A model generated the notes under the pieces. It saw only the letters and a program-made list of their open reading frames with translations, did not search any database and had not been told where the DNA came from. 64,000 nt of DNA from Chiloscyllium plagiosum (Eukaryota): contig NC_057718.1 of the NCBI RefSeq assembly GCF_004010195.1, positions 71,085,790-71,149,789 of the forward strand, given 5' to 3'. A program made the translations under genes and the position numbers. Numbering within the stretch: position 1 is the stretch's first letter; each line of letters opens with the position of its first letter. Below are positions 1-64,000 of this stretch, in pieces.

Positions 1-1135
1 TAGGTAGTAAAGGTGACATATGGGATTCTTTAGCAGTCGCTGCAAAGATTAAAAGAATGGGAACGGTCCGTTGGAGTTGTATAGCACTTTGGTTAGGCCA
101 CAAATGGAGTAGTGTGTGCAGTTCTGGTCACTGCACTATAGGAAGGATGTGATTACACTGGAGGGGACGCAGAGGAGATTCTCCGGATGTTCCCTGGGAT
201 GGATCAGTTTAGATATGGAAAGAGATTGATAAGCTCGAGTTGTTTCCTTTGGTGTAGAGAAGGGTAAGAAAGGATCTGAGTAAAGTGCAGAAGATTTGAG
301 GGCACGGACAGGGTGGATAGAAAACAGCAGTTCCCTTTAGTTGAAGGGTCAATAACAAAGGGCAAAATATTAAGGTGAAAGGCAGAAAGTTTAGAACATA
401 GAACAATACAGCGTAGAACAGGCCCTTCAATGTTGTGCCAACCTGTGAACTATTCTAAGCTCATCCCCCTACACTATCCCACCATCATCCATGTGCTTAT
501 ACAAGGATTGTTTAAATCTTCCTAATGTGGCTGAGTTAACTACATTGGCAGGTAGGGCATTGCACACACTTACCGTTCTCGAGTCAAGAACCTGCCTCCG
601 TCATCTGACTTAAACCTATCACCTCTCAATTTGCAGTTTTGCCCCCTAGTACAAGTTGACGTAATCATCCACGGAAAAAGACTTTTACTGTCAACCCTAT
701 CTAATCCTCTGATCATCTTCTATGTCTCTACCAAATCCCCTCCTAGTCTTTTTATTTCCAATGAGAACAGACCCAAGTCTCTCAGCCTTTCCTCATAAGA
801 GTTTCCAACCAGACCAGGTAACATCCTGGTAAATCTCCTCTGCACCTTTTTCAATGCTTCCACAACCTTCCTGTAATAGTCCAACCAGAACTGCACACGA
901 TACTAAAGGGATTTGAGGATTTTTTCCCACCTAGAGGATGGTGTGAATCTGGAATGAACTTCACTGGAGTGATGTGGGAAACTTCATGACCTTTGAAAAG
1001 TGCTTGGATGAGCACTTGAAATGTCATAAGACTATGGGCCAGGCTCTGAAAAGTGGGACTAAAGCAGATTTAGAGTAGTTTTTTTTTATCCGTGCTGATT
1101 TAATGGGCTTACTACTGTACTGTATGATTCTATGA
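1..1135 (+). mobile_element. Decayed CR1 LINE 3' part, interrupted by a minus-strand CR1 3' fragment (~392-903)
   Basis: YCVQFWS-like coding remnant and ..tgattctatga tail. The nested piece starts with a tagaacatagaac tail. Confidence 0.8.
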
Positions 1136-1760
1136 TGCAAAACTGGTCTTCTATTGATAGTTGACAAAAGCAGTTCACTGGCACTAAAATTTTAGCCCAA
1201 ACAGCTATGGTGCCAGCTTTGTGATATCAATGCCATTCTGCAAAGACTAAAACAGATGTTATACAACATCATATCTACAGAATATAATCACTCTACCATT
1301 CATGTATGAAAGTTTCATCGTATGAAATATAGATTGAAAATGAAAATTTGATAAAATTCCAACTTTAGCAGCTTGAAATTAGCCTTTTTTATTCCCAAAT
1401 AGTGCTCAGACAATTTCTTGTCAACTTTCAGAGATTGCAAGTGTGGAGACACTGATCAGTGGACATTTCCATTGCATCATTCCCAGATAATTGAAAAATG
1501 TGACTGCAGGACCCAAGTTCATCAGTTTGTAAACCGATGTGCCTTTAATTCTGCCCTGGCAAACTCAACCTAAAATTACAAAAGCAATTTTAATACATCT
1601 AGTGAATAGGTAGGTTTTAAATTGTATTACTCAATATAAAACTTACTAACATTTATTATTATAAAGTATACTCTGTGATAGTCACAATGTATTATAATCA
1701 TATTACTATAATGTGATCAGCATTACATTTCTGAGCTTTTAAGAACCCAGAATGTGTCAC

Positions 1761-1818
1761 CTGGAAGTTGCTTGTGTCCACTCTGTACTGATATGATGGG
1801 TCGTGTAATTCGTTAACT
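1761..1818 (-). CDS. TMEM181: TMEM181 internal coding exon (last in window, 58 bp)
   Basis: Acceptor ctcctttttcag, donor CAG|gtgaca. Encodes (T)VNELHDPSYQYRVDTSNFQ (human TVNELHDPMYQYRVDTGNFQ). Confidence 0.95.
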
Positions 1819-2739
1819 CTGAAAAAGGAGAATTTAAAATAAGCGAAAAAAGCTGAAAGTATTGGAAATAAAAATGAACCAAAAAAACTTTAAGGAGGCC
1901 AGCATCTCGAAACAGAAAAGATGAGTCTAATAACTTGGATATATAAGTTCCATCAACATTCTGATGTTGATTATTTCAAAAGAAATAGAGTTAATTCTAA
2001 TTGCTAACATCCTGCACTTGAAGGCTGCATTGTACACTGAGGCACTTCTGAAATAAAATTACTTGAATTTTTGTCCTCCATTAATCTTCCATTTTCCAAT
2101 ATAGACTGTGGATAGGATCCTTTATTATGCAACAAAGGATATGTACCTCAAAGGCCAGCAGTCTTAAAATAAACAAATATTTATATGAATCCATGCTGTA
2201 ACAATTAATCTCACAACACTATTTTATACCTGTAGGAATAGGATGAAGCACATGTTGATTTTGCACATGTCTAAGAGGAATAGGATGAATACGAAGACAG
2301 GTTAATGTGTGGATGTAAACAGAAACTTCAGTGATTAAAGTATATGAACATTGAATGATGACATTTAATAGCCATGTGGGAACATGATGCAGAAGCAACA
2401 ATGGAAAAAAGGTTTAAAAATTATGGCAAGTGGGCATTTCATATTCAAGGCTACAAACTCTTCAGAACTGATACGAAAAGAAATAGGGAACTAGAGAGGC
2501 AGTAATGATTACAGAAGGTTTTGCAATGTTGGAAGGAGAGAACATCCTTCAAGAGCAAGGACATGAGCCATTTGTTAGAATCAAGAAGTAAAAATGATTT
2601 GATCCTGCTACTGGGGGAGTATTCTACAAGTTTTTAAAATAGTGTGAGTAAGCAAAAGAGAAGCAAATTTCTTAATAAATTGGTGAACTGTTTTATGAGG
2701 CGAGACTAAGGAATCTGGGCCTGTAGCCTCTAGAGTCAC

Positions 2740-3830
2740 AGAATCCTATAGCATAGAGACAGGCCCTTTGGCCCAAACTGGCCCATGCCAACCAAAATAT
2801 CCATTCATGCTAACCCCATTTGGCTCATATCCTTCTAATCCTTTCCTATCCATGTATTTGTCCAAATGCCTTTTAAATGTTGTTAATGTATCTGCATCAA
2901 CCACTTCTGCTGGCAGTTCATTCCATATGTATATCACTCTCTTTGTAAAAAAAGGTTGCCCCTCAGGTTCCCTTTTATTCTCTTCCTTCTAATGATGCCC
3001 TCTAGTCCTTGATTCCCCTGGGAAGAAAGACTGAATGCTTTCACCCTATCCATGTCTGCCATGACCTTACACACCTCTATAAGGTTCCCCCCTCAGTCTC
3101 CTACACTCCAAAGAAAAAAGTCCTAGCTTGTCCAACCTCTCCCTCTAACTCAGCCCATTGAGTCCAGGCAACATTTTGTAAATGTCTTCTGCACTCTTTC
3201 TAGTTTAATAACCCTTCCTATAGCAAGATGACCAAAACTAAACAATACTCCGAGTGCAGTCTCACCAACGTCCTGTATAACTGCAACATTACTTCCCAAC
3301 CTTTATGCTCAATGCTCTGACTGATGAAGGCCAATGTGCCAAAGGCCTTCTTTACTGCCCTGCCTACCTGTGACTCCACTTTCAGAGAACTGTGAACCTG
3401 AACTCCAAGATCCCCAAGTTTCACTCCACTCCCCTACCATTCACCATAAAAATCATACCTTGATTTGACTTTCAATGCAAAACTTCATATTTGTCTATTA
3501 ACTCCATTTGTCATTTCTCGGCTGACTTCCCCAGTTGATCAAGGTTCTACTCCAATTTCTGAATTTCTTCCCTACTGTCCACAATACCTCCTTCTTTAGT
3601 GTCATCTGCAAACTTACTAATCATGCCTGGTACTTTCTCATCCAAATCATTGATATAGATAACAAACAGAAATGGGCCCAACACCAACCCAAGGCACACC
3701 ACTATAATGTCCAACAGACATCCTTCCAACCATTATCCTCTCCTTCCTACCAACAACCAATTTTGTATCCAACTTCCCAGCTCACCCTGGATTCCATGTG
3801 ATCTAACCTTCCATAGCAGCTTACCATGTG
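2740..3830 (-). mobile_element. CR1 LINE ORF2 3' fragment
   Basis: ORF pieces [33 protein letters not shown] and WNELPAEVV. Confidence 0.9.
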
Positions 3831-4368
3831 GCATAATCAGCCTTGAGTAATCTCATTGAAACTTAGAAAATTTTGACATGTGATGGGTGGAAATAGATAG
3901 GATGCTTTTCTCTGCTGATGACTCCAGAACCAGGAGACATAATCTCAAAATAAGACTGTGATGAAGAGCAATGTCTTCACTCAGAGGCTGGTGAAGCTTT
4001 GAAATTCCCTACCTCAGAGGCTGTAAGAAGTTCAATCATTGGGATATCTGCAAAGAATGTGTATTTACATACCAGAAATGAAAGACATTTGTTCAGCTTT
4101 CGGCACCCAAAATTCAAGACAAGCTTGAGTCAATGTAGAGTAATCGGGTAGGATGAATAGGTTTGGGTGGGATACTCTTCAGAGTGTTGGTGTGGACTTG
4201 TTGGGCCAAAGGGCCTGTATCCACACTGTAGGTATTCTATTCAAGTATTCATCAGTGTTGCTCTAAGCTGATGATGCTACACTAACATTCCACGCCTTCA
4301 ATGACAAATGGAAAGACTACCGACTTGCATGCCTATAAAGAGTTTACTTGACCATCAGAATCAGAAAC

Positions 4369-4995
4369 TGGAGAAAGTGAAGACTGCAGAGGCTGGAGAG
4401 TCAGAGTCGAAAAGTGGGGCACTGGGAAAAGCACAGCAGGTCAGGCAGCAGGAGAGTAAATGTTTTGTGCATAAGCCTATCACCAGGAACGTTGGGGGGG
4501 CTGAGAGATAAATAGGGTTTAGGGATAGGGCTGGGGGTGGTAAGGTAACTGAAATTAGGCAGATGCAGGTGGCAGCTGATTGTGATAGGTCGATGGGGAG
4601 GGTGGAATAGACAGGTGGAAAGGAAGACAGAAAGATAGGTCAGGTCAAGAGGGCAGAGCTGAGTTGGATTTGGGATGAGGCAGTGGGTGGGGAGATTTGT
4701 AAACTGAAGTCAATGTTGATGCTGTGTGGTTGTCAGATCCTGAGACGGAAGATGAGGCTTTCTTTCTCCAGGTGGTTTTGATTTGGTGGTGGAGGGGGGC
4801 CAGGATTTGCATATCTGTGGAGGAGTGTGATAAGGAGTTGAAGTGGTTGGCCACAAGGCAGTGGGGTTGTTTGGTGTGTGCGGAGTAGAGGTGTTCCCTG
4901 AACTGCACTTACCTTTCCGCCTCAGTCCCAGCTATCGTCACCCTAGCCCTAGCCCTAGCCCTAGCCCCACCCTCACCCCCACCCCCTTATTTATC
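4369..4995 (-). mobile_element. Penelope-like element 3' fragment (GIY-YIG C-terminal region plus terminus)
   Basis: QFREHLYSAHTKQPHCLVANHFNSLSHSSTDMQIL. Carries the same ggagaaagtga..ctgcaga.gctggaga terminus as the other PLE copies. Confidence 0.75.
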
Positions 4996-5267
4996 CATCA
5001 AAATCAGACAGACAAGTGTCATGGTCTCGGTTATTGCCATATCATATCTATCAGATTGACAATGTGATGCAGGCAGTCATTTTATGGCTTCACATTTCTA
5101 TGCTCTATAATTATTGGCTATCATTCACTTAATGGTGATAGCACCATAAGCACTGCAGAGTTCAAACTATGTAAGCTGTGTAAAACCAAAATCATGTAAC
5201 ACCCTTAATTTGCCAATTAACTTCAGTTTGTTTCAGGGTCCTAAAGAAAAACGTAGCTGCTACTTAC

Positions 5268-5359
5268 GTCTGCCAAATCCCAAGCGTCACTGCAGCCAAC
5301 CAAAGGAGACCGACAATAAACAGTTTAGGCAAATAGAAAGTCATGAACTTTCTCTCTCC
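5268..5359 (-). CDS. TMEM181: TMEM181 internal coding exon (92 bp)
   Basis: Acceptor tttcttttttag, donor gtaagt. Encodes GERKFMTFYLPKLFIVGLLWLAAVTLGIWQ+AC (human GERKCLTFYLPKFFIVGLLWLASVTLGIWQT). Confidence 0.97.
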
Positions 5360-6113
5360 CTAAAAAAGAAATTAAAAGAAGTACACAATTAGATTTTTAT
5401 AAATCCATTAACATTAAAAGTGACAATCAGAAATGTACTCCCTACTGGATATTATGATCCTTCCAACTTCACGACATTTTCTGGTTCTGCAATTGCCTCA
5501 ACATCTCCTGGAACTTCACATCTACAAACGTATTTCCATTAACGCATCCTGCAATACTATCTCAGATTTCTGAGCTAACATCACTACTAGATGAACTTTA
5601 GGTTCCTTCCTATGATCTTATTTTTGTTCCCCCTATTTGTTATCATGTTTTACATTATCCAGTTTTTTATGTAACTAGATCTTGAATCTATTTGTGCACA
5701 TATTTTGGCTGCTACTTCAGACCAGAGTTCATCAATCTATTTTCATTTATGTTCTTACTTTTTAAACTTATTTTCTCTTTCTCTCTTCTAGACTCTTTTC
5801 TACTGTCATACTTCCTTCCACGTCTCTACTCTCCAGTACTCTATCATCCCAATTCCCTACTCCTGAATACTTCTGTATTTCTCAACCTGTCTGCGCTTTT
5901 GCCATTGTCCTAAGTGTTATTCCGTATTAGGGAAGTCGACAACTTCATTTTGTGCCTATGTTGGCATCCTCTCACAGATTCAGGGGGCACCCAGCACTCT
6001 TTTCTTATGAAGAAATGCTCCACCCACCTCTACATTCTGTCTAGTACACCCACTGCAAGCTCATCTTGCCAATCGTCTTCTTGATCAATTCACACTTCCC
6101 ACTGCTGGCCCTG

Positions 6114-6352
6114 TGAATCACCGAATCCCTACAGTGAGGCAGCAGGCCGTTTGGCGCACAGTCCACTCCAACCCTCCGAAGAGGATCCCACCAAAACCCA
6201 GCACCCAACCCTATCCCTGTAACCCTGCATTTCCTAACCTACATATCCGTGGATACTATGGGAAATTTAGCATGGCCAATCCATCCAACCTGCCCATCTT
6301 TGGGCTGAGGGAGGAAACGGGAGCACTTGGAGGAAACCCACACAGACATGGG
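6114..6352 (-). mobile_element. HE1/V-SINE-type SINE fragment
   Basis: Has the core aatttagcatggccaatcca..acctg..catctttgg shared by the other SINE copies in the window. Confidence 0.8.
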
Positions 6353-6354
6353 TG

Positions 6355-6692
6355 ACTCCGTCACCATGTCCTCTCTCCCCTCCCCTCACCCCAATAAGAA
6401 TGTCTGCTCTGTCAAGTCTGGCAGGTAGCCACACTATTGTTCTGCCATTGTCACATTCTAATCACTTAATCTGAACTATCAACATGTTCCCTCCACCAGC
6501 ACTCTACACCTTACCATCTCCATACACACCCAAATTATAGCAAAACTGCTGTCCCCTCTAACTTCAGCTCTGATGAAGAGTCATCTAGACTTGAAATGTC
6601 AACTTGCTCTCCCTCCATGAATACTGACCTGCTGCGATCATCAGCATTTGTTGTTTTCAGTACAGATTCCAGCATCTGCAGTAATTTGCTCC
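6355..6692 (+). mobile_element. Penelope-like 3' end with hammerhead-like motif (6570-6600)
   Basis: CTGATGA-a-gagtc-atcta-gactt-GAAA-tgtc, followed by the ctgacctgctg..tccagcatctgcag terminus. Confidence 0.7.
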
Positions 6693-6943
6693 AAATTTAC
6701 ATTCTTGGTAACTTCAGCCTTTACCTCACTCTTGCTCTATCTCCCTTGAGTTCTGTGCTCTCACATTGTTCTTTCATTTTGCCTGGATTGTAAACTCCCC
6801 AGCTCATATTCATATCACCCCTTTGATCATCTCATGTCATAGAATCATAAAGACGTACAGTACGGAGATAGACCCTTCCGTCTAATTTGTCCATGCCGAC
6901 CTTGTCCTAAATTACTGTATAGTCACATTTGGCCCATATCCCG

Positions 6944-7841
6944 TGTTGCGAAGTTGATGCGTAGAATTGTAAAATGGGGAAAGTGTGTGTGGCCCTTTTA
7001 AAAGACAATGTGTTTTTATGCTCTGAGATTTAAAAATGCATGTCTGTGGGCAGCAATTGAAGGTGCTAGAATTGAACATTTGTATAAAAAAGTCAGCTAG
7101 CAGGCCCATGCAATATTTTTACCAAGACAACAGTTATACATTCAGCCAATTAACTTGAAAGGGCACTTGGAGATTAAGGACCAATTTAATTTAAATCTGA
7201 TGGTGTTGACAACCTCACACCAATCCAATTGTAAAACCACTGATAGGTCATCAAGAGTATAAAAATGACAGGGCATTTGAAAATCTGGGAGAGTAAACTG
7301 CCATCTGTTAAGAGTTAAGAGCCTCAGCTCCTGAGAGAAATTGGCTTTCACTGACATCTACGTAATAGAAAAAGCACAACCTAAATAATCTAAATAACAT
7401 CAGTACCAAGTAGGTATTTCAGACAGAGAAAAATGACTGAGGAGGCATTTTAATAGAAGGCGACAGCGGAGAAGAGACAGAAAGGTCTGGAAAATGTGTA
7501 ACAATTTTGAGAGACTCAGTTCTATTGTTTTGATATATAAGTGGGACTTGAATTTTGTTCATTTAGGGAATAGTTAGCTGTGAGAGGGGAGTTATTCAGT
7601 TCGTTAGTGATTCTGTTGATTTGTTCATTGTTGGAGTTAGATAAATAAATTATTACTTTTTGATTATGCAGTGAGTGAAAGGATTTCATTTCATTTAACC
7701 ACTCCTTTATAACAGATTGGGGATGAGATGTGCGCTACATCCCTTATCACACTTTTTAAAAACAGATTATGAGGTAAGGTGTGCCTCTCTAGGTATTTCA
7801 GTGTTAATTATCAGAATGAGGTCGGCCTCCTCTTTATAATA
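6944..7841 (+). repeat. 5' LTR of Gmr1-like element
   Basis: Starts TGTTG and is colinear with 16117-17023. Contains tataaaa and aataaa motifs. Confidence 0.9.
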
Positions 7842-7845
7842 GATT

Positions 7846-7864
7846 TGGGGCTTGGGTCCAGGAT
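7846..7864 (+). promoter_or_regulatory. Degenerate tRNA-Pro primer-binding site
   Basis: tggggcttgggtccaggat directly after the 5' LTR resembles PBS-Pro TGGGGGCTCGTCCGGGAT. Confidence 0.65.
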
Positions 7865-8035
7865 CTGGACAGATCCGGGTCTAAAAGTCCCAGCAGATTT
7901 AAACAGACTTGGAGACTACTTTCTAGATCTTTAAACAAAGCTTAGATGAAAAGTGTTAAATTTATTTAATTTCAGTTAATTGTGGGTGGTTGTTTAAATC
8001 ATACATGGGGGAAATGGCTCTTAACATTGCTAAAG

Positions 8036-11000
8036 TTCTGTGCACTGGATTGGTAAGGTAACTAGTTTTTTTTACTTTTTATTTTTTTAATGGTCTCTGT
8101 GGGAATTTAGAATAGTGGGAATGGAGTTAGAGCAGTTGAATGTTCCTCCTGCAAAATGTAGGAGGCAAGGGTAACCACGAGTGACCCTGCTGACTTTATC
8201 TGCCGGAAGTGCACCCTAACCTGCTGGAGGTGGAGGAGGTTTATTGAGAGGAGTTATAGGGAGGTAGTCACAGGTGCAAGAAAAAGGTTGACAATCAGGG
8301 GATGGAAATGGAACCAGCAGACAGTGCAGGGAACCCCTGTGGTCATTCCCCTCAATAAGAAGTATATCATTTTGGATACTGTTGGATGGGGGGGAAACGA
8401 CTTACCGGGGGTAAGCCATGGGGTACAGGTCTCTGGCACAGTGTCTGTCCCTGTTGCTCAGAAGGGAAGTGGGGAGAGAAGCAGAGCATTATTCACTGGG
8501 GACTCCACAGTTGGGGGGGAACAGATAGGAGATTCTGTGGGAACAAGAGAGACTCACAGTTGGTGTGTCACCACCTAGCTGCCAGGGTTCGTGATGTCTT
8601 GGATTGTGTTTTCAGGATCCTTGAGGGAGAGGGGGAGTAGCCCCAAGTCGTGGTCCACATAGACACTAAGGGCATAGGTAGGAAAAGGGATGGGGATTTC
8701 TGGCAGAAATTCAGGAAGCCAGAGTGGAAGCTTAAAGATAGAACAGAGTTGTTATCTCTGATTTGTTGCCTATGCCACGAACTAGCGAGGCTAGGAATAG
8801 GGATAGAAAGCAGTTGAACACGTGGCCGCAGGGATGATACAGGGATAATTGGGGCTCATCCTGGGGTAGGTGGGACTTCTACAAACAGGATGGTCTACAC
8901 CTGAACCAGAGGGGTACCAACATCCTAGGGGCGAACGTTGATAATGCTCTTCAGGAGGGTTTAAACTAATTCAGCAGGGGGATGGGAACCTAAATCGTAG
9001 TTCCAATGTTCAGCAGTTTGAGAGCAGTGAGGTCAAAAATAAGATTTCAAGGTCACAAAAGTGCACCAGCAAGCAGGAAGATGGTTTGAAGTTCATCAAC
9101 TTCAATGCTAGGAGCATCCGGAATAATTTGGATGAACTTGCAGCATGGGTTGGTATCTGGGACTTCAATGTTGTGGCCTTTTCAGAGACATGGATAGAGC
9201 AGGGACAGGAATGGCTGATGCAGGTTTTGGGACCTAGATGTTTCAGTAACAACAGTAACAATGGTGTGGCTTAGTTAGTCAAGGACAATTTTACGGTGGC
9301 AGAAAGGACGTTTGAGGTACGTCTACTCAGGTAGTATAAGCTGAGGTTAGAAACAGGAAAGGACAGGCCACTCTGTTGGGAGTTTTGTATAGGCCTCCGA
9401 ATAGTTACAGAGATGGTAGTTGTTATGGGGGACTTTAACTTTCCAAACATTGATGGGAATACTGTTTATAGAGTATTTTAGATGGGTTCGTTTTTGTCCA
9501 ATGTGTGCAGGAGGGTTTCCTAACACAGTATGTAGGCAAGCCAGCAAGGGACAAGGCCACATTGGATTTGGTACTGAGTAATTGGTGTTAGATTTGGAGG
9601 TAGATGAGCACTTTGGTGATAGTAACCACAATTCGGTTATGTTTATTTTAGCACTAGAAAGGGATAGGTATACACCACAGGGCAAGAGTTATTGCTGGTG
9701 GAAAGACAATTATGATGCAATTGGGCAAGATTTAGGAGGCACACGAGGGGGAAGGAAATTGCAGGTGATGGGCACAATTGAAATGTGGAGCTTATTCAAG
9801 GAACAGCTACTGCATGTCCTTGATAAGTATGTACCTGTCAGACAGGAAAGAAGAGGTCGAGCGAAGGAGCGATGGTTTACTAAAGAAGTTGAATTTCTTG
9901 TCAAGACGAAGAAGAAAGCTTATGTTAGGATGAGACATGAAGGCTCAGTTAGGCAATTGAGAGTTACAAATTAGCCAGGAAAGACCGAAAGAGAAAGCTA
10001 AGAAGATCCATGAGAAGTCCTTGGCAGATAGGATCAAGGAAAACCCTAAAGCTTTCTATAGGTATGTCAGGAATAAAAGAATGACAAGAGTAAGATTAGG
10101 GTCAATCAAGTACAGTAGTGGGAAGTTGTGCGTGGAGTCCGAGGAGATAGGAGAAAGAAGGCTAAATGAATATTTTTCGTGAGTATTCACACTTGAAAAA
10201 TACAATGTTGTCGCGGAAAATACTGAGATACAGACTACTAGACTAAACAGGATTGAGGTTCACAAGGAAGAGGTGTTAGCAATTTTGGAAAGTGCGAAAA
10301 TACATAAGTCCTCTGGGCTAGATGGGAGTTACTCTTGGATTCTCTGGGAAGCCAGGAAGGAGATTGCAGAGCCTTTGACTTTGATCTTTATGTCATTGCC
10401 TACAGGAATAGTGCCAGAAGAATGGAGGACAGCAAGTGTTGCCCCCTTGTTCAAGAAGGGGAGTAGACAAGCGAGCCTTACTTTGGATGTGGGTAAAGTG
10501 TTAGTAAAGGTTATAAGAGATATGATTTGTAATCATCTAGAGAGGAGTAAGTTGATTAGGGATAGTCAATTTGCAGATGACACTAAGGTCAGCGGAGTTG
10601 TGGATAGTGCCGAAGGATTTTGCAGGTTACAAAGGGACACAGATAAATTGCAGAGCTGGGCTGAGAGGTGGTAAATAGAGTTTAGAACATAGAACATTAT
10701 AGTGCAGTATAGGCCCTTCGGCCCTCGGTGTTACACTGACCGGTGGAACCAATCTGAAGGAGAAAGTGAGGTCTGCAGATGCTGGAGATCAGAGCTCAAA
10801 AATGTGTTGCTGGAAAAGCGCAGCAGGTCAGGCAGCATCCAGGGAACAGGAGAATCGACGTTTCGGGCATAAGCCCGAAGAAGGGCTTATGCCCAAAACG
10901 TCGATTCTCCTGTTCCCTGGATGCTGCCTGACCTGCTGCGCTTTTCCAGCAACACATTTTCAGAACCAATCTGAAGCCCAGCTAACCTATGCTATTCCAT

Positions 11001-11659
11001 TTGCATCCAGATGTCATGGTAAGATTCTTGGTAGTATAGATGAGCAGAGAGATCTCGTTATCCAGGTACACATATCCCTGAAAGTTGCCACCCAGGTTGA
11101 TGGGGTTTGTTAAGAAGGCATACGGTGTGTTAGCTTTACTTGGTAGAGGGATTAAGTTTGAGAGCTGCAAGGTCATGTTATATCTGTACAAAATTCTGGT
11201 GCTGCCACGCTTGAAGTATTGTGTGCAGTTCTGGTCACCACATTATAGGAAAGATGTGGAAGGTTTGGAAAGGGTTCAGAGGAGATTTACTAGGAAGTTG
11301 CCTGGTATGGAGCAAAGGTCTAATGAGGAAAGGCTGAGGGACTTGAGGCTGTTTTCATTAGAGAGAAGGTTGAGAGGTGCCTTAATTGAGACATATAAGA
11401 TAATCGGAGGATTAGATAAGGTTAGATATAGGACAGATGTTAGAGCAGTTTCTTTACTCACGTGACATGGTAGGGGTGTGGCATGCCCCACCTGTAACAC
11501 TAGTAGACTCTCCAACTTTTAGGGTATTTAAATTATCATTGAATAAACATATGGATGAAAATGGAATAGTGTAGGATAGATGGGCTTCAGATTGGTTCCA
11601 CAGGTCGATGCAACATCAAGGGCCCAAGGGCCTGTACTGCGCTGGAATGTTCTATGTTA
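8036..11659 (+). mobile_element. Near full-length decayed CR1 LINE (ORF1 Zn-finger/esterase, ORF2 EN-RT) inserted in Gypsy gag
   Basis: ORF1 has CxxC..CxxC and a GDS esterase motif (ALFTGDST). ORF2 has FNARSIRN, FSETW, DSNHN and FADDTK. ttctatgtt tail; taaag on both sides (8031-8035 and 11660-11664). Internal deletions. Confidence 0.9.
10760..10962 (-). mobile_element. Fold-back Penelope-like mini-insertion 1
   Basis: Inverted arms of ~80 bp; 14-bp TSD gaaccaatctgaag (10746-10759 and 10963-10976). Confidence 0.9.
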
Positions 11660-12027
11660 TAAAGAGGTCCTAAATTTGCCAAGAAAGTTTAGAATAACAG
11701 AAGAAGGAGAAAATTCTGGAACTGGCAGACAGTCTAAAATTGGGTTTAACTAGAGATAATAGGAAAGCTAAAATTGTAACAGAATTCACCAAGCAGTTAG
11801 GTATATCAGAGAAACAGTCAAGTACAGTGGAGTAGAGGGAATTAAATTGCAAATGAGATAATTAGAGTCAGACGATTGAGATAGGAAAAGAAGGAAGCAG
11901 AGGAAAAAGTTAAAAAAGAAAGAGAGAAGAAGGGGAGAAAGAATTTGAACTTCAGAAGTTGGCAATTAGACAGGAAAGTCAATGTAACAGGATGGAGGGG
12001 AAGGTAGAAGGTAGGCTAAGTGAGGAG

Positions 12028-12572
12028 GATAAGAAACAAAAACTGCAGCTGCTGGAATCCAAAGTACTCAAACAGGAGGTTGGAAGAACACACAGCAAGC
12101 CAGGCAGCATTCGGGGTTGCACAAGTCAATGTTTCAAGTATAACCCTTCTACAGGACGGGATGCGGGGGTAGAGGGAGCTACAGATAAAGAGGTGGGATG
12201 GGATGGGGTGGGGAGAGGAGCAGGTAGTGAGTACAATCTAGTTAGTCGATGGTGTAAGACAAGGCGTAGGTCCATCACCTTCTGCCTGGGCAGCCTACAG
12301 CCCTGAGTACTTAACATTAAGTTCTCGAATTTCAAATAACCTTCCTAACCATCCCCCGGCTACCTTTCCAGTCCTTTCTCCTCCCTTCCATTCAACCTAC
12401 TGACCCTTCTTTCCAGCCACTGACCAGATTCATCCCTCCCATCAACCAACTAGGTCATACCCACTACCTGTGTTCACCTATCACTACCTCACCATTCTTT
12501 TGCTCTCCCCACCATACCCTGCAACCCCCTTTATCTGAATCACCCCCTACCCCTAGATCTAGTCCTGAAGAA
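12028..12572. mobile_element. Older Penelope-like insertion with inverted segments inside Gypsy gag
   Basis: PLE-type terminus aaactgcag.tgctggaat, a FCLGSLQP remnant, and an end at a cctgaagaa core. Confidence 0.65.
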
Positions 12573-12654
12573 ATTGGCTAAACAAATGAATTGGCCAGAG
12601 ACTGCATGGGTAATGTTAATTCAGACCAAGTTGGTAGGCAGGGCTAGTGAGGCA

Positions 12655-12839
12655 AGATTAGAGTGGTGCTGGAAAAGCACAGCAGGTCAACAGCATCTGA
12701 GGAGCAGGAAAATCAACCTATTGGGCAAAAGCCCTTCATCAGGATTCTTAATGAAGGGCTTTTGCCTGAAACATCGCTTTTCCAGCACCACTCTAATCTT
12801 GACTCTAATCTCCAGCATCTGCAGTACCCACTTCTTCCT
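12655..12839 (+). mobile_element. Fold-back Penelope-like mini-insertion 2 (related subfamily)
   Basis: Inverted arms agattagagtggtgctggaaaag / cttttccagcaccactctaatct; 15-bp TSD aggg(c/a)tagtgaggca (12640-12654 and 12840-12854). Confidence 0.85.
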
Positions 12840-15800
12840 AGGGATAGTGAGGCATTTGCAATGCTGTTAAAGGAGGTGTCAGAAGAATTAGTAAAAAAGA
12901 CTATTTTGAATGCCTACAATTGGTACTAGAAGCATATAGACAATAGTTCAGAAGTGTAAGTAAGGAACCAGGTCAGACTTAAATTGAGTTGGAAAGAATT
13001 AAACAGAGCAACTTCAATAGATGGAAGAGAGTACTAAAGATAAAGAACTCATGAGGCTCTTAGAGATATTGTTCTGGAAGAGTTTAAAAATTCACTTCCA
13101 TAAGTGATAAGAACTCATGTGGAGGAACAGAAAGTTCTAACAGCGAGAAGAGCCGCAGAGATGGCAGATGTATATGCATTAATGCATAAATCAACATCTA
13201 GCTTCCAACAGCAATTTCATTGCATGAGGGATAGAAATTGGGAAAGAGGGAGATTCTTCAATGAGAAATAAAAATTAGATCACATTAGGAACAGCTTTTC
13301 ACAGGTGAGAAACGAATCCCCAGAGGGTGGAAAATAGGTGAAAGACATCAAATGTTTTCACTGCAATAGAGTGGGACACATGAGGTCACAGTGCTGATAG
13401 TTTAAGAAAGGCACTGGGAAAAAGGATTTGCTAAAAGAGGCTAAACCAATGACATTACTGGTAACTAGTAGGAAATCCTAAGAGAAGTCAAGGAGCTGCA
13501 GGAGAGTGCACAGCCTGGATAATAAGAGAGTGCCAAATCTTTACAAAGAATTCACATGTGGGGGTAAGGTTTACTCAGGAAGAATGGGAGAGAAGGTTAA
13601 GATGTCAAAAGATTGAGAGATAAGGGAGCTATTCAGTCTCTAATACAGAGATGAAAGTATTTGCACACCTGGGACAATCTACAGGATAAATGGAGAGAGG
13701 TTTAGCATTTCTTCGTATAAGATAAGGTTACAAAGTCCAATCAAGACTGGGGAAGTGACAGTGGGAGCGATTGAAAGAGTGTCTATTCCAGGAATAGTTT
13801 GTTCTTGGAAACAACCCAGCAGGATCAAAGTTGGGAGTGATGCCGCTTGTGGTGGAGAAACTGAAAGAAAGCCAGGGAACTAATAAGTTAAGAGAAAAAT
13901 ATCCTGGAACATTTCCAAACTGTGTGGTAACAAAATTCCACAGTTATAAGTTAAAGCAAGAAGGAAAAAAATCAAAGAGAAAGACAAAGGATTTGAGGTC
14001 CAGTTAGCTGACACCCTGTTTGAGGAAATGGTAAAGGGAAAACCAAAGCAGGTAGAGGATCAGACAGAAGGGTTTAGTTCGAAAAATTAATGGAGTTACA
14101 GCAAAAAGATGAGACAATAAAAGACTTGTATCATAAAGCCGACACAGCAAAGGAATCAGAGCGTATTCCCCAGTATTATTATCTCAAGGATAGAATCCGA
14201 AATCAAAAATGGAGACCTCGGCAGGTTAGTACAGAGGAAAAATAGGTGGAAGTGCGCCAGATTGTGTAGCATACAAACAGGAAGTATTATGGGAGTACAT
14301 GAATTACCTGTAGGAGGTCAACTAGGAGTGAGGAAAGCTCAGACGAAGATACAAAAGCATTTCTATTGGCCTGAATTACACAAGGTTATGATTGAATTTT
14401 ATCATACCTGTCATAAAGGTCAAATGGTAGGAAAGCCATAGGCAGTAATAAAACTGCCTTTGGATAGGGAACAGGAGAAACAGCTACTAGTTACTGCACC
14501 TCAGAGTGAGGAATCAAATCCAGAAGATTTGGATTTTGATATGCCTCAGAGTAAACTGACTAATAGGTATGGAGAGGATAGTAAGCTGTTTGTTTCAGAA
14601 TCAGAGAACTGATTTGAAAGGCTTGTTGCAGTGATGAGGACATGTGTAGTAATAGAATGGGGAGGACTAATATAATACATTGATGTAGGGAATGCTGTTC
14701 TGAAAAGACAACACCCCTACATGCTTAATCGTCCCAAAACAGCACAGGTACAAAAGAAAGTGGAAGCGATGTTCCAAGAAGACATCATCGAACTGGGTCA
14801 AAGCAAGTGCAGCTTGCCAACTGTGTTGGTTCCAAAGCCTGACGGTACTCAATGGTTCTCCGTGGATTTTCGGAAGGTCAATGCCGTAACTCCATCGGCC
14901 TCATACCCAACTGCACGCTGGAAGACTATATAGAAAATGTTGAACAAGCCACTTCCATCACCAAATTGGACTTACTGCGTGGTTACTGGCAAGTTTCCTT
15001 GTTGAAGACAGTGAAAGAATTTTCTGCGTTTGTAACCCCAAATGGGCTATATCAATTTAAAGTAATGCCCTTTGGAATGAAGAACATACCAGCCACATTT
15101 CAAACACTTTTGTAGAGAATTGTGGCAGGATTAACCAATTGTGCCATTTACACAGATAACTTAGGGACTGGGAACAGACATTCGAAGAAAGATCACATGG
15201 TGTATCTGGCAGAAGCCTTTGAAAAACTGTAGGAGGCAAAACTGGTTATAAATTTAGCAAAAACTGAATTCGTAAAGGCAGAAGTGACGTCCTTGGGACA
15301 CAACATCGTTCATGGGAGGATGACCCCGAGGAACACAAAGATGAAGGCCATCGATAAATTTCCAAGACCATCCTCGAACAAACAGGTGCTTCAATTTTTG
15401 GGACTGAGCAGATTCTACTGGAGGTTGGTACCACTGATAGATTTACTAAAAAAGAACATGGACTTTCAGTGGAGAGAACAATGCCAGGAAGCATTTGAGA
15501 ATTTAAAAGCTGTGTTAAACACCACACCAGTTTTAGCAACACTAAATTTCTTAAAATCCTTTAAAGTCGCAATTGATGCCAGTGATGTAGGGGTTAATTA
15601 ATAGTTATGTTAATGCAGGACGATGATGGTGGAATTGAAAGGCCAATTGGTTATTTCTCAAAGAAACTCAATATCCACCAGAGAAAATACTCCACCATTG
15701 AAAAAGCGTTATTGAGTTTGGCACTGGCCTTACAACATTTTAATATTTAGGTTATGAAAAATATATCAGAGATGTAGTTTCCGTGGACCACAAACCTCTC

Positions 15801-16116
15801 AGCTTTTTGGAAAGATTTAAGGCAAAAATATGAGACTATTTCATTTGAGTCTTACATTAGAGGCTTTTAATTTACAGATTGTACATGTTGCGGGTCATAA
15901 AAATTGTTATTGCAGATGTATTATTGTGGGTTTAAAAGAAAATGTGTAGATAAGATAGAACTGGAATGGTCAAATGTTATATATGTATGCAGAATTAGTA
16001 TGAAATATGTAATTTTAGATTACTGTCCTATACATCCCATGATAATGGTGCTTTAAAAGGAAAAAATAAAGCCATTGTTTTCATTATGATAGTTCATTTT
16101 TTCTTAAGGGGACAGG

Positions 16117-17023
16117 CTTTGTGAAGTTGGTGTGTAAAATTGTAAAATGGGAGAAGTGTATGTTGTCCCTTTAAAAGAAGATTTTTTTTATGCTAAGAGA
16201 TTTAAAAAATAAATGTCTGTGGGCAACAGATGCATGTGCTCAAATTGAAATATTTGTATAAAAAAGCCCTTTAATTAGCAGGCCCAAGCAACATTTTTAC
16301 TAATGAAAGTTTTAAATTAAGCCAATTGATTTAAAAATGCACCTGCAGACTAAGGAACAATTCAATTTAAATCTAATGGTGTTGACAACCTCAGACCAAT
16401 CCACTTGTAAACAACATTGATAGGTCATCAAGGCTATAAAAAAAAAGGGCATTTAAAAATCAGGGAGAGCAAACTGCCATCTGCTAAGGGTCAAGAGCCC
16501 TCAGCTCTCGAAAGAAATTAGCGCTCATAGTTATCTATGTAATAGACAAAGCACATTCTAATTAATCTAAATAAAGGCATTTCAGACAGAGGAAAGTGAC
16601 TGAGAAGGCGTTTTGGACAGAGGAAAACAGAGAAGAGACAAAGTTTTGGAAGATGTGTAACCTTAGCTGCAATTTCAAGAGACAACTCTATTGTGTTTAT
16701 AAGTGAACCTTGTATTTTATTGGAACTGCAGACTATTAGAATTGTGTTTATAAGGGAATAGTTAGTAGCTAGAGGGGAATTGTTTGATTGTCAGTCGTTC
16801 TGTTAGTTTGATCATTGTTGGAGTTAGATTAATAAATTGTTACTTTTTGATTATAGAGTGGGTGAAAGGATTTCACTTCATTAACCACACCTTTATAACA
16901 GATTGGGGGCGAGAGATAGGTTACATGCCTTATCACACATGTTATTTTTAAAAAGGTTATGAGGCAAGGTGAGGTGAGCCTTGGTGTTAGTTATCAGAAG
17001 GCATCGACCTCCCCTTCACAAGA
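16117..17023 (+). repeat. 3' LTR of Gmr1-like element, preceded by a polypurine tract (16106-16116)
   Basis: Homologous to 6944-7841; upstream aaggggacagg. Confidence 0.9.
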
Positions 17024-17199
17024 CCCCTGAAACCCTTCCTATTTGTGTACCCATCCAAATGCCTTTTAAATATTGTAATTGTACCAGCCTCCACCACTTC
17101 CTCTGGCAGCTTATTCCATACACACACCACCCTGTAAGTTGCCCCTTAGGTTCCTTTCAAAAACCAAACAAGTTAATCTAGCTTTTGGTCCTCCAGTCA

Positions 17200-18260
17200 T
17201 CACAAAATTTTCTAGTTATTGATTTACTCATCCAGAACATTGTCACCAACTTTGATGTCATGGTTTCTGATAAAACCACTACTCTCTCTCATTCTAGCAG
17301 TTCACCCAGTCATCTCCACTTCCACCATTGACATAATTCAAAAACAGTGTTGCCATGTCAATGCTGACATCACCAAGCCCTATATCACCACCTCCATCCT
17401 TTTTGACTCCTCCACTGTTGGTATATTATCACAACGATTACGAGATATCCAATACTGGACAACCAAAAGTTTCTTTCAATTAAATATTAGGATGAGTGAA
17501 TTCAGTTTTTAGTTCCCACTCTAAATTACGTTCCTTAACTACGAACATCAACCCTCTCTCTGGCAACAGCCTGAAATGATGTTGGCATCATATTCCATAC
17601 AGCCTCATACTCATACCATTAGCAAGATTGTCTATTTCCACCTTTGTAGCATTGTCTGATTTTGCTTTTTTGCTGTTGAAATCCTCATTCATGTTTTCAT
17701 TACCTCAAGACTTGACAAGTGTCTAAAACATCATTACTGAAGAAATGGAAGATGAATGGGCCTTGGAAACTATCATGCAGTGATGTCCTGCAATTGAGAT
17801 GACCGATGTCCAGCAACTGCAACCATCCTCCTTGGTGCTAGGTATAACTCCAATCAGCAGAGAGGGTCCCCATCTACCGATTCCCATCAACTTTAGTTTT
17901 ATTAGGGTTTCCTGGTACCAGTTCTGAAGAAGGGTCACTGGATCTGAAATATTAATTCTGCTTTCTGTCCATAGATGCTACCAGACCTGCTGAGTTTTTC
18001 CAGCAACTTCTGTTTTTGACCATGGTACCTCATTTGCTCAAATGCAATCACAACATCAAGAACAGTTATGCTTACCTAATCTCTAAAACACAGCTCTTTT
18101 GTCCACTTTTGAACCAAAGCTATAATAAGATCAGAAGCTGAATAGCCCTAGCAGAATCCAGTTGAGGGTCAGTGAGCAGGTTACTGCCAATCAAACATGA
18201 ATTGATAGCATTGTTGGATCTGATGGATTAGTAATTGGCTAGATTGAACTTGTCCATTAA
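17200..18260. mobile_element. Old LINE RT remnants (L2-like on plus, second LINE on minus) with a short PLE hammerhead-end insertion at 17920-18020
   Basis: Degenerate YADDTQLY/SRLD-like coding. The motif ctgaagaagggtcactggatctgaaa is flanked by c(c/a)tggtacc repeats. Confidence 0.5.
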
Positions 18261-18470
18261 AATGTTGTTATATAAATAAGTTGTTGTTTAGAATAATTGA
18301 GGCCCATCTCAATTATTCTAAACACAGCAGAGAAGGGTAGTGGAGAATAAATGTATTGGGACAACTGGAGTCACAGGGAGATGGCAGGATAGCAGAGAGG
18401 GGAAGGAAACCACACTGGGAAAGGCGATATTATTGTTAACAAACAATAATATTTAATGCAATATTTTTAC

Positions 18471-18601
18471 CTGCACACGAAATCCATGGTAAACACAGAG
18501 CCAAAACAGTAGCAATGCACACAGAAAGATTGCCTGGAATAAGTCATCAAGCATTCCTGGAAACCAGCTGTTTACAAGAAATGAAAGAGGGAAGAATGGA
18601 T
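18471..18601 (-). CDS. TMEM181: TMEM181 internal coding exon (131 bp)
   Basis: Acceptor tttctttcttag, donor CAG|gtaaaa. Encodes DPFFPLSFLVNSWFPGMLDDLFQAIFLCALLLFWLCVYHGFRVQ. Confidence 0.97.
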
Positions 18602-18886
18602 CTAAGAAAGAAATGAAAATAGTTAAAATTGATCAGATAGAATCAATGCATATATACTTTTACATGCTTCTCATGTAAATTAGTTGCCTCGTTTATAAAT
18701 TTTAGATTTGGTGATTCTTCAGACTTCAAACATACCAAACAATTCAATGAGCATTATTCAGAAGTCTCACTCTCACTTCAAACAAAATAAATTTACCTAG
18801 AGCTACACACATACAACACAATTCAAACAAAAGAAACACGTTGCAACTTCAGAATGACATTAGATTGCACTTGTTTGAAGGTTTTT

Positions 18887-18993
18887 AGATTGCTTACAGT
18901 GTGGAAACAGGCCCTTCAGCCCAACAAGTCCACACCGACCCTCCGAAGAACAACCCTACATTTACCCCTTCACCTAACACTACGGGCAATTTA
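18887..18993 (-). mobile_element. HE1-type SINE 3' fragment
   Basis: cttacagtgtggaaacaggcccttcagcccaacaagtccac is identical to the 53252-53568 copy. Confidence 0.8.
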
Positions 18994-19718
18994 TTAAAGA
19001 TCCTATTTTTTCCAAGAAATTAAGCATTGCCGATAATTCCTCATCTCCTGATGAGTCTGACTGCAAACTATAGGTAGAAATTCTTGATTTCTTGAACTCT
19101 ACAGGCACAAGCTTCTGATCTCACACTCAATGTATTGCTTTTCTATTGTATGTGCAGGCATGAGTGCTTTAATCATGATCAAAATGGCATAATGGCTTTT
19201 ACGCATTTTTGAGGTAAATCATTGATTAAATAATTTGATAAATGCCAGTCTAACCAAAAGAAAGAATGATTTCCCAGTGAACTTTGACAGAAGGGAGAAG
19301 TAAATTAATACCTTCTAATTCTGAAACAACCTGTCACTGTTGCATGTCTTGATCAGGTTGAGTTGAACAAGGACTTTGCTAACAGTGCTCAAGACAAAAA
19401 AATGGAAAGTACGGCTTACCTTCAAAGAATTAAAGAAAACAAATTGCCAAAAACAGAAAGGTCAAAATCAGTTAAATGAAAAAATATTGTGTGAGCTCAG
19501 AATAACTTTGTAAAAGCCTCAGAACATCATAAGAATTGATCTGAACTTTAATAAAAGGCAAATCAAGGAAAGGAAACTATAAATCATAGCACCGTTGATT
19601 CATAAGAAATTTGGCAAAATCAGTGAATATAGCTTAGTTAACCGAAGTTGAAAAGATGTGAAGTTAGAGAAACAACATTAGTCCCATGCCAAGAAGTATA
19701 ACTATTGTTTGTGCATAC

Positions 19719-19818
19719 CATTATAAAGCAGTAACAAAGGCAATAGAATGGACATCCATTTCTGTTCAATTGACCAATCTTTCATTGAAAACTTCCTCAA
19801 AGAGTGAGTAAATAAGCA
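19719..19818 (-). CDS. TMEM181: TMEM181 internal coding exon (100 bp)
   Basis: Acceptor ttgtttccatag, donor gtatgc. Encodes CLFTHSLRKFSMKDWSIEQKWMSILLPLLLLYN+G. Confidence 0.97.
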
Positions 19819-20023
19819 CTATGGAAACAAAACAAGATTTTTCAAGCATAGAACATTTCAATCGATGTCATCACAAATTTAGAAAGTAAACTTTCACAGA
19901 AAACTAAGCTTTTCAAAATTTTAACCTGACACCAATTTATACTTTTGTCCATCTCATTCAGCAACAAATCTCCAGTGGTCTTGTTCACAATTAGCAACAG
20001 TATGCATGGATAGGAACATGCAA

Positions 20024-20320
20024 GGTAGCGTGGTGGCTCAGTGTTTAGCACTGCTACCTTTCCATATATTGGATGACTGTTGGTGTCTGTATAGGCATTC
20101 ACTGGGTGCTCTGCTTACCTCCCACAGACCAAAGGTATGTAGCTTATGTGGATTGGTCATGCTAAATTGCCCTATGGTGTTCAGGGATGTGTAGGTTAGG
20201 TGGATTAGCCATACTAAATACAAGGTTACAAAGTTAGGGTAGGGCCCCAATCCAGGTGGGATGCTTTTTGGAGAGTTAGTGCAGACTTGATGGGCCTTTC
20301 CACACTGTAGGAATTCGATG
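20024..20320 (+). mobile_element. HE1-type SINE
   Basis: tRNA-like head gtggtggctcagtg..tagcactgct and core ggattgg.catgctaaattgccc. Confidence 0.8.
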
Positions 20321-20344
20321 ACAATGGTAAACTCAGGCAACGAC

Positions 20345-20847
20345 TAGGAACAGTACAGCACAGAAATACCTTCGGCCTCCAAGTCTGTGGTGACACATGA
20401 CACCTTTCTAAACGTATAAACCTTTTGCCTCTATGGGGCTCACATCCCTCTATTCTCTCCCCATTAATTTGTCTGACAAGATGCCCTTTTAACATTGCTA
20501 TTGTATCTGCTTCTACCATCTCCTCTGGTTATGCTCTTGCGCAGAGTAAGTGCTGGGAATGCAACTCATCTCTCAAATCTCCTTTAAACTTACCCCCTTT
20601 TATCTTAACCTATGTCCCCTAGAAATTCACATTTGTACCTTGGGAAAAAGACTGCCTTTCCATTCTATCCTTGCCTCGCATAATCTTGTAAACTTCTAGG
20701 ATGAAGTTGCCCCTCATCCTCTGACATTCAAGTAAAAACAAAGCAAGTTTGTCAAACCTCCCCTCACAGCCAATACCATCCAACTCAGGCAATATCCTGG
20801 TCAATTTTGTCTGTACCCTCCCCAAAGCCTTTAAATTCTTCTGGTAG
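20345..20847 (-). mobile_element. CR1 LINE 3' fragment abutting the tandem array
   Basis: RVQTKLTRILPEL..EVYKIMRG plus CR1 3' UTR. Confidence 0.85.
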
Positions 20848-20902
20848 CGGGGGAAGAGGACGGGGAGGAGGACGGAGAGGCGGGGAGGAGGACGGAGAGG
20901 CG

Positions 20903-23900
20903 GGGGCGGGCGTGCGACGAAGAGGAGGGGCGGGCGTGCGACGAAGAGGAGGGGCGGGCGTGCGACGAAGAGGAGGGGCGGGCGTGCGACGAAGAGGAGG
21001 GGCGGGCGTGCGACGAAGAGGAGGGGCGGGCGTGCGACGAAGAGGAGGGGCGGGCGTGCGACGAAGAGGAGGGGCGGGCGTGCGACGAAGAGGAGGGGCG
21101 GGCGTGCGACGAAGAGGAGGGGCGGGCGTGCGACGAAGAGGAGGGGCGGGCGTGCGACGAAGAGGAGGGGCGGGCGTGCGACGAAGAGGAGGGGCGGGCG
21201 TGCGACGAAGAGGAGGGGCGGGCGTGCGACGAAGAGGAGGGGCGGGCGTGCGACGAAGAGGAGGGGCGGGCGTGCGACGAAGAGGAGGGGCGGGCGTGCG
21301 ACGAAGAGGAGGGGCGGGCGTGCGACGAAGAGGAGGGGCGGGCGTGCGACGAAGAGGAGGGGCGGGCGTGCGACGAAGAGGAGGGGCGGGCGTGCGACGA
21401 AGAGGAGGGGCGGGCGTGCGACGAAGAGGAGGGGCGGGCGTGCGACGAAGAGGAGGGGCGGGCGTGCGACGAAGAGGAGGGGCGGGCGTGCGACGAAGAG
21501 GAGGGGCGGGCGTGCGACGAAGAGGAGGGGCGGGCGTGCGACGAAGAGGAGGGGCGGGCGTGCGACGAAGAGGAGGGGCGGGCGTGCGACGAAGAGGAGG
21601 GGCGGGCGTGCGACGAAGAGGAGGGGCGGGCGTGCGACGAAGAGGAGGGGCGGGCGTGCGACGAAGAGGAGGGGCGGGCGTGCGACGAAGAGGAGGGGCG
21701 GGCGTGCGACGAAGAGGAGGGGCGGGCGTGCGACGAAGAGGAGGGGCGGGCGTGCGACGAAGAGGAGGGGCGGGCGTGCGACGAAGAGGAGGGGCGGGCG
21801 TGCGACGAAGAGGAGGGGCGGGCGTGCGACGAAGAGGAGGGGCGGGCGTGCGACGAAGAGGAGGGGCGGGCGTGCGACGAAGAGGAGGGGCGGGCGTGCG
21901 ACGAAGAGGAGGGGCGGGCGTGCGACGAAGAGGAGGGGCGGGCGTGCGACGAAGAGGAGGGGCGGGCGTGCGACGAAGAGGAGGGGCGGGCGTGCGACGA
22001 AGAGGAGGGGCGGGCGTGCGACGAAGAGGAGGGGCGGGCGTGCGACGAAGAGGAGGGGCGGGCGTGCGACGAAGAGGAGGGGCGGGCGTGCGACGAAGAG
22101 GAGGGGCGGGCGTGCGACGAAGAGGAGGGGCGGGCGTGCGACGAAGAGGAGGGGCGGGCGTGCGACGAAGAGGAGGGGCGGGCGTGCGACGAAGAGGAGG
22201 GGCGGGCGTGCGACGAAGAGGAGGGGCGGGCGTGCGACGAAGAGGAGGGGCGGGCGTGCGACGAAGAGGAGGGGCGGGCGTGCGACGAAGAGGAGGGGCG
22301 GGCGTGCGACGAAGAGGAGGGGCGGGCGTGCGACGAAGAGGAGGGGCGGGCGTGCGACGAAGAGGAGGGGCGGGCGTGCGACGAAGAGGAGGGGCGGGCG
22401 TGCGACGAAGAGGAGGGGCGGGCGTGCGACGAAGAGGAGGGGCGGGCGTGCGACGAAGAGGAGGGGCGGGCGTGCGACGAAGAGGAGGGGCGGGCGTGCG
22501 ACGAAGAGGAGGGGCGGGCGTGCGACGAAGAGGAGGGGCGGGCGTGCGACGAAGAGGAGGGGCGGGCGTGCGACGAAGAGGAGGGGCGGGCGTGCGACGA
22601 AGAGGAGGGGCGGGCGTGCGACGAAGAGGAGGGGCGGGCGTGCGACGAAGAGGAGGGGCGGGCGTGCGACGAAGAGGAGGGGCGGGCGTGCGACGAAGAG
22701 GAGGGGCGGGCGTGCGACGAAGAGGAGGGGCGGGCGTGCGACGAAGAGGAGGGGCGGGCGTGCGACGAAGAGGAGGGGCGGGCGTGCGACGAAGAGGAGG
22801 GGCGGGCGTGCGACGAAGAGGAGGGGCGGGCGTGCGACGAAGAGGAGGGGCGGGCGTGCGACGAAGAGGAGGGGCGGGCGTGCGACGAAGAGGAGGGGCG
22901 GGCGTGCGACGAAGAGGAGGGGCGGGCGTGCGACGAAGAGGAGGGGCGGGCGTGCGACGAAGAGGAGGGGCGGGCGTGCGACGAAGAGGAGGGGCGGGCG
23001 TGCGACGAAGAGGAGGGGCGGGCGTGCGACGAAGAGGAGGGGCGGGCGTGCGACGAAGAGGAGGGGCGGGCGTGCGACGAAGAGGAGGGGCGGGCGTGCG
23101 ACGAAGAGGAGGGGCGGGCGTGCGACGAAGAGGAGGGGCGGGCGTGCGACGAAGAGGAGGGGCGGGCGTGCGACGAAGAGGAGGGGCGGGCGTGCGACGA
23201 AGAGGAGGGGCGGGCGTGCGACGAAGAGGAGGGGCGGGCGTGCGACGAAGAGGAGGGGCGGGCGTGCGACGAAGAGGAGGGGCGGGCGTGCGACGAAGAG
23301 GAGGGGCGGGCGTGCGACGAAGAGGAGGGGCGGGCGTGCGACGAAGAGGAGGGGCGGGCGTGCGACGAAGAGGAGGGGCGGGCGTGCGACGAAGAGGAGG
23401 GGCGGGCGTGCGACGAAGAGGAGGGGCGGGCGTGCGACGAAGAGGAGGGGCGGGCGTGCGACGAAGAGGAGGGGCGGGCGTGCGACGAAGAGGAGGGGCG
23501 GGCGTGCGACGAAGAGGAGGGGCGGGCGTGCGACGAAGAGGAGGGGCGGGCGTGCGACGAAGAGGAGGGGCGGGCGTGCGACGAAGAGGAGGGGCGGGCG
23601 TGCGACGAAGAGGAGGGGCGGGCGTGCGACGAAGAGGAGGGGCGGGCGTGCGACGAAGAGGAGGGGCGGGCGTGCGACGAAGAGGAGGGGCGGGCGTGCG
23701 ACGAAGAGGAGGGGCGGGCGTGCGACGAAGAGGAGGGGCGGGCGTGCGACGAAGAGGAGGGGCGGGCGTGCGACGAAGAGGAGGGGCGGGCGTGCGACGA
23801 AGAGGAGGGGCGGGCGTGCGACGAAGAGGAGGGGCGGGCGTGCGACGAAGAGGAGGGGCGGGCGTGCGACGAAGAGGAGGGGCGGGCGTGCGACGAAGAG

Positions 23901-26900
23901 GAGGGGCGGGCGTGCGACGAAGAGGAGGGGCGGGCGTGCGACGAAGAGGAGGGGCGGGCGTGCGACGAAGAGGAGGGGCGGGCGTGCGACGAAGAGGAGG
24001 GGCGGGCGTGCGACGAAGAGGAGGGGCGGGCGTGCGACGAAGAGGAGGGGCGGGCGTGCGACGAAGAGGAGGGGCGGGCGTGCGACGAAGAGGAGGGGCG
24101 GGCGTGCGACGAAGAGGAGGGGCGGGCGTGCGACGAAGAGGAGGGGCGGGCGTGCGACGAAGAGGAGGGGCGGGCGTGCGACGAAGAGGAGGGGCGGGCG
24201 TGCGACGAAGAGGAGGGGCGGGCGTGCGACGAAGAGGAGGGGCGGGCGTGCGACGAAGAGGAGGGGCGGGCGTGCGACGAAGAGGAGGGGCGGGCGTGCG
24301 ACGAAGAGGAGGGGCGGGCGTGCGACGAAGAGGAGGGGCGGGCGTGCGACGAAGAGGAGGGGCGGGCGTGCGACGAAGAGGAGGGGCGGGCGTGCGACGA
24401 AGAGGAGGGGCGGGCGTGCGACGAAGAGGAGGGGCGGGCGTGCGACGAAGAGGAGGGGCGGGCGTGCGACGAAGAGGAGGGGCGGGCGTGCGACGAAGAG
24501 GAGGGGCGGGCGTGCGACGAAGAGGAGGGGCGGGCGTGCGACGAAGAGGAGGGGCGGGCGTGCGACGAAGAGGAGGGGCGGGCGTGCGACGAAGAGGAGG
24601 GGCGGGCGTGCGACGAAGAGGAGGGGCGGGCGTGCGACGAAGAGGAGGGGCGGGCGTGCGACGAAGAGGAGGGGCGGGCGTGCGACGAAGAGGAGGGGCG
24701 GGCGTGCGACGAAGAGGAGGGGCGGGCGTGCGACGAAGAGGAGGGGCGGGCGTGCGACGAAGAGGAGGGGCGGGCGTGCGACGAAGAGGAGGGGCGGGCG
24801 TGCGACGAAGAGGAGGGGCGGGCGTGCGACGAAGAGGAGGGGCGGGCGTGCGACGAAGAGGAGGGGCGGGCGTGCGACGAAGAGGAGGGGCGGGCGTGCG
24901 ACGAAGAGGAGGGGCGGGCGTGCGACGAAGAGGAGGGGCGGGCGTGCGACGAAGAGGAGGGGCGGGCGTGCGACGAAGAGGAGGGGCGGGCGTGCGACGA
25001 AGAGGAGGGGCGGGCGTGCGACGAAGAGGAGGGGCGGGCGTGCGACGAAGAGGAGGGGCGGGCGTGCGACGAAGAGGAGGGGCGGGCGTGCGACGAAGAG
25101 GAGGGGCGGGCGTGCGACGAAGAGGAGGGGCGGGCGTGCGACGAAGAGGAGGGGCGGGCGTGCGACGAAGAGGAGGGGCGGGCGTGCGACGAAGAGGAGG
25201 GGCGGGCGTGCGACGAAGAGGAGGGGCGGGCGTGCGACGAAGAGGAGGGGCGGGCGTGCGACGAAGAGGAGGGGCGGGCGTGCGACGAAGAGGAGGGGCG
25301 GGCGTGCGACGAAGAGGAGGGGCGGGCGTGCGACGAAGAGGAGGGGCGGGCGTGCGACGAAGAGGAGGGGCGGGCGTGCGACGAAGAGGAGGGGCGGGCG
25401 TGCGACGAAGAGGAGGGGCGGGCGTGCGACGAAGAGGAGGGGCGGGCGTGCGACGAAGAGGAGGGGCGGGCGTGCGACGAAGAGGAGGGGCGGGCGTGCG
25501 ACGAAGAGGAGGGGCGGGCGTGCGACGAAGAGGAGGGGCGGGCGTGCGACGAAGAGGAGGGGCGGGCGTGCGACGAAGAGGAGGGGCGGGCGTGCGACGA
25601 AGAGGAGGGGCGGGCGTGCGACGAAGAGGAGGGGCGGGCGTGCGACGAAGAGGAGGGGCGGGCGTGCGACGAAGAGGAGGGGCGGGCGTGCGACGAAGAG
25701 GAGGGGCGGGCGTGCGACGAAGAGGAGGGGCGGGCGTGCGACGAAGAGGAGGGGCGGGCGTGCGACGAAGAGGAGGGGCGGGCGTGCGACGAAGAGGAGG
25801 GGCGGGCGTGCGACGAAGAGGAGGGGCGGGCGTGCGACGAAGAGGAGGGGCGGGCGTGCGACGAAGAGGAGGGGCGGGCGTGCGACGAAGAGGAGGGGCG
25901 GGCGTGCGACGAAGAGGAGGGGCGGGCGTGCGACGAAGAGGAGGGGCGGGCGTGCGACGAAGAGGAGGGGCGGGCGTGCGACGAAGAGGAGGGGCGGGCG
26001 TGCGACGAAGAGGAGGGGCGGGCGTGCGACGAAGAGGAGGGGCGGGCGTGCGACGAAGAGGAGGGGCGGGCGTGCGACGAAGAGGAGGGGCGGGCGTGCG
26101 ACGAAGAGGAGGGGCGGGCGTGCGACGAAGAGGAGGGGCGGGCGTGCGACGAAGAGGAGGGGCGGGCGTGCGACGAAGAGGAGGGGCGGGCGTGCGACGA
26201 AGAGGAGGGGCGGGCGTGCGACGAAGAGGAGGGGCGGGCGTGCGACGAAGAGGAGGGGCGGGCGTGCGACGAAGAGGAGGGGCGGGCGTGCGACGAAGAG
26301 GAGGGGCGGGCGTGCGACGAAGAGGAGGGGCGGGCGTGCGACGAAGAGGAGGGGCGGGCGTGCGACGAAGAGGAGGGGCGGGCGTGCGACGAAGAGGAGG
26401 GGCGGGCGTGCGACGAAGAGGAGGGGCGGGCGTGCGACGAAGAGGAGGGGCGGGCGTGCGACGAAGAGGAGGGGCGGGCGTGCGACGAAGAGGAGGGGCG
26501 GGCGTGCGACGAAGAGGAGGGGCGGGCGTGCGACGAAGAGGAGGGGCGGGCGTGCGACGAAGAGGAGGGGCGGGCGTGCGACGAAGAGGAGGGGCGGGCG
26601 TGCGACGAAGAGGAGGGGCGGGCGTGCGACGAAGAGGAGGGGCGGGCGTGCGACGAAGAGGAGGGGCGGGCGTGCGACGAAGAGGAGGGGCGGGCGTGCG
26701 ACGAAGAGGAGGGGCGGGCGTGCGACGAAGAGGAGGGGCGGGCGTGCGACGAAGAGGAGGGGCGGGCGTGCGACGAAGAGGAGGGGCGGGCGTGCGACGA
26801 AGAGGAGGGGCGGGCGTGCGACGAAGAGGAGGGGCGGGCGTGCGACGAAGAGGAGGGGCGGGCGTGCGACGAAGAGGAGGGGCGGGCGTGCGACGAAGAG

Positions 26901-27319
26901 GAGGGGCGGGCGTGCGACGAAGAGGAGGGGCGGGCGTGCGACGAAGAGGAGGGGCGGGCGTGCGACGAAGAGGAGGGGCGGGCGTGCGACGAAGAGGAGG
27001 GGCGGGCGTGCGACGAAGAGGAGGGGCGGGCGTGCGACGAAGAGGAGGGGCGGGCGTGCGACGAAGAGGAGGGGCGGGCGTGCGACGAAGAGGAGGGGCG
27101 GGCGTGCGACGAAGAGGAGGGGCGGGCGTGCGACGAAGAGGAGGGGCGGGCGTGCGACGAAGAGGAGGGGCGGGCGTGCGACGAAGAGGAGGGGCGGGCG
27201 TGCGACGAAGAGGAGGGGCGGGCGTGCGACGAAGAGGAGGGGCGGGCGTGCGACGAAGAGGAGGGGCGGGCGTGCGACGAAGAGGAGGGGCGGGCGTGCG
27301 ACGAAGAGGAGGGGCGGGC
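20903..27319 (+). repeat. 24-bp tandem array (GGGGCGGGCGTGCGACGAAGAGGA) x267 + 9 bp
   Basis: Full units span 20903-27310 (6408 bp = 267 x 24) with no variant unit seen. Preceded by a 20-bp doublet cggggaggaggacggagagg (20861-20900). Confidence 0.99.
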
Positions 27320-27346
27320 CGTGTCACAAATTTGCGGTGTCACAAA

Positions 27347-28507
27347 ACTGTGAGGTGTTGCATTTTGGAAAAGCAAATCAGAGCAGGACTTATACACTTA
27401 TTGAGTGAGGTCCTGGGGAGATTTGCTGAACAGATTGCAGGTTCATCGTTCCTTCAAAGTAGAGTTGCAGGATGTGAACATAGAAGGTATAGTGAGTAAG
27501 TTTGCAGATGACACTAAAATTGGAGGTGTACTGGACAGCAAAGGTTACCTCAGATTATAATGGGATCTTGTACAGATGGGCCAATGGGCTGAGGAATGGC
27601 AGATGGAGTTTAATTTGGATGACTGTGAGGTGTTGCATTTTGGAAAAGCAAATCAGAGCAGGACTTATACACTTAATGGGTGAGATCCTGGGGAGATTTG
27701 CTGAACAAAGAGACCTTGGATTGCAGGTTCATCTTTCCTTGAAAGTAGAGTCGCAGTATAGTGAAGACGGCATTTTGTATGCTTTCCTTTACTGGTCAGA
27801 GCATTGAGTATCGGAGTTGGGAGGTCATGTTGTGGCTTGCAGGTTATTGGTTAGGCCACTGTTGGAATATTGTATGCAATTAGTGAAGACGGCATTTTGT
27901 ATGCTTTCCTTTACTGGTCAGAGCATTGAGTATCGGAGTTGGGAGATCATGTTGTGGCTGTGCAGGTTATTAGTTAGGCCACTGTTGGAATATTGTATGC
28001 AATTTTGGTCTCCTTCCTATCATACTGATGTTGTGAAACTTGAAAGGGTTCAGAAAAGATTTACAAGGATGTTGCCAGGGTTGGAGGATTTGAGCTGTAA
28101 GGGAGAGGTTGAATAGGCTGGGGCTATGTTCCCTGGAGCATCAGAGGCTGAGCGGTGACTTTGGAGAGGTATGTAAAATCATATGGGGCACAGATACGAT
28201 AAACAGACAAGGTCTTTTCCCTGGAGTGGGGGAGTCCAGTACTAGAGGGCATAGGTTCATGAAGAGAGGGAAAAGATATAAAAGGGAACTAAGGGGCAAC
28301 GTTTTCATGCAGAGGGTGGTGCATGTATGGAATACGCTGCCACAGGAAGTGGTGGAGGCTGGTACCATTGAAAGGCATCTGGATGAGTATCCGAATAGAA
28401 AAGGTGTCGAGGGATATGTGCCAACTAGATCAGGTTAGGATATCTGGTCGGCATGGACGATTTGGACCAAATGGTCTGTTTCCGTGTTGTACATCTCTGA
28501 CTCTATG
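27347..28507 (+). mobile_element. CR1 LINE 3' fragment with internal duplications
   Basis: KFADDTK, LEYCMQFWSP and a ctctgactctatga tail. 27347-27470 repeats at 27622-27756, and 27759-27880 repeats at 27881-28003. Confidence 0.9.
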
Positions 28508-28509
28508 AA

Positions 28510-29078
28510 CTCATCTACTATGTCTATTGCTCTTGATGTGGTCTTCTCTACATTGGGGAGACAGGATGCCAACTCGTGGAATGTTTCAAAGAACATCTCT
28601 GAGACACAAGCACCAAACAACCCCACTGCTCTGTGGCCAACAACTCTCCCTCCCAGTACCTGCCTGTCAAGGATATGCAAGTCTTGGCCTCCTCCACCGC
28701 CAAATTGTAGTCACCTGATACCTGGAGAAGAACCCCTCATCTTCTGCCTTGGGACCCTCCAACCACACAGCATCAATGTCAATTTCACCAGTTTCCTCAT
28801 CTCCCCGCCACCCACCTCATCACAGATCTAATCCTCCAACTTTGCACCACCATCTTGAACTGCCCATCTGTCCATCTTCTTTCCTACCTATCCACTCCAC
28901 CTTCCACTCTGACATATCACCATCACCTCCCATCTGCANNNNNNNNNNNNNNNNNNNNNNNNNNNAGCCCCCTGCCCCCAACCCCACATTTCTGACGAAG
29001 GGCTTATGCCTGAAACATCCATTCTCCTGCGCCTCGGATGCTGCCTGTCCTGCTGTGCTTTTCCAGCACCACACTTTT
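28510..29078 (+). mobile_element. Penelope-like element 3' fragment (GIY-YIG plus hammerhead-like motif 28992-29019)
   Basis: CGLLYIGETG remnant, LIFCLGTLQPHSINVNF, and ctgacgaagggcttatgcctgaaacatc. Confidence 0.85.
28939..28965. other. Assembly gap (27 N)
   Basis: Run of n characters. Confidence 1.
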
Positions 29079-29315
29079 TGACATATGGTATAGGGGCCAA
29101 CATTTTACTATTGGTAAAGGATTGGTTCGTTGATGGGAAACAGAGTTGACATTAAAGGATATCTTTCCTCGTTGGCAATTTGTAACTAGTGGAATGCCAC
29201 AGGGGTCAGTGCTGGGACCTCAACTATTTTCTATCCATTCTTCCACCACATTGGATGAACAGAACTGAAGAAGGATATTGGATCTGAAATGTTAACTCTG
29301 CTTTCTTTCCACAGA

Positions 29316-29615
29316 ATGATTGGAAACAGGCCATTTTGGGCCAACAAAACTACATCAACCCTCCGAAGAGCATCCCACCCAGACCCATTCCCCTACCGTT
29401 TCCTTGTAACCTTACCTCTCCCATGGTTAACACACCTAACATACACATCCCTGAATAGTATGGACAACTTAGCATGGCCAATCCACCAAACCTGTACATC
29501 TTTGGACTGTGGGAGGAAACCAGAATACCCAGCGGAAATCCACAGAGACAGTTGCCCCAGGATGGAATTGAAACCAGGTCCTTAGTGCTGCAAGGCAACA
29601 GTACTAATGACTAAG
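29316..29615 (-). mobile_element. HE1-type SINE inserted in a PLE 3'-end fragment (~29261-29680)
   Basis: SINE core and tRNA-like head. The flanks carry ctgaagaagg..ctgaaatgtt and ttccagcatctgcgg. Confidence 0.8.
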
Positions 29616-29821
29616 CTGTTTTTCCATCAATTTCTGTTTTTGTTCCAGATTTCCAGCATCTGCGGTTCTTTGTTTTACTTTAGGTTAAAAAGTAAGTTGT
29701 CAAGAGGAGCTGGAGATCCTGTCTTCCTTTTACAACTAACTGAATGGGCTGAAATTTGACAATTAGAAATATGGAAATATTGATTTGTCCATTTTGGAAT
29801 GAAGAATCAAAAAACAATACA

Positions 29822-30163
29822 CAGCAAACTTTGTTTTAATCAGCACTCTTGATAAACTGGCAAAAACTATATACTGCAAATTCCAGAAGTTTACTGTATT
29901 ATTGCCATCTCCACGACGTCTGAGTAGTCAGTTGAAGGTGAGGCTGAGAAGGCTCTCTGCCAGTAAGTTTTATTTAAGGCAAAGTTGCATTATTATTTAA
30001 GTGATTTATGCTTTAAATCAAGTGTAACAGTGATGCGTATGCCTCCTGCATTATGCTTTATTACGTAGTGTGTTTTTATATATTGATTATGTGGACATCT
30101 TGATCAACTGGAATCTTTGATCAATCGATACACGCCTGGTGCCAGTTAACAAAAGGTTTGCTG
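29822..30163. mobile_element. Non-autonomous Tc1/mariner-pogo (Tigger-like) DNA transposon
   Basis: Imperfect TIRs cagcaaactttgttttaatcagcac / gtgccagttaacaaaaggtttgctg, followed by TA. Confidence 0.6.
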
Positions 30164-30941
30164 TACTACATAAATTCATCACAAAGACCTGCACCTGCCT
30201 CTACCATATTCCTAGTTTCTATTACATACCTGCACTTTGCAGGAAAAAAATGTGTAAATTAAGACTCTACTAGTATCACTCTAGCCATGTCACACTAGTA
30301 GGCTAAACCTCTCAGAACATCATTGCATGTTACCCAGTTTCATGAACGCCGCAGTTCCCTCCTACCTCAATAAACTTTAGAACATAAAGTGGGACTTACT
30401 AACATGAAATGGCAGCATGTTTTATGAATGACCATTCATACTATTAGCTATTTGAAAATCTCTTCTAAAGATAATTCTAAATATTATGTATCCTGTCAGA
30501 TTCAGGGGTAAAGAAATCTCAGAATAGCTGCCACCACTCTCAATTCCATCAGTACCGTTCACACCAGCAAATTATTTCTCTCAAGCTCAAAACCATCACA
30601 GAATTGTAGAGTGGTTACAGCACTTAAGGAGGCCATTTGACCTATCAAATGTATACTGGTCATCTGAAGAGACAATTCACACCTCTGTTTTTTCCCCCAT
30701 ATTCATGCAAATGTCTTCTTTTGCCATAATTATTTCATTCCATTTTGAAACCCTCAGTTGGTCCTTTATCAACCATACTATCCAGAACTATATTCCAGAT
30801 CCTAACAACTTGCTCTGAGAGTACGTTTTTCATGATATCATCTTTTTTTTTTATTTATTGCATTCCCCTTGCATTTAATGAAAACATTCCATTTGTCTTC
30901 TTAATCACTTGTATACTAATTCAATATAATGCATACAAATG

Positions 30942-31290
30942 GCAGGAGGCAGTTGTGTAGTGACAATATCACTGAACTAGTAATCCAGGACCCCAGGTGA
31001 TCTATGATGAGCTCAAATCCCATCATGGCAGATGGTGAAATTTGAATTCAACAAAAACCTGGAACAAAAAAACTAGCCAGTGGCAACTGCGTGATCATGT
31101 TGGTTGTCATCAAAAAAATGTTTCACTGAAGTCCATTAAGGAAAGAAATTTGCCATCCTTACCTGGTCTGGCTGACATGTGACTCCAGCAATATGGTTGA
31201 CTGTTACTGCCCTCTGGACAATTATGGATGGGTATTTAATGCTGGCCTAACCAGTCATGCCCATATTCAGTGAACAAATTTTTAAAAAAA
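30942..31290 (+). mobile_element. Second, older tRNA-derived SINE family
   Basis: A/B-box-like head, ccttacctggtctggc..catgtgactccag core (reverse fragment also at ~37700-37760), and a taatgctggcct..gccca tail. Confidence 0.6.
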
Positions 31291-31299
31291 TTAAAATGT

Positions 31300-32600
31300 G
31301 CCTGGAGATCTGGATGCTGTTATATCACAGACTTCTGCAATCTCTCTTTAAATAGTGCTCTACTTCTCCTGTCTTCCTGCTGAAGTGAACAATTTAACAT
31401 TTATGTCAAATTTTAGCCTATGCTCTTAAGTCATCTATATTCCTTTGCAGACACTTTGCAACCTCTTGACAACATATTTTCTGACCTACCTTGGTGTCAG
31501 ATTTAGCTACCATTCATTTGGCACCCCTCATCTAAATAATTGAGATAAATTATAAATAGTTGAAAATCTAATACCGAAACCCTCCACATTAGAAAAAGTT
31601 TGCCAGCCCGAAAAAAAATCCATTTATCCTGAATCTGTTTCTTGTCAGCTAACAAATCCTTTCTTCAAGCTAATATATTATCCCTTACACCATGTGCTTG
31701 TTGTGTGCAGTAACCTTTGATGTGGATTCTTAGCAAATGCCATTCTAAAAATCAAGTACATCATATTTATTGGTCCCTGTCAATAACCGTAGATGTCAGC
31801 TTGTTAAAAAACACAAAGGATAGTTAAACACAATTTCCCCTTCATAAATCCATGATGGCCCTGCCTGATTAAATCATAATTTTCCAAGTGTCCAGCTAAA
31901 ACCTTAATAATGGATTTGAACATCCTCCATATGATAGATATTAGGCTAATAGACCTGTGGTTTTCTACATTCTGCCTCCTCCTCTTTTTTTGGATTAGTA
32001 CTGGTCCCAGAGCCCAGACAAGACCTATTTGTCTCTCATCAATGTCTGAGCCATACATTCATAATCTCTAATTTTATTTACCCTATTCAAAGTTGGTCAT
32101 GGTTCAGGTAATAATGTAGAGATTGATTTCTACTTTTTAGTTTAGCCCCTAGCTGCTTATAATCTCGAGTCAGAAGTTCGGCCTGAGTCCTATCAATGTC
32201 ACTGGTGCAAACGTGGACCACAGAAATTGATATGGCTCCATAGCGTCCTCCCCAGTTCAGAGAAGATGTCCCAAACTCTGGCACTGGAAAGACGACACAG
32301 TTTTCTGAACTCATGATCTCAGCTGCAAAGAACTGTGTCTATTCCAATGACAATACTATCCCTTACAATTATGACACTCCTATTTATTCCCCCAACTTAA
32401 ATGGCTTCCTGTACCAAGATGCAATGGTAGCTTGCTCATCCACCTTCCAGTTCCTGCTCTCAACCATGCAACTTGGCATTATGAACCTCAAACCTGTTGG
32501 ACAATTGCAAAGGCTGAGGATGCTCCAACAGACCTTCTTGGTCAGTTTATCTGTCTCCCTGGCCTTGAATAAAAATTGGAAAAGAAATGCAGAACGACCC
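31300..32600 (-). mobile_element. Highly decayed CR1 remnants (RT and ORF1 pieces)
   Basis: NHRSISLISI..HHGFMKGKLCLT and VVHVCTSDID..LGAKLKSR. Confidence 0.65.
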
Positions 32601-32805
32601 AAAACTGCCGTTATTACACATCAAACTGTCAATTAGTCCTATAATTAATAATACATCCAATATTCATTAATTAAGCTAATGCCATCAAAAAGTGGAACAT
32701 ACAATTTAAACAGTCTGTACTTCAAAATAAAAGACTCTGAGTATCATCAATCCCACCATCACGATAGAATGTGTCAGCACACTAACTACTTATCATCTTA
32801 CTTAC

Positions 32806-32886
32806 TGTGACCATGAAGGTGAAAACAACAAAGATAAATCGGAACCAGATTTCCACTTGGGAAAATAAGGCATCATACATCTTCAA
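32806..32886 (-). CDS. TMEM181: TMEM181 internal coding exon (81 bp)
   Basis: Acceptor tttctgtccaacag, donor gtaagt. Encodes LKMYDALFSQVEIWFRFIFVVFTFMVT (human WKTYNPAFSRLEIWFRFFFVVLTFIVT). Confidence 0.95.
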
Positions 32887-33359
32887 CTGTTGGACAGAAA
32901 TTTAACATTGGCATTAGTACAAAAAGACAGCACCAACACAGATTTTAAACCTGAATTGCTTTAAGTGCTTCAGCTAAACATCAGGTACATTTAGTTGGAT
33001 AAATAAAAAAGTTGATTTTTAATACCTTAAACATACTGAATATTTAATACAAGCACAAAACTAAAATCCAATGCAAATGTTAATATTGATGCATCGAATC
33101 ACAGAATCCCCACAGTGTGGAAACAGGCCATTCAGCCCAACAAGTCCACACCAACCGTCTGAAAACATCCCATCCAGACCCACCCCCTTATCCTATACCT
33201 ATGCATTTTCCGTTTCTAATGCACCTAACCTACACAATTCTGAACACTGTGGGGAATTTAGCATGGCCAATCCACCTAATGTGCACATCTTTGGACAGTG
33301 GGAGGAAACCAGAGCATCCAGCGGAGACCCATGCAGACACAGGGAAAACATGCAAACTT

Positions 33360-36300
33360 AATATCTGGATTAATCCCGATGCCACAAGCTAGTGAGTGCA
33401 GGAATAGGAGGAGAGAGCAGATGAATGCATGGCCGAGGTGCTGATGTATGGGAGAAGGATTCACATTTTTGGATCATTGGAATTGCTTCTGGAATAGAAG
33501 TGATGCGTACAAGGAGGACAGATTGCACCTAAGTTGGAAGGGGACTAATATACTGACAGGGAGATTTACTACAACTGCTTAGGAGGATTTAAACTAGTAA
33601 GGTAGGAGGCTGGGGGTGGGACCCAGGGAGATAGCAATAATAGAGATCAATCTGAGACTGGTACAGTTGAGAAAAGAAGTGAGCCAAACAGTCAGGGCAG
33701 GCAAGGACAAAGCAGAGAACAAGGTAGAACTGATAAATTAAACTGCATCTATTTCAATGCAAGGGGCCTAAAAGAGAAGGCAGATGATAACGCAAATATC
33801 TCAGCAAGGGGCCCAGCAATCACTTCCCTAGCTTCCCACAGAGTTCTAGGGTACATCTGATCAGGTCCTGGGGATTTATCCCCAGAGTTAAGGAGAATCC
33901 AAAGGGATTTTACAAATACATTAAGGACGAGGGAGAGAATAGGAGATGGGAGAGATATTATACAAGTATTTTGCATCAGTATTTACTGTGGAAAAGGCCA
34001 AGGAACATGGGACTGGGATATCATAGCAATTACAGAAATGTGACTCCAAGATGGACAGGACTAGCAGCTTAATGTTCCAGGAAAGAAATGCTACAGGAAG
34101 GACAGGAAGGGAGGCAAGAGAGGAGGGGGAGTAGCATTTTGATAAGGGATTGCATTACAGCTGTACTGAGGGAGGATATTCCCAGAAATACATCCAGGGA
34201 AGTTATTGGGTGGAACTGAGAAATAAAAAAGGGATTGTATTATAGACCCCCTAACAGTCAGAGGGAAATTGAGAAACAAATTTGTAAGGAGATCTCAGTT
34301 ATCTGTAAGAATAAGAGGGTGGCTATGGTAGAGGATTTTAAATTTCCAAACATGGACTGGGACTGCCATACTGTTAAGGATTTAGATGGAGAGGAATTTG
34401 TTAAGTGCGTACAAGAAACTTTTCTGATTCAATATATGGGTGTACCTACTACAGAAGGTGAAAAACTTGACCTATTCTTGGGAAATAAGGCAGGGCAGGT
34501 GATTAAGGTGTCAGTGGGGGAGCACTTTGGGGCCAGTGACCATAATTCTATTAGTTTTAAAATAGTGACCGAAAAGGATAGACCAGATCTAAAAGCTGAT
34601 GTTCTAAATTGGAGAAAGGCCACTTTTGACAGTATTAGGCAAGAAATTTCAAAAGTTGATTGGGGCAGATGTTCGCAGGTAAAAGGACGGCTGGAAAATG
34701 GGAAGCCTTTAGAAATGAGATAACAAGAATCCAGAGAAAGTATATTCCTGTTAGGGTGAAAGGAAAGGCTGGTAGGTATAGGGAATGCAGGATGACTAAA
34801 GAAATTGAGGGCTTGGTTAAGAAAAAGAAGGAAGCATATGTCAGGTATAGACAGGATAGATCGAGTGAATCCTTAGAAGAGTATAAAGGCTGTAGATGTA
34901 TATTTCAGAGGGAAATCAGGAGGGCAAAAAGGGGACATGAGATAGCTTTGGCAAATAGGGTTAAGGAGAATCCAAAGGGGTTTTACAAATTAAGGACGAG
35001 GGAGAAAATAGGGCCCCTCAAAGATCAGCAAGGCAGCCTTTGGGTGGAGCTGCAGGAGATGGGAGAGATATTATACAAGTATTTTGCATTAGTATTTACT
35101 GAGGAAAGGCCATTGAAGGTATAGAATGTCGGCAAATAGAAGGTGACATCTTGAAAAATGTCCATATCACAGAGAAGGAAATGTTGGATGTCTTGAAATG
35201 CATAAAAGTTGATAAATCCCCAGGACCTGATCAGATGTACCCTGGAATTCTGTGGGAAGCTAGGGAAGTGATTGCTGGGCCCCTTGCTCAGTTGAGGTGC
35301 CAGAAGACTGAAGGTTGGTGAACGTAATGCCACTGTTTAAGAAAGGTGGTAAGGACAAGCCAGGGAACTATAGACCAGTGAGCCTGACCTCAGTGGTGAG
35401 CAAGTTGTTGGAGGGAATCCTGAGGAACAGGATGTACATGTATTTGGAAAGGCAAGGACTGATTAGGGATAGTCAACATGGTTTTGTGTGTGGGAAATCA
35501 TGTCTCACAAACGTAATTGAGTTGTTTGAAAAAGTAACAAAGAGGATTGATGAGGGCAGAGCGGTAGGCGTGATCTATATGGAATTCAGTAAGGCGTTCG
35601 ACAAGGTTCCCCATGGGAGACTGATTAGCAAGGTTACAGGGAGAACTAGCCATTTGGATACAGAACGGACACGAAGAGTCATAGAAGGTCAGCTGAAAGA
35701 ATAAAGTGGTGGTTACACCTTCTGCAATGGTAAATGTGAATAAGCCCAATTCTGTGGAGCTGGTTTCACCATTAAACATGAACTAGTTGACAGTCTCATT
35801 CCCCCCTTTTGGATAATTAAATGTCTTACGATCCTTTGGTTCATCTTAACCCGAAGACAGTACACTACAATCAACAATGCATATGCCCAAACCTCAAAAC
35901 AGTGGATGAGGTCAAAGAGAAATCCAATTCAGTCTTCATCAGCCATTGTATATCCTCCAAAGAAAGACAAGCTTATTTCTCTTGGAGCATATGATGCCAG
36001 GGTTGGGAGGAACACAAAGTTTTATAATTGGAAAGGAAGGCATTGGGAAGGTAAACACCAAATAAATCTTCCTCCTGATGAAATTAGGGATAATTTGCGC
36101 TGTGTGTGGGAAATCATGTCTCACTATCTTGATTGAGTTTTTTGAGGAAATAACAAAGAAGATTGATGAGGGCAGAACAGTAGATGTGATCTAAATGGAC
36201 TTCAGTAAGGCATTCGACAAGGTTCCCCATGGGAGACTGATTAGCAAGGTTAGAATTCACGGATTACAGGGAAAACTAGCCATTTGGATACAGAACTGGC

Positions 36301-37356
36301 TCAAAGGTAGAAGACAGAGGGTGGTGGTGGTGGCGGGTTGTTTTTCAGACTGGAGGCCTGTGACCAGTGGAGTGCCACAAGGATTGGTGTTGGGTCCACT
36401 ACTTTTCATCATTTATATAAATGATTTAGATGTGAGCATAAGAAGTACAGTTATTAAGTTTGCCAATGACACCAAAACTGGAGGTGTAGCGGACAGCGAA
36501 GAAGTTTATCTCAGATTACAATGGCTGAGGAGTGGCAGATGGAATTTAATTCAGATAAATGTTAAATGCTGCATTTTGAGAAAGCAAATCTTAGCAGGAC
36601 TTATACACTTAATGGTAAAGTCGTGGGGAGTGTTGCTGAACAAAGAGACCTTGGTGCGCAGGTTCATAGCTCCTTGAAAGTGGAGTGGCAAGTAGATAGG
36701 ATAGTGAAGAAGGCATTTGGTATGCTTTCCTTTATTGGTCAGAATACTGAGTACAAGAGTTGGGAGGTCACGTTGCAGCTGTATAGGACATTGGTTCGGC
36801 CACTTTTGGAATATTGCATGCAGTTCGGGTCTCCTTCCTATCAGAAAGATGTTGTGAAACTTGAAAGGGTTCAGAAAAGATTTACAAGGATGTTACCAGG
36901 TTTGGAGGATTTGATCTATCGGGAGAGGTTGAATAGGCTAGGATTGTTTTCCCTGGAGCATCGGATGCTGAGGGGTGACCTTAAAGAGGTTTATAAAATC
37001 ATGAGGGGCATGGACAGGATAAACAGTTAAAGTCTTTTCCCTGGGGTCGGTAAGTCCAGCACTAGAGTGCATAGGTATAGGGTGAGAGGGGAAAGATATA
37101 AAAGAGACCTAAGGGGCAACTTTTTCACGCAGAGGGTGATACGAGTATGGAATGAGCTGCTAGAGGAAGTGGTGGAGGCTAGTACAATTGCAACATTTAG
37201 AAGGCTTCTAGATGGGTATATGAATAGGAAGTGTTTGGAGGGTTATGGGCCGGATGCTGGCAACTGGGACTAGATCGGGTTGGGATATCTAGTCGGCATG
37301 GATGAATTGGACCGAAGGGTCTGTTTCCGTGCTGCACATCTCCATGACTCTATGAT
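33360..37356 (+). mobile_element. Long CR1 LINE (end of ORF1 plus ORF2), rearranged
   Basis: [41 protein letters not shown] and a tgactctatgatt tail. Confidence 0.92.
35820..36082 (+). mobile_element. RTE-like LINE endonuclease remnant inside the CR1
   Basis: NAYAQT and DKLISLGAYDARVG resemble the SAYAPT..DKLILLGDFNARVG motifs. Confidence 0.55.
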
Positions 37357-38129
37357 TCCACACAGACCGTCACCCAAGGGTAGAATTGAACCCAGGTCCC
37401 TGTCGCTGTGAGGCAGCAGTGATAACCACTGTATGTAACGTCCCCTAATGTAGTTTATGAATGTATATTAAATAAGGAAAATCAAATGTAGATTATTTCT
37501 CAGCAAGTCTGAAATTATATCCCTTATGTTGTAGATCTTCTGTGATCACACATAATATTTACTGCTGGTGCATGATTATTGGCTACTTACTTTGAACATT
37601 AAGAAAGCTGCAATTGTTTTAAGTCACCAAGAGCACTTATTGAGAGCATTGATTTTTCAGCAGCACAAATGAATACAAGTCCTTTAGTTATTGCTGTAGC
37701 TCTGGAGTCACATCAGCCAGAGCAGGTGAGAATGGCAGATTTCCTTCCCTGAAGGGCATTACTTTTACATTTCTCTGAAATGTACCCACCCATCTAATCT
37801 TCCATGTCTCTGACTGTTTATGGGCCTGTGGTACATTGTGAGATTATGTACTCTGGTCCTTGGCTCTGCCTTGAAGGAAGACAGAGAAATCCATTCAGGA
37901 TTTACCATCAAGCCCCTTAAGGATTCTGTTTGTTTCAATTGGCTCACCTCTCATTTTTTTAAATTCCAAAGAGTAGAGTCCCAGCAGTTTAACCTTTGCT
38001 CCTAAGACAAGATCAGTTAGAGGTCGAGGTACATGTTGGTACCAAAGATATGGGCAAAGTGAGGAATGAGATCTTACATGAAGAATTAAGGTAGCAAGGC
38101 AGTAGATTAAAAAGCAGGATCTAATAGTT

Positions 38130-38900
38130 GTTCATACACATAAATGATATAGATAAAAATGTTGGGGAAATGTTAAGGAAATTCACAGATGACACCAAGA
38201 TTGGCTTTGAATAGTTTGCAAAGAAGATGATTGTAGGTTACAAGAAGATATAGATGGGTTGGTTTAATGGACAGATCAGTGACAGATGGTGTTTAACCCT
38301 GATAAGTGCAAGACGATGCACTAGAAGAAATAAAATGAGGGAGTATTAGTGAATGAACAGTGTGCTCTTGGGGTAATTATTCACAGATCCCATATGGGAC
38401 ACGTGCTTTCAACAGTGATGGCATACAGTACAAGAGGGGATACAGGAAGTTTACCAGGATGCTGACTCAGGTGGAAGAACTGTCCTGTAAGGAGAGACTA
38501 GATATGCTTGGATTAATTTCTTTTAGAGCAGAGAACACTGAGGGGGGATATGATTGAGGTGTATAAGATTTTGAGGGGTATGGACAGAGTGAATAGTTGC
38601 AGCTGCTCCCTTTGGTTGAGGGGTCAATCACAAGACAGCATAGTTTTAAGCTAAGTGGCAGGAGATTCAGACGGGATTTGGGAAAAACATTTTCACTCAG
38701 CTGGTAATGGAAATCTGGAAGGCACTGCCTGGGAAGGGAATGAAGACTACAAACCTTTGAAAAATATTTGGATGAGCCCTTCAAATATTCAAGGATACGG
38801 GACAAGTGCAGGAAATTGGAACGAGTGCAATTTTAGAGGTAGTTATGTTGGTGTAGACTCGATGGGCCAAAGGACTTATAAGCACTGTATGAAACTATGA
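38130..38900 (+). mobile_element. Decayed CR1 3' fragment
   Basis: KFTDDTK, RKFTRML and CR1 3' UTR. Confidence 0.75.
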
Positions 38901-38931
38901 ATCAAGCTTCAGGAAAACAAAGTGTACTTAC

Positions 38932-39054
38932 AGTGAAATTTACATTCTTGATCGAAAACAAAGGATCCTCTAGATCATAGAAGGTGATGGTAATCATGTA
39001 TTCGGTATAGTTCAGATAACCGAGGTGTAGTACAATTATTTCATCACATAGCCC
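38932..39054 (-). CDS. TMEM181: TMEM181 internal coding exon (123 bp)
   Basis: Acceptor ttttacttcag, donor gtaagt. Encodes GLCDEIIVLHLGYLNYTEYMITITFYDLEDPLFSIKNVNFT (human KCAEIIVAHLGYLNYTQY...MNFT). Confidence 0.95.
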
Positions 39055-39362
39055 CTGAAGTAAAATGGAAAAAGTTCACATTAGTTAATTTCCAACAATG
39101 AACTGAGACACTTTGGCAATTGTGTAACTCATTGTTTAGAGTAGCCGAATCATGCAAGCAAATGGTCTAAGTATTTCAAGTTTGGGTAGACACACATCTT
39201 TTACTTTGGTGAACTCAAAAGTTAATATTAAAAGGATCCCATATAAATATTTAAAACTCTACAGCATTGAAGCTGTATCGTCTGGTTAGTAGATAGCACT
39301 GTGATAAAACTAAAGCAATGTATATCCAGAAATCTGAAGTTTGAACAAGTGCTGAAATTACT

Positions 39363-39879
39363 GATTTGGAGATGCTGGTGTTGGACTGGGGTGTACAAAG
39401 TTAAAAATCACACAACACCAGGTTACATCACTTGAGAACGTAATTTTTAAAAAAATGGTTTTGCAATTCACATAAGAAAGAAATGAAATCAACGTTAAAA
39501 ATCACACAACACCGGGTCATAGTCCAACAGGTGGTTGGTGAAGGAGCAGGGTTCCGAAAGCTAGTGCTTCCAATTAAACCTGTTGACGAAAACCTGGTGT
39601 GGTGTTATTTTTAACTTTGTACACCCTAGTCCAACACTGACATCTCCAAATCATGGAAACCAATGTTGTCATTTTAACAGATGAGAGACTGAACAAACAA
39701 GCCAGGTCTTTTTCAATATATAATTTCAGTTACATCACACTGTAAACTTTTGCTATAAATCCTGTGTCTTACAATCTTATACTTCACAAACACCCGATGA
39801 AGGAGCAGTGCTCTGAAATCTAGTGCTTCCAATTAAACCTGCTGGACTATAACCTGGTGTTGTGTGATTTTTAACTTTG
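39363..39879. mobile_element. Second hammerhead-bearing PLE-type family, compound inverted/direct copies
   Basis: tttggagatg..caaagttaaaaatcacacaacaccagg and its reverse complement recur. Motifs (c)gatgaaggagcag.g.tc.gaaa.ctag at ~39538 and ~39795. Confidence 0.65.
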
Positions 39880-40885
39880 AAAATATTGAGGTTAGTTGGT
39901 ATCTGTGGAGTGAAAAACAATGTCAAAGTTTCAGGTTGATGACCTCTCTTAAGAACTGGAAATTGCCTGAGAAACAACACGTTTGAAACAAGTACAGAAA
40001 GGTTGGCAACAGGAGGAATCGTCATGGAGTCATTACAATACAGGCAGAGATATTCAGCCAATTCAGACCATACCAATTCACTGTAGAGCTCATCACATAC
40101 TTCTATTCATCACATTCTATTCTTGTAACCCTGCAAGTTTATTTCTTTCAAGTATCCACCCAACTTCCTGTTGAAATTATTCATTGCCTCAGTTTCCACT
40201 ATCTTGGTAAGCAATGAGTTTTCTGGTCATCACTCACTGCTTAACAAATTTCTTTATCATATTCCACTTGCACTTCTTGCCCAAATCTTACAATAAACAA
40301 CAGGTGCAGGAGTAGACCATTCTGCCCTTCGAGTCAGCACCACCATTCATTATGATCACAGCTGATCATCCTCAATCAGTATCCTGTTCCTGCCTTATCC
40401 CCATAACCCTTGATTCTACTATCCTTAAGAGCTCTATCCAACTCTTTCTTGAAAGTATCCAGAGACTTGGCCTCCACAGCCTTCTAGGGCAGAGCATTCC
40501 ATATACCCACCACTCTCTGGGTGAAGAAGTTTAATCTGTTCTTCCTAATCATTGCAATCAGTGACTAAATGGAACAGCTCTTTAGTCTATCTTCTCAACA
40601 CCCTGTCATAATTTTGTAGACATCTGCAAAATTCATTTTGTTTCAACCAATCAATTGTAATAATTCCAAATTTTCTGATGACACAAAACTAGGTGGGAGT
40701 ACAGCAGTGAGGAGGATGTGAAGCAGCTTAAAGGTGATCGAGACAAATAAAATGAATGGAGAAATGTATACCAGATGCAAAGTAACATGGATAAGTGTGA
40801 AGTTGTCCGTTTCAGTAAGAAATTCAAAACCGTATTATTTAAATGTTGATGGATTGAGAAATGCTATTGTACAAAGGGATTTAAA

Positions 40886-42459
40886 TAGAACATAGAACAT
40901 AGAACAATACAGCACAGAACAGACCCTTCGGCCCACGATGTGTGCTGAACATTTGTCCTAGCTTAAGCACCCATCCATGTACCTATGCAATTGCCACTTA
41001 AAAGTCACCAAAGATTCTGACTCTACCACTCCCACAGGCAGCGCATTCCATGCCCCCACCACTCTCTGGGTAAAGAACCCACCCCTGACATCTCCCCTAT
41101 ACCTTCCACCCTTCACCTTAAATTTATGTCCCCTTGTAACACTCTGTTGCACCCGAAGAAAAAGTTTCTGACTGTCGACTCAATCTATTCCTCTGATCAT
41201 CTCATAAACCTCTATCAAGTCACCCCTCATCCTTCGCCGTTCCAACGAGAAAAAGTCTAGCACTCTCAACCTATCCTCGTACGACCTATTCTCCATTCCA
41301 GGCAACATCCTGGTAAATCTTCTCTGCACCCTCTCCAAAGCTTCCACATCTTTCCTAAAGTGAGGCGACCAGAACTGCACACAGTACTCCAACTGTGGCC
41401 TAACCAAAGTCCTGTACAGCTGCAACATCACTTCACGACTCTTGAATTCAATCTCTCTGCTAATGAACGATAATACTCCATAGGCCTTCTTACAAACTCT
41501 ATCCATCTGAGTGGCAACCTTCAAAGATCTATGTACATAGACCCCAAGATCCCTCTGTTCCTCCACCTGACTAAGAGCCCTACCATTAACCCTGTATTCC
41601 GCATTCTTATTTGTTCTTCCAAAATGGACAACCTCACACTTGGCAGGGTTGAACTCCATCTGCCACTCCTCAGCCCAGCTCTGCATCATATCTAAGTCCC
41701 TCTGCAGCCGACAACAGCCCTCCTCACTGTCCACAACTCCACCTCTCTTCGTATCATCTGCAAATTTACTGACCCACCCTTCGACTCCCTCATCTAAGTC
41801 ATTAATAAAAATTACAAACAGCAGAGGACCCAGAACTGATCCCTGCGGAACTCGACTTGTAACTGGGCTCCAGGCTGAATATTTACCATCTACCACCACT
41901 CTCTGCCTTCGACCGGTTAGCCAGTTTTCTATCCAATTGGCCAAATTTCCCTCTATCCCCTGCCTCCTGACTTTCCGCATAAGCCTACCATGGGGAACTT
42001 TATCAAATGCCTTACTAAAATCCATGTATACTACATCCACTGCTCTACCCTCATCCACATGCTTGGTCACCTCCTCAAAGAATTCAATCAGACTTGTAAG
42101 GCAAGACCTACCCTTCACAAATCCGTGCTGGCTGTCCCTAACAAAGCAGTGTTTTTCCAGATACTCATAAATCCTATCCCTCAGTACCCTTTCCATTACT
42201 TTGCCTACCACCGAAGTAAGACTAACTGGCCTGTAATTCCCGGGGTTATCTCTATTCCCTTTTTTGAACAGGGGCACAACATTCGCCACTCTCCAGTCCC
42301 CTGGTACCACCCCTGTTGACAGTGAAGACGAAAAGATCATTGCCAACGGTACTGCAATTTCCTCTCTTGCTTCCCAAATAATCCAAGGATATATCCCGTC
42401 AGGCCGGGGGGACTTATCTATCCTCAAGTTGTTCAAAATGTCCAACACATCTTCCTTCC
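40886..42459 (-). mobile_element. Young 5'-truncated CR1 LINE, RT domain open except one in-frame stop
   Basis: 434-aa ORF 41180-42484 continues in frame to 40958. (TTCTATG)n tail; ttaaa at 40881-40885 and 42460-42464. Inserted in an older plus-strand CR1. Confidence 0.97.
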
Positions 42460-42924
42460 TTAAAGATCCATGCACATCAGTCATTGGAAGCAGGAATGCA
42501 AGTATGCCAAGCAGTTAGGAAGGCAATTGGTATGCTAGCTTTCATTGCAAGAGCTTTTGAATACAGGAACAAAGAAGTCTTAGTAAAGTAAACAGGGCCT
42601 TGATGAAACCACATCTAGAGTACTGCATGCGGCTTTGGTCACCTTATCCAAGGAAAGATATTTTTTCCAGAGACAGTTTTATTTCCAAGAGTTTCAGCAT
42701 GTTTCAATCTTCCTCTCAGTTACAGTATCATCCTCATGAATCTTTCTTACACCCTCAGTCCACGAGATCAAAAACTGGTCATACTACTCCAAGATTCTAT
42801 GCAAACTTGACACAACTTCTTTACTTTTCTATCCTAACCCTTGTGAACAGCGTGTCTTTTTAAAATGGTAGTCTGAAATGAGAAAGAACTCATTTCAGGA
42901 CACAAGCAGTCTTTAGCAAATTGA

Positions 42925-44734
42925 ATAAAGGAGAACCATAAAGCTTTCTATAGGTATGCGAGGAATAAAAGGATGATTAGGGTAGGAATAGGGCAGAAGT
43001 CTGTCAAAGACAGAAGTGGGAAATTGGGTGTGGACCCTGTAGAGATCGGAGAGGTGCTAAATGAACATTACTCATCGGTGTTCACTAAGGAAAAGGAGAA
43101 TATTGTGGAGGAGAAGAATGAGGTACGAGATATTAGACTAGAAAGGATCGAGGTTAGTTACGCACAGGTGTTATCAATTCTAGAAGGAGTGAAAGTAGAC
43201 AAGTCCCCGGGGCCGGATGGGATTTATCCGAGAATTCTCTGGGAAGCTAGGGAGGATATAGCAGAGCCGTTGGCTTTAATATTTGAGTCGTCATTGTCTC
43301 CAAGTTTTGGCCCTGAGGACTGGAGGATTGCAAATGTGCCATTGTTCAAGAAGGGCAGCAGAGGTGACTCAGGTAATTATAGACCAGTGAGCCTTACTTC
43401 TGTTGCAGGAAAGGTTTTGGAAAGGATTATGAGAGATAAGATTTATAATCATCTAGCAAGCAACAATTTGATTTCATATAGTCAACATGGTTGCGTCAAG
43501 GGCAGGTTGTGTCTCACAAACCTCATTGAATGTTTTGAGAAGGTGACCAAGCATGTAGACGAGGGTAGGGCAGTTGACGTGGTATACATGGACTTCAGTA
43601 AAGCCTTTGTTAGGCTGAAGGAGAAAATGCAGAGGCATGGAATTGAGGGTGATTTCGCAGTTTGGATTAGAAACTGGCTTTCTGGAAGAAGGCAGCGAGT
43701 GGTGGTTAATGCAAAATATTCAGTCTGGAGTCCAGTTACTAGTGGTGTGCCACAAGGATCTGGTTAGGACCACTGCTGTTTATCATTTTTATAAATGACT
43801 TAGATGCAGGCATAGGTGGATGGATTAGTAAATTTGCAGATGACACTAAAGTCGGTGGAGTATTGGACAATTTGAAAGAATGTTACAGGTTGCAGGGGGA
43901 CTTGGATAAACTGCAGAACTGGGCTGAGAGGTGGCAAATGCAGTTCAATGCAGCTAAATGTAAGGTAATGCATTTTGGGAAGAATAATAGGATGGCAGAG
44001 CACTGGATCAATGGAAAGATTCTTGTTAGTGTGGATGTGCAGAGGGATCTTGGAATCCACGTGCATAGATCCCAGAAAGTTGCCACCCAGGTGGATAGTG
44101 CTGTGAAGAAGGCATATAGTGTGTTAAATTTCATTGGTTGAGGGATTGAGTTCCAGAATCGCAATATCATGCTGCAACTATACAAAACACTGGTGCGGCC
44201 ACACTTAGAATATTGTGTACAGTTCTGGTCACCCCATTACAGGATGGATGTGGAAGCACTGGAAAGGGTGCAGAGGAGATTTACCAGGATGTTGCCTGGT
44301 ATGGAGGGGAGGTCTTATGAGGAAAGGCTGAGAGACTTGTGTCTGTTCTCATTGGAAAGAAGAAGGCTAAGGGTGGATTTGATAGAGACATACAAGATGA
44401 TCAGAGGATTAGATAGGGTAGACAGTGAAATACTTTTTCCGAGGATGATGACGTCAGCTTGTACAAGAGGGCATAACTACAAATTGAGGGGTGATAGATT
44501 TAAGACAGATGTAAGAGGAAGTTCTTTACGCAGAGAGTCTTAAGGGCGTGGAATGCCCTACCTGCTAATGTAGTCAACTCAGCCACATTAGGGAGATTTG
44601 AACAATCCTTAGATAAGCACATGGATGATTTTGGGATAGTGTAGACGGACAAGCTGAGAACAGTTCACAGGTCGGCGCAACATCAAGGGCCGAAGGACCT
44701 GTTCTGCCCTGTATTGTTCTATGCTCTATGTTCT
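42925..44734 (+). mobile_element. 5'-truncated CR1 LINE
   Basis: ORFs 42973-43767, 43863-44141 and 44169-44543; ttctatgctctatgttcta tail. Confidence 0.95.
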
Positions 44735-44996
44735 AACTGCTCAGTGATTTGCAACAATTGTTGCATTATTTCAAATGCAAGTAACTTGAATCAGATAAAA
44801 TGGCAACATTTAAAAATCATCTTGACAGATACATGAAACACAGAGAGGGATATGTTAACACAGAGGCAAAAAGGTTTTTAGTTTAGAAAATTGTCATGTG
44901 TTGGTGCAGAGTCAGTGGGCCAAACAACCTACTTCTGTGCAATATTGTTCTTTGTTCTCAAGACAAGCATTGCTTAAACAGTTGTTTGAAAAAGTA

Positions 44997-45310
44997 GAAT
45001 CATAAAGTCCCTCCAGTGCAGATAGAGGTTATTTCACCAATAAGTCTGCATCAAACGTTCAAACAGCATCCATCCTATCCTAGTAGCTCTGGCATGCTAG
45101 AGCTAGTCTGCACACCCCTAGTCATTATGGGGCAATTCAACATGGCTAATTCACCAAACCTACACATATTTTAATTGCAGGAGGAAACCAAAGCACCTGA
45201 CGGAAATCCATACAGATTCAGGGAGAATGTGCAAATGAGATGACTACGCAAGGCTGGAACGGAACCCAGGACCCTGGCACTGTGAGGCAGCAGTGCTAGC
45301 CACTGAACCA
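44997..45310 (-). mobile_element. HE1-type SINE
   Basis: SINE core and ctgtgaggcagcagtgcta.ccactg head. Confidence 0.75.
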
Positions 45311-45795
45311 AATCATCCCCCTGTACTAATTGGAGTTTAGGTTATAGGTAGACTGGAGCTGACAGAATACATCCAAATGGAGCTTTGGTTGGCAACAGGA
45401 ATTTGGTCTGTCGATTAGTGACCAGTTATTGATGACAAAGGCATTTTGCCTGCCAACAACTGTGTAATTGGTTCTCAGGCAACTGAACAACTCAGCTATG
45501 AACAAAATGGAGAAGTGATAAAATCACCCTGAACTTAGGAGCTTTTTCTGTTCTCTGCAATCCAAACCCACTTTAACCCTGAAGAAAACCTATTCATCTT
45601 TCTTTCAGCAGCTGCTGTAAGCCGTGACTTCTAACCAATGTCTCTTTTATAAAAAATAATGTAGCCACCCTGTACCTCTTGCAAGCAGTGGACGCATTCA
45701 GAAAAGGATTGACAAGAACCAACTCAACAAATCTCGTCAACAAAAATAATGGAATTGCGATTCTAGCTTCCCGTGCTTCCCCTTTCTGCAGAGGC

Positions 45796-46103
45796 TGGCA
45801 CAGTAGCTTACTGGCAAACACTGGTGCCTTATAGCACCAGGGACCCAGGCTCAATTCCAGCCCTGGATGACCTTCCATGTGGAGTTTTCACACTCTACTC
45901 TTCTCTGCCTGGATTTCTCCCAGGTGCTCTGATTTCCTTTTACAGTCCAAAAATGTGGGGGTTAGGTGGATTGGCCATGCCCTACAGTGTTCAGGGGTGT
46001 GCAGTCTAGGTGGATTAGCTATGATCAAAGTGGAATGCTACTCAGACAATCAGTGCAGACTCCATAGACCAAATGGCCTCTTTTTAAACTATGGGGATTC
46101 TAT
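45796..46103 (+). mobile_element. HE1-type SINE
   Basis: tggcacagt head, caattccagcc B-box region and ctatggggattctatg tail. Confidence 0.75.
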
Positions 46104-46324
46104 GTGCACATGTAAGGAGAGGTTTATGTGATGATTAGTCTTAATTTGTAATGTTATATGCCAATTGCTTTTCACTGCTTACCTTTAGCTAGAGTTTAAA
46201 AATTATCCCTTGCTTTCAATCAATCTGGGTCTGAAAATCAGATAAATTGTGGAATTTTATGTTTCAACATTCTTAACTTTTGTGACAACTTCAGGCATAG
46301 CGAGGCTCAATTTCAAGCACATAA

Positions 46325-48075
46325 AAACAGGATTAAGGAGAATATATAAACTTCATATATAAAAAACAAGAGGGTAGCCAAGGAAAGGGTTGGCCCATTC
46401 AAGGACAAAGGAGAGAATCTATGTGGGGAGCCAGAAAAGGTAGGTTAGATCCTAAACACATGCTTCATGTCAGTATTCACCACAAGAAAGGAATTGGAGA
46501 ATGATGATCTCAGGGAAGGGTGTGTGGAATTTCTAAGCCAAGCTGCTATTAAAATGGACAAGGTGTTGTGTGTCTTAAAAAATATTAAGGTAGGTAAGTC
46601 TCCAGGTCCTGGTAGGCCCAAAATATTCAGGGAGGCAAGAGAACAAATTGCTGTAGCATTGACAGACATCTTTGTATTCTATCTGGTCAAAGATGAGGTC
46701 CCAGAAGACTGGAGAATAGCCAATACCGTCCCATTATTTGAGAAAGATAGCAGGGATACTCTGGGAAATTACAGAGCTGTCAGCCTCACATCAGTTGTGG
46801 AGAAATTATTAGAAAAGATTCTCAGGGATAAGATTTACATGCATTTATAAACAACTGGACTTATTAGCAACAGACTGCATGGTTTTATGCAGGGAGGTTA
46901 AGCCTCAACAATCTGATTGAGTTTTCTGAGGAGGTGATGAAGATAATTGATGAGGGAAAAGCGGCTCATGTTTCTGCATGGACTTTAGTAAAGTCTTTGA
47001 CAAGGTCCCTCATGGCAGACTGATACAAAAGGTGGAGTCACATGGTATCAGGGTGAGCTGGCAACGTGGAAACAGAACTGGCTTAGATATAGGAAACAGA
47101 GGGCAGCAGTGGACGGACGCTTTTCAGAATGGAGGGCTGTGACTAGTTCCACAGGGATCAGTGCTGGGACCTCTACTGTTCCTGGTCTACATAAATGATT
47201 CGGAGAAAAACGTAGCTGGTTAAATCGGTAAGTTTGCAGGTGATACAAAGATTGGAAGAGTTGCAGATAGTAAGCACTATTGTCAGAAGATACAGCAGGA
47301 TATGGATCTGTTGGCAGCATGGGAAGAAAAATGTTGAAACATACACAAAATACAAATGTGAGGTCATACATTTTGGAAGATCAAGTGAAAGTTATACAGT
47401 GAATGGCAGAACCCTTTGGAATATTGACATGCAGACAGATCTGAGTGTGCAGGTCCATAGATTACTGAAGGTGGCAGTGCAGATAAATAAGTAGTGAAAC
47501 AGGCATATGACATGCTTGCCTTCATTGGAAGGGGCATTAAGTATGTGGCTAGGCAAGTTATGCTGCAGCTTTATAAAACTTTAGTTAGGCCACACTTGGA
47601 ATATTGCATCCAGTTCTGGTAACCACACTACCAGAAGGATGTGAATGCTTTGGAGAGGGTACAGAAAAGGTTTACCAGGATTTTGCCTGATACAGGGGAT
47701 TTTACCTACGAAGAAAGGTTGGATAGACTAGGTTCTTTTTCACTGGAACACAGGAGGTTGAGAGGTGAACTGATAGAAGTTTAAAAGATTGCAAATGGCA
47801 TGGATAAAGTCAAAAGTATGAGGCTTTTTACCAGAGTGGAGGGGTCAATTACTAGGGGACACAGGTTCAAGAGGACACATTTAAAAGAGATATGCGAGGT
47901 AAGTTCTCACACAAAGGATGATGAGTGCCTGGAATGCACTGCCGGAGAAGGTGATAGAAGCAGATACGATAGCATACAGGATATGAACCATGTAAATGAA
48001 GATAGTTTTAGTATATAAGGGCAAAATGTGTCAGTGCAGGCTTGGAGGGCCAAAGAACCTGTTCCTGTGCTTTGT
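46325..48075 (+). mobile_element. Decayed CR1 LINE ORF2
   Basis: KSPGPG, VPEDWRIAN, NYRAVSLTS and 3' region. Confidence 0.9.
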
Positions 48076-48212
48076 ACCCCAGCAAGTCCTGGCACCCTTC
48101 AGAAATGAATGCCAGGTCATTTTTATCTGAGACATTACAGCACAGTTTAACTGCGCTTAGTTTATATTTATTAATCCAGAGTTCCATACTTAGAGCTGTT
48201 TAAAATAAAATC

Positions 48213-48304
48213 GTGATTTGGAGCACCTGATGGAGGAGCGTCACTCCGAAAGCTAATGTGCTTCCAATTCAACCTGTTGGACTATAACCTGGTGTTGTGA
48301 GATT
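48213..48304 (+). mobile_element. Short insertion of the second hammerhead-bearing family
   Basis: 14-bp TSD tttaaaataaaatc (48199-48212 and 48305-48318); ctgatggaggagcgtcactccgaaagcta. Confidence 0.8.
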
Positions 48305-49298
48305 TTTAAAATAAAATCATTCATGACAAGGAAAGCATTTATTATTCATCCCTTCTAGTGTTGTCACTCTTATGGCTCTTTGACATATGCAAGTCTGTTC
48401 TTTTGTCAATTCAATTAATTGAATTATGAATCGTTGTGGGTTTGGAGTTTATTTAAGGTCAGACAGAATAAGGAAAGGAAAGAACAAAAAATTGCTGGAT
48501 ATCACAGGGCAGGCAGCATCTATGAAGAGAAAGCAAGCTAAACTTGACCCTTCATCAGAGCCATCCAAGCAGATTTGCTTTCCTAAAAGATATTAGACAA
48601 CTTTATTGAACCATTTTTGGATTAGCTTTGTAAAACTGCATTCAAATCAGTCTTTGTCTTTCTATATAAGTTTAAACCACCTCCACTTCACTGTCAACTC
48701 TCAAAATTAGGATTGTTTTCCAAGTTCCTACTGTCACAGTCTACCATGATTATGCTGCCGTTGAGTGTACAGATCCTGTCTTTTGAATTTTTGTGCTTTT
48801 TAAACCATGGACTGAAAGGAGAAAGACTATTTTAAAACCAACGTTTTGAATAGATGGTTGCATGGTTTTAAAAGCAAGTAACCAGACACCCATGGAAAGC
48901 ATGGAAATAGCTATTTGAGCAAGCAGTGACTCAAGTGATTGCAGATGAATGGGTGCAATGGGGTTCTGCACATATGCTGCTGGGTGGCAACAAGTAGTTG
49001 ATTTGTCTACGGACAAATGATCATTTGTCAATTAAAAAGATGTTTTGCTGGCCAACCCAGCCATGGGATATCCAAGGAAATAACTAGGGAGAAGGTAGAA
49101 CCACTCAAGGATAAGAGGGAACTTATGGTTGGAGGATATGGGCAAGGTCCGAAACGAGTACTTTATCAATATTCACCCAAAAGAAGGATATGGAGGATAG
49201 TGAGATTTGTGTGGAGTATGTTAATATGCTACAGCATTTTGAGATCAAGAAAGAAGTGGGTCTCTTGAAGAGCATTAAGTCTCCATGGTCCCAATGGT

Positions 49299-49515
49299 GA
49301 GCTGAAAATGTGTTGCTGTAAAAGCGCAGCAGGTCAGGCAGCATCCAAGGAACAGGAGAATCAACGTTTCGGGCATAAGCCCTTCTTCAGGAATGGGCTT
49401 ATGCCCGAAACGTAGATTCTCCTGTTCCCTGGATACTGCCTGACCTGCTGCGCTTTTCCAGCAACACATTTTCAGCTCTGATCTCCAGCATCTGCAGACC
49501 TCACTTTCTCCTCAG
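49299..49515 (+). mobile_element. Fold-back Penelope-like mini-insertion 3
   Basis: Inverted arms; 12-bp TSD ggtcccaatggt (49287-49298 and 49516-49527). Hammerhead core on the minus strand at 49363-49390. Confidence 0.9.
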
Positions 49516-50676
49516 GGTCCCAATGGTATCTACCTCAGGTTTCTGAGAGGCGAGATGAGATTGCTAGGGCCTTGATCAAAAATCTTTGTATTCTCACTAG
49601 CCATTGGAGAAGTCCTGCAGGACTGGCAAATAGTTAATGTTGTTCCACTATTCATGTAGGGAAATAGGGATAATCCAGGAAATTATTGACCAGTTACTCT
49701 CACATCAGTGGTTGGCAAGCTATAAGAGAGAATTCTTAGGAATAGAATTTAAGTGCATTTGGAAAAGCATGGCCTAATTAGGAACAGCCAGCATGGCTGT
49801 GTGGGATAGGTCATGTCTCACTAATATGATTGAATTTTTTTTTGAGGTGGTGACAATGGTGATCAATGAAAGTAGGGCAGTGGATGTTGTCTACATGGAT
49901 TTTAGAAGGCTTTCAACAAGGTCCCTGATGGTAGGCTCATCCAGAAGATTTAAGATGCATGGGATCCACGGTGACTTACTTGGAGTTAGAATTGGTTTGC
50001 CCATAGAAGACAAACAGTAGTGGTGAAAGGGTGGCAGACAGTAAGGACTGCAAATGCTGGAAGTCAGAGACAATAGATGTGAATCTGGAAGAGCACAATA
50101 GGTCAAACAGCACCAGAGAAGCAGGAAAGTCAGTATTTCGGGCAGGATCCCTATCAGGACCTCTGCAGTTCGTAATTTATATAAATGACTTGGATGGAAA
50201 TGTAGATGGGTGGGTAAGTAAGTTTGCAGATGACACAAAGATCTATGGAGTTGTGAATTATGTAGAAGGTTGTCAAAGTAAACAGCAGGGTATGGGTCAG
50301 TTGCAGATGTGGGCAGAGAAATGGCAGATGGAGTTTAATCTGGTGTGCGTAAACTTCTGAACTTTGGGAAATCAAATATTACAGGAAAGTATACATTAAT
50401 GACAGGACCCTGAACAACATTGATGCACAGAGGGATCTTGAGGTTCAAGTCCATAACTCCCTGAAAATGATCGTGCAAGTAAATAGGGTGTCAAAGGAGG
50501 CATATGGCATGCTTGCCTTTATTGATCTGGGAATTGATGTACAAGAGTCAGCATGTCATGTTGCAGTTTGATAAGACTTTGATTAGGTCACACTTCGAGT
50601 ATTGTGTTCAATGCTGGTTGCCACATTACAGGAAGGATGTGGAGGATTTGGAGAGGGTGAAAGCTTTACAAGGATA

Positions 50677-50976
50677 GATTAGATAGCTACAGTGTGGAAA
50701 CATGCCATTTGGCCTAACAAGTCCACAGTAACCCTCTGAAGAGTAGCCCACCCCCCTACATTTACTCCTGATTAATGCACCGAACACTATGGACAAATTA
50801 GCATGGCCAAGTCACCTGACATCTTTGGATTGTGGGAGGAAACTGGAGCATCCGGAGGAAACCCACGCAGTCACAAGGAGAATGTGCAAACTCAACACAG
50901 TCACCCGAAACAGGAACTCAACCTAGGTCCCTGGTGCTATGAGACAGTGCTAACCACTCAGCCACAGTGCCGCCCC
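50677..50976 (-). mobile_element. HE1-type SINE with TSD
   Basis: TSD tttac(a/c)aggata (50665-50676 and 50980-50991). Confidence 0.85.
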
Positions 50977-52204
50977 AGGTTTACCAGGATACTACCTGGA
51001 TTAGTGTATGAGCTATAAGGAGAGACTAGAAAAACTAGGATTGTTTTCTCTGGAGTTACAGGGGCTGTGGGAGACTTGACAGATATCTGTAAAATCATGA
51101 ACCACATAGGTATGGTTGACAGTCAGAATCTTTGTACCCCAACAGCTGAAATATCTAATACTAGGGGACATGCACTTAAGGTGAAAGGGGTAAATTCAAA
51201 GGAGTTGTGAGGGGCAAGTTTTTTTTATAAACACACAATGGTAAGAGTCTGGAACATGCTGCCAGGAATGGTGGTGGCAGTAGATAAGATAGTGGCATTG
51301 AAGGGGCATTTAGATAAGCACATGAATATGCAAGGAATGGAGGGATGTGGACCAGGACAGACAGAAGGGATCAGTTTAATTGGGTTACATTCGGCACAAA
51401 ATAATGGGCCGAAGGGCCCATTCCTGTGCTGTACTGTTCTATATTCTAGAACAGTTTGGGGTTGTGAACAAGGCACAGAAAATGATTTTGATCTCCACCA
51501 CTCAGGTGCAGTCACTGTTCTCTGCAGCCAAAACCTACATTAAAATTGAAGTATCCATTTAAACCTTCCTCCAGCTGTTGATGCACGGTGTGATTTTTAA
51601 TTGATTAATCAGAAACATTTTTCAAGTATCCCAGGAAATCAGTGGAAGCAAGGAAGAAATGTTAGGATTAGCAAGAACAATAGAATCAACTGTCTTTCCA
51701 GGTTTTTTACTCTGCCAAGTTTTTTTCTTCCTCTTTGTATTGGTTTATTTGTCTGTGCGTGCAAGGGAGGCAGATTAGAGCTTTAATCAGTAGTATTGTT
51801 TGCTAACAGTTTATAAATGCTTATCAATAGCTAGAGTCAAATTACTTGTAATAAAGCAACAATTCTTGTTCAGCACAAAAGCAAGCCAGGTCAATTGGGG
51901 AATTTTGGTTACTTATTTTAAAATCTTTAACTTTTGAGATGAGTGCAGGAATAGTTCTTGAGAGCTTGATTTCCAGCGTGCTATTCTACTGAGTTATGAC
52001 ATGAGACTAATGAAAAAGAAAGAGACCCAATCAATAATGCATTCAATAATACTATCTTCCTCAAAAACAAATCAGAGAGTTACTTTAAACTTAGAACTCC
52101 AAAAAGTAGGGCTGTGACACATTAATCGGGGAATGACTGTAGTCAGAAAGGCATGCGGTGGACCAAATTAATGGAAGTATTGGCAGGCATGACACTAGGA
52201 CTAA

Positions 52205-52932
52205 TGTAATGAAGATGTAGAAGTGTACTGTACCTTCAAGAGAGTGAAGGGCGAAGAGAGGCACACAGAGTGCTGGAGAAGTTACATTGTAACATTTGGT
52301 CCAGCAGCTAGAGTCGCTGGTTGCCTGGATACAAACACAAATTCAAATTTGGCTAATCAGTTTAAATTATATCCCAAAAATTCCAAACTCCAATCAAGTT
52401 TGAATTTAGTATATTGACAATATTAAAAGCCAATGACACAACCTGATGTTTTAGGGTATAAGACCGGGAAAACCTGAAGAGTCGAGAGAGAATTGCCAAG
52501 CCACCAACATCTGCAGACTGCCCAGAAAATTAGCTCTCTTAAAGGTACATTTATCTATTAACCGGTGAAAGAGAAATCCTAAGAAGAAAATCTGCACATG
52601 AAGATACAAAGGGAAGATTCGGCAGCTGCCTGGTTTTGAAAGTTGAATTTTGGTAAATCTTAATCAGGGTTTTATCAGACTAGTATTGTAGAGGGGAGGG
52701 TAAAAGATAGGTTTAGATAAATGGGTTGTAAATAGTTGTTAGTTAATTATTTTCTGTTCGACTTAAAGAATAAAGTTCTTGTACTTATACAAAGTTCTTG
52801 TACAACATTCTTGTACTTTAGTGATTTTGGGGATAGTTCTTTGCATCTCGAATTTTAACAGATTACAGCACGGGTTAAATCATTTCTGTGTTGCAAATTT
52901 AAATTAGGAGGGGTTTAACCCATGTCATAACA
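52205..52932 (+). mobile_element. Solo LTR (Gypsy type)
   Basis: TGTAATGA...TCATAACA termini and perfect 4-bp TSD ctaa; internal aataaa. Similar to the LTR at 59390-60993. Confidence 0.88.
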
Positions 52933-53251
52933 CTAAGTACTAAGACTTTGTGAGGCAGTACTTCTGGTTTAGGTACTCTCTGAATCATTATGGGCTGATT
53001 TGTGACAGGACCACATCCAGTGGCTTGCAATGGCACCTACGGCAGTGAAAGTTACCAATGAATGCAAAGTACCTCTACTCTATATGGTTCCAACAATGCA
53101 AGAATCTAAAAGAAAATACAACGGATCCTGGAAATTTGAAATAAGGACAGAAAATGTGGAAATGCTCAACAGCTTTGGCAGCATCTGTGCAAAGAGAATC
53201 AGAATTAACAATGTAGTTTGGTCATCTTTCAGTAGACCAGTGACAGGAGAA

Positions 53252-53568
53252 TAGATTAGATGACTTACTTAGATTAGATTACTTACAGTGTGGAAACAGG
53301 CCCTTCAGCCCAACAAGTCCACTCCGACCCTCCGAAGAGCAACCCACCCAGATCCATTCCCCTACATTGACCCCTTCACCTAACATTACGGGCAATTTAG
53401 CATGGCCAATTCACCTAACCTGCACATTTTTGGACTGTGGGAGGAAACCTACGCAGACACGGGGAGAATGTGCAAACTGCACACAGACAGTTGCCTGAGG
53501 CAGGAATTGAACTCGGGTCTCTGGTGCTGTGAGGCAGCAGTGCTAACCACTGTGCCACCATGCCGCCC
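53252..53568 (-). mobile_element. Complete HE1/V-SINE-type SINE
   Basis: A box TGGCACAGTGG, B box GAGTTCAATTCC, conserved core, CR1-like tail and (aatct)n end. Confidence 0.9.
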
Positions 53569-53654
53569 ACTAATACTCCCTAATAAACAAAGTTTAGGAA
53601 GTGGATTGAAGCCACTCAGGCTGTTTAAATCGTGTCCTTCGTGATAAACGTGAG

Positions 53655-54410
53655 CTGATGCACATGGGCAGGACAAACAAGGCAAGAAAATACATAAATG
53701 AACTACACGACACTGGGAAGCACCAAGGACCAAAAAGGACCTTGGGTATGCATGTCCACTGGTCCCTTAAGGTAATGGGGCAAGTAGACAAAATGGTTTG
53801 GTGGCATATAAGATACTTGCATTTATTAGCTGAGGTATAGTGTTCAGCGCAGGGAGCTGCTGCTGGAACAACGTAAAATGTTAGGCCACTGCTAGAGTAT
53901 TGTGTGCAGTTCTGGAATCTATATCATTGGAAGGGTATGATTGTGCAGGACTGTACAGAGGAGATTTATCAGGATGTTGCCCGAACTGGAGTGTTTTAGC
54001 TGGGAAGAGAGATTGGGTAGATTGGAATTTTCCCTGGAACAGAGATTTAAGGAGGACATGATTGAAATGCATAAAAGTATGAGGAGCAGAGACAGGATGG
54101 AGAGAAGAAACTTCCCTTTGGTGGAGGGATCAATTACAGGGAGAGACCGATTTAAGGTTAGGGGCAGGATCCTTACAGGGTGTGAGGCAAACGTTCATCA
54201 CTCAGATGGTGGTGGGAATCTGGAACTCACTGCTTGTGAGGGTGGCACAGACAGAAACCCTCATAACATTTAAGTATTATTTAGATGTACACTAGCAGCC
54301 AAATGCTGGAAAATGAGATCAGAATAGTTAGATAGTTGACTTTGACCAGTGCAAACTTAATGGGGCAAACGGTCTTTTAGTATCCTGTCGTCCTCTATGA
54401 CTGTATGACT
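53655..54410 (+). mobile_element. Decayed CR1 3' fragment
   Basis: LGMHVHWSLKV, VQRRFIRMLPEL and ctatgactgtatgactc tail. Confidence 0.85.
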
Positions 54411-54595
54411 CGACTGGCTAGGACTGAACTTAACGCAAAGAAGAAATGGCACTGCGTTAATTGACTACGTTATTCAGACCTCAACACGACTCTCATTTTT
54501 GAAAATATGAAATGTAAATAATTACAATTGCCTTAGCACAGTTTAATGGCAAGTACTATGCATGGCAGTTCCAATTAATAGTTTCAACAACGTAC

Positions 54596-54717
54596 ATTTG
54601 TACAGTGAAGTGACCGGGTATGATTGTGAGCATCGACTCTGATATTTGGCACACTCGTGTCTTGCATGACTCCACTTACTGCAACTGTCAATGGAATATT
54701 TTTCCTGAATTCTTCAC
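54596..54717 (-). CDS. TMEM181: TMEM181 internal coding exon (first in window, 122 bp)
   Basis: Acceptor ttgtttttcag, donor AAT|gtacgt. Encodes (x)EEFRKNIPLTVAVSGVMQDTSVPNIRVDAHNHTRSLHCTN, which aligns from memory to human TMEM181 ..SFPMTVKVDGVAQDG..HNRTRTLTCAG. Ends in phase 0, matching the next exon. Confidence 0.85.
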
Positions 54718-55689
54718 CTGAAAAACAAATCAAAGTGTAATTATTTTGAAACATTATCACAAAGATTTCAAATTAAATGGAGGTGACATACTACCAATCA
54801 TGAACCTATCATGTCCCTCACGAATGGCTCACAAAGTGCCACTGTGACCGTTGAATTGTCTGGATACAACAATTACAAGCATAATCTGTAATATGCATCA
54901 GTAATGAATTCAGTTGAATCCATACATGAGTTCAATACCTTACAATCAAATCATCCTGGAATGATTTCCCTTGCACATTTTGAAATTCAAATCGATTAGG
55001 TTACCATCCTTTATTGTGTGGAAGTACAAGACATGCTTTTGAAATATCAAATCTTGCCCACATTTACTTTGTCTTTTTCTGTTGTACTCCAATTGATTAA
55101 GAAAGCTTGTTTTACATGTACTACTGAATTGCTCCTAGCACGGCAGTCTCCGCTGCTCATGTGTAGAGTACAACAGTGAGTTAAAATGGGGCAAAATTCA
55201 CTGACCTCAATTTTCTATGGGCTCCTGCTTTGGTCAGTTGAGTTTTTTTGTTTCCAACTGCCTCAGGCAATTTTCTCCCAAACATTTGGGCTCCAAAGGT
55301 CATAAGCATCAGTAACTACCTCCCAGTTCTCATGTCAATGCTGCCTTCTTCAAATCTCATTTGCAAATGCTCTTGCACCACAGAAAGAGACATCCAGGAG
55401 AGCATGACTCAGTATTCAGTTCATTCAACAGAAAGGCTATACGATTCCATCCATCCACTGAATGTGGTGTAGCCAATGCAGCTATTGCTGCCTTAACGAC
55501 GAGTGTACTGGGACTGGGTTCAATTCCTACCTGCTCTAAAGATGCGTAATAACACCATTGAACAGGTTGATAACTACACAAATGGAAATGGGCTCTGTGG
55601 CACAATGGCAATGTCCCTACCTCTGGACCAAAAGCACAGATACATTCCAGAGATGTGTAATAATATAATGGATAAAGATGGATAAATAC

Positions 55690-57420
55690 CCAGGAATGAT
55701 TCCTGGGTCCCTTGCTGAGATACTTGTATCATTGATAGCCACAGGTGAGGTACCGGAAGACTGGAGGTTGGCCAACATGGTGCAATTATTTCAGAAAGGT
55801 CGTAAGTAAAACGTGAGGGAACAATAGACGAATGAGCCTGAAATCCGTGGTGGGCAAGTTGGTGGAGGGAATCCTGAGGGATAGCATTTACATGTATTTG
55901 GAAAGCAAGGACTGATTAGGAATGGTCAACATGGCTTTGTGCACAGGAATCTGCGTCTCACTAAGTAGATTAGGAGTTTTTGAAGTGACAAGGAGGATGA
56001 AGGCAGAGCGGTGGACATTGTCTACATCGACTTCAGTAAGGCATTCGACAAGGGTCTGCATTGTAGACTGTTAACAAGGTTAGGTCAGATGGAATGCAGG
56101 AGGGCCTTTGGCCAATCTTCTATCTAAACATGTCACCTATTTTCTAAGGATCTGTATCTCTCTGCTCCCTGCCCATTCATATATCTGTGTAGATAAATCT
56201 TAAATGACACTATTGTGTCTGTCTCTACCAACTCCGCTGGCAACGCGTTCCAGGCACCCACCATCCTCTGCATAAAGAAATTTCCATGTCTCTCACCCTT
56301 AAACGTTTCCCCTCTCACCTTGAACTCATGACCCCTAGTAATTGAGTTCCCCACTCTCAAAAAAAGCTTCTTGCTATCCACCCTGTCTATACTTCTCATG
56401 ATTTTATAGGCCTCAATCAGGTTCCCCCTCAACCTCCATCTTTCCAATGAAAATAACCCCAGTCTACTCAACCTCTCCTTATACATAGCACCCTCCATAT
56501 CAGGCAACATCCTGGTGAACCTCCTCTGCACCCTTTCAAAGCTTCCATATTCTTTTGGTAATATCATGACCAGAACTACACAGTACTCAAAATGTGGCCA
56601 AAACAAAGTCCTATACAACTGTAACATGACCTGCCAACTCTTGTACTCAATACCCCGTCCAATGAAGGAAAGCATGCCATATTGCCTTCTTGACCATTCC
56701 ACTAACCTGCATCGACACCTACAACGGACCTGAACACCCAGATCTTTCTGTGCACCAATTTTTCCCAGAGCTTTTCCATTTATTGTATAGTTCACTCTAA
56801 AATTGGATTTTCCAAAATGCATCACCTCACATTTTCACAGATTGAACTCCATCTGCCATTTCTCCACCCAACTCTCCATTCTATCTACATTCTCCTGCAT
56901 TCTCTGACAGTCCCCTTCACTATCTGCTACTCCACCAATCTTCATGTCATTTGCAAACTTGCTAGTCAGACCACCTATTTCTTCCTCCAGATCATCTCAA
57001 ATAACAGTGGTTTCAGCACAGATCCCTGGTCACAGTTCTCCATTTTGAGAAACTTCCTTCCACTAGTACCCTATCTCCTGCTGCCCAGCCAGTTCTCTAT
57101 TCATCTAGCTAGTACCCCCTGGGCCACACGTGACTTCACATTCTCCATCAGCCTACGACAAGGAACCTTATCAAATGCCTTACTGAAGTCCATTGACTGA
57201 AGTCCATCCCTCAGTCAACTTTGTCACTTCCTCAAAGAATTCTATTAAGTTGGTAAAAAATGACCTTCCCTACACAAAACCATGCTGCCTATCACCGATA
57301 AGCCCACTTTCTTCCAAATATAAATAGATCTTATCCCTCTATATCTCCTCCAGCAACTTCACTACCACTGATGTCATGCTCACCAATCTATTACATGGAT
57401 TATCCCTGCTACCCTTCTTA
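55690..57420. mobile_element. Two converging CR1 fragments (plus ~55690-56103, minus ~56105-57420)
   Basis: Plus strand: [16 protein letters not shown]. Minus strand: 230-aa ORF 56133-56825 and upstream RT motifs. Confidence 0.9.
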
Positions 57421-58119
57421 GAAAAGGGAGAAAGTGAGGACTGCAGATCCTGGAAATCAGAGTCGAAGAGTGTGGTCTTAAAAAGTACAACCAGTCAGGC
57501 AGCTTCTGAGGAGCAGGAGAATCGACGTTTCAAGCATAAGCTCTTCATCAGGAATGAGGCTTGTGGCCCAAGGGGCTGAGGGATAAATAGGAGGGGGTGG
57601 GCTGGAGGTGAAGGTTATAAGTTGAAGAGGAGGGTGGTGCAGACAGGTGGGAAGGAAGATGGACAGGTAGGACAGATCAAGAGAGCAGGGCCAAGTTGGA
57701 AGGTTGGATCTGGAATAAGGTGGGAGGAGGAGAAATGAGGAAACTGGTGAAATCCACATTGATCCTGTGTGGTTGGAGTGTTGCAAGAAGAAAGATGAGG
57801 CGTTCTTCCTCCAGGCACCGGGTGGCTAGAGTTTGCGGGTGGAAGTGGTCCAGGACTTGCATGTCCTTGGCGGGATGGAGTGGAGAGGGGAGTTAAAGTG
57901 TTCAGCCACAGGGCAGCGGGGTTGTGGAGTGTGTGCCCCAGAGATGTTCTCTCAAACGTTCCGCAAGTTGGCATCCTGTCTCTTAATGTAGAGGAGACCA
58001 CACAGAGCAACAGACACAGTAGATGTCGGATGTGGAAGGATCCTTTGGGGCCTTGGATGGAGGTTTTGAGGTGGCAGGGAAAGGTACCGGGAGTGGAAGG
58101 TGGGCTGTTGGTGTACATG

Positions 58120-58337
58120 GGGAGAAAGTGAGGTCTGCAGATGCTGGAGATCAGAGCTGAAAATGTGTTGCTGGAACAGCGCAGCAGGTCAGGCAGCATC
58201 CAGGGAACAGGAGAATCGACGTTTCGGGCATAAGCCCTGAAGATTCCTGAAGAAGGGCTTATGCCCGAAACGTCGATTCTCCTGTTCCCTGGATGCTGCC
58301 TGACCTGCTGCGCTGTTCCAGCAACACATTTTCAGCT
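58120..58337 (-). mobile_element. Fold-back Penelope-like mini-insertion 4 (perfect arms)
   Basis: 15-bp TSD ctgttggtgtacatg (58105-58119 and 58338-58352). Intact hammerhead core on the plus strand at 58247-58274. Confidence 0.92.
58247..58274 (+). ncRNA. Minimal type I hammerhead ribozyme motif (PLE type)
   Basis: CUGAAGA-A-GGGC-UUAU-GCCC-GAAA-C-GUC has the conserved core boxes, stem II and GUC triplet. Stems I and III are vestigial, as described for PLE hammerheads. Activity not shown. Confidence 0.65.
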
Positions 58338-58464
58338 CTGTTGGTGTACATGTACCTAACATGAGAGTCACGGAGGGAATGGTCTCTCCAGAATGCAGAT
58401 AAGAGGTGGGGAGGGAAATATATCCCTGGTGGTGGGGATCTGTTCTATGTGGCGGAAGAGAAAA

Positions 58465-60993
58465 TGTGTCAAGCCACTTACATCACGAAGTTACTGTGTA
58501 GTTGTTGGCAGATCACTTTAGGGAAAGTGAAACAGGTTTCTGCATTTTTAACTCCAAAAAGACTATATCAGTTCAAAGTGACACCCTTTGGAATGAAGAA
58601 CACACCTGCCACATTCCAAATACTCATGAACAGAGTTGTGACTGGATTAACAAATCGTGCAGTTTATCTGGATGATGTCATGATCTTTAGCAAGTCATGG
58701 AAAGATCACATGGTGCAGTTGAACAATTAGGAAAAGCAAAACTGGTAATAAAGAAAACAGAATTCATCAATTTGTGATGTTCTTAGGAGATAACATCAAA
58801 CATGGAAGGCTGACCCCAAGGAACATGAAGACAAAGGCCAGCAAGGTATTTCCACAACCATCCTTGAAGAAAGAGCTGCTTTAATGTTTGGGAATAATCA
58901 GAAGTTTATTCCATACTTCAGCAGCATGGTGCCCCGCTAACAGATTTACGAAAAAAGAACAAAATTTCAGTGGACAGAACAATGTCAAGAGGCATTTGAG
59001 AATTTAAAACCGCACTAGTTTTTGCTACACCAAATTTTATGAAACCCTTCAAAGTTGCAATCAATGCTGGCAATATTGGAATTGGAGCTGTACTGCCTCA
59101 GGAAGATGATGATGGAATTGAACAGACAACTGGATACTTTTCAAAGAGACTCAATTTTCACAGAGAAAATACTCTACTGTTGTAAAAGAATTATTGCATT
59201 TGGCACTGGCCTTACAGCAGTTTAATGTTTATGTGATGAACAATGTGTCGGAGACAGTTGTGTACTCTGACAACAATCCTCTTACATTCTTGGAAAGACT
59301 TAACAATACAAATATGAGACTATATCAATGGAGTTATATGTTACAGACTTTTAATTTACAAATTGTAGGACACAGGTAAAAATACAGCTGTGTCTATGAC
59401 TCAATGGCATTCCTACAGTGTACTAGAAAATTGAAAATATGTAACATTTGAGTTTAACCAATAAGTTTAAGTCATGCTTCAGGATACTAAAATCCAATCA
59501 CATTTGAATTTATTACTTCGCCAACATCAAACTAATGAGATGATCCAAAATGCGCACCTTTTGAAAATTAGTCAGAAAGGAACTGCCGTTGAAACAGAAA
59601 TGCCTGGACAGCTAACATTTTGCTCTCCAAGAAACACTTTCTATCAAAGGTACCTTTTCATTTGAAACATATGCACAATAAAGAAAAAGACAAATACTCA
59701 AGGAGATCCTCAGCCGGAAGATGACTTATTTATGTAAATGATTTGGATGTGAATACAGGAGGATAAGTTAGTAAGTTTGCAAATGACATTTAAATTGGAG
59801 GTGTAGTGGACAGTGAAGAAGGTTACATCAGAGTACAATGGGATCTTGATTGGGTGAATTTAATTTAAATAAATGCGAGGTGCTGCATTTTGGAAAAGCA
59901 AATCAGAGCAGGACTTATACACTGTGGTCCTAGGGAGTGTGGCTGAACAAAGAGACCTTGGAGTGCAGGTTCATAGTTCTGCAAAAGTAGAGTCACAGGT
60001 AGATAGTGAAGAAAGCATTTGGTAAGCTTTCCTTCATTGGTCAGAGTATTGAATATAGGAGTTAGGAGGTCATGTTGCGGCTGTACAGGTTATTGGTTAG
60101 GCCACTTTTGGGATATGGCGTGTAATTCTGGTCTTCTTCTAATCAGAAGGATATTGTGAAATTTGGAAGGATTCAGAAAGGATTTACAAGGATGTTGTCA
60201 GGGTTAGAGGATTTGAGCTATAGGGAGAGGCTGAATAGGCTGGGGTTGTTTTCCCTGGAGCATCAGAAGCTGAGGGGTGACTTTATAGAGGTTTATAAAA
60301 TTATGAGGGGCATGGATACGATAAATAGACAAGGCCTTTTCCCTGGGGTGGGGGAATCCAGAACTAGGATGTGAGAGAGCAACTTTAGGATGAGAGGGAA
60401 AGGTACAAAAGGGACCTAAGGGGCAACCTTTTCATGCAGAGCGTGGTGCGTGTATGGAATGAGCTGCCAGAGGAAGTGGTGGAGGTTGGTACAATTGCAA
60501 CATTTAAAAGGCATCTGGCTATATGGACAGGGGATATAGATATGGGTATATGAATAAGAAGGGTTTAGAGGAACTGTACTGTCAAAAGCAACTTGATGCG
60601 ATAAGGATATCTAGTCGGCATGGACAAGTTGGACCGAAGGGTCTGTATCTGTGCTGTGCATCTCTATGACACTATAACTCTAAGAAAGACACAGAAGACA
60701 ATAGCAGCTGTGTGGTGTTGAAATTTAGTTGATGTAATTTGAATAAGTGTCTTATTAAGCAGCATATTGTTATGGAAATGGAGGCAGAAAACAAGCAGTT
60801 CAGAGAAAGGGGGGCTGAGAATTGTAAATGGTTGTTTAATATTCACTTTTTGAGTTAAAAATAAATTAATGATATTTTCTTTAAAAGTGGAATCTGTGAG
60901 TTCTGTGACTTATTTTATCAGATTATGAGGCAAGGTGAGCTTTTCTGGGTGTTTGATTTAAGTAAAAGAGGGGTTCATCTCTGTGTCATAACA
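58465..60993 (+). mobile_element. Second Gmr1-like Gypsy remnant: RT-RNase H (58465-59378) then 3' LTR (~59390-60993) split by a CR1
   Basis: LYQFKVTPFGMKNTPATFQ, VYLDD, FKVAINAG and SDNNPL; LTR ends tcataaca. Confidence 0.8.
59725..60680 (+). mobile_element. CR1 3' fragment inside LTR
   Basis: YVNDLD, KFAND, FTRMLSGLEDLSYRERL and 3' tail. Confidence 0.9.
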
Positions 60994-62014
60994 GATAAGA
61001 GCTGAAAGATTTAGAATGAACATAAAAGGCAACCTTTTTATGCAGAGGGTGGTGCGCATAGGGAATGAACTGCCAGATGAAGTGGTGAAGGCTGGTACAA
61101 TTACAACATTTAAAGTCCTCTGACTTGGTCACTATGTAGTGACAGCAAGTTGTGGTAATGAGTGAGGCAGGTAAGGAAATTAAGAAGTTGAGTGTAGAGG
61201 TGCCTCAGGTTTTGCATATGTCCAACAGGTTTGAAGTTCTTGGTACCTATGTGGCAGAAAACGGACTGTAGAGTGAATGAGAGAACTGTCCAAGGCGCCA
61301 CAGTAAAGAAAGCCTTTTGGTGGGAGTGAAGCTGTGAAGAATATTGTGATAGAAGGAGACAGTACAATCCAGGATAAATATATTTCTCCAAAGTTGAGAG
61401 CAGAAGTCCCAATGGTTGTGTAGCAGCCTGTGTTGTGCCAGGGGTCTAATACTTAAGAGTAGAAGGGGAAGTTGCGGTGAGAGGGGAAGGATCCAGTGGT
61501 CATATAGTACTCACTATGTTGTCGAAATTTTAAAAAGATGTTTTTCTTATGCAGTATTAACAGCTAGGGGTCAAATTAAAAAGCAGAAGCTCAAAAGGTA
61601 ATAATCCCTGCATTATGACCTCAGCCATGAGCAAATTGGCAGAAACAAAATAAAATTAGAAAGATGAATATACAGGCTTAAGATTTAGAATTAAGGACAG
61701 GGTAAATGAATTGAGCAGATATTTTGATTCAGACTTCACAGTCAGAGGTACATACAATATCCCAGAAACAAATGCCCCCCTGTAACTGTCTGTATGATAT
61801 ATAACAGGTACTGACCACAACTGACACTGCTTAGATGCTTAATCATTGACATTCATCTAAAAAATTTTAAGATTTACTGGAAAGCCTACTTTGAAATTCT
61901 TCCGTAAGCATGGTCTCCTTCATCAAAAACTCTAACTTCAGTGATCAAAACCGCTGATCCTGTACCATTTCTTGTTCTGTTGCAAATTCTACAAATAAGG
62001 ATGAGAAAGAAAAT

Positions 62015-64000
62015 TGAAGGGGATGGGCACAAGTGAAATGTGGAGCTTATTCAAGGAATAGCTACTGCAGAGTACGTACCTGGCAGGCAGGGAGAAAAGT
62101 TGTCGAATGCAGGAGCCGTGGTTTACTAAGGAAGTTGAAACTCTTGTCAAGAGGAAGAAGACGACTTATGTTAGGATAAGATATGATGGCTCAGTTAGAG
62201 TGCTTGAGAGTTACAGGTTAGCCAGGAAAGACCTAAAGAGAAAGCTAAAATCATCCAGGAAGGGACATGAGAAATTGTCGTCAGATAGGATCAAGTAAAA
62301 CCCTAAGGTTTTCTATAGGTACATCAGGAATAAAAGAATGACTAGAGTAAGATTACAGCCAGTCAAGGACAATAGTAGGAAGTTGTGCGTGACATCAGAG
62401 GAGATAGGCAAAGTACTAAATGAGTATTTTTCATCAGTATTCACACGAGAAAAAGACAATGTTATCAAGGAGAATACGGAGAAACAGGCTACTTGGCTAG
62501 ATGGGATTAAGGTTCACAAGGAGGAGGTGTTATCAATTCTAGAAAGTGTAAAAATAGATTAGTCCCCTGGGCTAAATGGGATTTATCCTAGGATTCTCTG
62601 AGAAGCCAGGGAGGAGATTGCAGAGCCTTTGGCTTTGATCTTTATGTCATCATTCTTTACAGGAATAATGCCAGAAAACAGAAGACAGCAAATGCTGTTC
62701 CCTTGTTCAATAAGGGGAGTAGAGTCAACCCTGGTAATTATAGGCCAGTGAGCCTTACATTGATTGTGGGTAAAGTGTTGGAAAGGGTTGTAAGAGATAG
62801 GATTTATAACCATTAAGAAAGGAATAAGTTGATTTAGGGATAGTCAACACAGTTTTGTGAAGGGTAGATTGTGCCTCACAAACCTTATTGAGTTCTATGA
62901 GAAGGTAACCAAACAGATGAATGAGGGCAAAACAGTTGATGTGGTATGTATGGATTTCAGTAAGGTGTTTGATAAGGTTCCCCATGGTAGACTATTGCAC
63001 AAAATACATGGGATTGAGGGTGAGTTAGCCGTTTGGATCAGAAATTGGCTAGCTGAAAGACAGAGGCTGGTGGTTGATGGGAAATGTCAATCCTGGAGTT
63101 CAGTTACCAGTGGTGTACCACAAGTGTTTTGAGTCCACTGCCATTTGTCATTTTTATAAAATGAGGGCATGAGGGTTTGTAAACTTGCAGATGACACTAA
63201 GGTCAGTAGAGTTGTGGATAGTGTCGAAGGATATTCTAGATTAAGGAGGGACACAGATAAGCTGCAGAGCTGGGCTGAGGAGGCAAATGGAATTTAATGC
63301 GGACAAGTGTGAGGTGATTCACTTTGGTAGGAGTAACAGGAACGCACAGTACTGGGCTAATGGTAAGATTCTTCATAGCATAGATGAGCAGAGAGATCTC
63401 AGTGTCCAGTTATGTAGATCCTTGAAAATTGCCACCCAGGTTGATCAACTAGGAGAAAGTAAGGACTGCAGATGCTGGAGATCAGAGCTGAAAAATGTTT
63501 AACTGGAAAAGCGCAGCAGGTCAGGCAGCAACCAAGGAGCAAGAGAATCGACGTTTCGGGTATAAGCCCTTCCTGAAGAAGGGCTAATGCCCGAAACGTC
63601 GATTCTCCTGTTCCTTGGATGCTGCCTGACCTGCTGCGCTTTTCCAGCAACACATTTTTCAACCCAGGTTGATCAGGTTGTTAAGGCAGCATACAGTGTA
63701 TTAGCTTTTATTGGTAGAGGGATTGAGTTTTAGAACCGTGAGGTCATGCTGCAGCTGTACAAAACTCTGGTGTGGCCACACTCGGAGTATTGCATTCAGT
63801 TCCAGTCACTGCATTATAGAAAGGATATGGAAGTTTTGGAAAGGATTCAGAGGAGATTTACTAGAATGTTGCCTGTATGGAGGGAAGGTCTTACGAGGAA
63901 AGGCTGAGGGACTCCAGGCTGTTTTCGTTAGAGAGAAGGAGTTTGAGAGGTGACTTAATTGAGACAGTGAAGATAATCAGAGGGTCAGATAGGGTGGATA
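62015..64000 (+). mobile_element. Decayed CR1 LINE ORF2 running off the window end
   Basis: PWFTKEV, RLCLTNLIEF, MDFSKVFDKVPH and GVPQ. Confidence 0.92.
63448..63661 (-). mobile_element. Fold-back Penelope-like mini-insertion 5
   Basis: 14-bp TSD acccaggttgatca (63434-63447 and 63662-63675). Hammerhead core on the plus strand at 63573-63600. Confidence 0.92.

Follow-up and report, generated by a model that had tools for sequence, protein, structure and literature searches.

Palindromic insertions composed of two head-to-head ends of a hammerhead-bearing Penelope-like element in the shark Chiloscyllium plagiosum

Main finding

Five short palindromic insertions in a stretch of 64,000 nt of Chiloscyllium plagiosum DNA are two head-to-head copies of the end of a hammerhead-bearing GIY-YIG Penelope-like element (PLE), and they are likely to have been formed anew at each insertion from a short template whose ribozyme is uncut. 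The constant point of the palindromes is the 5' edge of the hammerhead. The whole stretch (GCF_004010195.1, NC_057718.1, 71,085,790-71,149,789, forward strand) is called the window here. The evidence consists of the five palindromes in the window and a filtered contig table from public sequencing runs, in which DNA runs and RNA reads under three species labels give 26 listed strand-switch contigs.

Structure of the five insertions

The insertions are 203, 185, 217, 218 and 214 nt long (copies 1 to 5), and their coordinates and all quoted apex sequences agree with an earlier note on this DNA. They account for 1.6% of the window, which is about one per 13 kb there. The junctions of copies 1, 3, 4 and 5 were scored by script and that of copy 2 was read by eye from the sequence.

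Copy 1, 10760-10962: tailed arm 10760-10876 (element sense on the minus strand), 6-nt loop, tail-less arm to 10962; target-site duplication (TSD) 10746-10759 / 10963-10976, 14 bp exact.
Copy 2, 12655-12839, from a more diverged subfamily: tail-less arm followed by tailed arm, both reaching the hammerhead 5' edge; TSD 12640-12654 / 12840-12854, 15 bp with 1 mismatch.
Copy 3, 49299-49515: tail-less arm 49299-49395 (sense on the minus strand), tailed arm to 49511 plus 4 extra bases; TSD 49287-49298 / 49516-49527, 12 bp exact.
Copy 4, 58120-58337: tailed arm 58120-58238, 4 extra bases, tail-less arm 58243-58337; TSD 58105-58119 / 58338-58352, 15 bp exact.
Copy 5, 63448-63661: tailed arm followed by tail-less arm, joined with a 3-nt microhomology; TSD 63434-63447 / 63662-63675, 14 bp exact.

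All five are head-to-head palindromes, as had been claimed. The inverted arms of copies 1, 3, 4 and 5 measure 78, 84, 87 and 84 nt with 99, 95, 100 and 90% complementarity, and the repeat of copy 2 is split into two blocks, one of 44 nt (75%) and one of 30 nt (97%). Both arms represent the last ~95-130 nt of the element. In every copy only one arm, of ~120 nt, carries the terminal tail, and the other, of ~95 nt, ends without these ~35-40 nt (38 nt in copy 4), so the one-sided tail of the earlier description also holds. The outer end of the tail-less arm differs between copies by a few bases, and the tailed arm of copy 2 has an internal deletion of ~38 nt. The predicted fold of copy 4 reaches -183 kcal/mol (z = -24). 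The host site of copy 4 is an older fragment of the long element.

The TSDs of 12-15 bp are confirmed, and retroposition with such long duplications is supported. An exact word of at least 10 nt in the flanking 40-mers was found for 6 of 2000 random 205-nt intervals. The TSDs are 50% AT in the five copies, compared with 59% for the window.

The parent element

The Penelope-like origin is upheld because the arms are colinear with the 3' end of longer fragments that carry a PLE-type GIY-YIG end.

4370-4902, minus strand: longer decayed fragment, tailed terminus at 4370, broken endonuclease end.
28507-29082, plus strand: longer fragment with GIY-YIG core, 3' UTR (27 N), hammerhead (core from 28992) and a tail-less end near 29082.
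50036-50160, minus strand: decayed single-arm stub with tail, beginning at about the same hammerhead 5' edge.
57426-58119, minus strand: longer 5'-truncated fragment with broken GIY-YIG end, 3' UTR, hammerhead (core from 57551) and tailed terminus at 57426.

The tailed terminus had been said to cap longer fragments at 4369, 28510 and 57427. It does so at 4369 and 57427; position 28510 is the truncated ORF end of its fragment, and the element end near 29082 is without a tail. Single-arm stubs begin at about the same hammerhead 5' edge as the palindrome arms, and neither these nor the long fragments in the window have a clear TSD.

The CCHH variant of the endonuclease is defined by a pair of cysteines lying between GIY and YIG, with two histidines further on (PMC8557442). 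The reading of 28507-28638 shows two cysteines between its IY and YIG motifs and a later histidine, and the second histidine is visible in the 4369 and 57426 fragments; the ORF end is a PLE-type GIY-YIG with CCHH. The sole Pfam match of the 28507 fragment is GIY-YIG at E = 0.048, below the curated cut-off. Two frameshifted readings gave no Pfam match, and homologue searches and a PDB search gave none either. The window yielded no reverse transcriptase (RT) domain of this element. By search, the protein link is weak, which counts against the explanation preferred here. The region upstream of GIY-YIG, where the linker Zn-finger serves as a marker of Neptune versus Poseidon, is frameshifted and decayed.

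The hammerhead and the apex

The motif definition used for the minimal type I hammerhead (PMC4209133) requires CUGANGA, a bulge, helix II, GAAA, palindromic positions 15.2/16.2 and UH. A descriptor of this kind, run on the window, matches 8 places (copies 3, 4 and 5 and five others) and none in 40 Markov replicates.

49363-49390, minus strand: minimal hammerhead core in the tail-less arm of copy 3, descriptor match.
58243-58278, plus strand: tail-less arm of copy 4, predicted minimal type I hammerhead lacking a helix III loop.
Its parts, plus strand: helix I 5' strand 58243-58246, core 58247-58253, bulged A 58254, helix II 58255-58266, GAAAC 58267-58271, predicted cut between 58274 and 58275.
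63573-63600, plus strand: minimal hammerhead core in the tail-less arm of copy 5, descriptor match.

The earlier note placed a hammerhead core at every apex. The core is complete in copies 3, 4 and 5, where the tail-less arm holds it each time; in copy 1 its first two bases are missing, the core of copy 2 is decayed, and neither of these two matches the descriptor. A search of Rfam returned no hammerhead match at E up to 1 and only 8 sub-threshold miRNA matches, which arise because the palindromes are hairpins.

The apex differs in every copy, as claimed: it is blunt in copies 1 and 3, bears 4 extra bases in copy 4 and a 3-nt microhomology in copy 5, and is near-symmetric in copy 2. It coincides with the opening base of helix I, 20-32 nt upstream of the predicted cut. 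In all five copies each arm extends across that cut, which rules out cleavage as the meaning of 'ribozyme-delimited'. The loop continues the tail-less arm in each of the four asymmetric copies (1, 3, 4 and 5; two-sided p = 0.125, at small n). In these four the tailed arm ends 0-3 nt past helix II. The tail-less arm reaches the presumed template 5' end, at the first base of helix I, in 4/5 copies, and carries 6-12 nt absent from the tailed arm in 4/5. A second hammerhead family in the window (39489-39653) has the opposite asymmetry, which counts against the explanation preferred here.

In structure predictions, the pairing probability of helix II falls from 0.96-1.00 in a single arm to 0.00 in the full palindrome. 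The ribozyme of the finished palindrome is thus predicted to be buried in a duplex of ~85 bp, and for this reason the palindrome would likely be a dead end rather than a master. Helix I has a pairing probability below 0.08 in the predicted monomer, and the predicted dimer co-fold reproduced neither the ACGU register nor helix III.

Abundance, joints and RNA in public runs

The suspected high abundance is borne out by tens of thousands of contigs of the family in public runs under three species labels. A 28-nt arm pattern had 0 matches in metagenome contigs and 0 in viral contigs; a bacterial promoter scan gave no match, its bacterial models not being applicable to a shark host. Joint positions are given in copy 4 window coordinates (58239-58275). 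Four of the five listed types of strand-switch joint have one end at 58239-58244, and in 18 of the 26 listed contigs the other end is at 58254-58255, without microhomology. In the remaining 8 the second arm ends 20-46 nt further downstream, so that an apex always at the hammerhead, true for all five window copies, does not extend to every listed public contig. The joints 58243/58254 and 58243/58255 are found again in each of the three DNA runs and among the RNA reads. The copy 3 junction type is the commonest listed joint (12 contigs, three species labels), a recurrence that would also be expected from a master and counts against the explanation preferred here. In one contig an arm ends at about the cut site (58239/58275, with a 6-nt ambiguity).

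RNA reads of the family run in both directions. Their ends show no pile-up at the cut or at helix I, in a library hardly able to show one. A>G changes occur at 14 places in RNA compared with 1-2 in the DNA runs, which come from other individuals, and 4 of the 5 A>G sites among the rows shown are skewed in direction; several changes of non-editing types likewise show RNA enrichment and skew, and a single T>C site is in the wrong direction. A-to-I editing of the family RNA is suggestive only.

How the palindromes may form

The product consists of the two unequal arms flanked by TSDs. Its template would start with helix I, whose first base is likely the pseudo-LTR (pLTR) transcription start. By analogy with the anole enzyme (PMC11167929), the element's enzyme would nick both target strands 12-15 bp apart, and two cDNAs would be primed at two internal start sites 35-40 nt apart. 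Because of this spacing, one arm would be tail-less and the other tailed. In the product, the tail-less copy runs to the template 5' end in 4/5 copies and the tailed arm runs from the helix II 5' edge in 4/5. The tail-less cDNA may then snap back through a 3-bp hairpin next to its copy of helix II, which folding predictions indicate to be energetically possible and which is slightly the favoured route; with only a little less probability it would jump onto the 3' end of the second cDNA. Repair would finally seal the insertion site. Two primers fit the palindromes and match the two RT start sites and the both-strand extension shown in vitro for the anole enzyme. The absence from the TSDs of the AT preference of that enzyme counts against this explanation.

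The minimal hammerhead might serve here as a pairing and positioning device rather than as a knife: two pLTR RNAs would dimerise via the palindromic ACGU, load on a dimeric enzyme and prime both target strands, the helix II copy setting the turn-round point. This is rather unlikely. If true, the palindromes in their abundance would be a natural record of a two-template step of retrotransposition and a large source of self-folding dsRNA in the host.

Alternative explanations

One or a few palindromic masters, transcribed whole and retroposed as a non-autonomous family, with apex variety arising later or from several masters, are an unlikely source. The recurrent joints 58243/58254 and 58243/58255 would suit them, as would minority variants common to both arms, namely a base in copy 4 present in only 0.6-7.5% of the family depth and a loop II variant in copy 2. 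However, such shared variants are equally expected if one RNA gave both arms. Comparing the two arms of a copy does not tell one template from two: in copies 3 and 5 the arms disagree at sites that are commonly polymorphic, and private changes in copy 5 number 7 versus 1 between arms. Against masters stand the five different apexes, including 4/4 in the young subfamily, in which consensus-like arms differ at 1-4 of 77 nt, and the differing outer end of the tail-less arm; a hairpin as stable as that predicted for copy 4 would also be a poor RT template. On the same variety of apexes and outer ends, the earlier proposal that the palindromes are made anew at each insertion is probably correct, apart from its fold-back route as worded.

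That route has reverse transcription start from the full terminus, stop and fold back, which predicts a loop in the tailed arm. Because the loop lies in the tail-less arm in all four asymmetric copies, one tail-primed cDNA folding back is insufficient and a second priming is needed. It is accordingly very unlikely that a single cDNA begun at the complete end of the element halts at the ribozyme hairpin or cut and then turns back to copy itself until 30-40 nt short of that end. The near-symmetric copy 2, the contig ending at about the cut and the stop of the tailed arm within 0-3 nt of helix II in 4/5 copies are compatible with such a course. However, the 6-12 nt found only in the tail-less arm show that this arm was not copied from the tailed one, the cut is crossed by both arms throughout, and the stopping point corresponds to the type of RT start site described in PMC11167929, not to a random stop. 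Even less probable is self-priming on an antisense template, already proposed as the origin of palindrome-bearing head-to-head junctions in rotifer Penelope elements (PMC3846280). RNA reads in both directions would agree with it, but they are expected from read-through of dispersed copies; the commonest joints lack microhomology, and the later work of PMC11167929 shows sense RNA copied in vitro by target priming from two internal sites that explain the tail. A DNA-transposon MITE merely resembling a PLE end is hardly credible: size (about 200 nt), palindromy and great abundance are MITE-like, whereas the TSDs are 12-15 bp and variable, the ends are not inverted partners since one has a tail, and the arms match the 3' end of GIY-YIG fragments colinearly. 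The MITE class was rejected on its terminal inverted repeats at the very ends and short fixed TSD, which these insertions lack.

Comparison with known systems

Hammerheads and inverted 5' ends in PLEs are known, as the earlier note stated, the inverted pLTR, one-sided tail and TSD being published (PMC3846280, PMC8557442). The inverted pLTR insertions of endonuclease-bearing PLEs (Arkhipova et al. 2013, PMC3846280; Craig et al. 2021, PMC8557442) have the same head-to-head inverted copy, variable TSD and 30-40 nt tail at one end, and their inverted copies join where the pLTR begins at its 5' end, with a small overlap or palindrome there. However, an ORF or captured DNA also lies between the pLTRs of those units, and their TSDs are 8-10 bp, whereas the shark unit consists of two inverted ends only, with 12-15 bp TSDs. 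How PLE inverted ends and tails form is still called open (PMC8557442).

For the anole Poseidon element PAc, Frangieh et al. 2024 (PMC11167929) report that both target strands are cleaved and extended in vitro, that RT starts at two sites bracketing the tail and that uncut RNA is the main substrate. PAc resembles the shark element in having a minimal hammerhead upstream of these two start sites, which are internal. Its enzyme has an AT preference, whereas the five shark TSDs have no AT bias. Inverted products are not discussed in the main text of that paper, where the sole 'inverted' refers to a blocking group.

Known minimal hammerheads share the bulged base before helix II, the G-C closing pair, the missing helix III loop, the palindromic 15.2-16.2 positions, the short helix I and a mostly dispersed occurrence in truncated copies, and opposite-strand pairs 100-700 bp apart have been noted in Schistosoma. 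The shark palindromes differ in a helix II of 4 bp, in arms that meet at the predicted ribozyme and in having the whole core in one arm only. Animal non-LTR retrozymes, reported in one chondrichthyan, are likewise non-coding, hammerhead-bearing and derived from PLE pLTRs, but are arranged head to tail in tandem, each unit having its own intact hammerhead (bioRxiv 10.64898/2026.07.22.740005). The shark palindromes are single head-to-head pairs with a ribozyme predicted to be buried, and the window contains no head-to-tail tandem hammerhead array of the retrozyme kind. Penelope is heavily edited in a lizard, and a palindromic repeat dominates editing in a frog (PMC5625713); the shark palindromes would be ready-made duplex RNAs of ~85 bp.

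A search of the openly accessible literature found no report of pLTR-only palindromes in sharks. The architecture itself is published, and the palindromes are an extreme short form of an insertion pattern already described. Because these very many short products hold both ends and the junction within one read, the two-primer model becomes countable in a single genome.

Palindromic insertions and their origin

Five palindromic insertions are confirmed at the positions reported in the earlier note, and re-reading of the sequence reproduces the quoted apices, the points where the two arms meet. Three longer fragments lie in the same window.

10760–10962, copy 1, palindromic insertion
12655–12839, copy 2, palindromic insertion
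49299–49515, copy 3, palindromic insertion
58120–58337, copy 4, palindromic insertion
63448–63661, copy 5, palindromic insertion
4370–4902, longer fragment with a broken GIY-YIG end, from arm alignment
28507–29082, longer fragment with a broken GIY-YIG end, from arm alignment; element end near 29082 without tail
57426–58119, longer fragment with a broken GIY-YIG end, from arm alignment

The five copies together occupy 1037 nt (1.6% of the window). A tailed arm carries the complete element terminus, and a tail-less arm is shorter at its outer end. The arms of copies 1, 3, 4 and 5 are 78–87 nt long and 90–100% complementary; copy 2 is more divergent, with its inverted arms split into two pieces. 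Exact target-site duplications (TSDs) of 14, 12, 15 and 14 bp flank copies 1, 3, 4 and 5, in agreement with the 12–15 bp claimed previously, and copy 2 has a TSD of 15 bp with one mismatch; a flanking word of at least 10 nt is common to 6 of 2000 random intervals. Of 24 public runs listed, 20, with four species labels among them, contain at least half of the words of copy 4. Alignment of four of the public runs to 58226–58375 gives 29,262, 56,512 and 42,241 matching contigs in three DNA-type runs, bearing out the suspected high abundance, and 2,240 matching reads among 12,955,460 in one RNA run. The palindromic insertions are real and abundant.

The arms align to the 3' ends of the three longer fragments. 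Position 28510, previously taken as a capped element end, is instead the end of a truncated ORF, the element end near 29082 having no tail. In the best endonuclease piece, two cysteines lie between IY and YIG, a feature described as a mark of the endonucleases of Penelope-like elements (PLEs) (PMC8557442); the sole Pfam match of this piece is GIY-YIG with an E-value of 0.048, below the curated cut-off. Because homologue searches and a PDB search gave no matches, the PLE assignment rests on motif and architecture, by which the arms would be PLE-derived.

Hammerhead ribozyme and junction anatomy

Read on the ORF strand, the terminal piece starts with a minimal type I hammerhead motif, laid out in copy 4 as follows.

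58243–58246, 5' strand of helix I
58247–58253, core, followed by a bulged A
58255–58266, helix II, followed by GAAAC
between 58274 and 58275, predicted cut

This form agrees with the minimal hammerhead (min-HHR) of metazoan pseudo-LTRs (pLTRs) (PMC4209133). A hammerhead descriptor finds 8 motifs in the window versus none in 40 Markov replicates; an Rfam scan of the window gave no hammerhead match. The whole core is kept in three of the five palindromes, every time in the tail-less arm. Helix II pairing drops to 0.00 inside the palindrome in the computed fold, and the finished palindrome is thus predicted to hold an inactive ribozyme in a long duplex.

The earlier note proposed that the insertions are delimited by the ribozyme. 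However, the predicted cut lies inside both arms of all five copies, with the apex 20–32 nt upstream of it; the cut product therefore did not serve as template. When junctions are parsed against the tail-less arm of copy 4, the tailed arm of copies 1, 3, 4 and 5 goes beyond helix II by 0, 0, 1 and 3 nt, respectively, and the tail-less arm by 6, 12, 12 and 11 nt. The junction is blunt in copies 1 and 3, has 4 extra bases in copy 4 and a 3-nt overlap in copy 5; that of copy 2, read by eye, is near-symmetric. Because the bases missing from the tailed arm are present in the tail-less arm in all four asymmetric copies, a single tail-primed cDNA folding back is ruled out for these. The way the arms meet favours two primers on an uncut template over a stop set by the ribozyme.

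Joints in public sequencing runs

In a filtered table counting joints irrespective of which arm has the tail, strand switches account for 5 of the 15 joints listed out of 17. One end lies at 58239–58244 in four of these five, which makes the 5' edge of helix I the constant point. The other end falls at 58254 or 58255, with no microhomology, in 18 of the 26 listed strand-switch contigs and at 58275, 58290 or 58301 in the remaining 8; joints at 58254 or 58255 are found in 18 RNA reads as well as in all three DNA-type runs. The second arm prefers the helix II edge without being bound to it. The loose ends that precede 58243 are mixed (agreement 0.35–0.37 in DNA), and their consensus resembles the true upstream UTR, indicating that some copies extend further upstream.

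In another table (5c), 58274–58285 is joined to 58242–58244 in 10 of the 12 rows listed out of 64. These joints, one row of which was cross-checked, are likely to be short direct re-copies (duplications) of the ribozyme core close to the predicted cut; most retain 2–4 bases past this cut and hence are not clean cleavage ends.

RNA reads map to 58226–58375 in either orientation; their ends form no pile-up, which the library could hardly show. Within 58243–58337, the public RNA run X21 has A>G changes at 14 places versus 1–2 in the DNA runs. A-to-I editing, for which there is a precedent (PMC5625713), is only suggested because other RNA changes are skewed too.

Possible mechanism

The anole PLE enzyme is described as cleaving and extending both target strands, with two internal start sites, one on each side of the tail; it is predicted to form a dimer and takes uncut RNA as its main substrate (PMC11167929). 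Transcripts that start within the element are known from Drosophila Penelope (PMC2377424). By analogy, a transcript starting at helix I would be primed twice, with one priming event for each start site and each strand, and the turn-round would occur by snap-back of the cDNA or by a jump onto a second cDNA. The upstream bases within the 57426 fragment may fit an initiator consensus.

Snap-back of the cDNA end may occur beside the helix II copy, where the end can form a 3-bp hairpin equal in energy to the best fold, which would yield copy 5 exactly and put the junctions at 58254–58255; minority variants common to both arms in copies 2 and 4 also favour it. A jump onto a second cDNA may account for the lack of microhomology at the commonest joints, for joints with long loops, for the difference between the arms of copy 5 (7 versus 1 private changes) and for the reversed asymmetry of a second family at 39489–39653. 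Palindromic master copies are a possible source of the family because the copy-3 junction recurs in several species labels.

Other features in the window

39362–39880 and 48224–48309, second family with a hammerhead-like motif differing in helix II and helix III letters, composite with unique spacers; in its head-to-head pair (39489–39653) the tailed arm reaches the ribozyme end
12147–12572, decayed inverted pair of an endonuclease end and a 3' UTR-like segment, both outer ends at a CUGANGA-like motif, not at the tail
17918–18012, 6565–6690 and 29260–29320, stubs with one arm only, from more distant hammerhead families, all three matching the descriptor; of two checked for a TSD, neither has a clear one
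20891–27319, G-rich 24-bp unit repeated in tandem (268 copies, 99% identity), open in all six frames; possibly a young satellite, or else an artefact of assembly
41180–42514, minus strand, open frame of 443 aa that includes a full RVT_1 domain (E = 1e-35), amid many LINE-like fragments; related repeats surround copies 1 and 5

Relation to known PLE structures

Inverted pLTRs joined head to head, with a tail on one side, a TSD and a palindromic junction, are known, and self-priming has been proposed to explain such junctions (PMC3846280, PMC8557442). Pairs of min-HHRs on opposite strands have also been noted (PMC4209133). Our literature search, which did not extend to repeat databases, found no paper on pLTR-only palindromes in sharks. 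Retrozymes, as described in a preprint (bioRxiv 10.64898/2026.07.22.740005), are tandem, unlike these palindromes. The palindromes are the pLTR-only extreme of the already known PLE insertion structure, to which their junction anatomy adds the reading of two primers on an uncut template.
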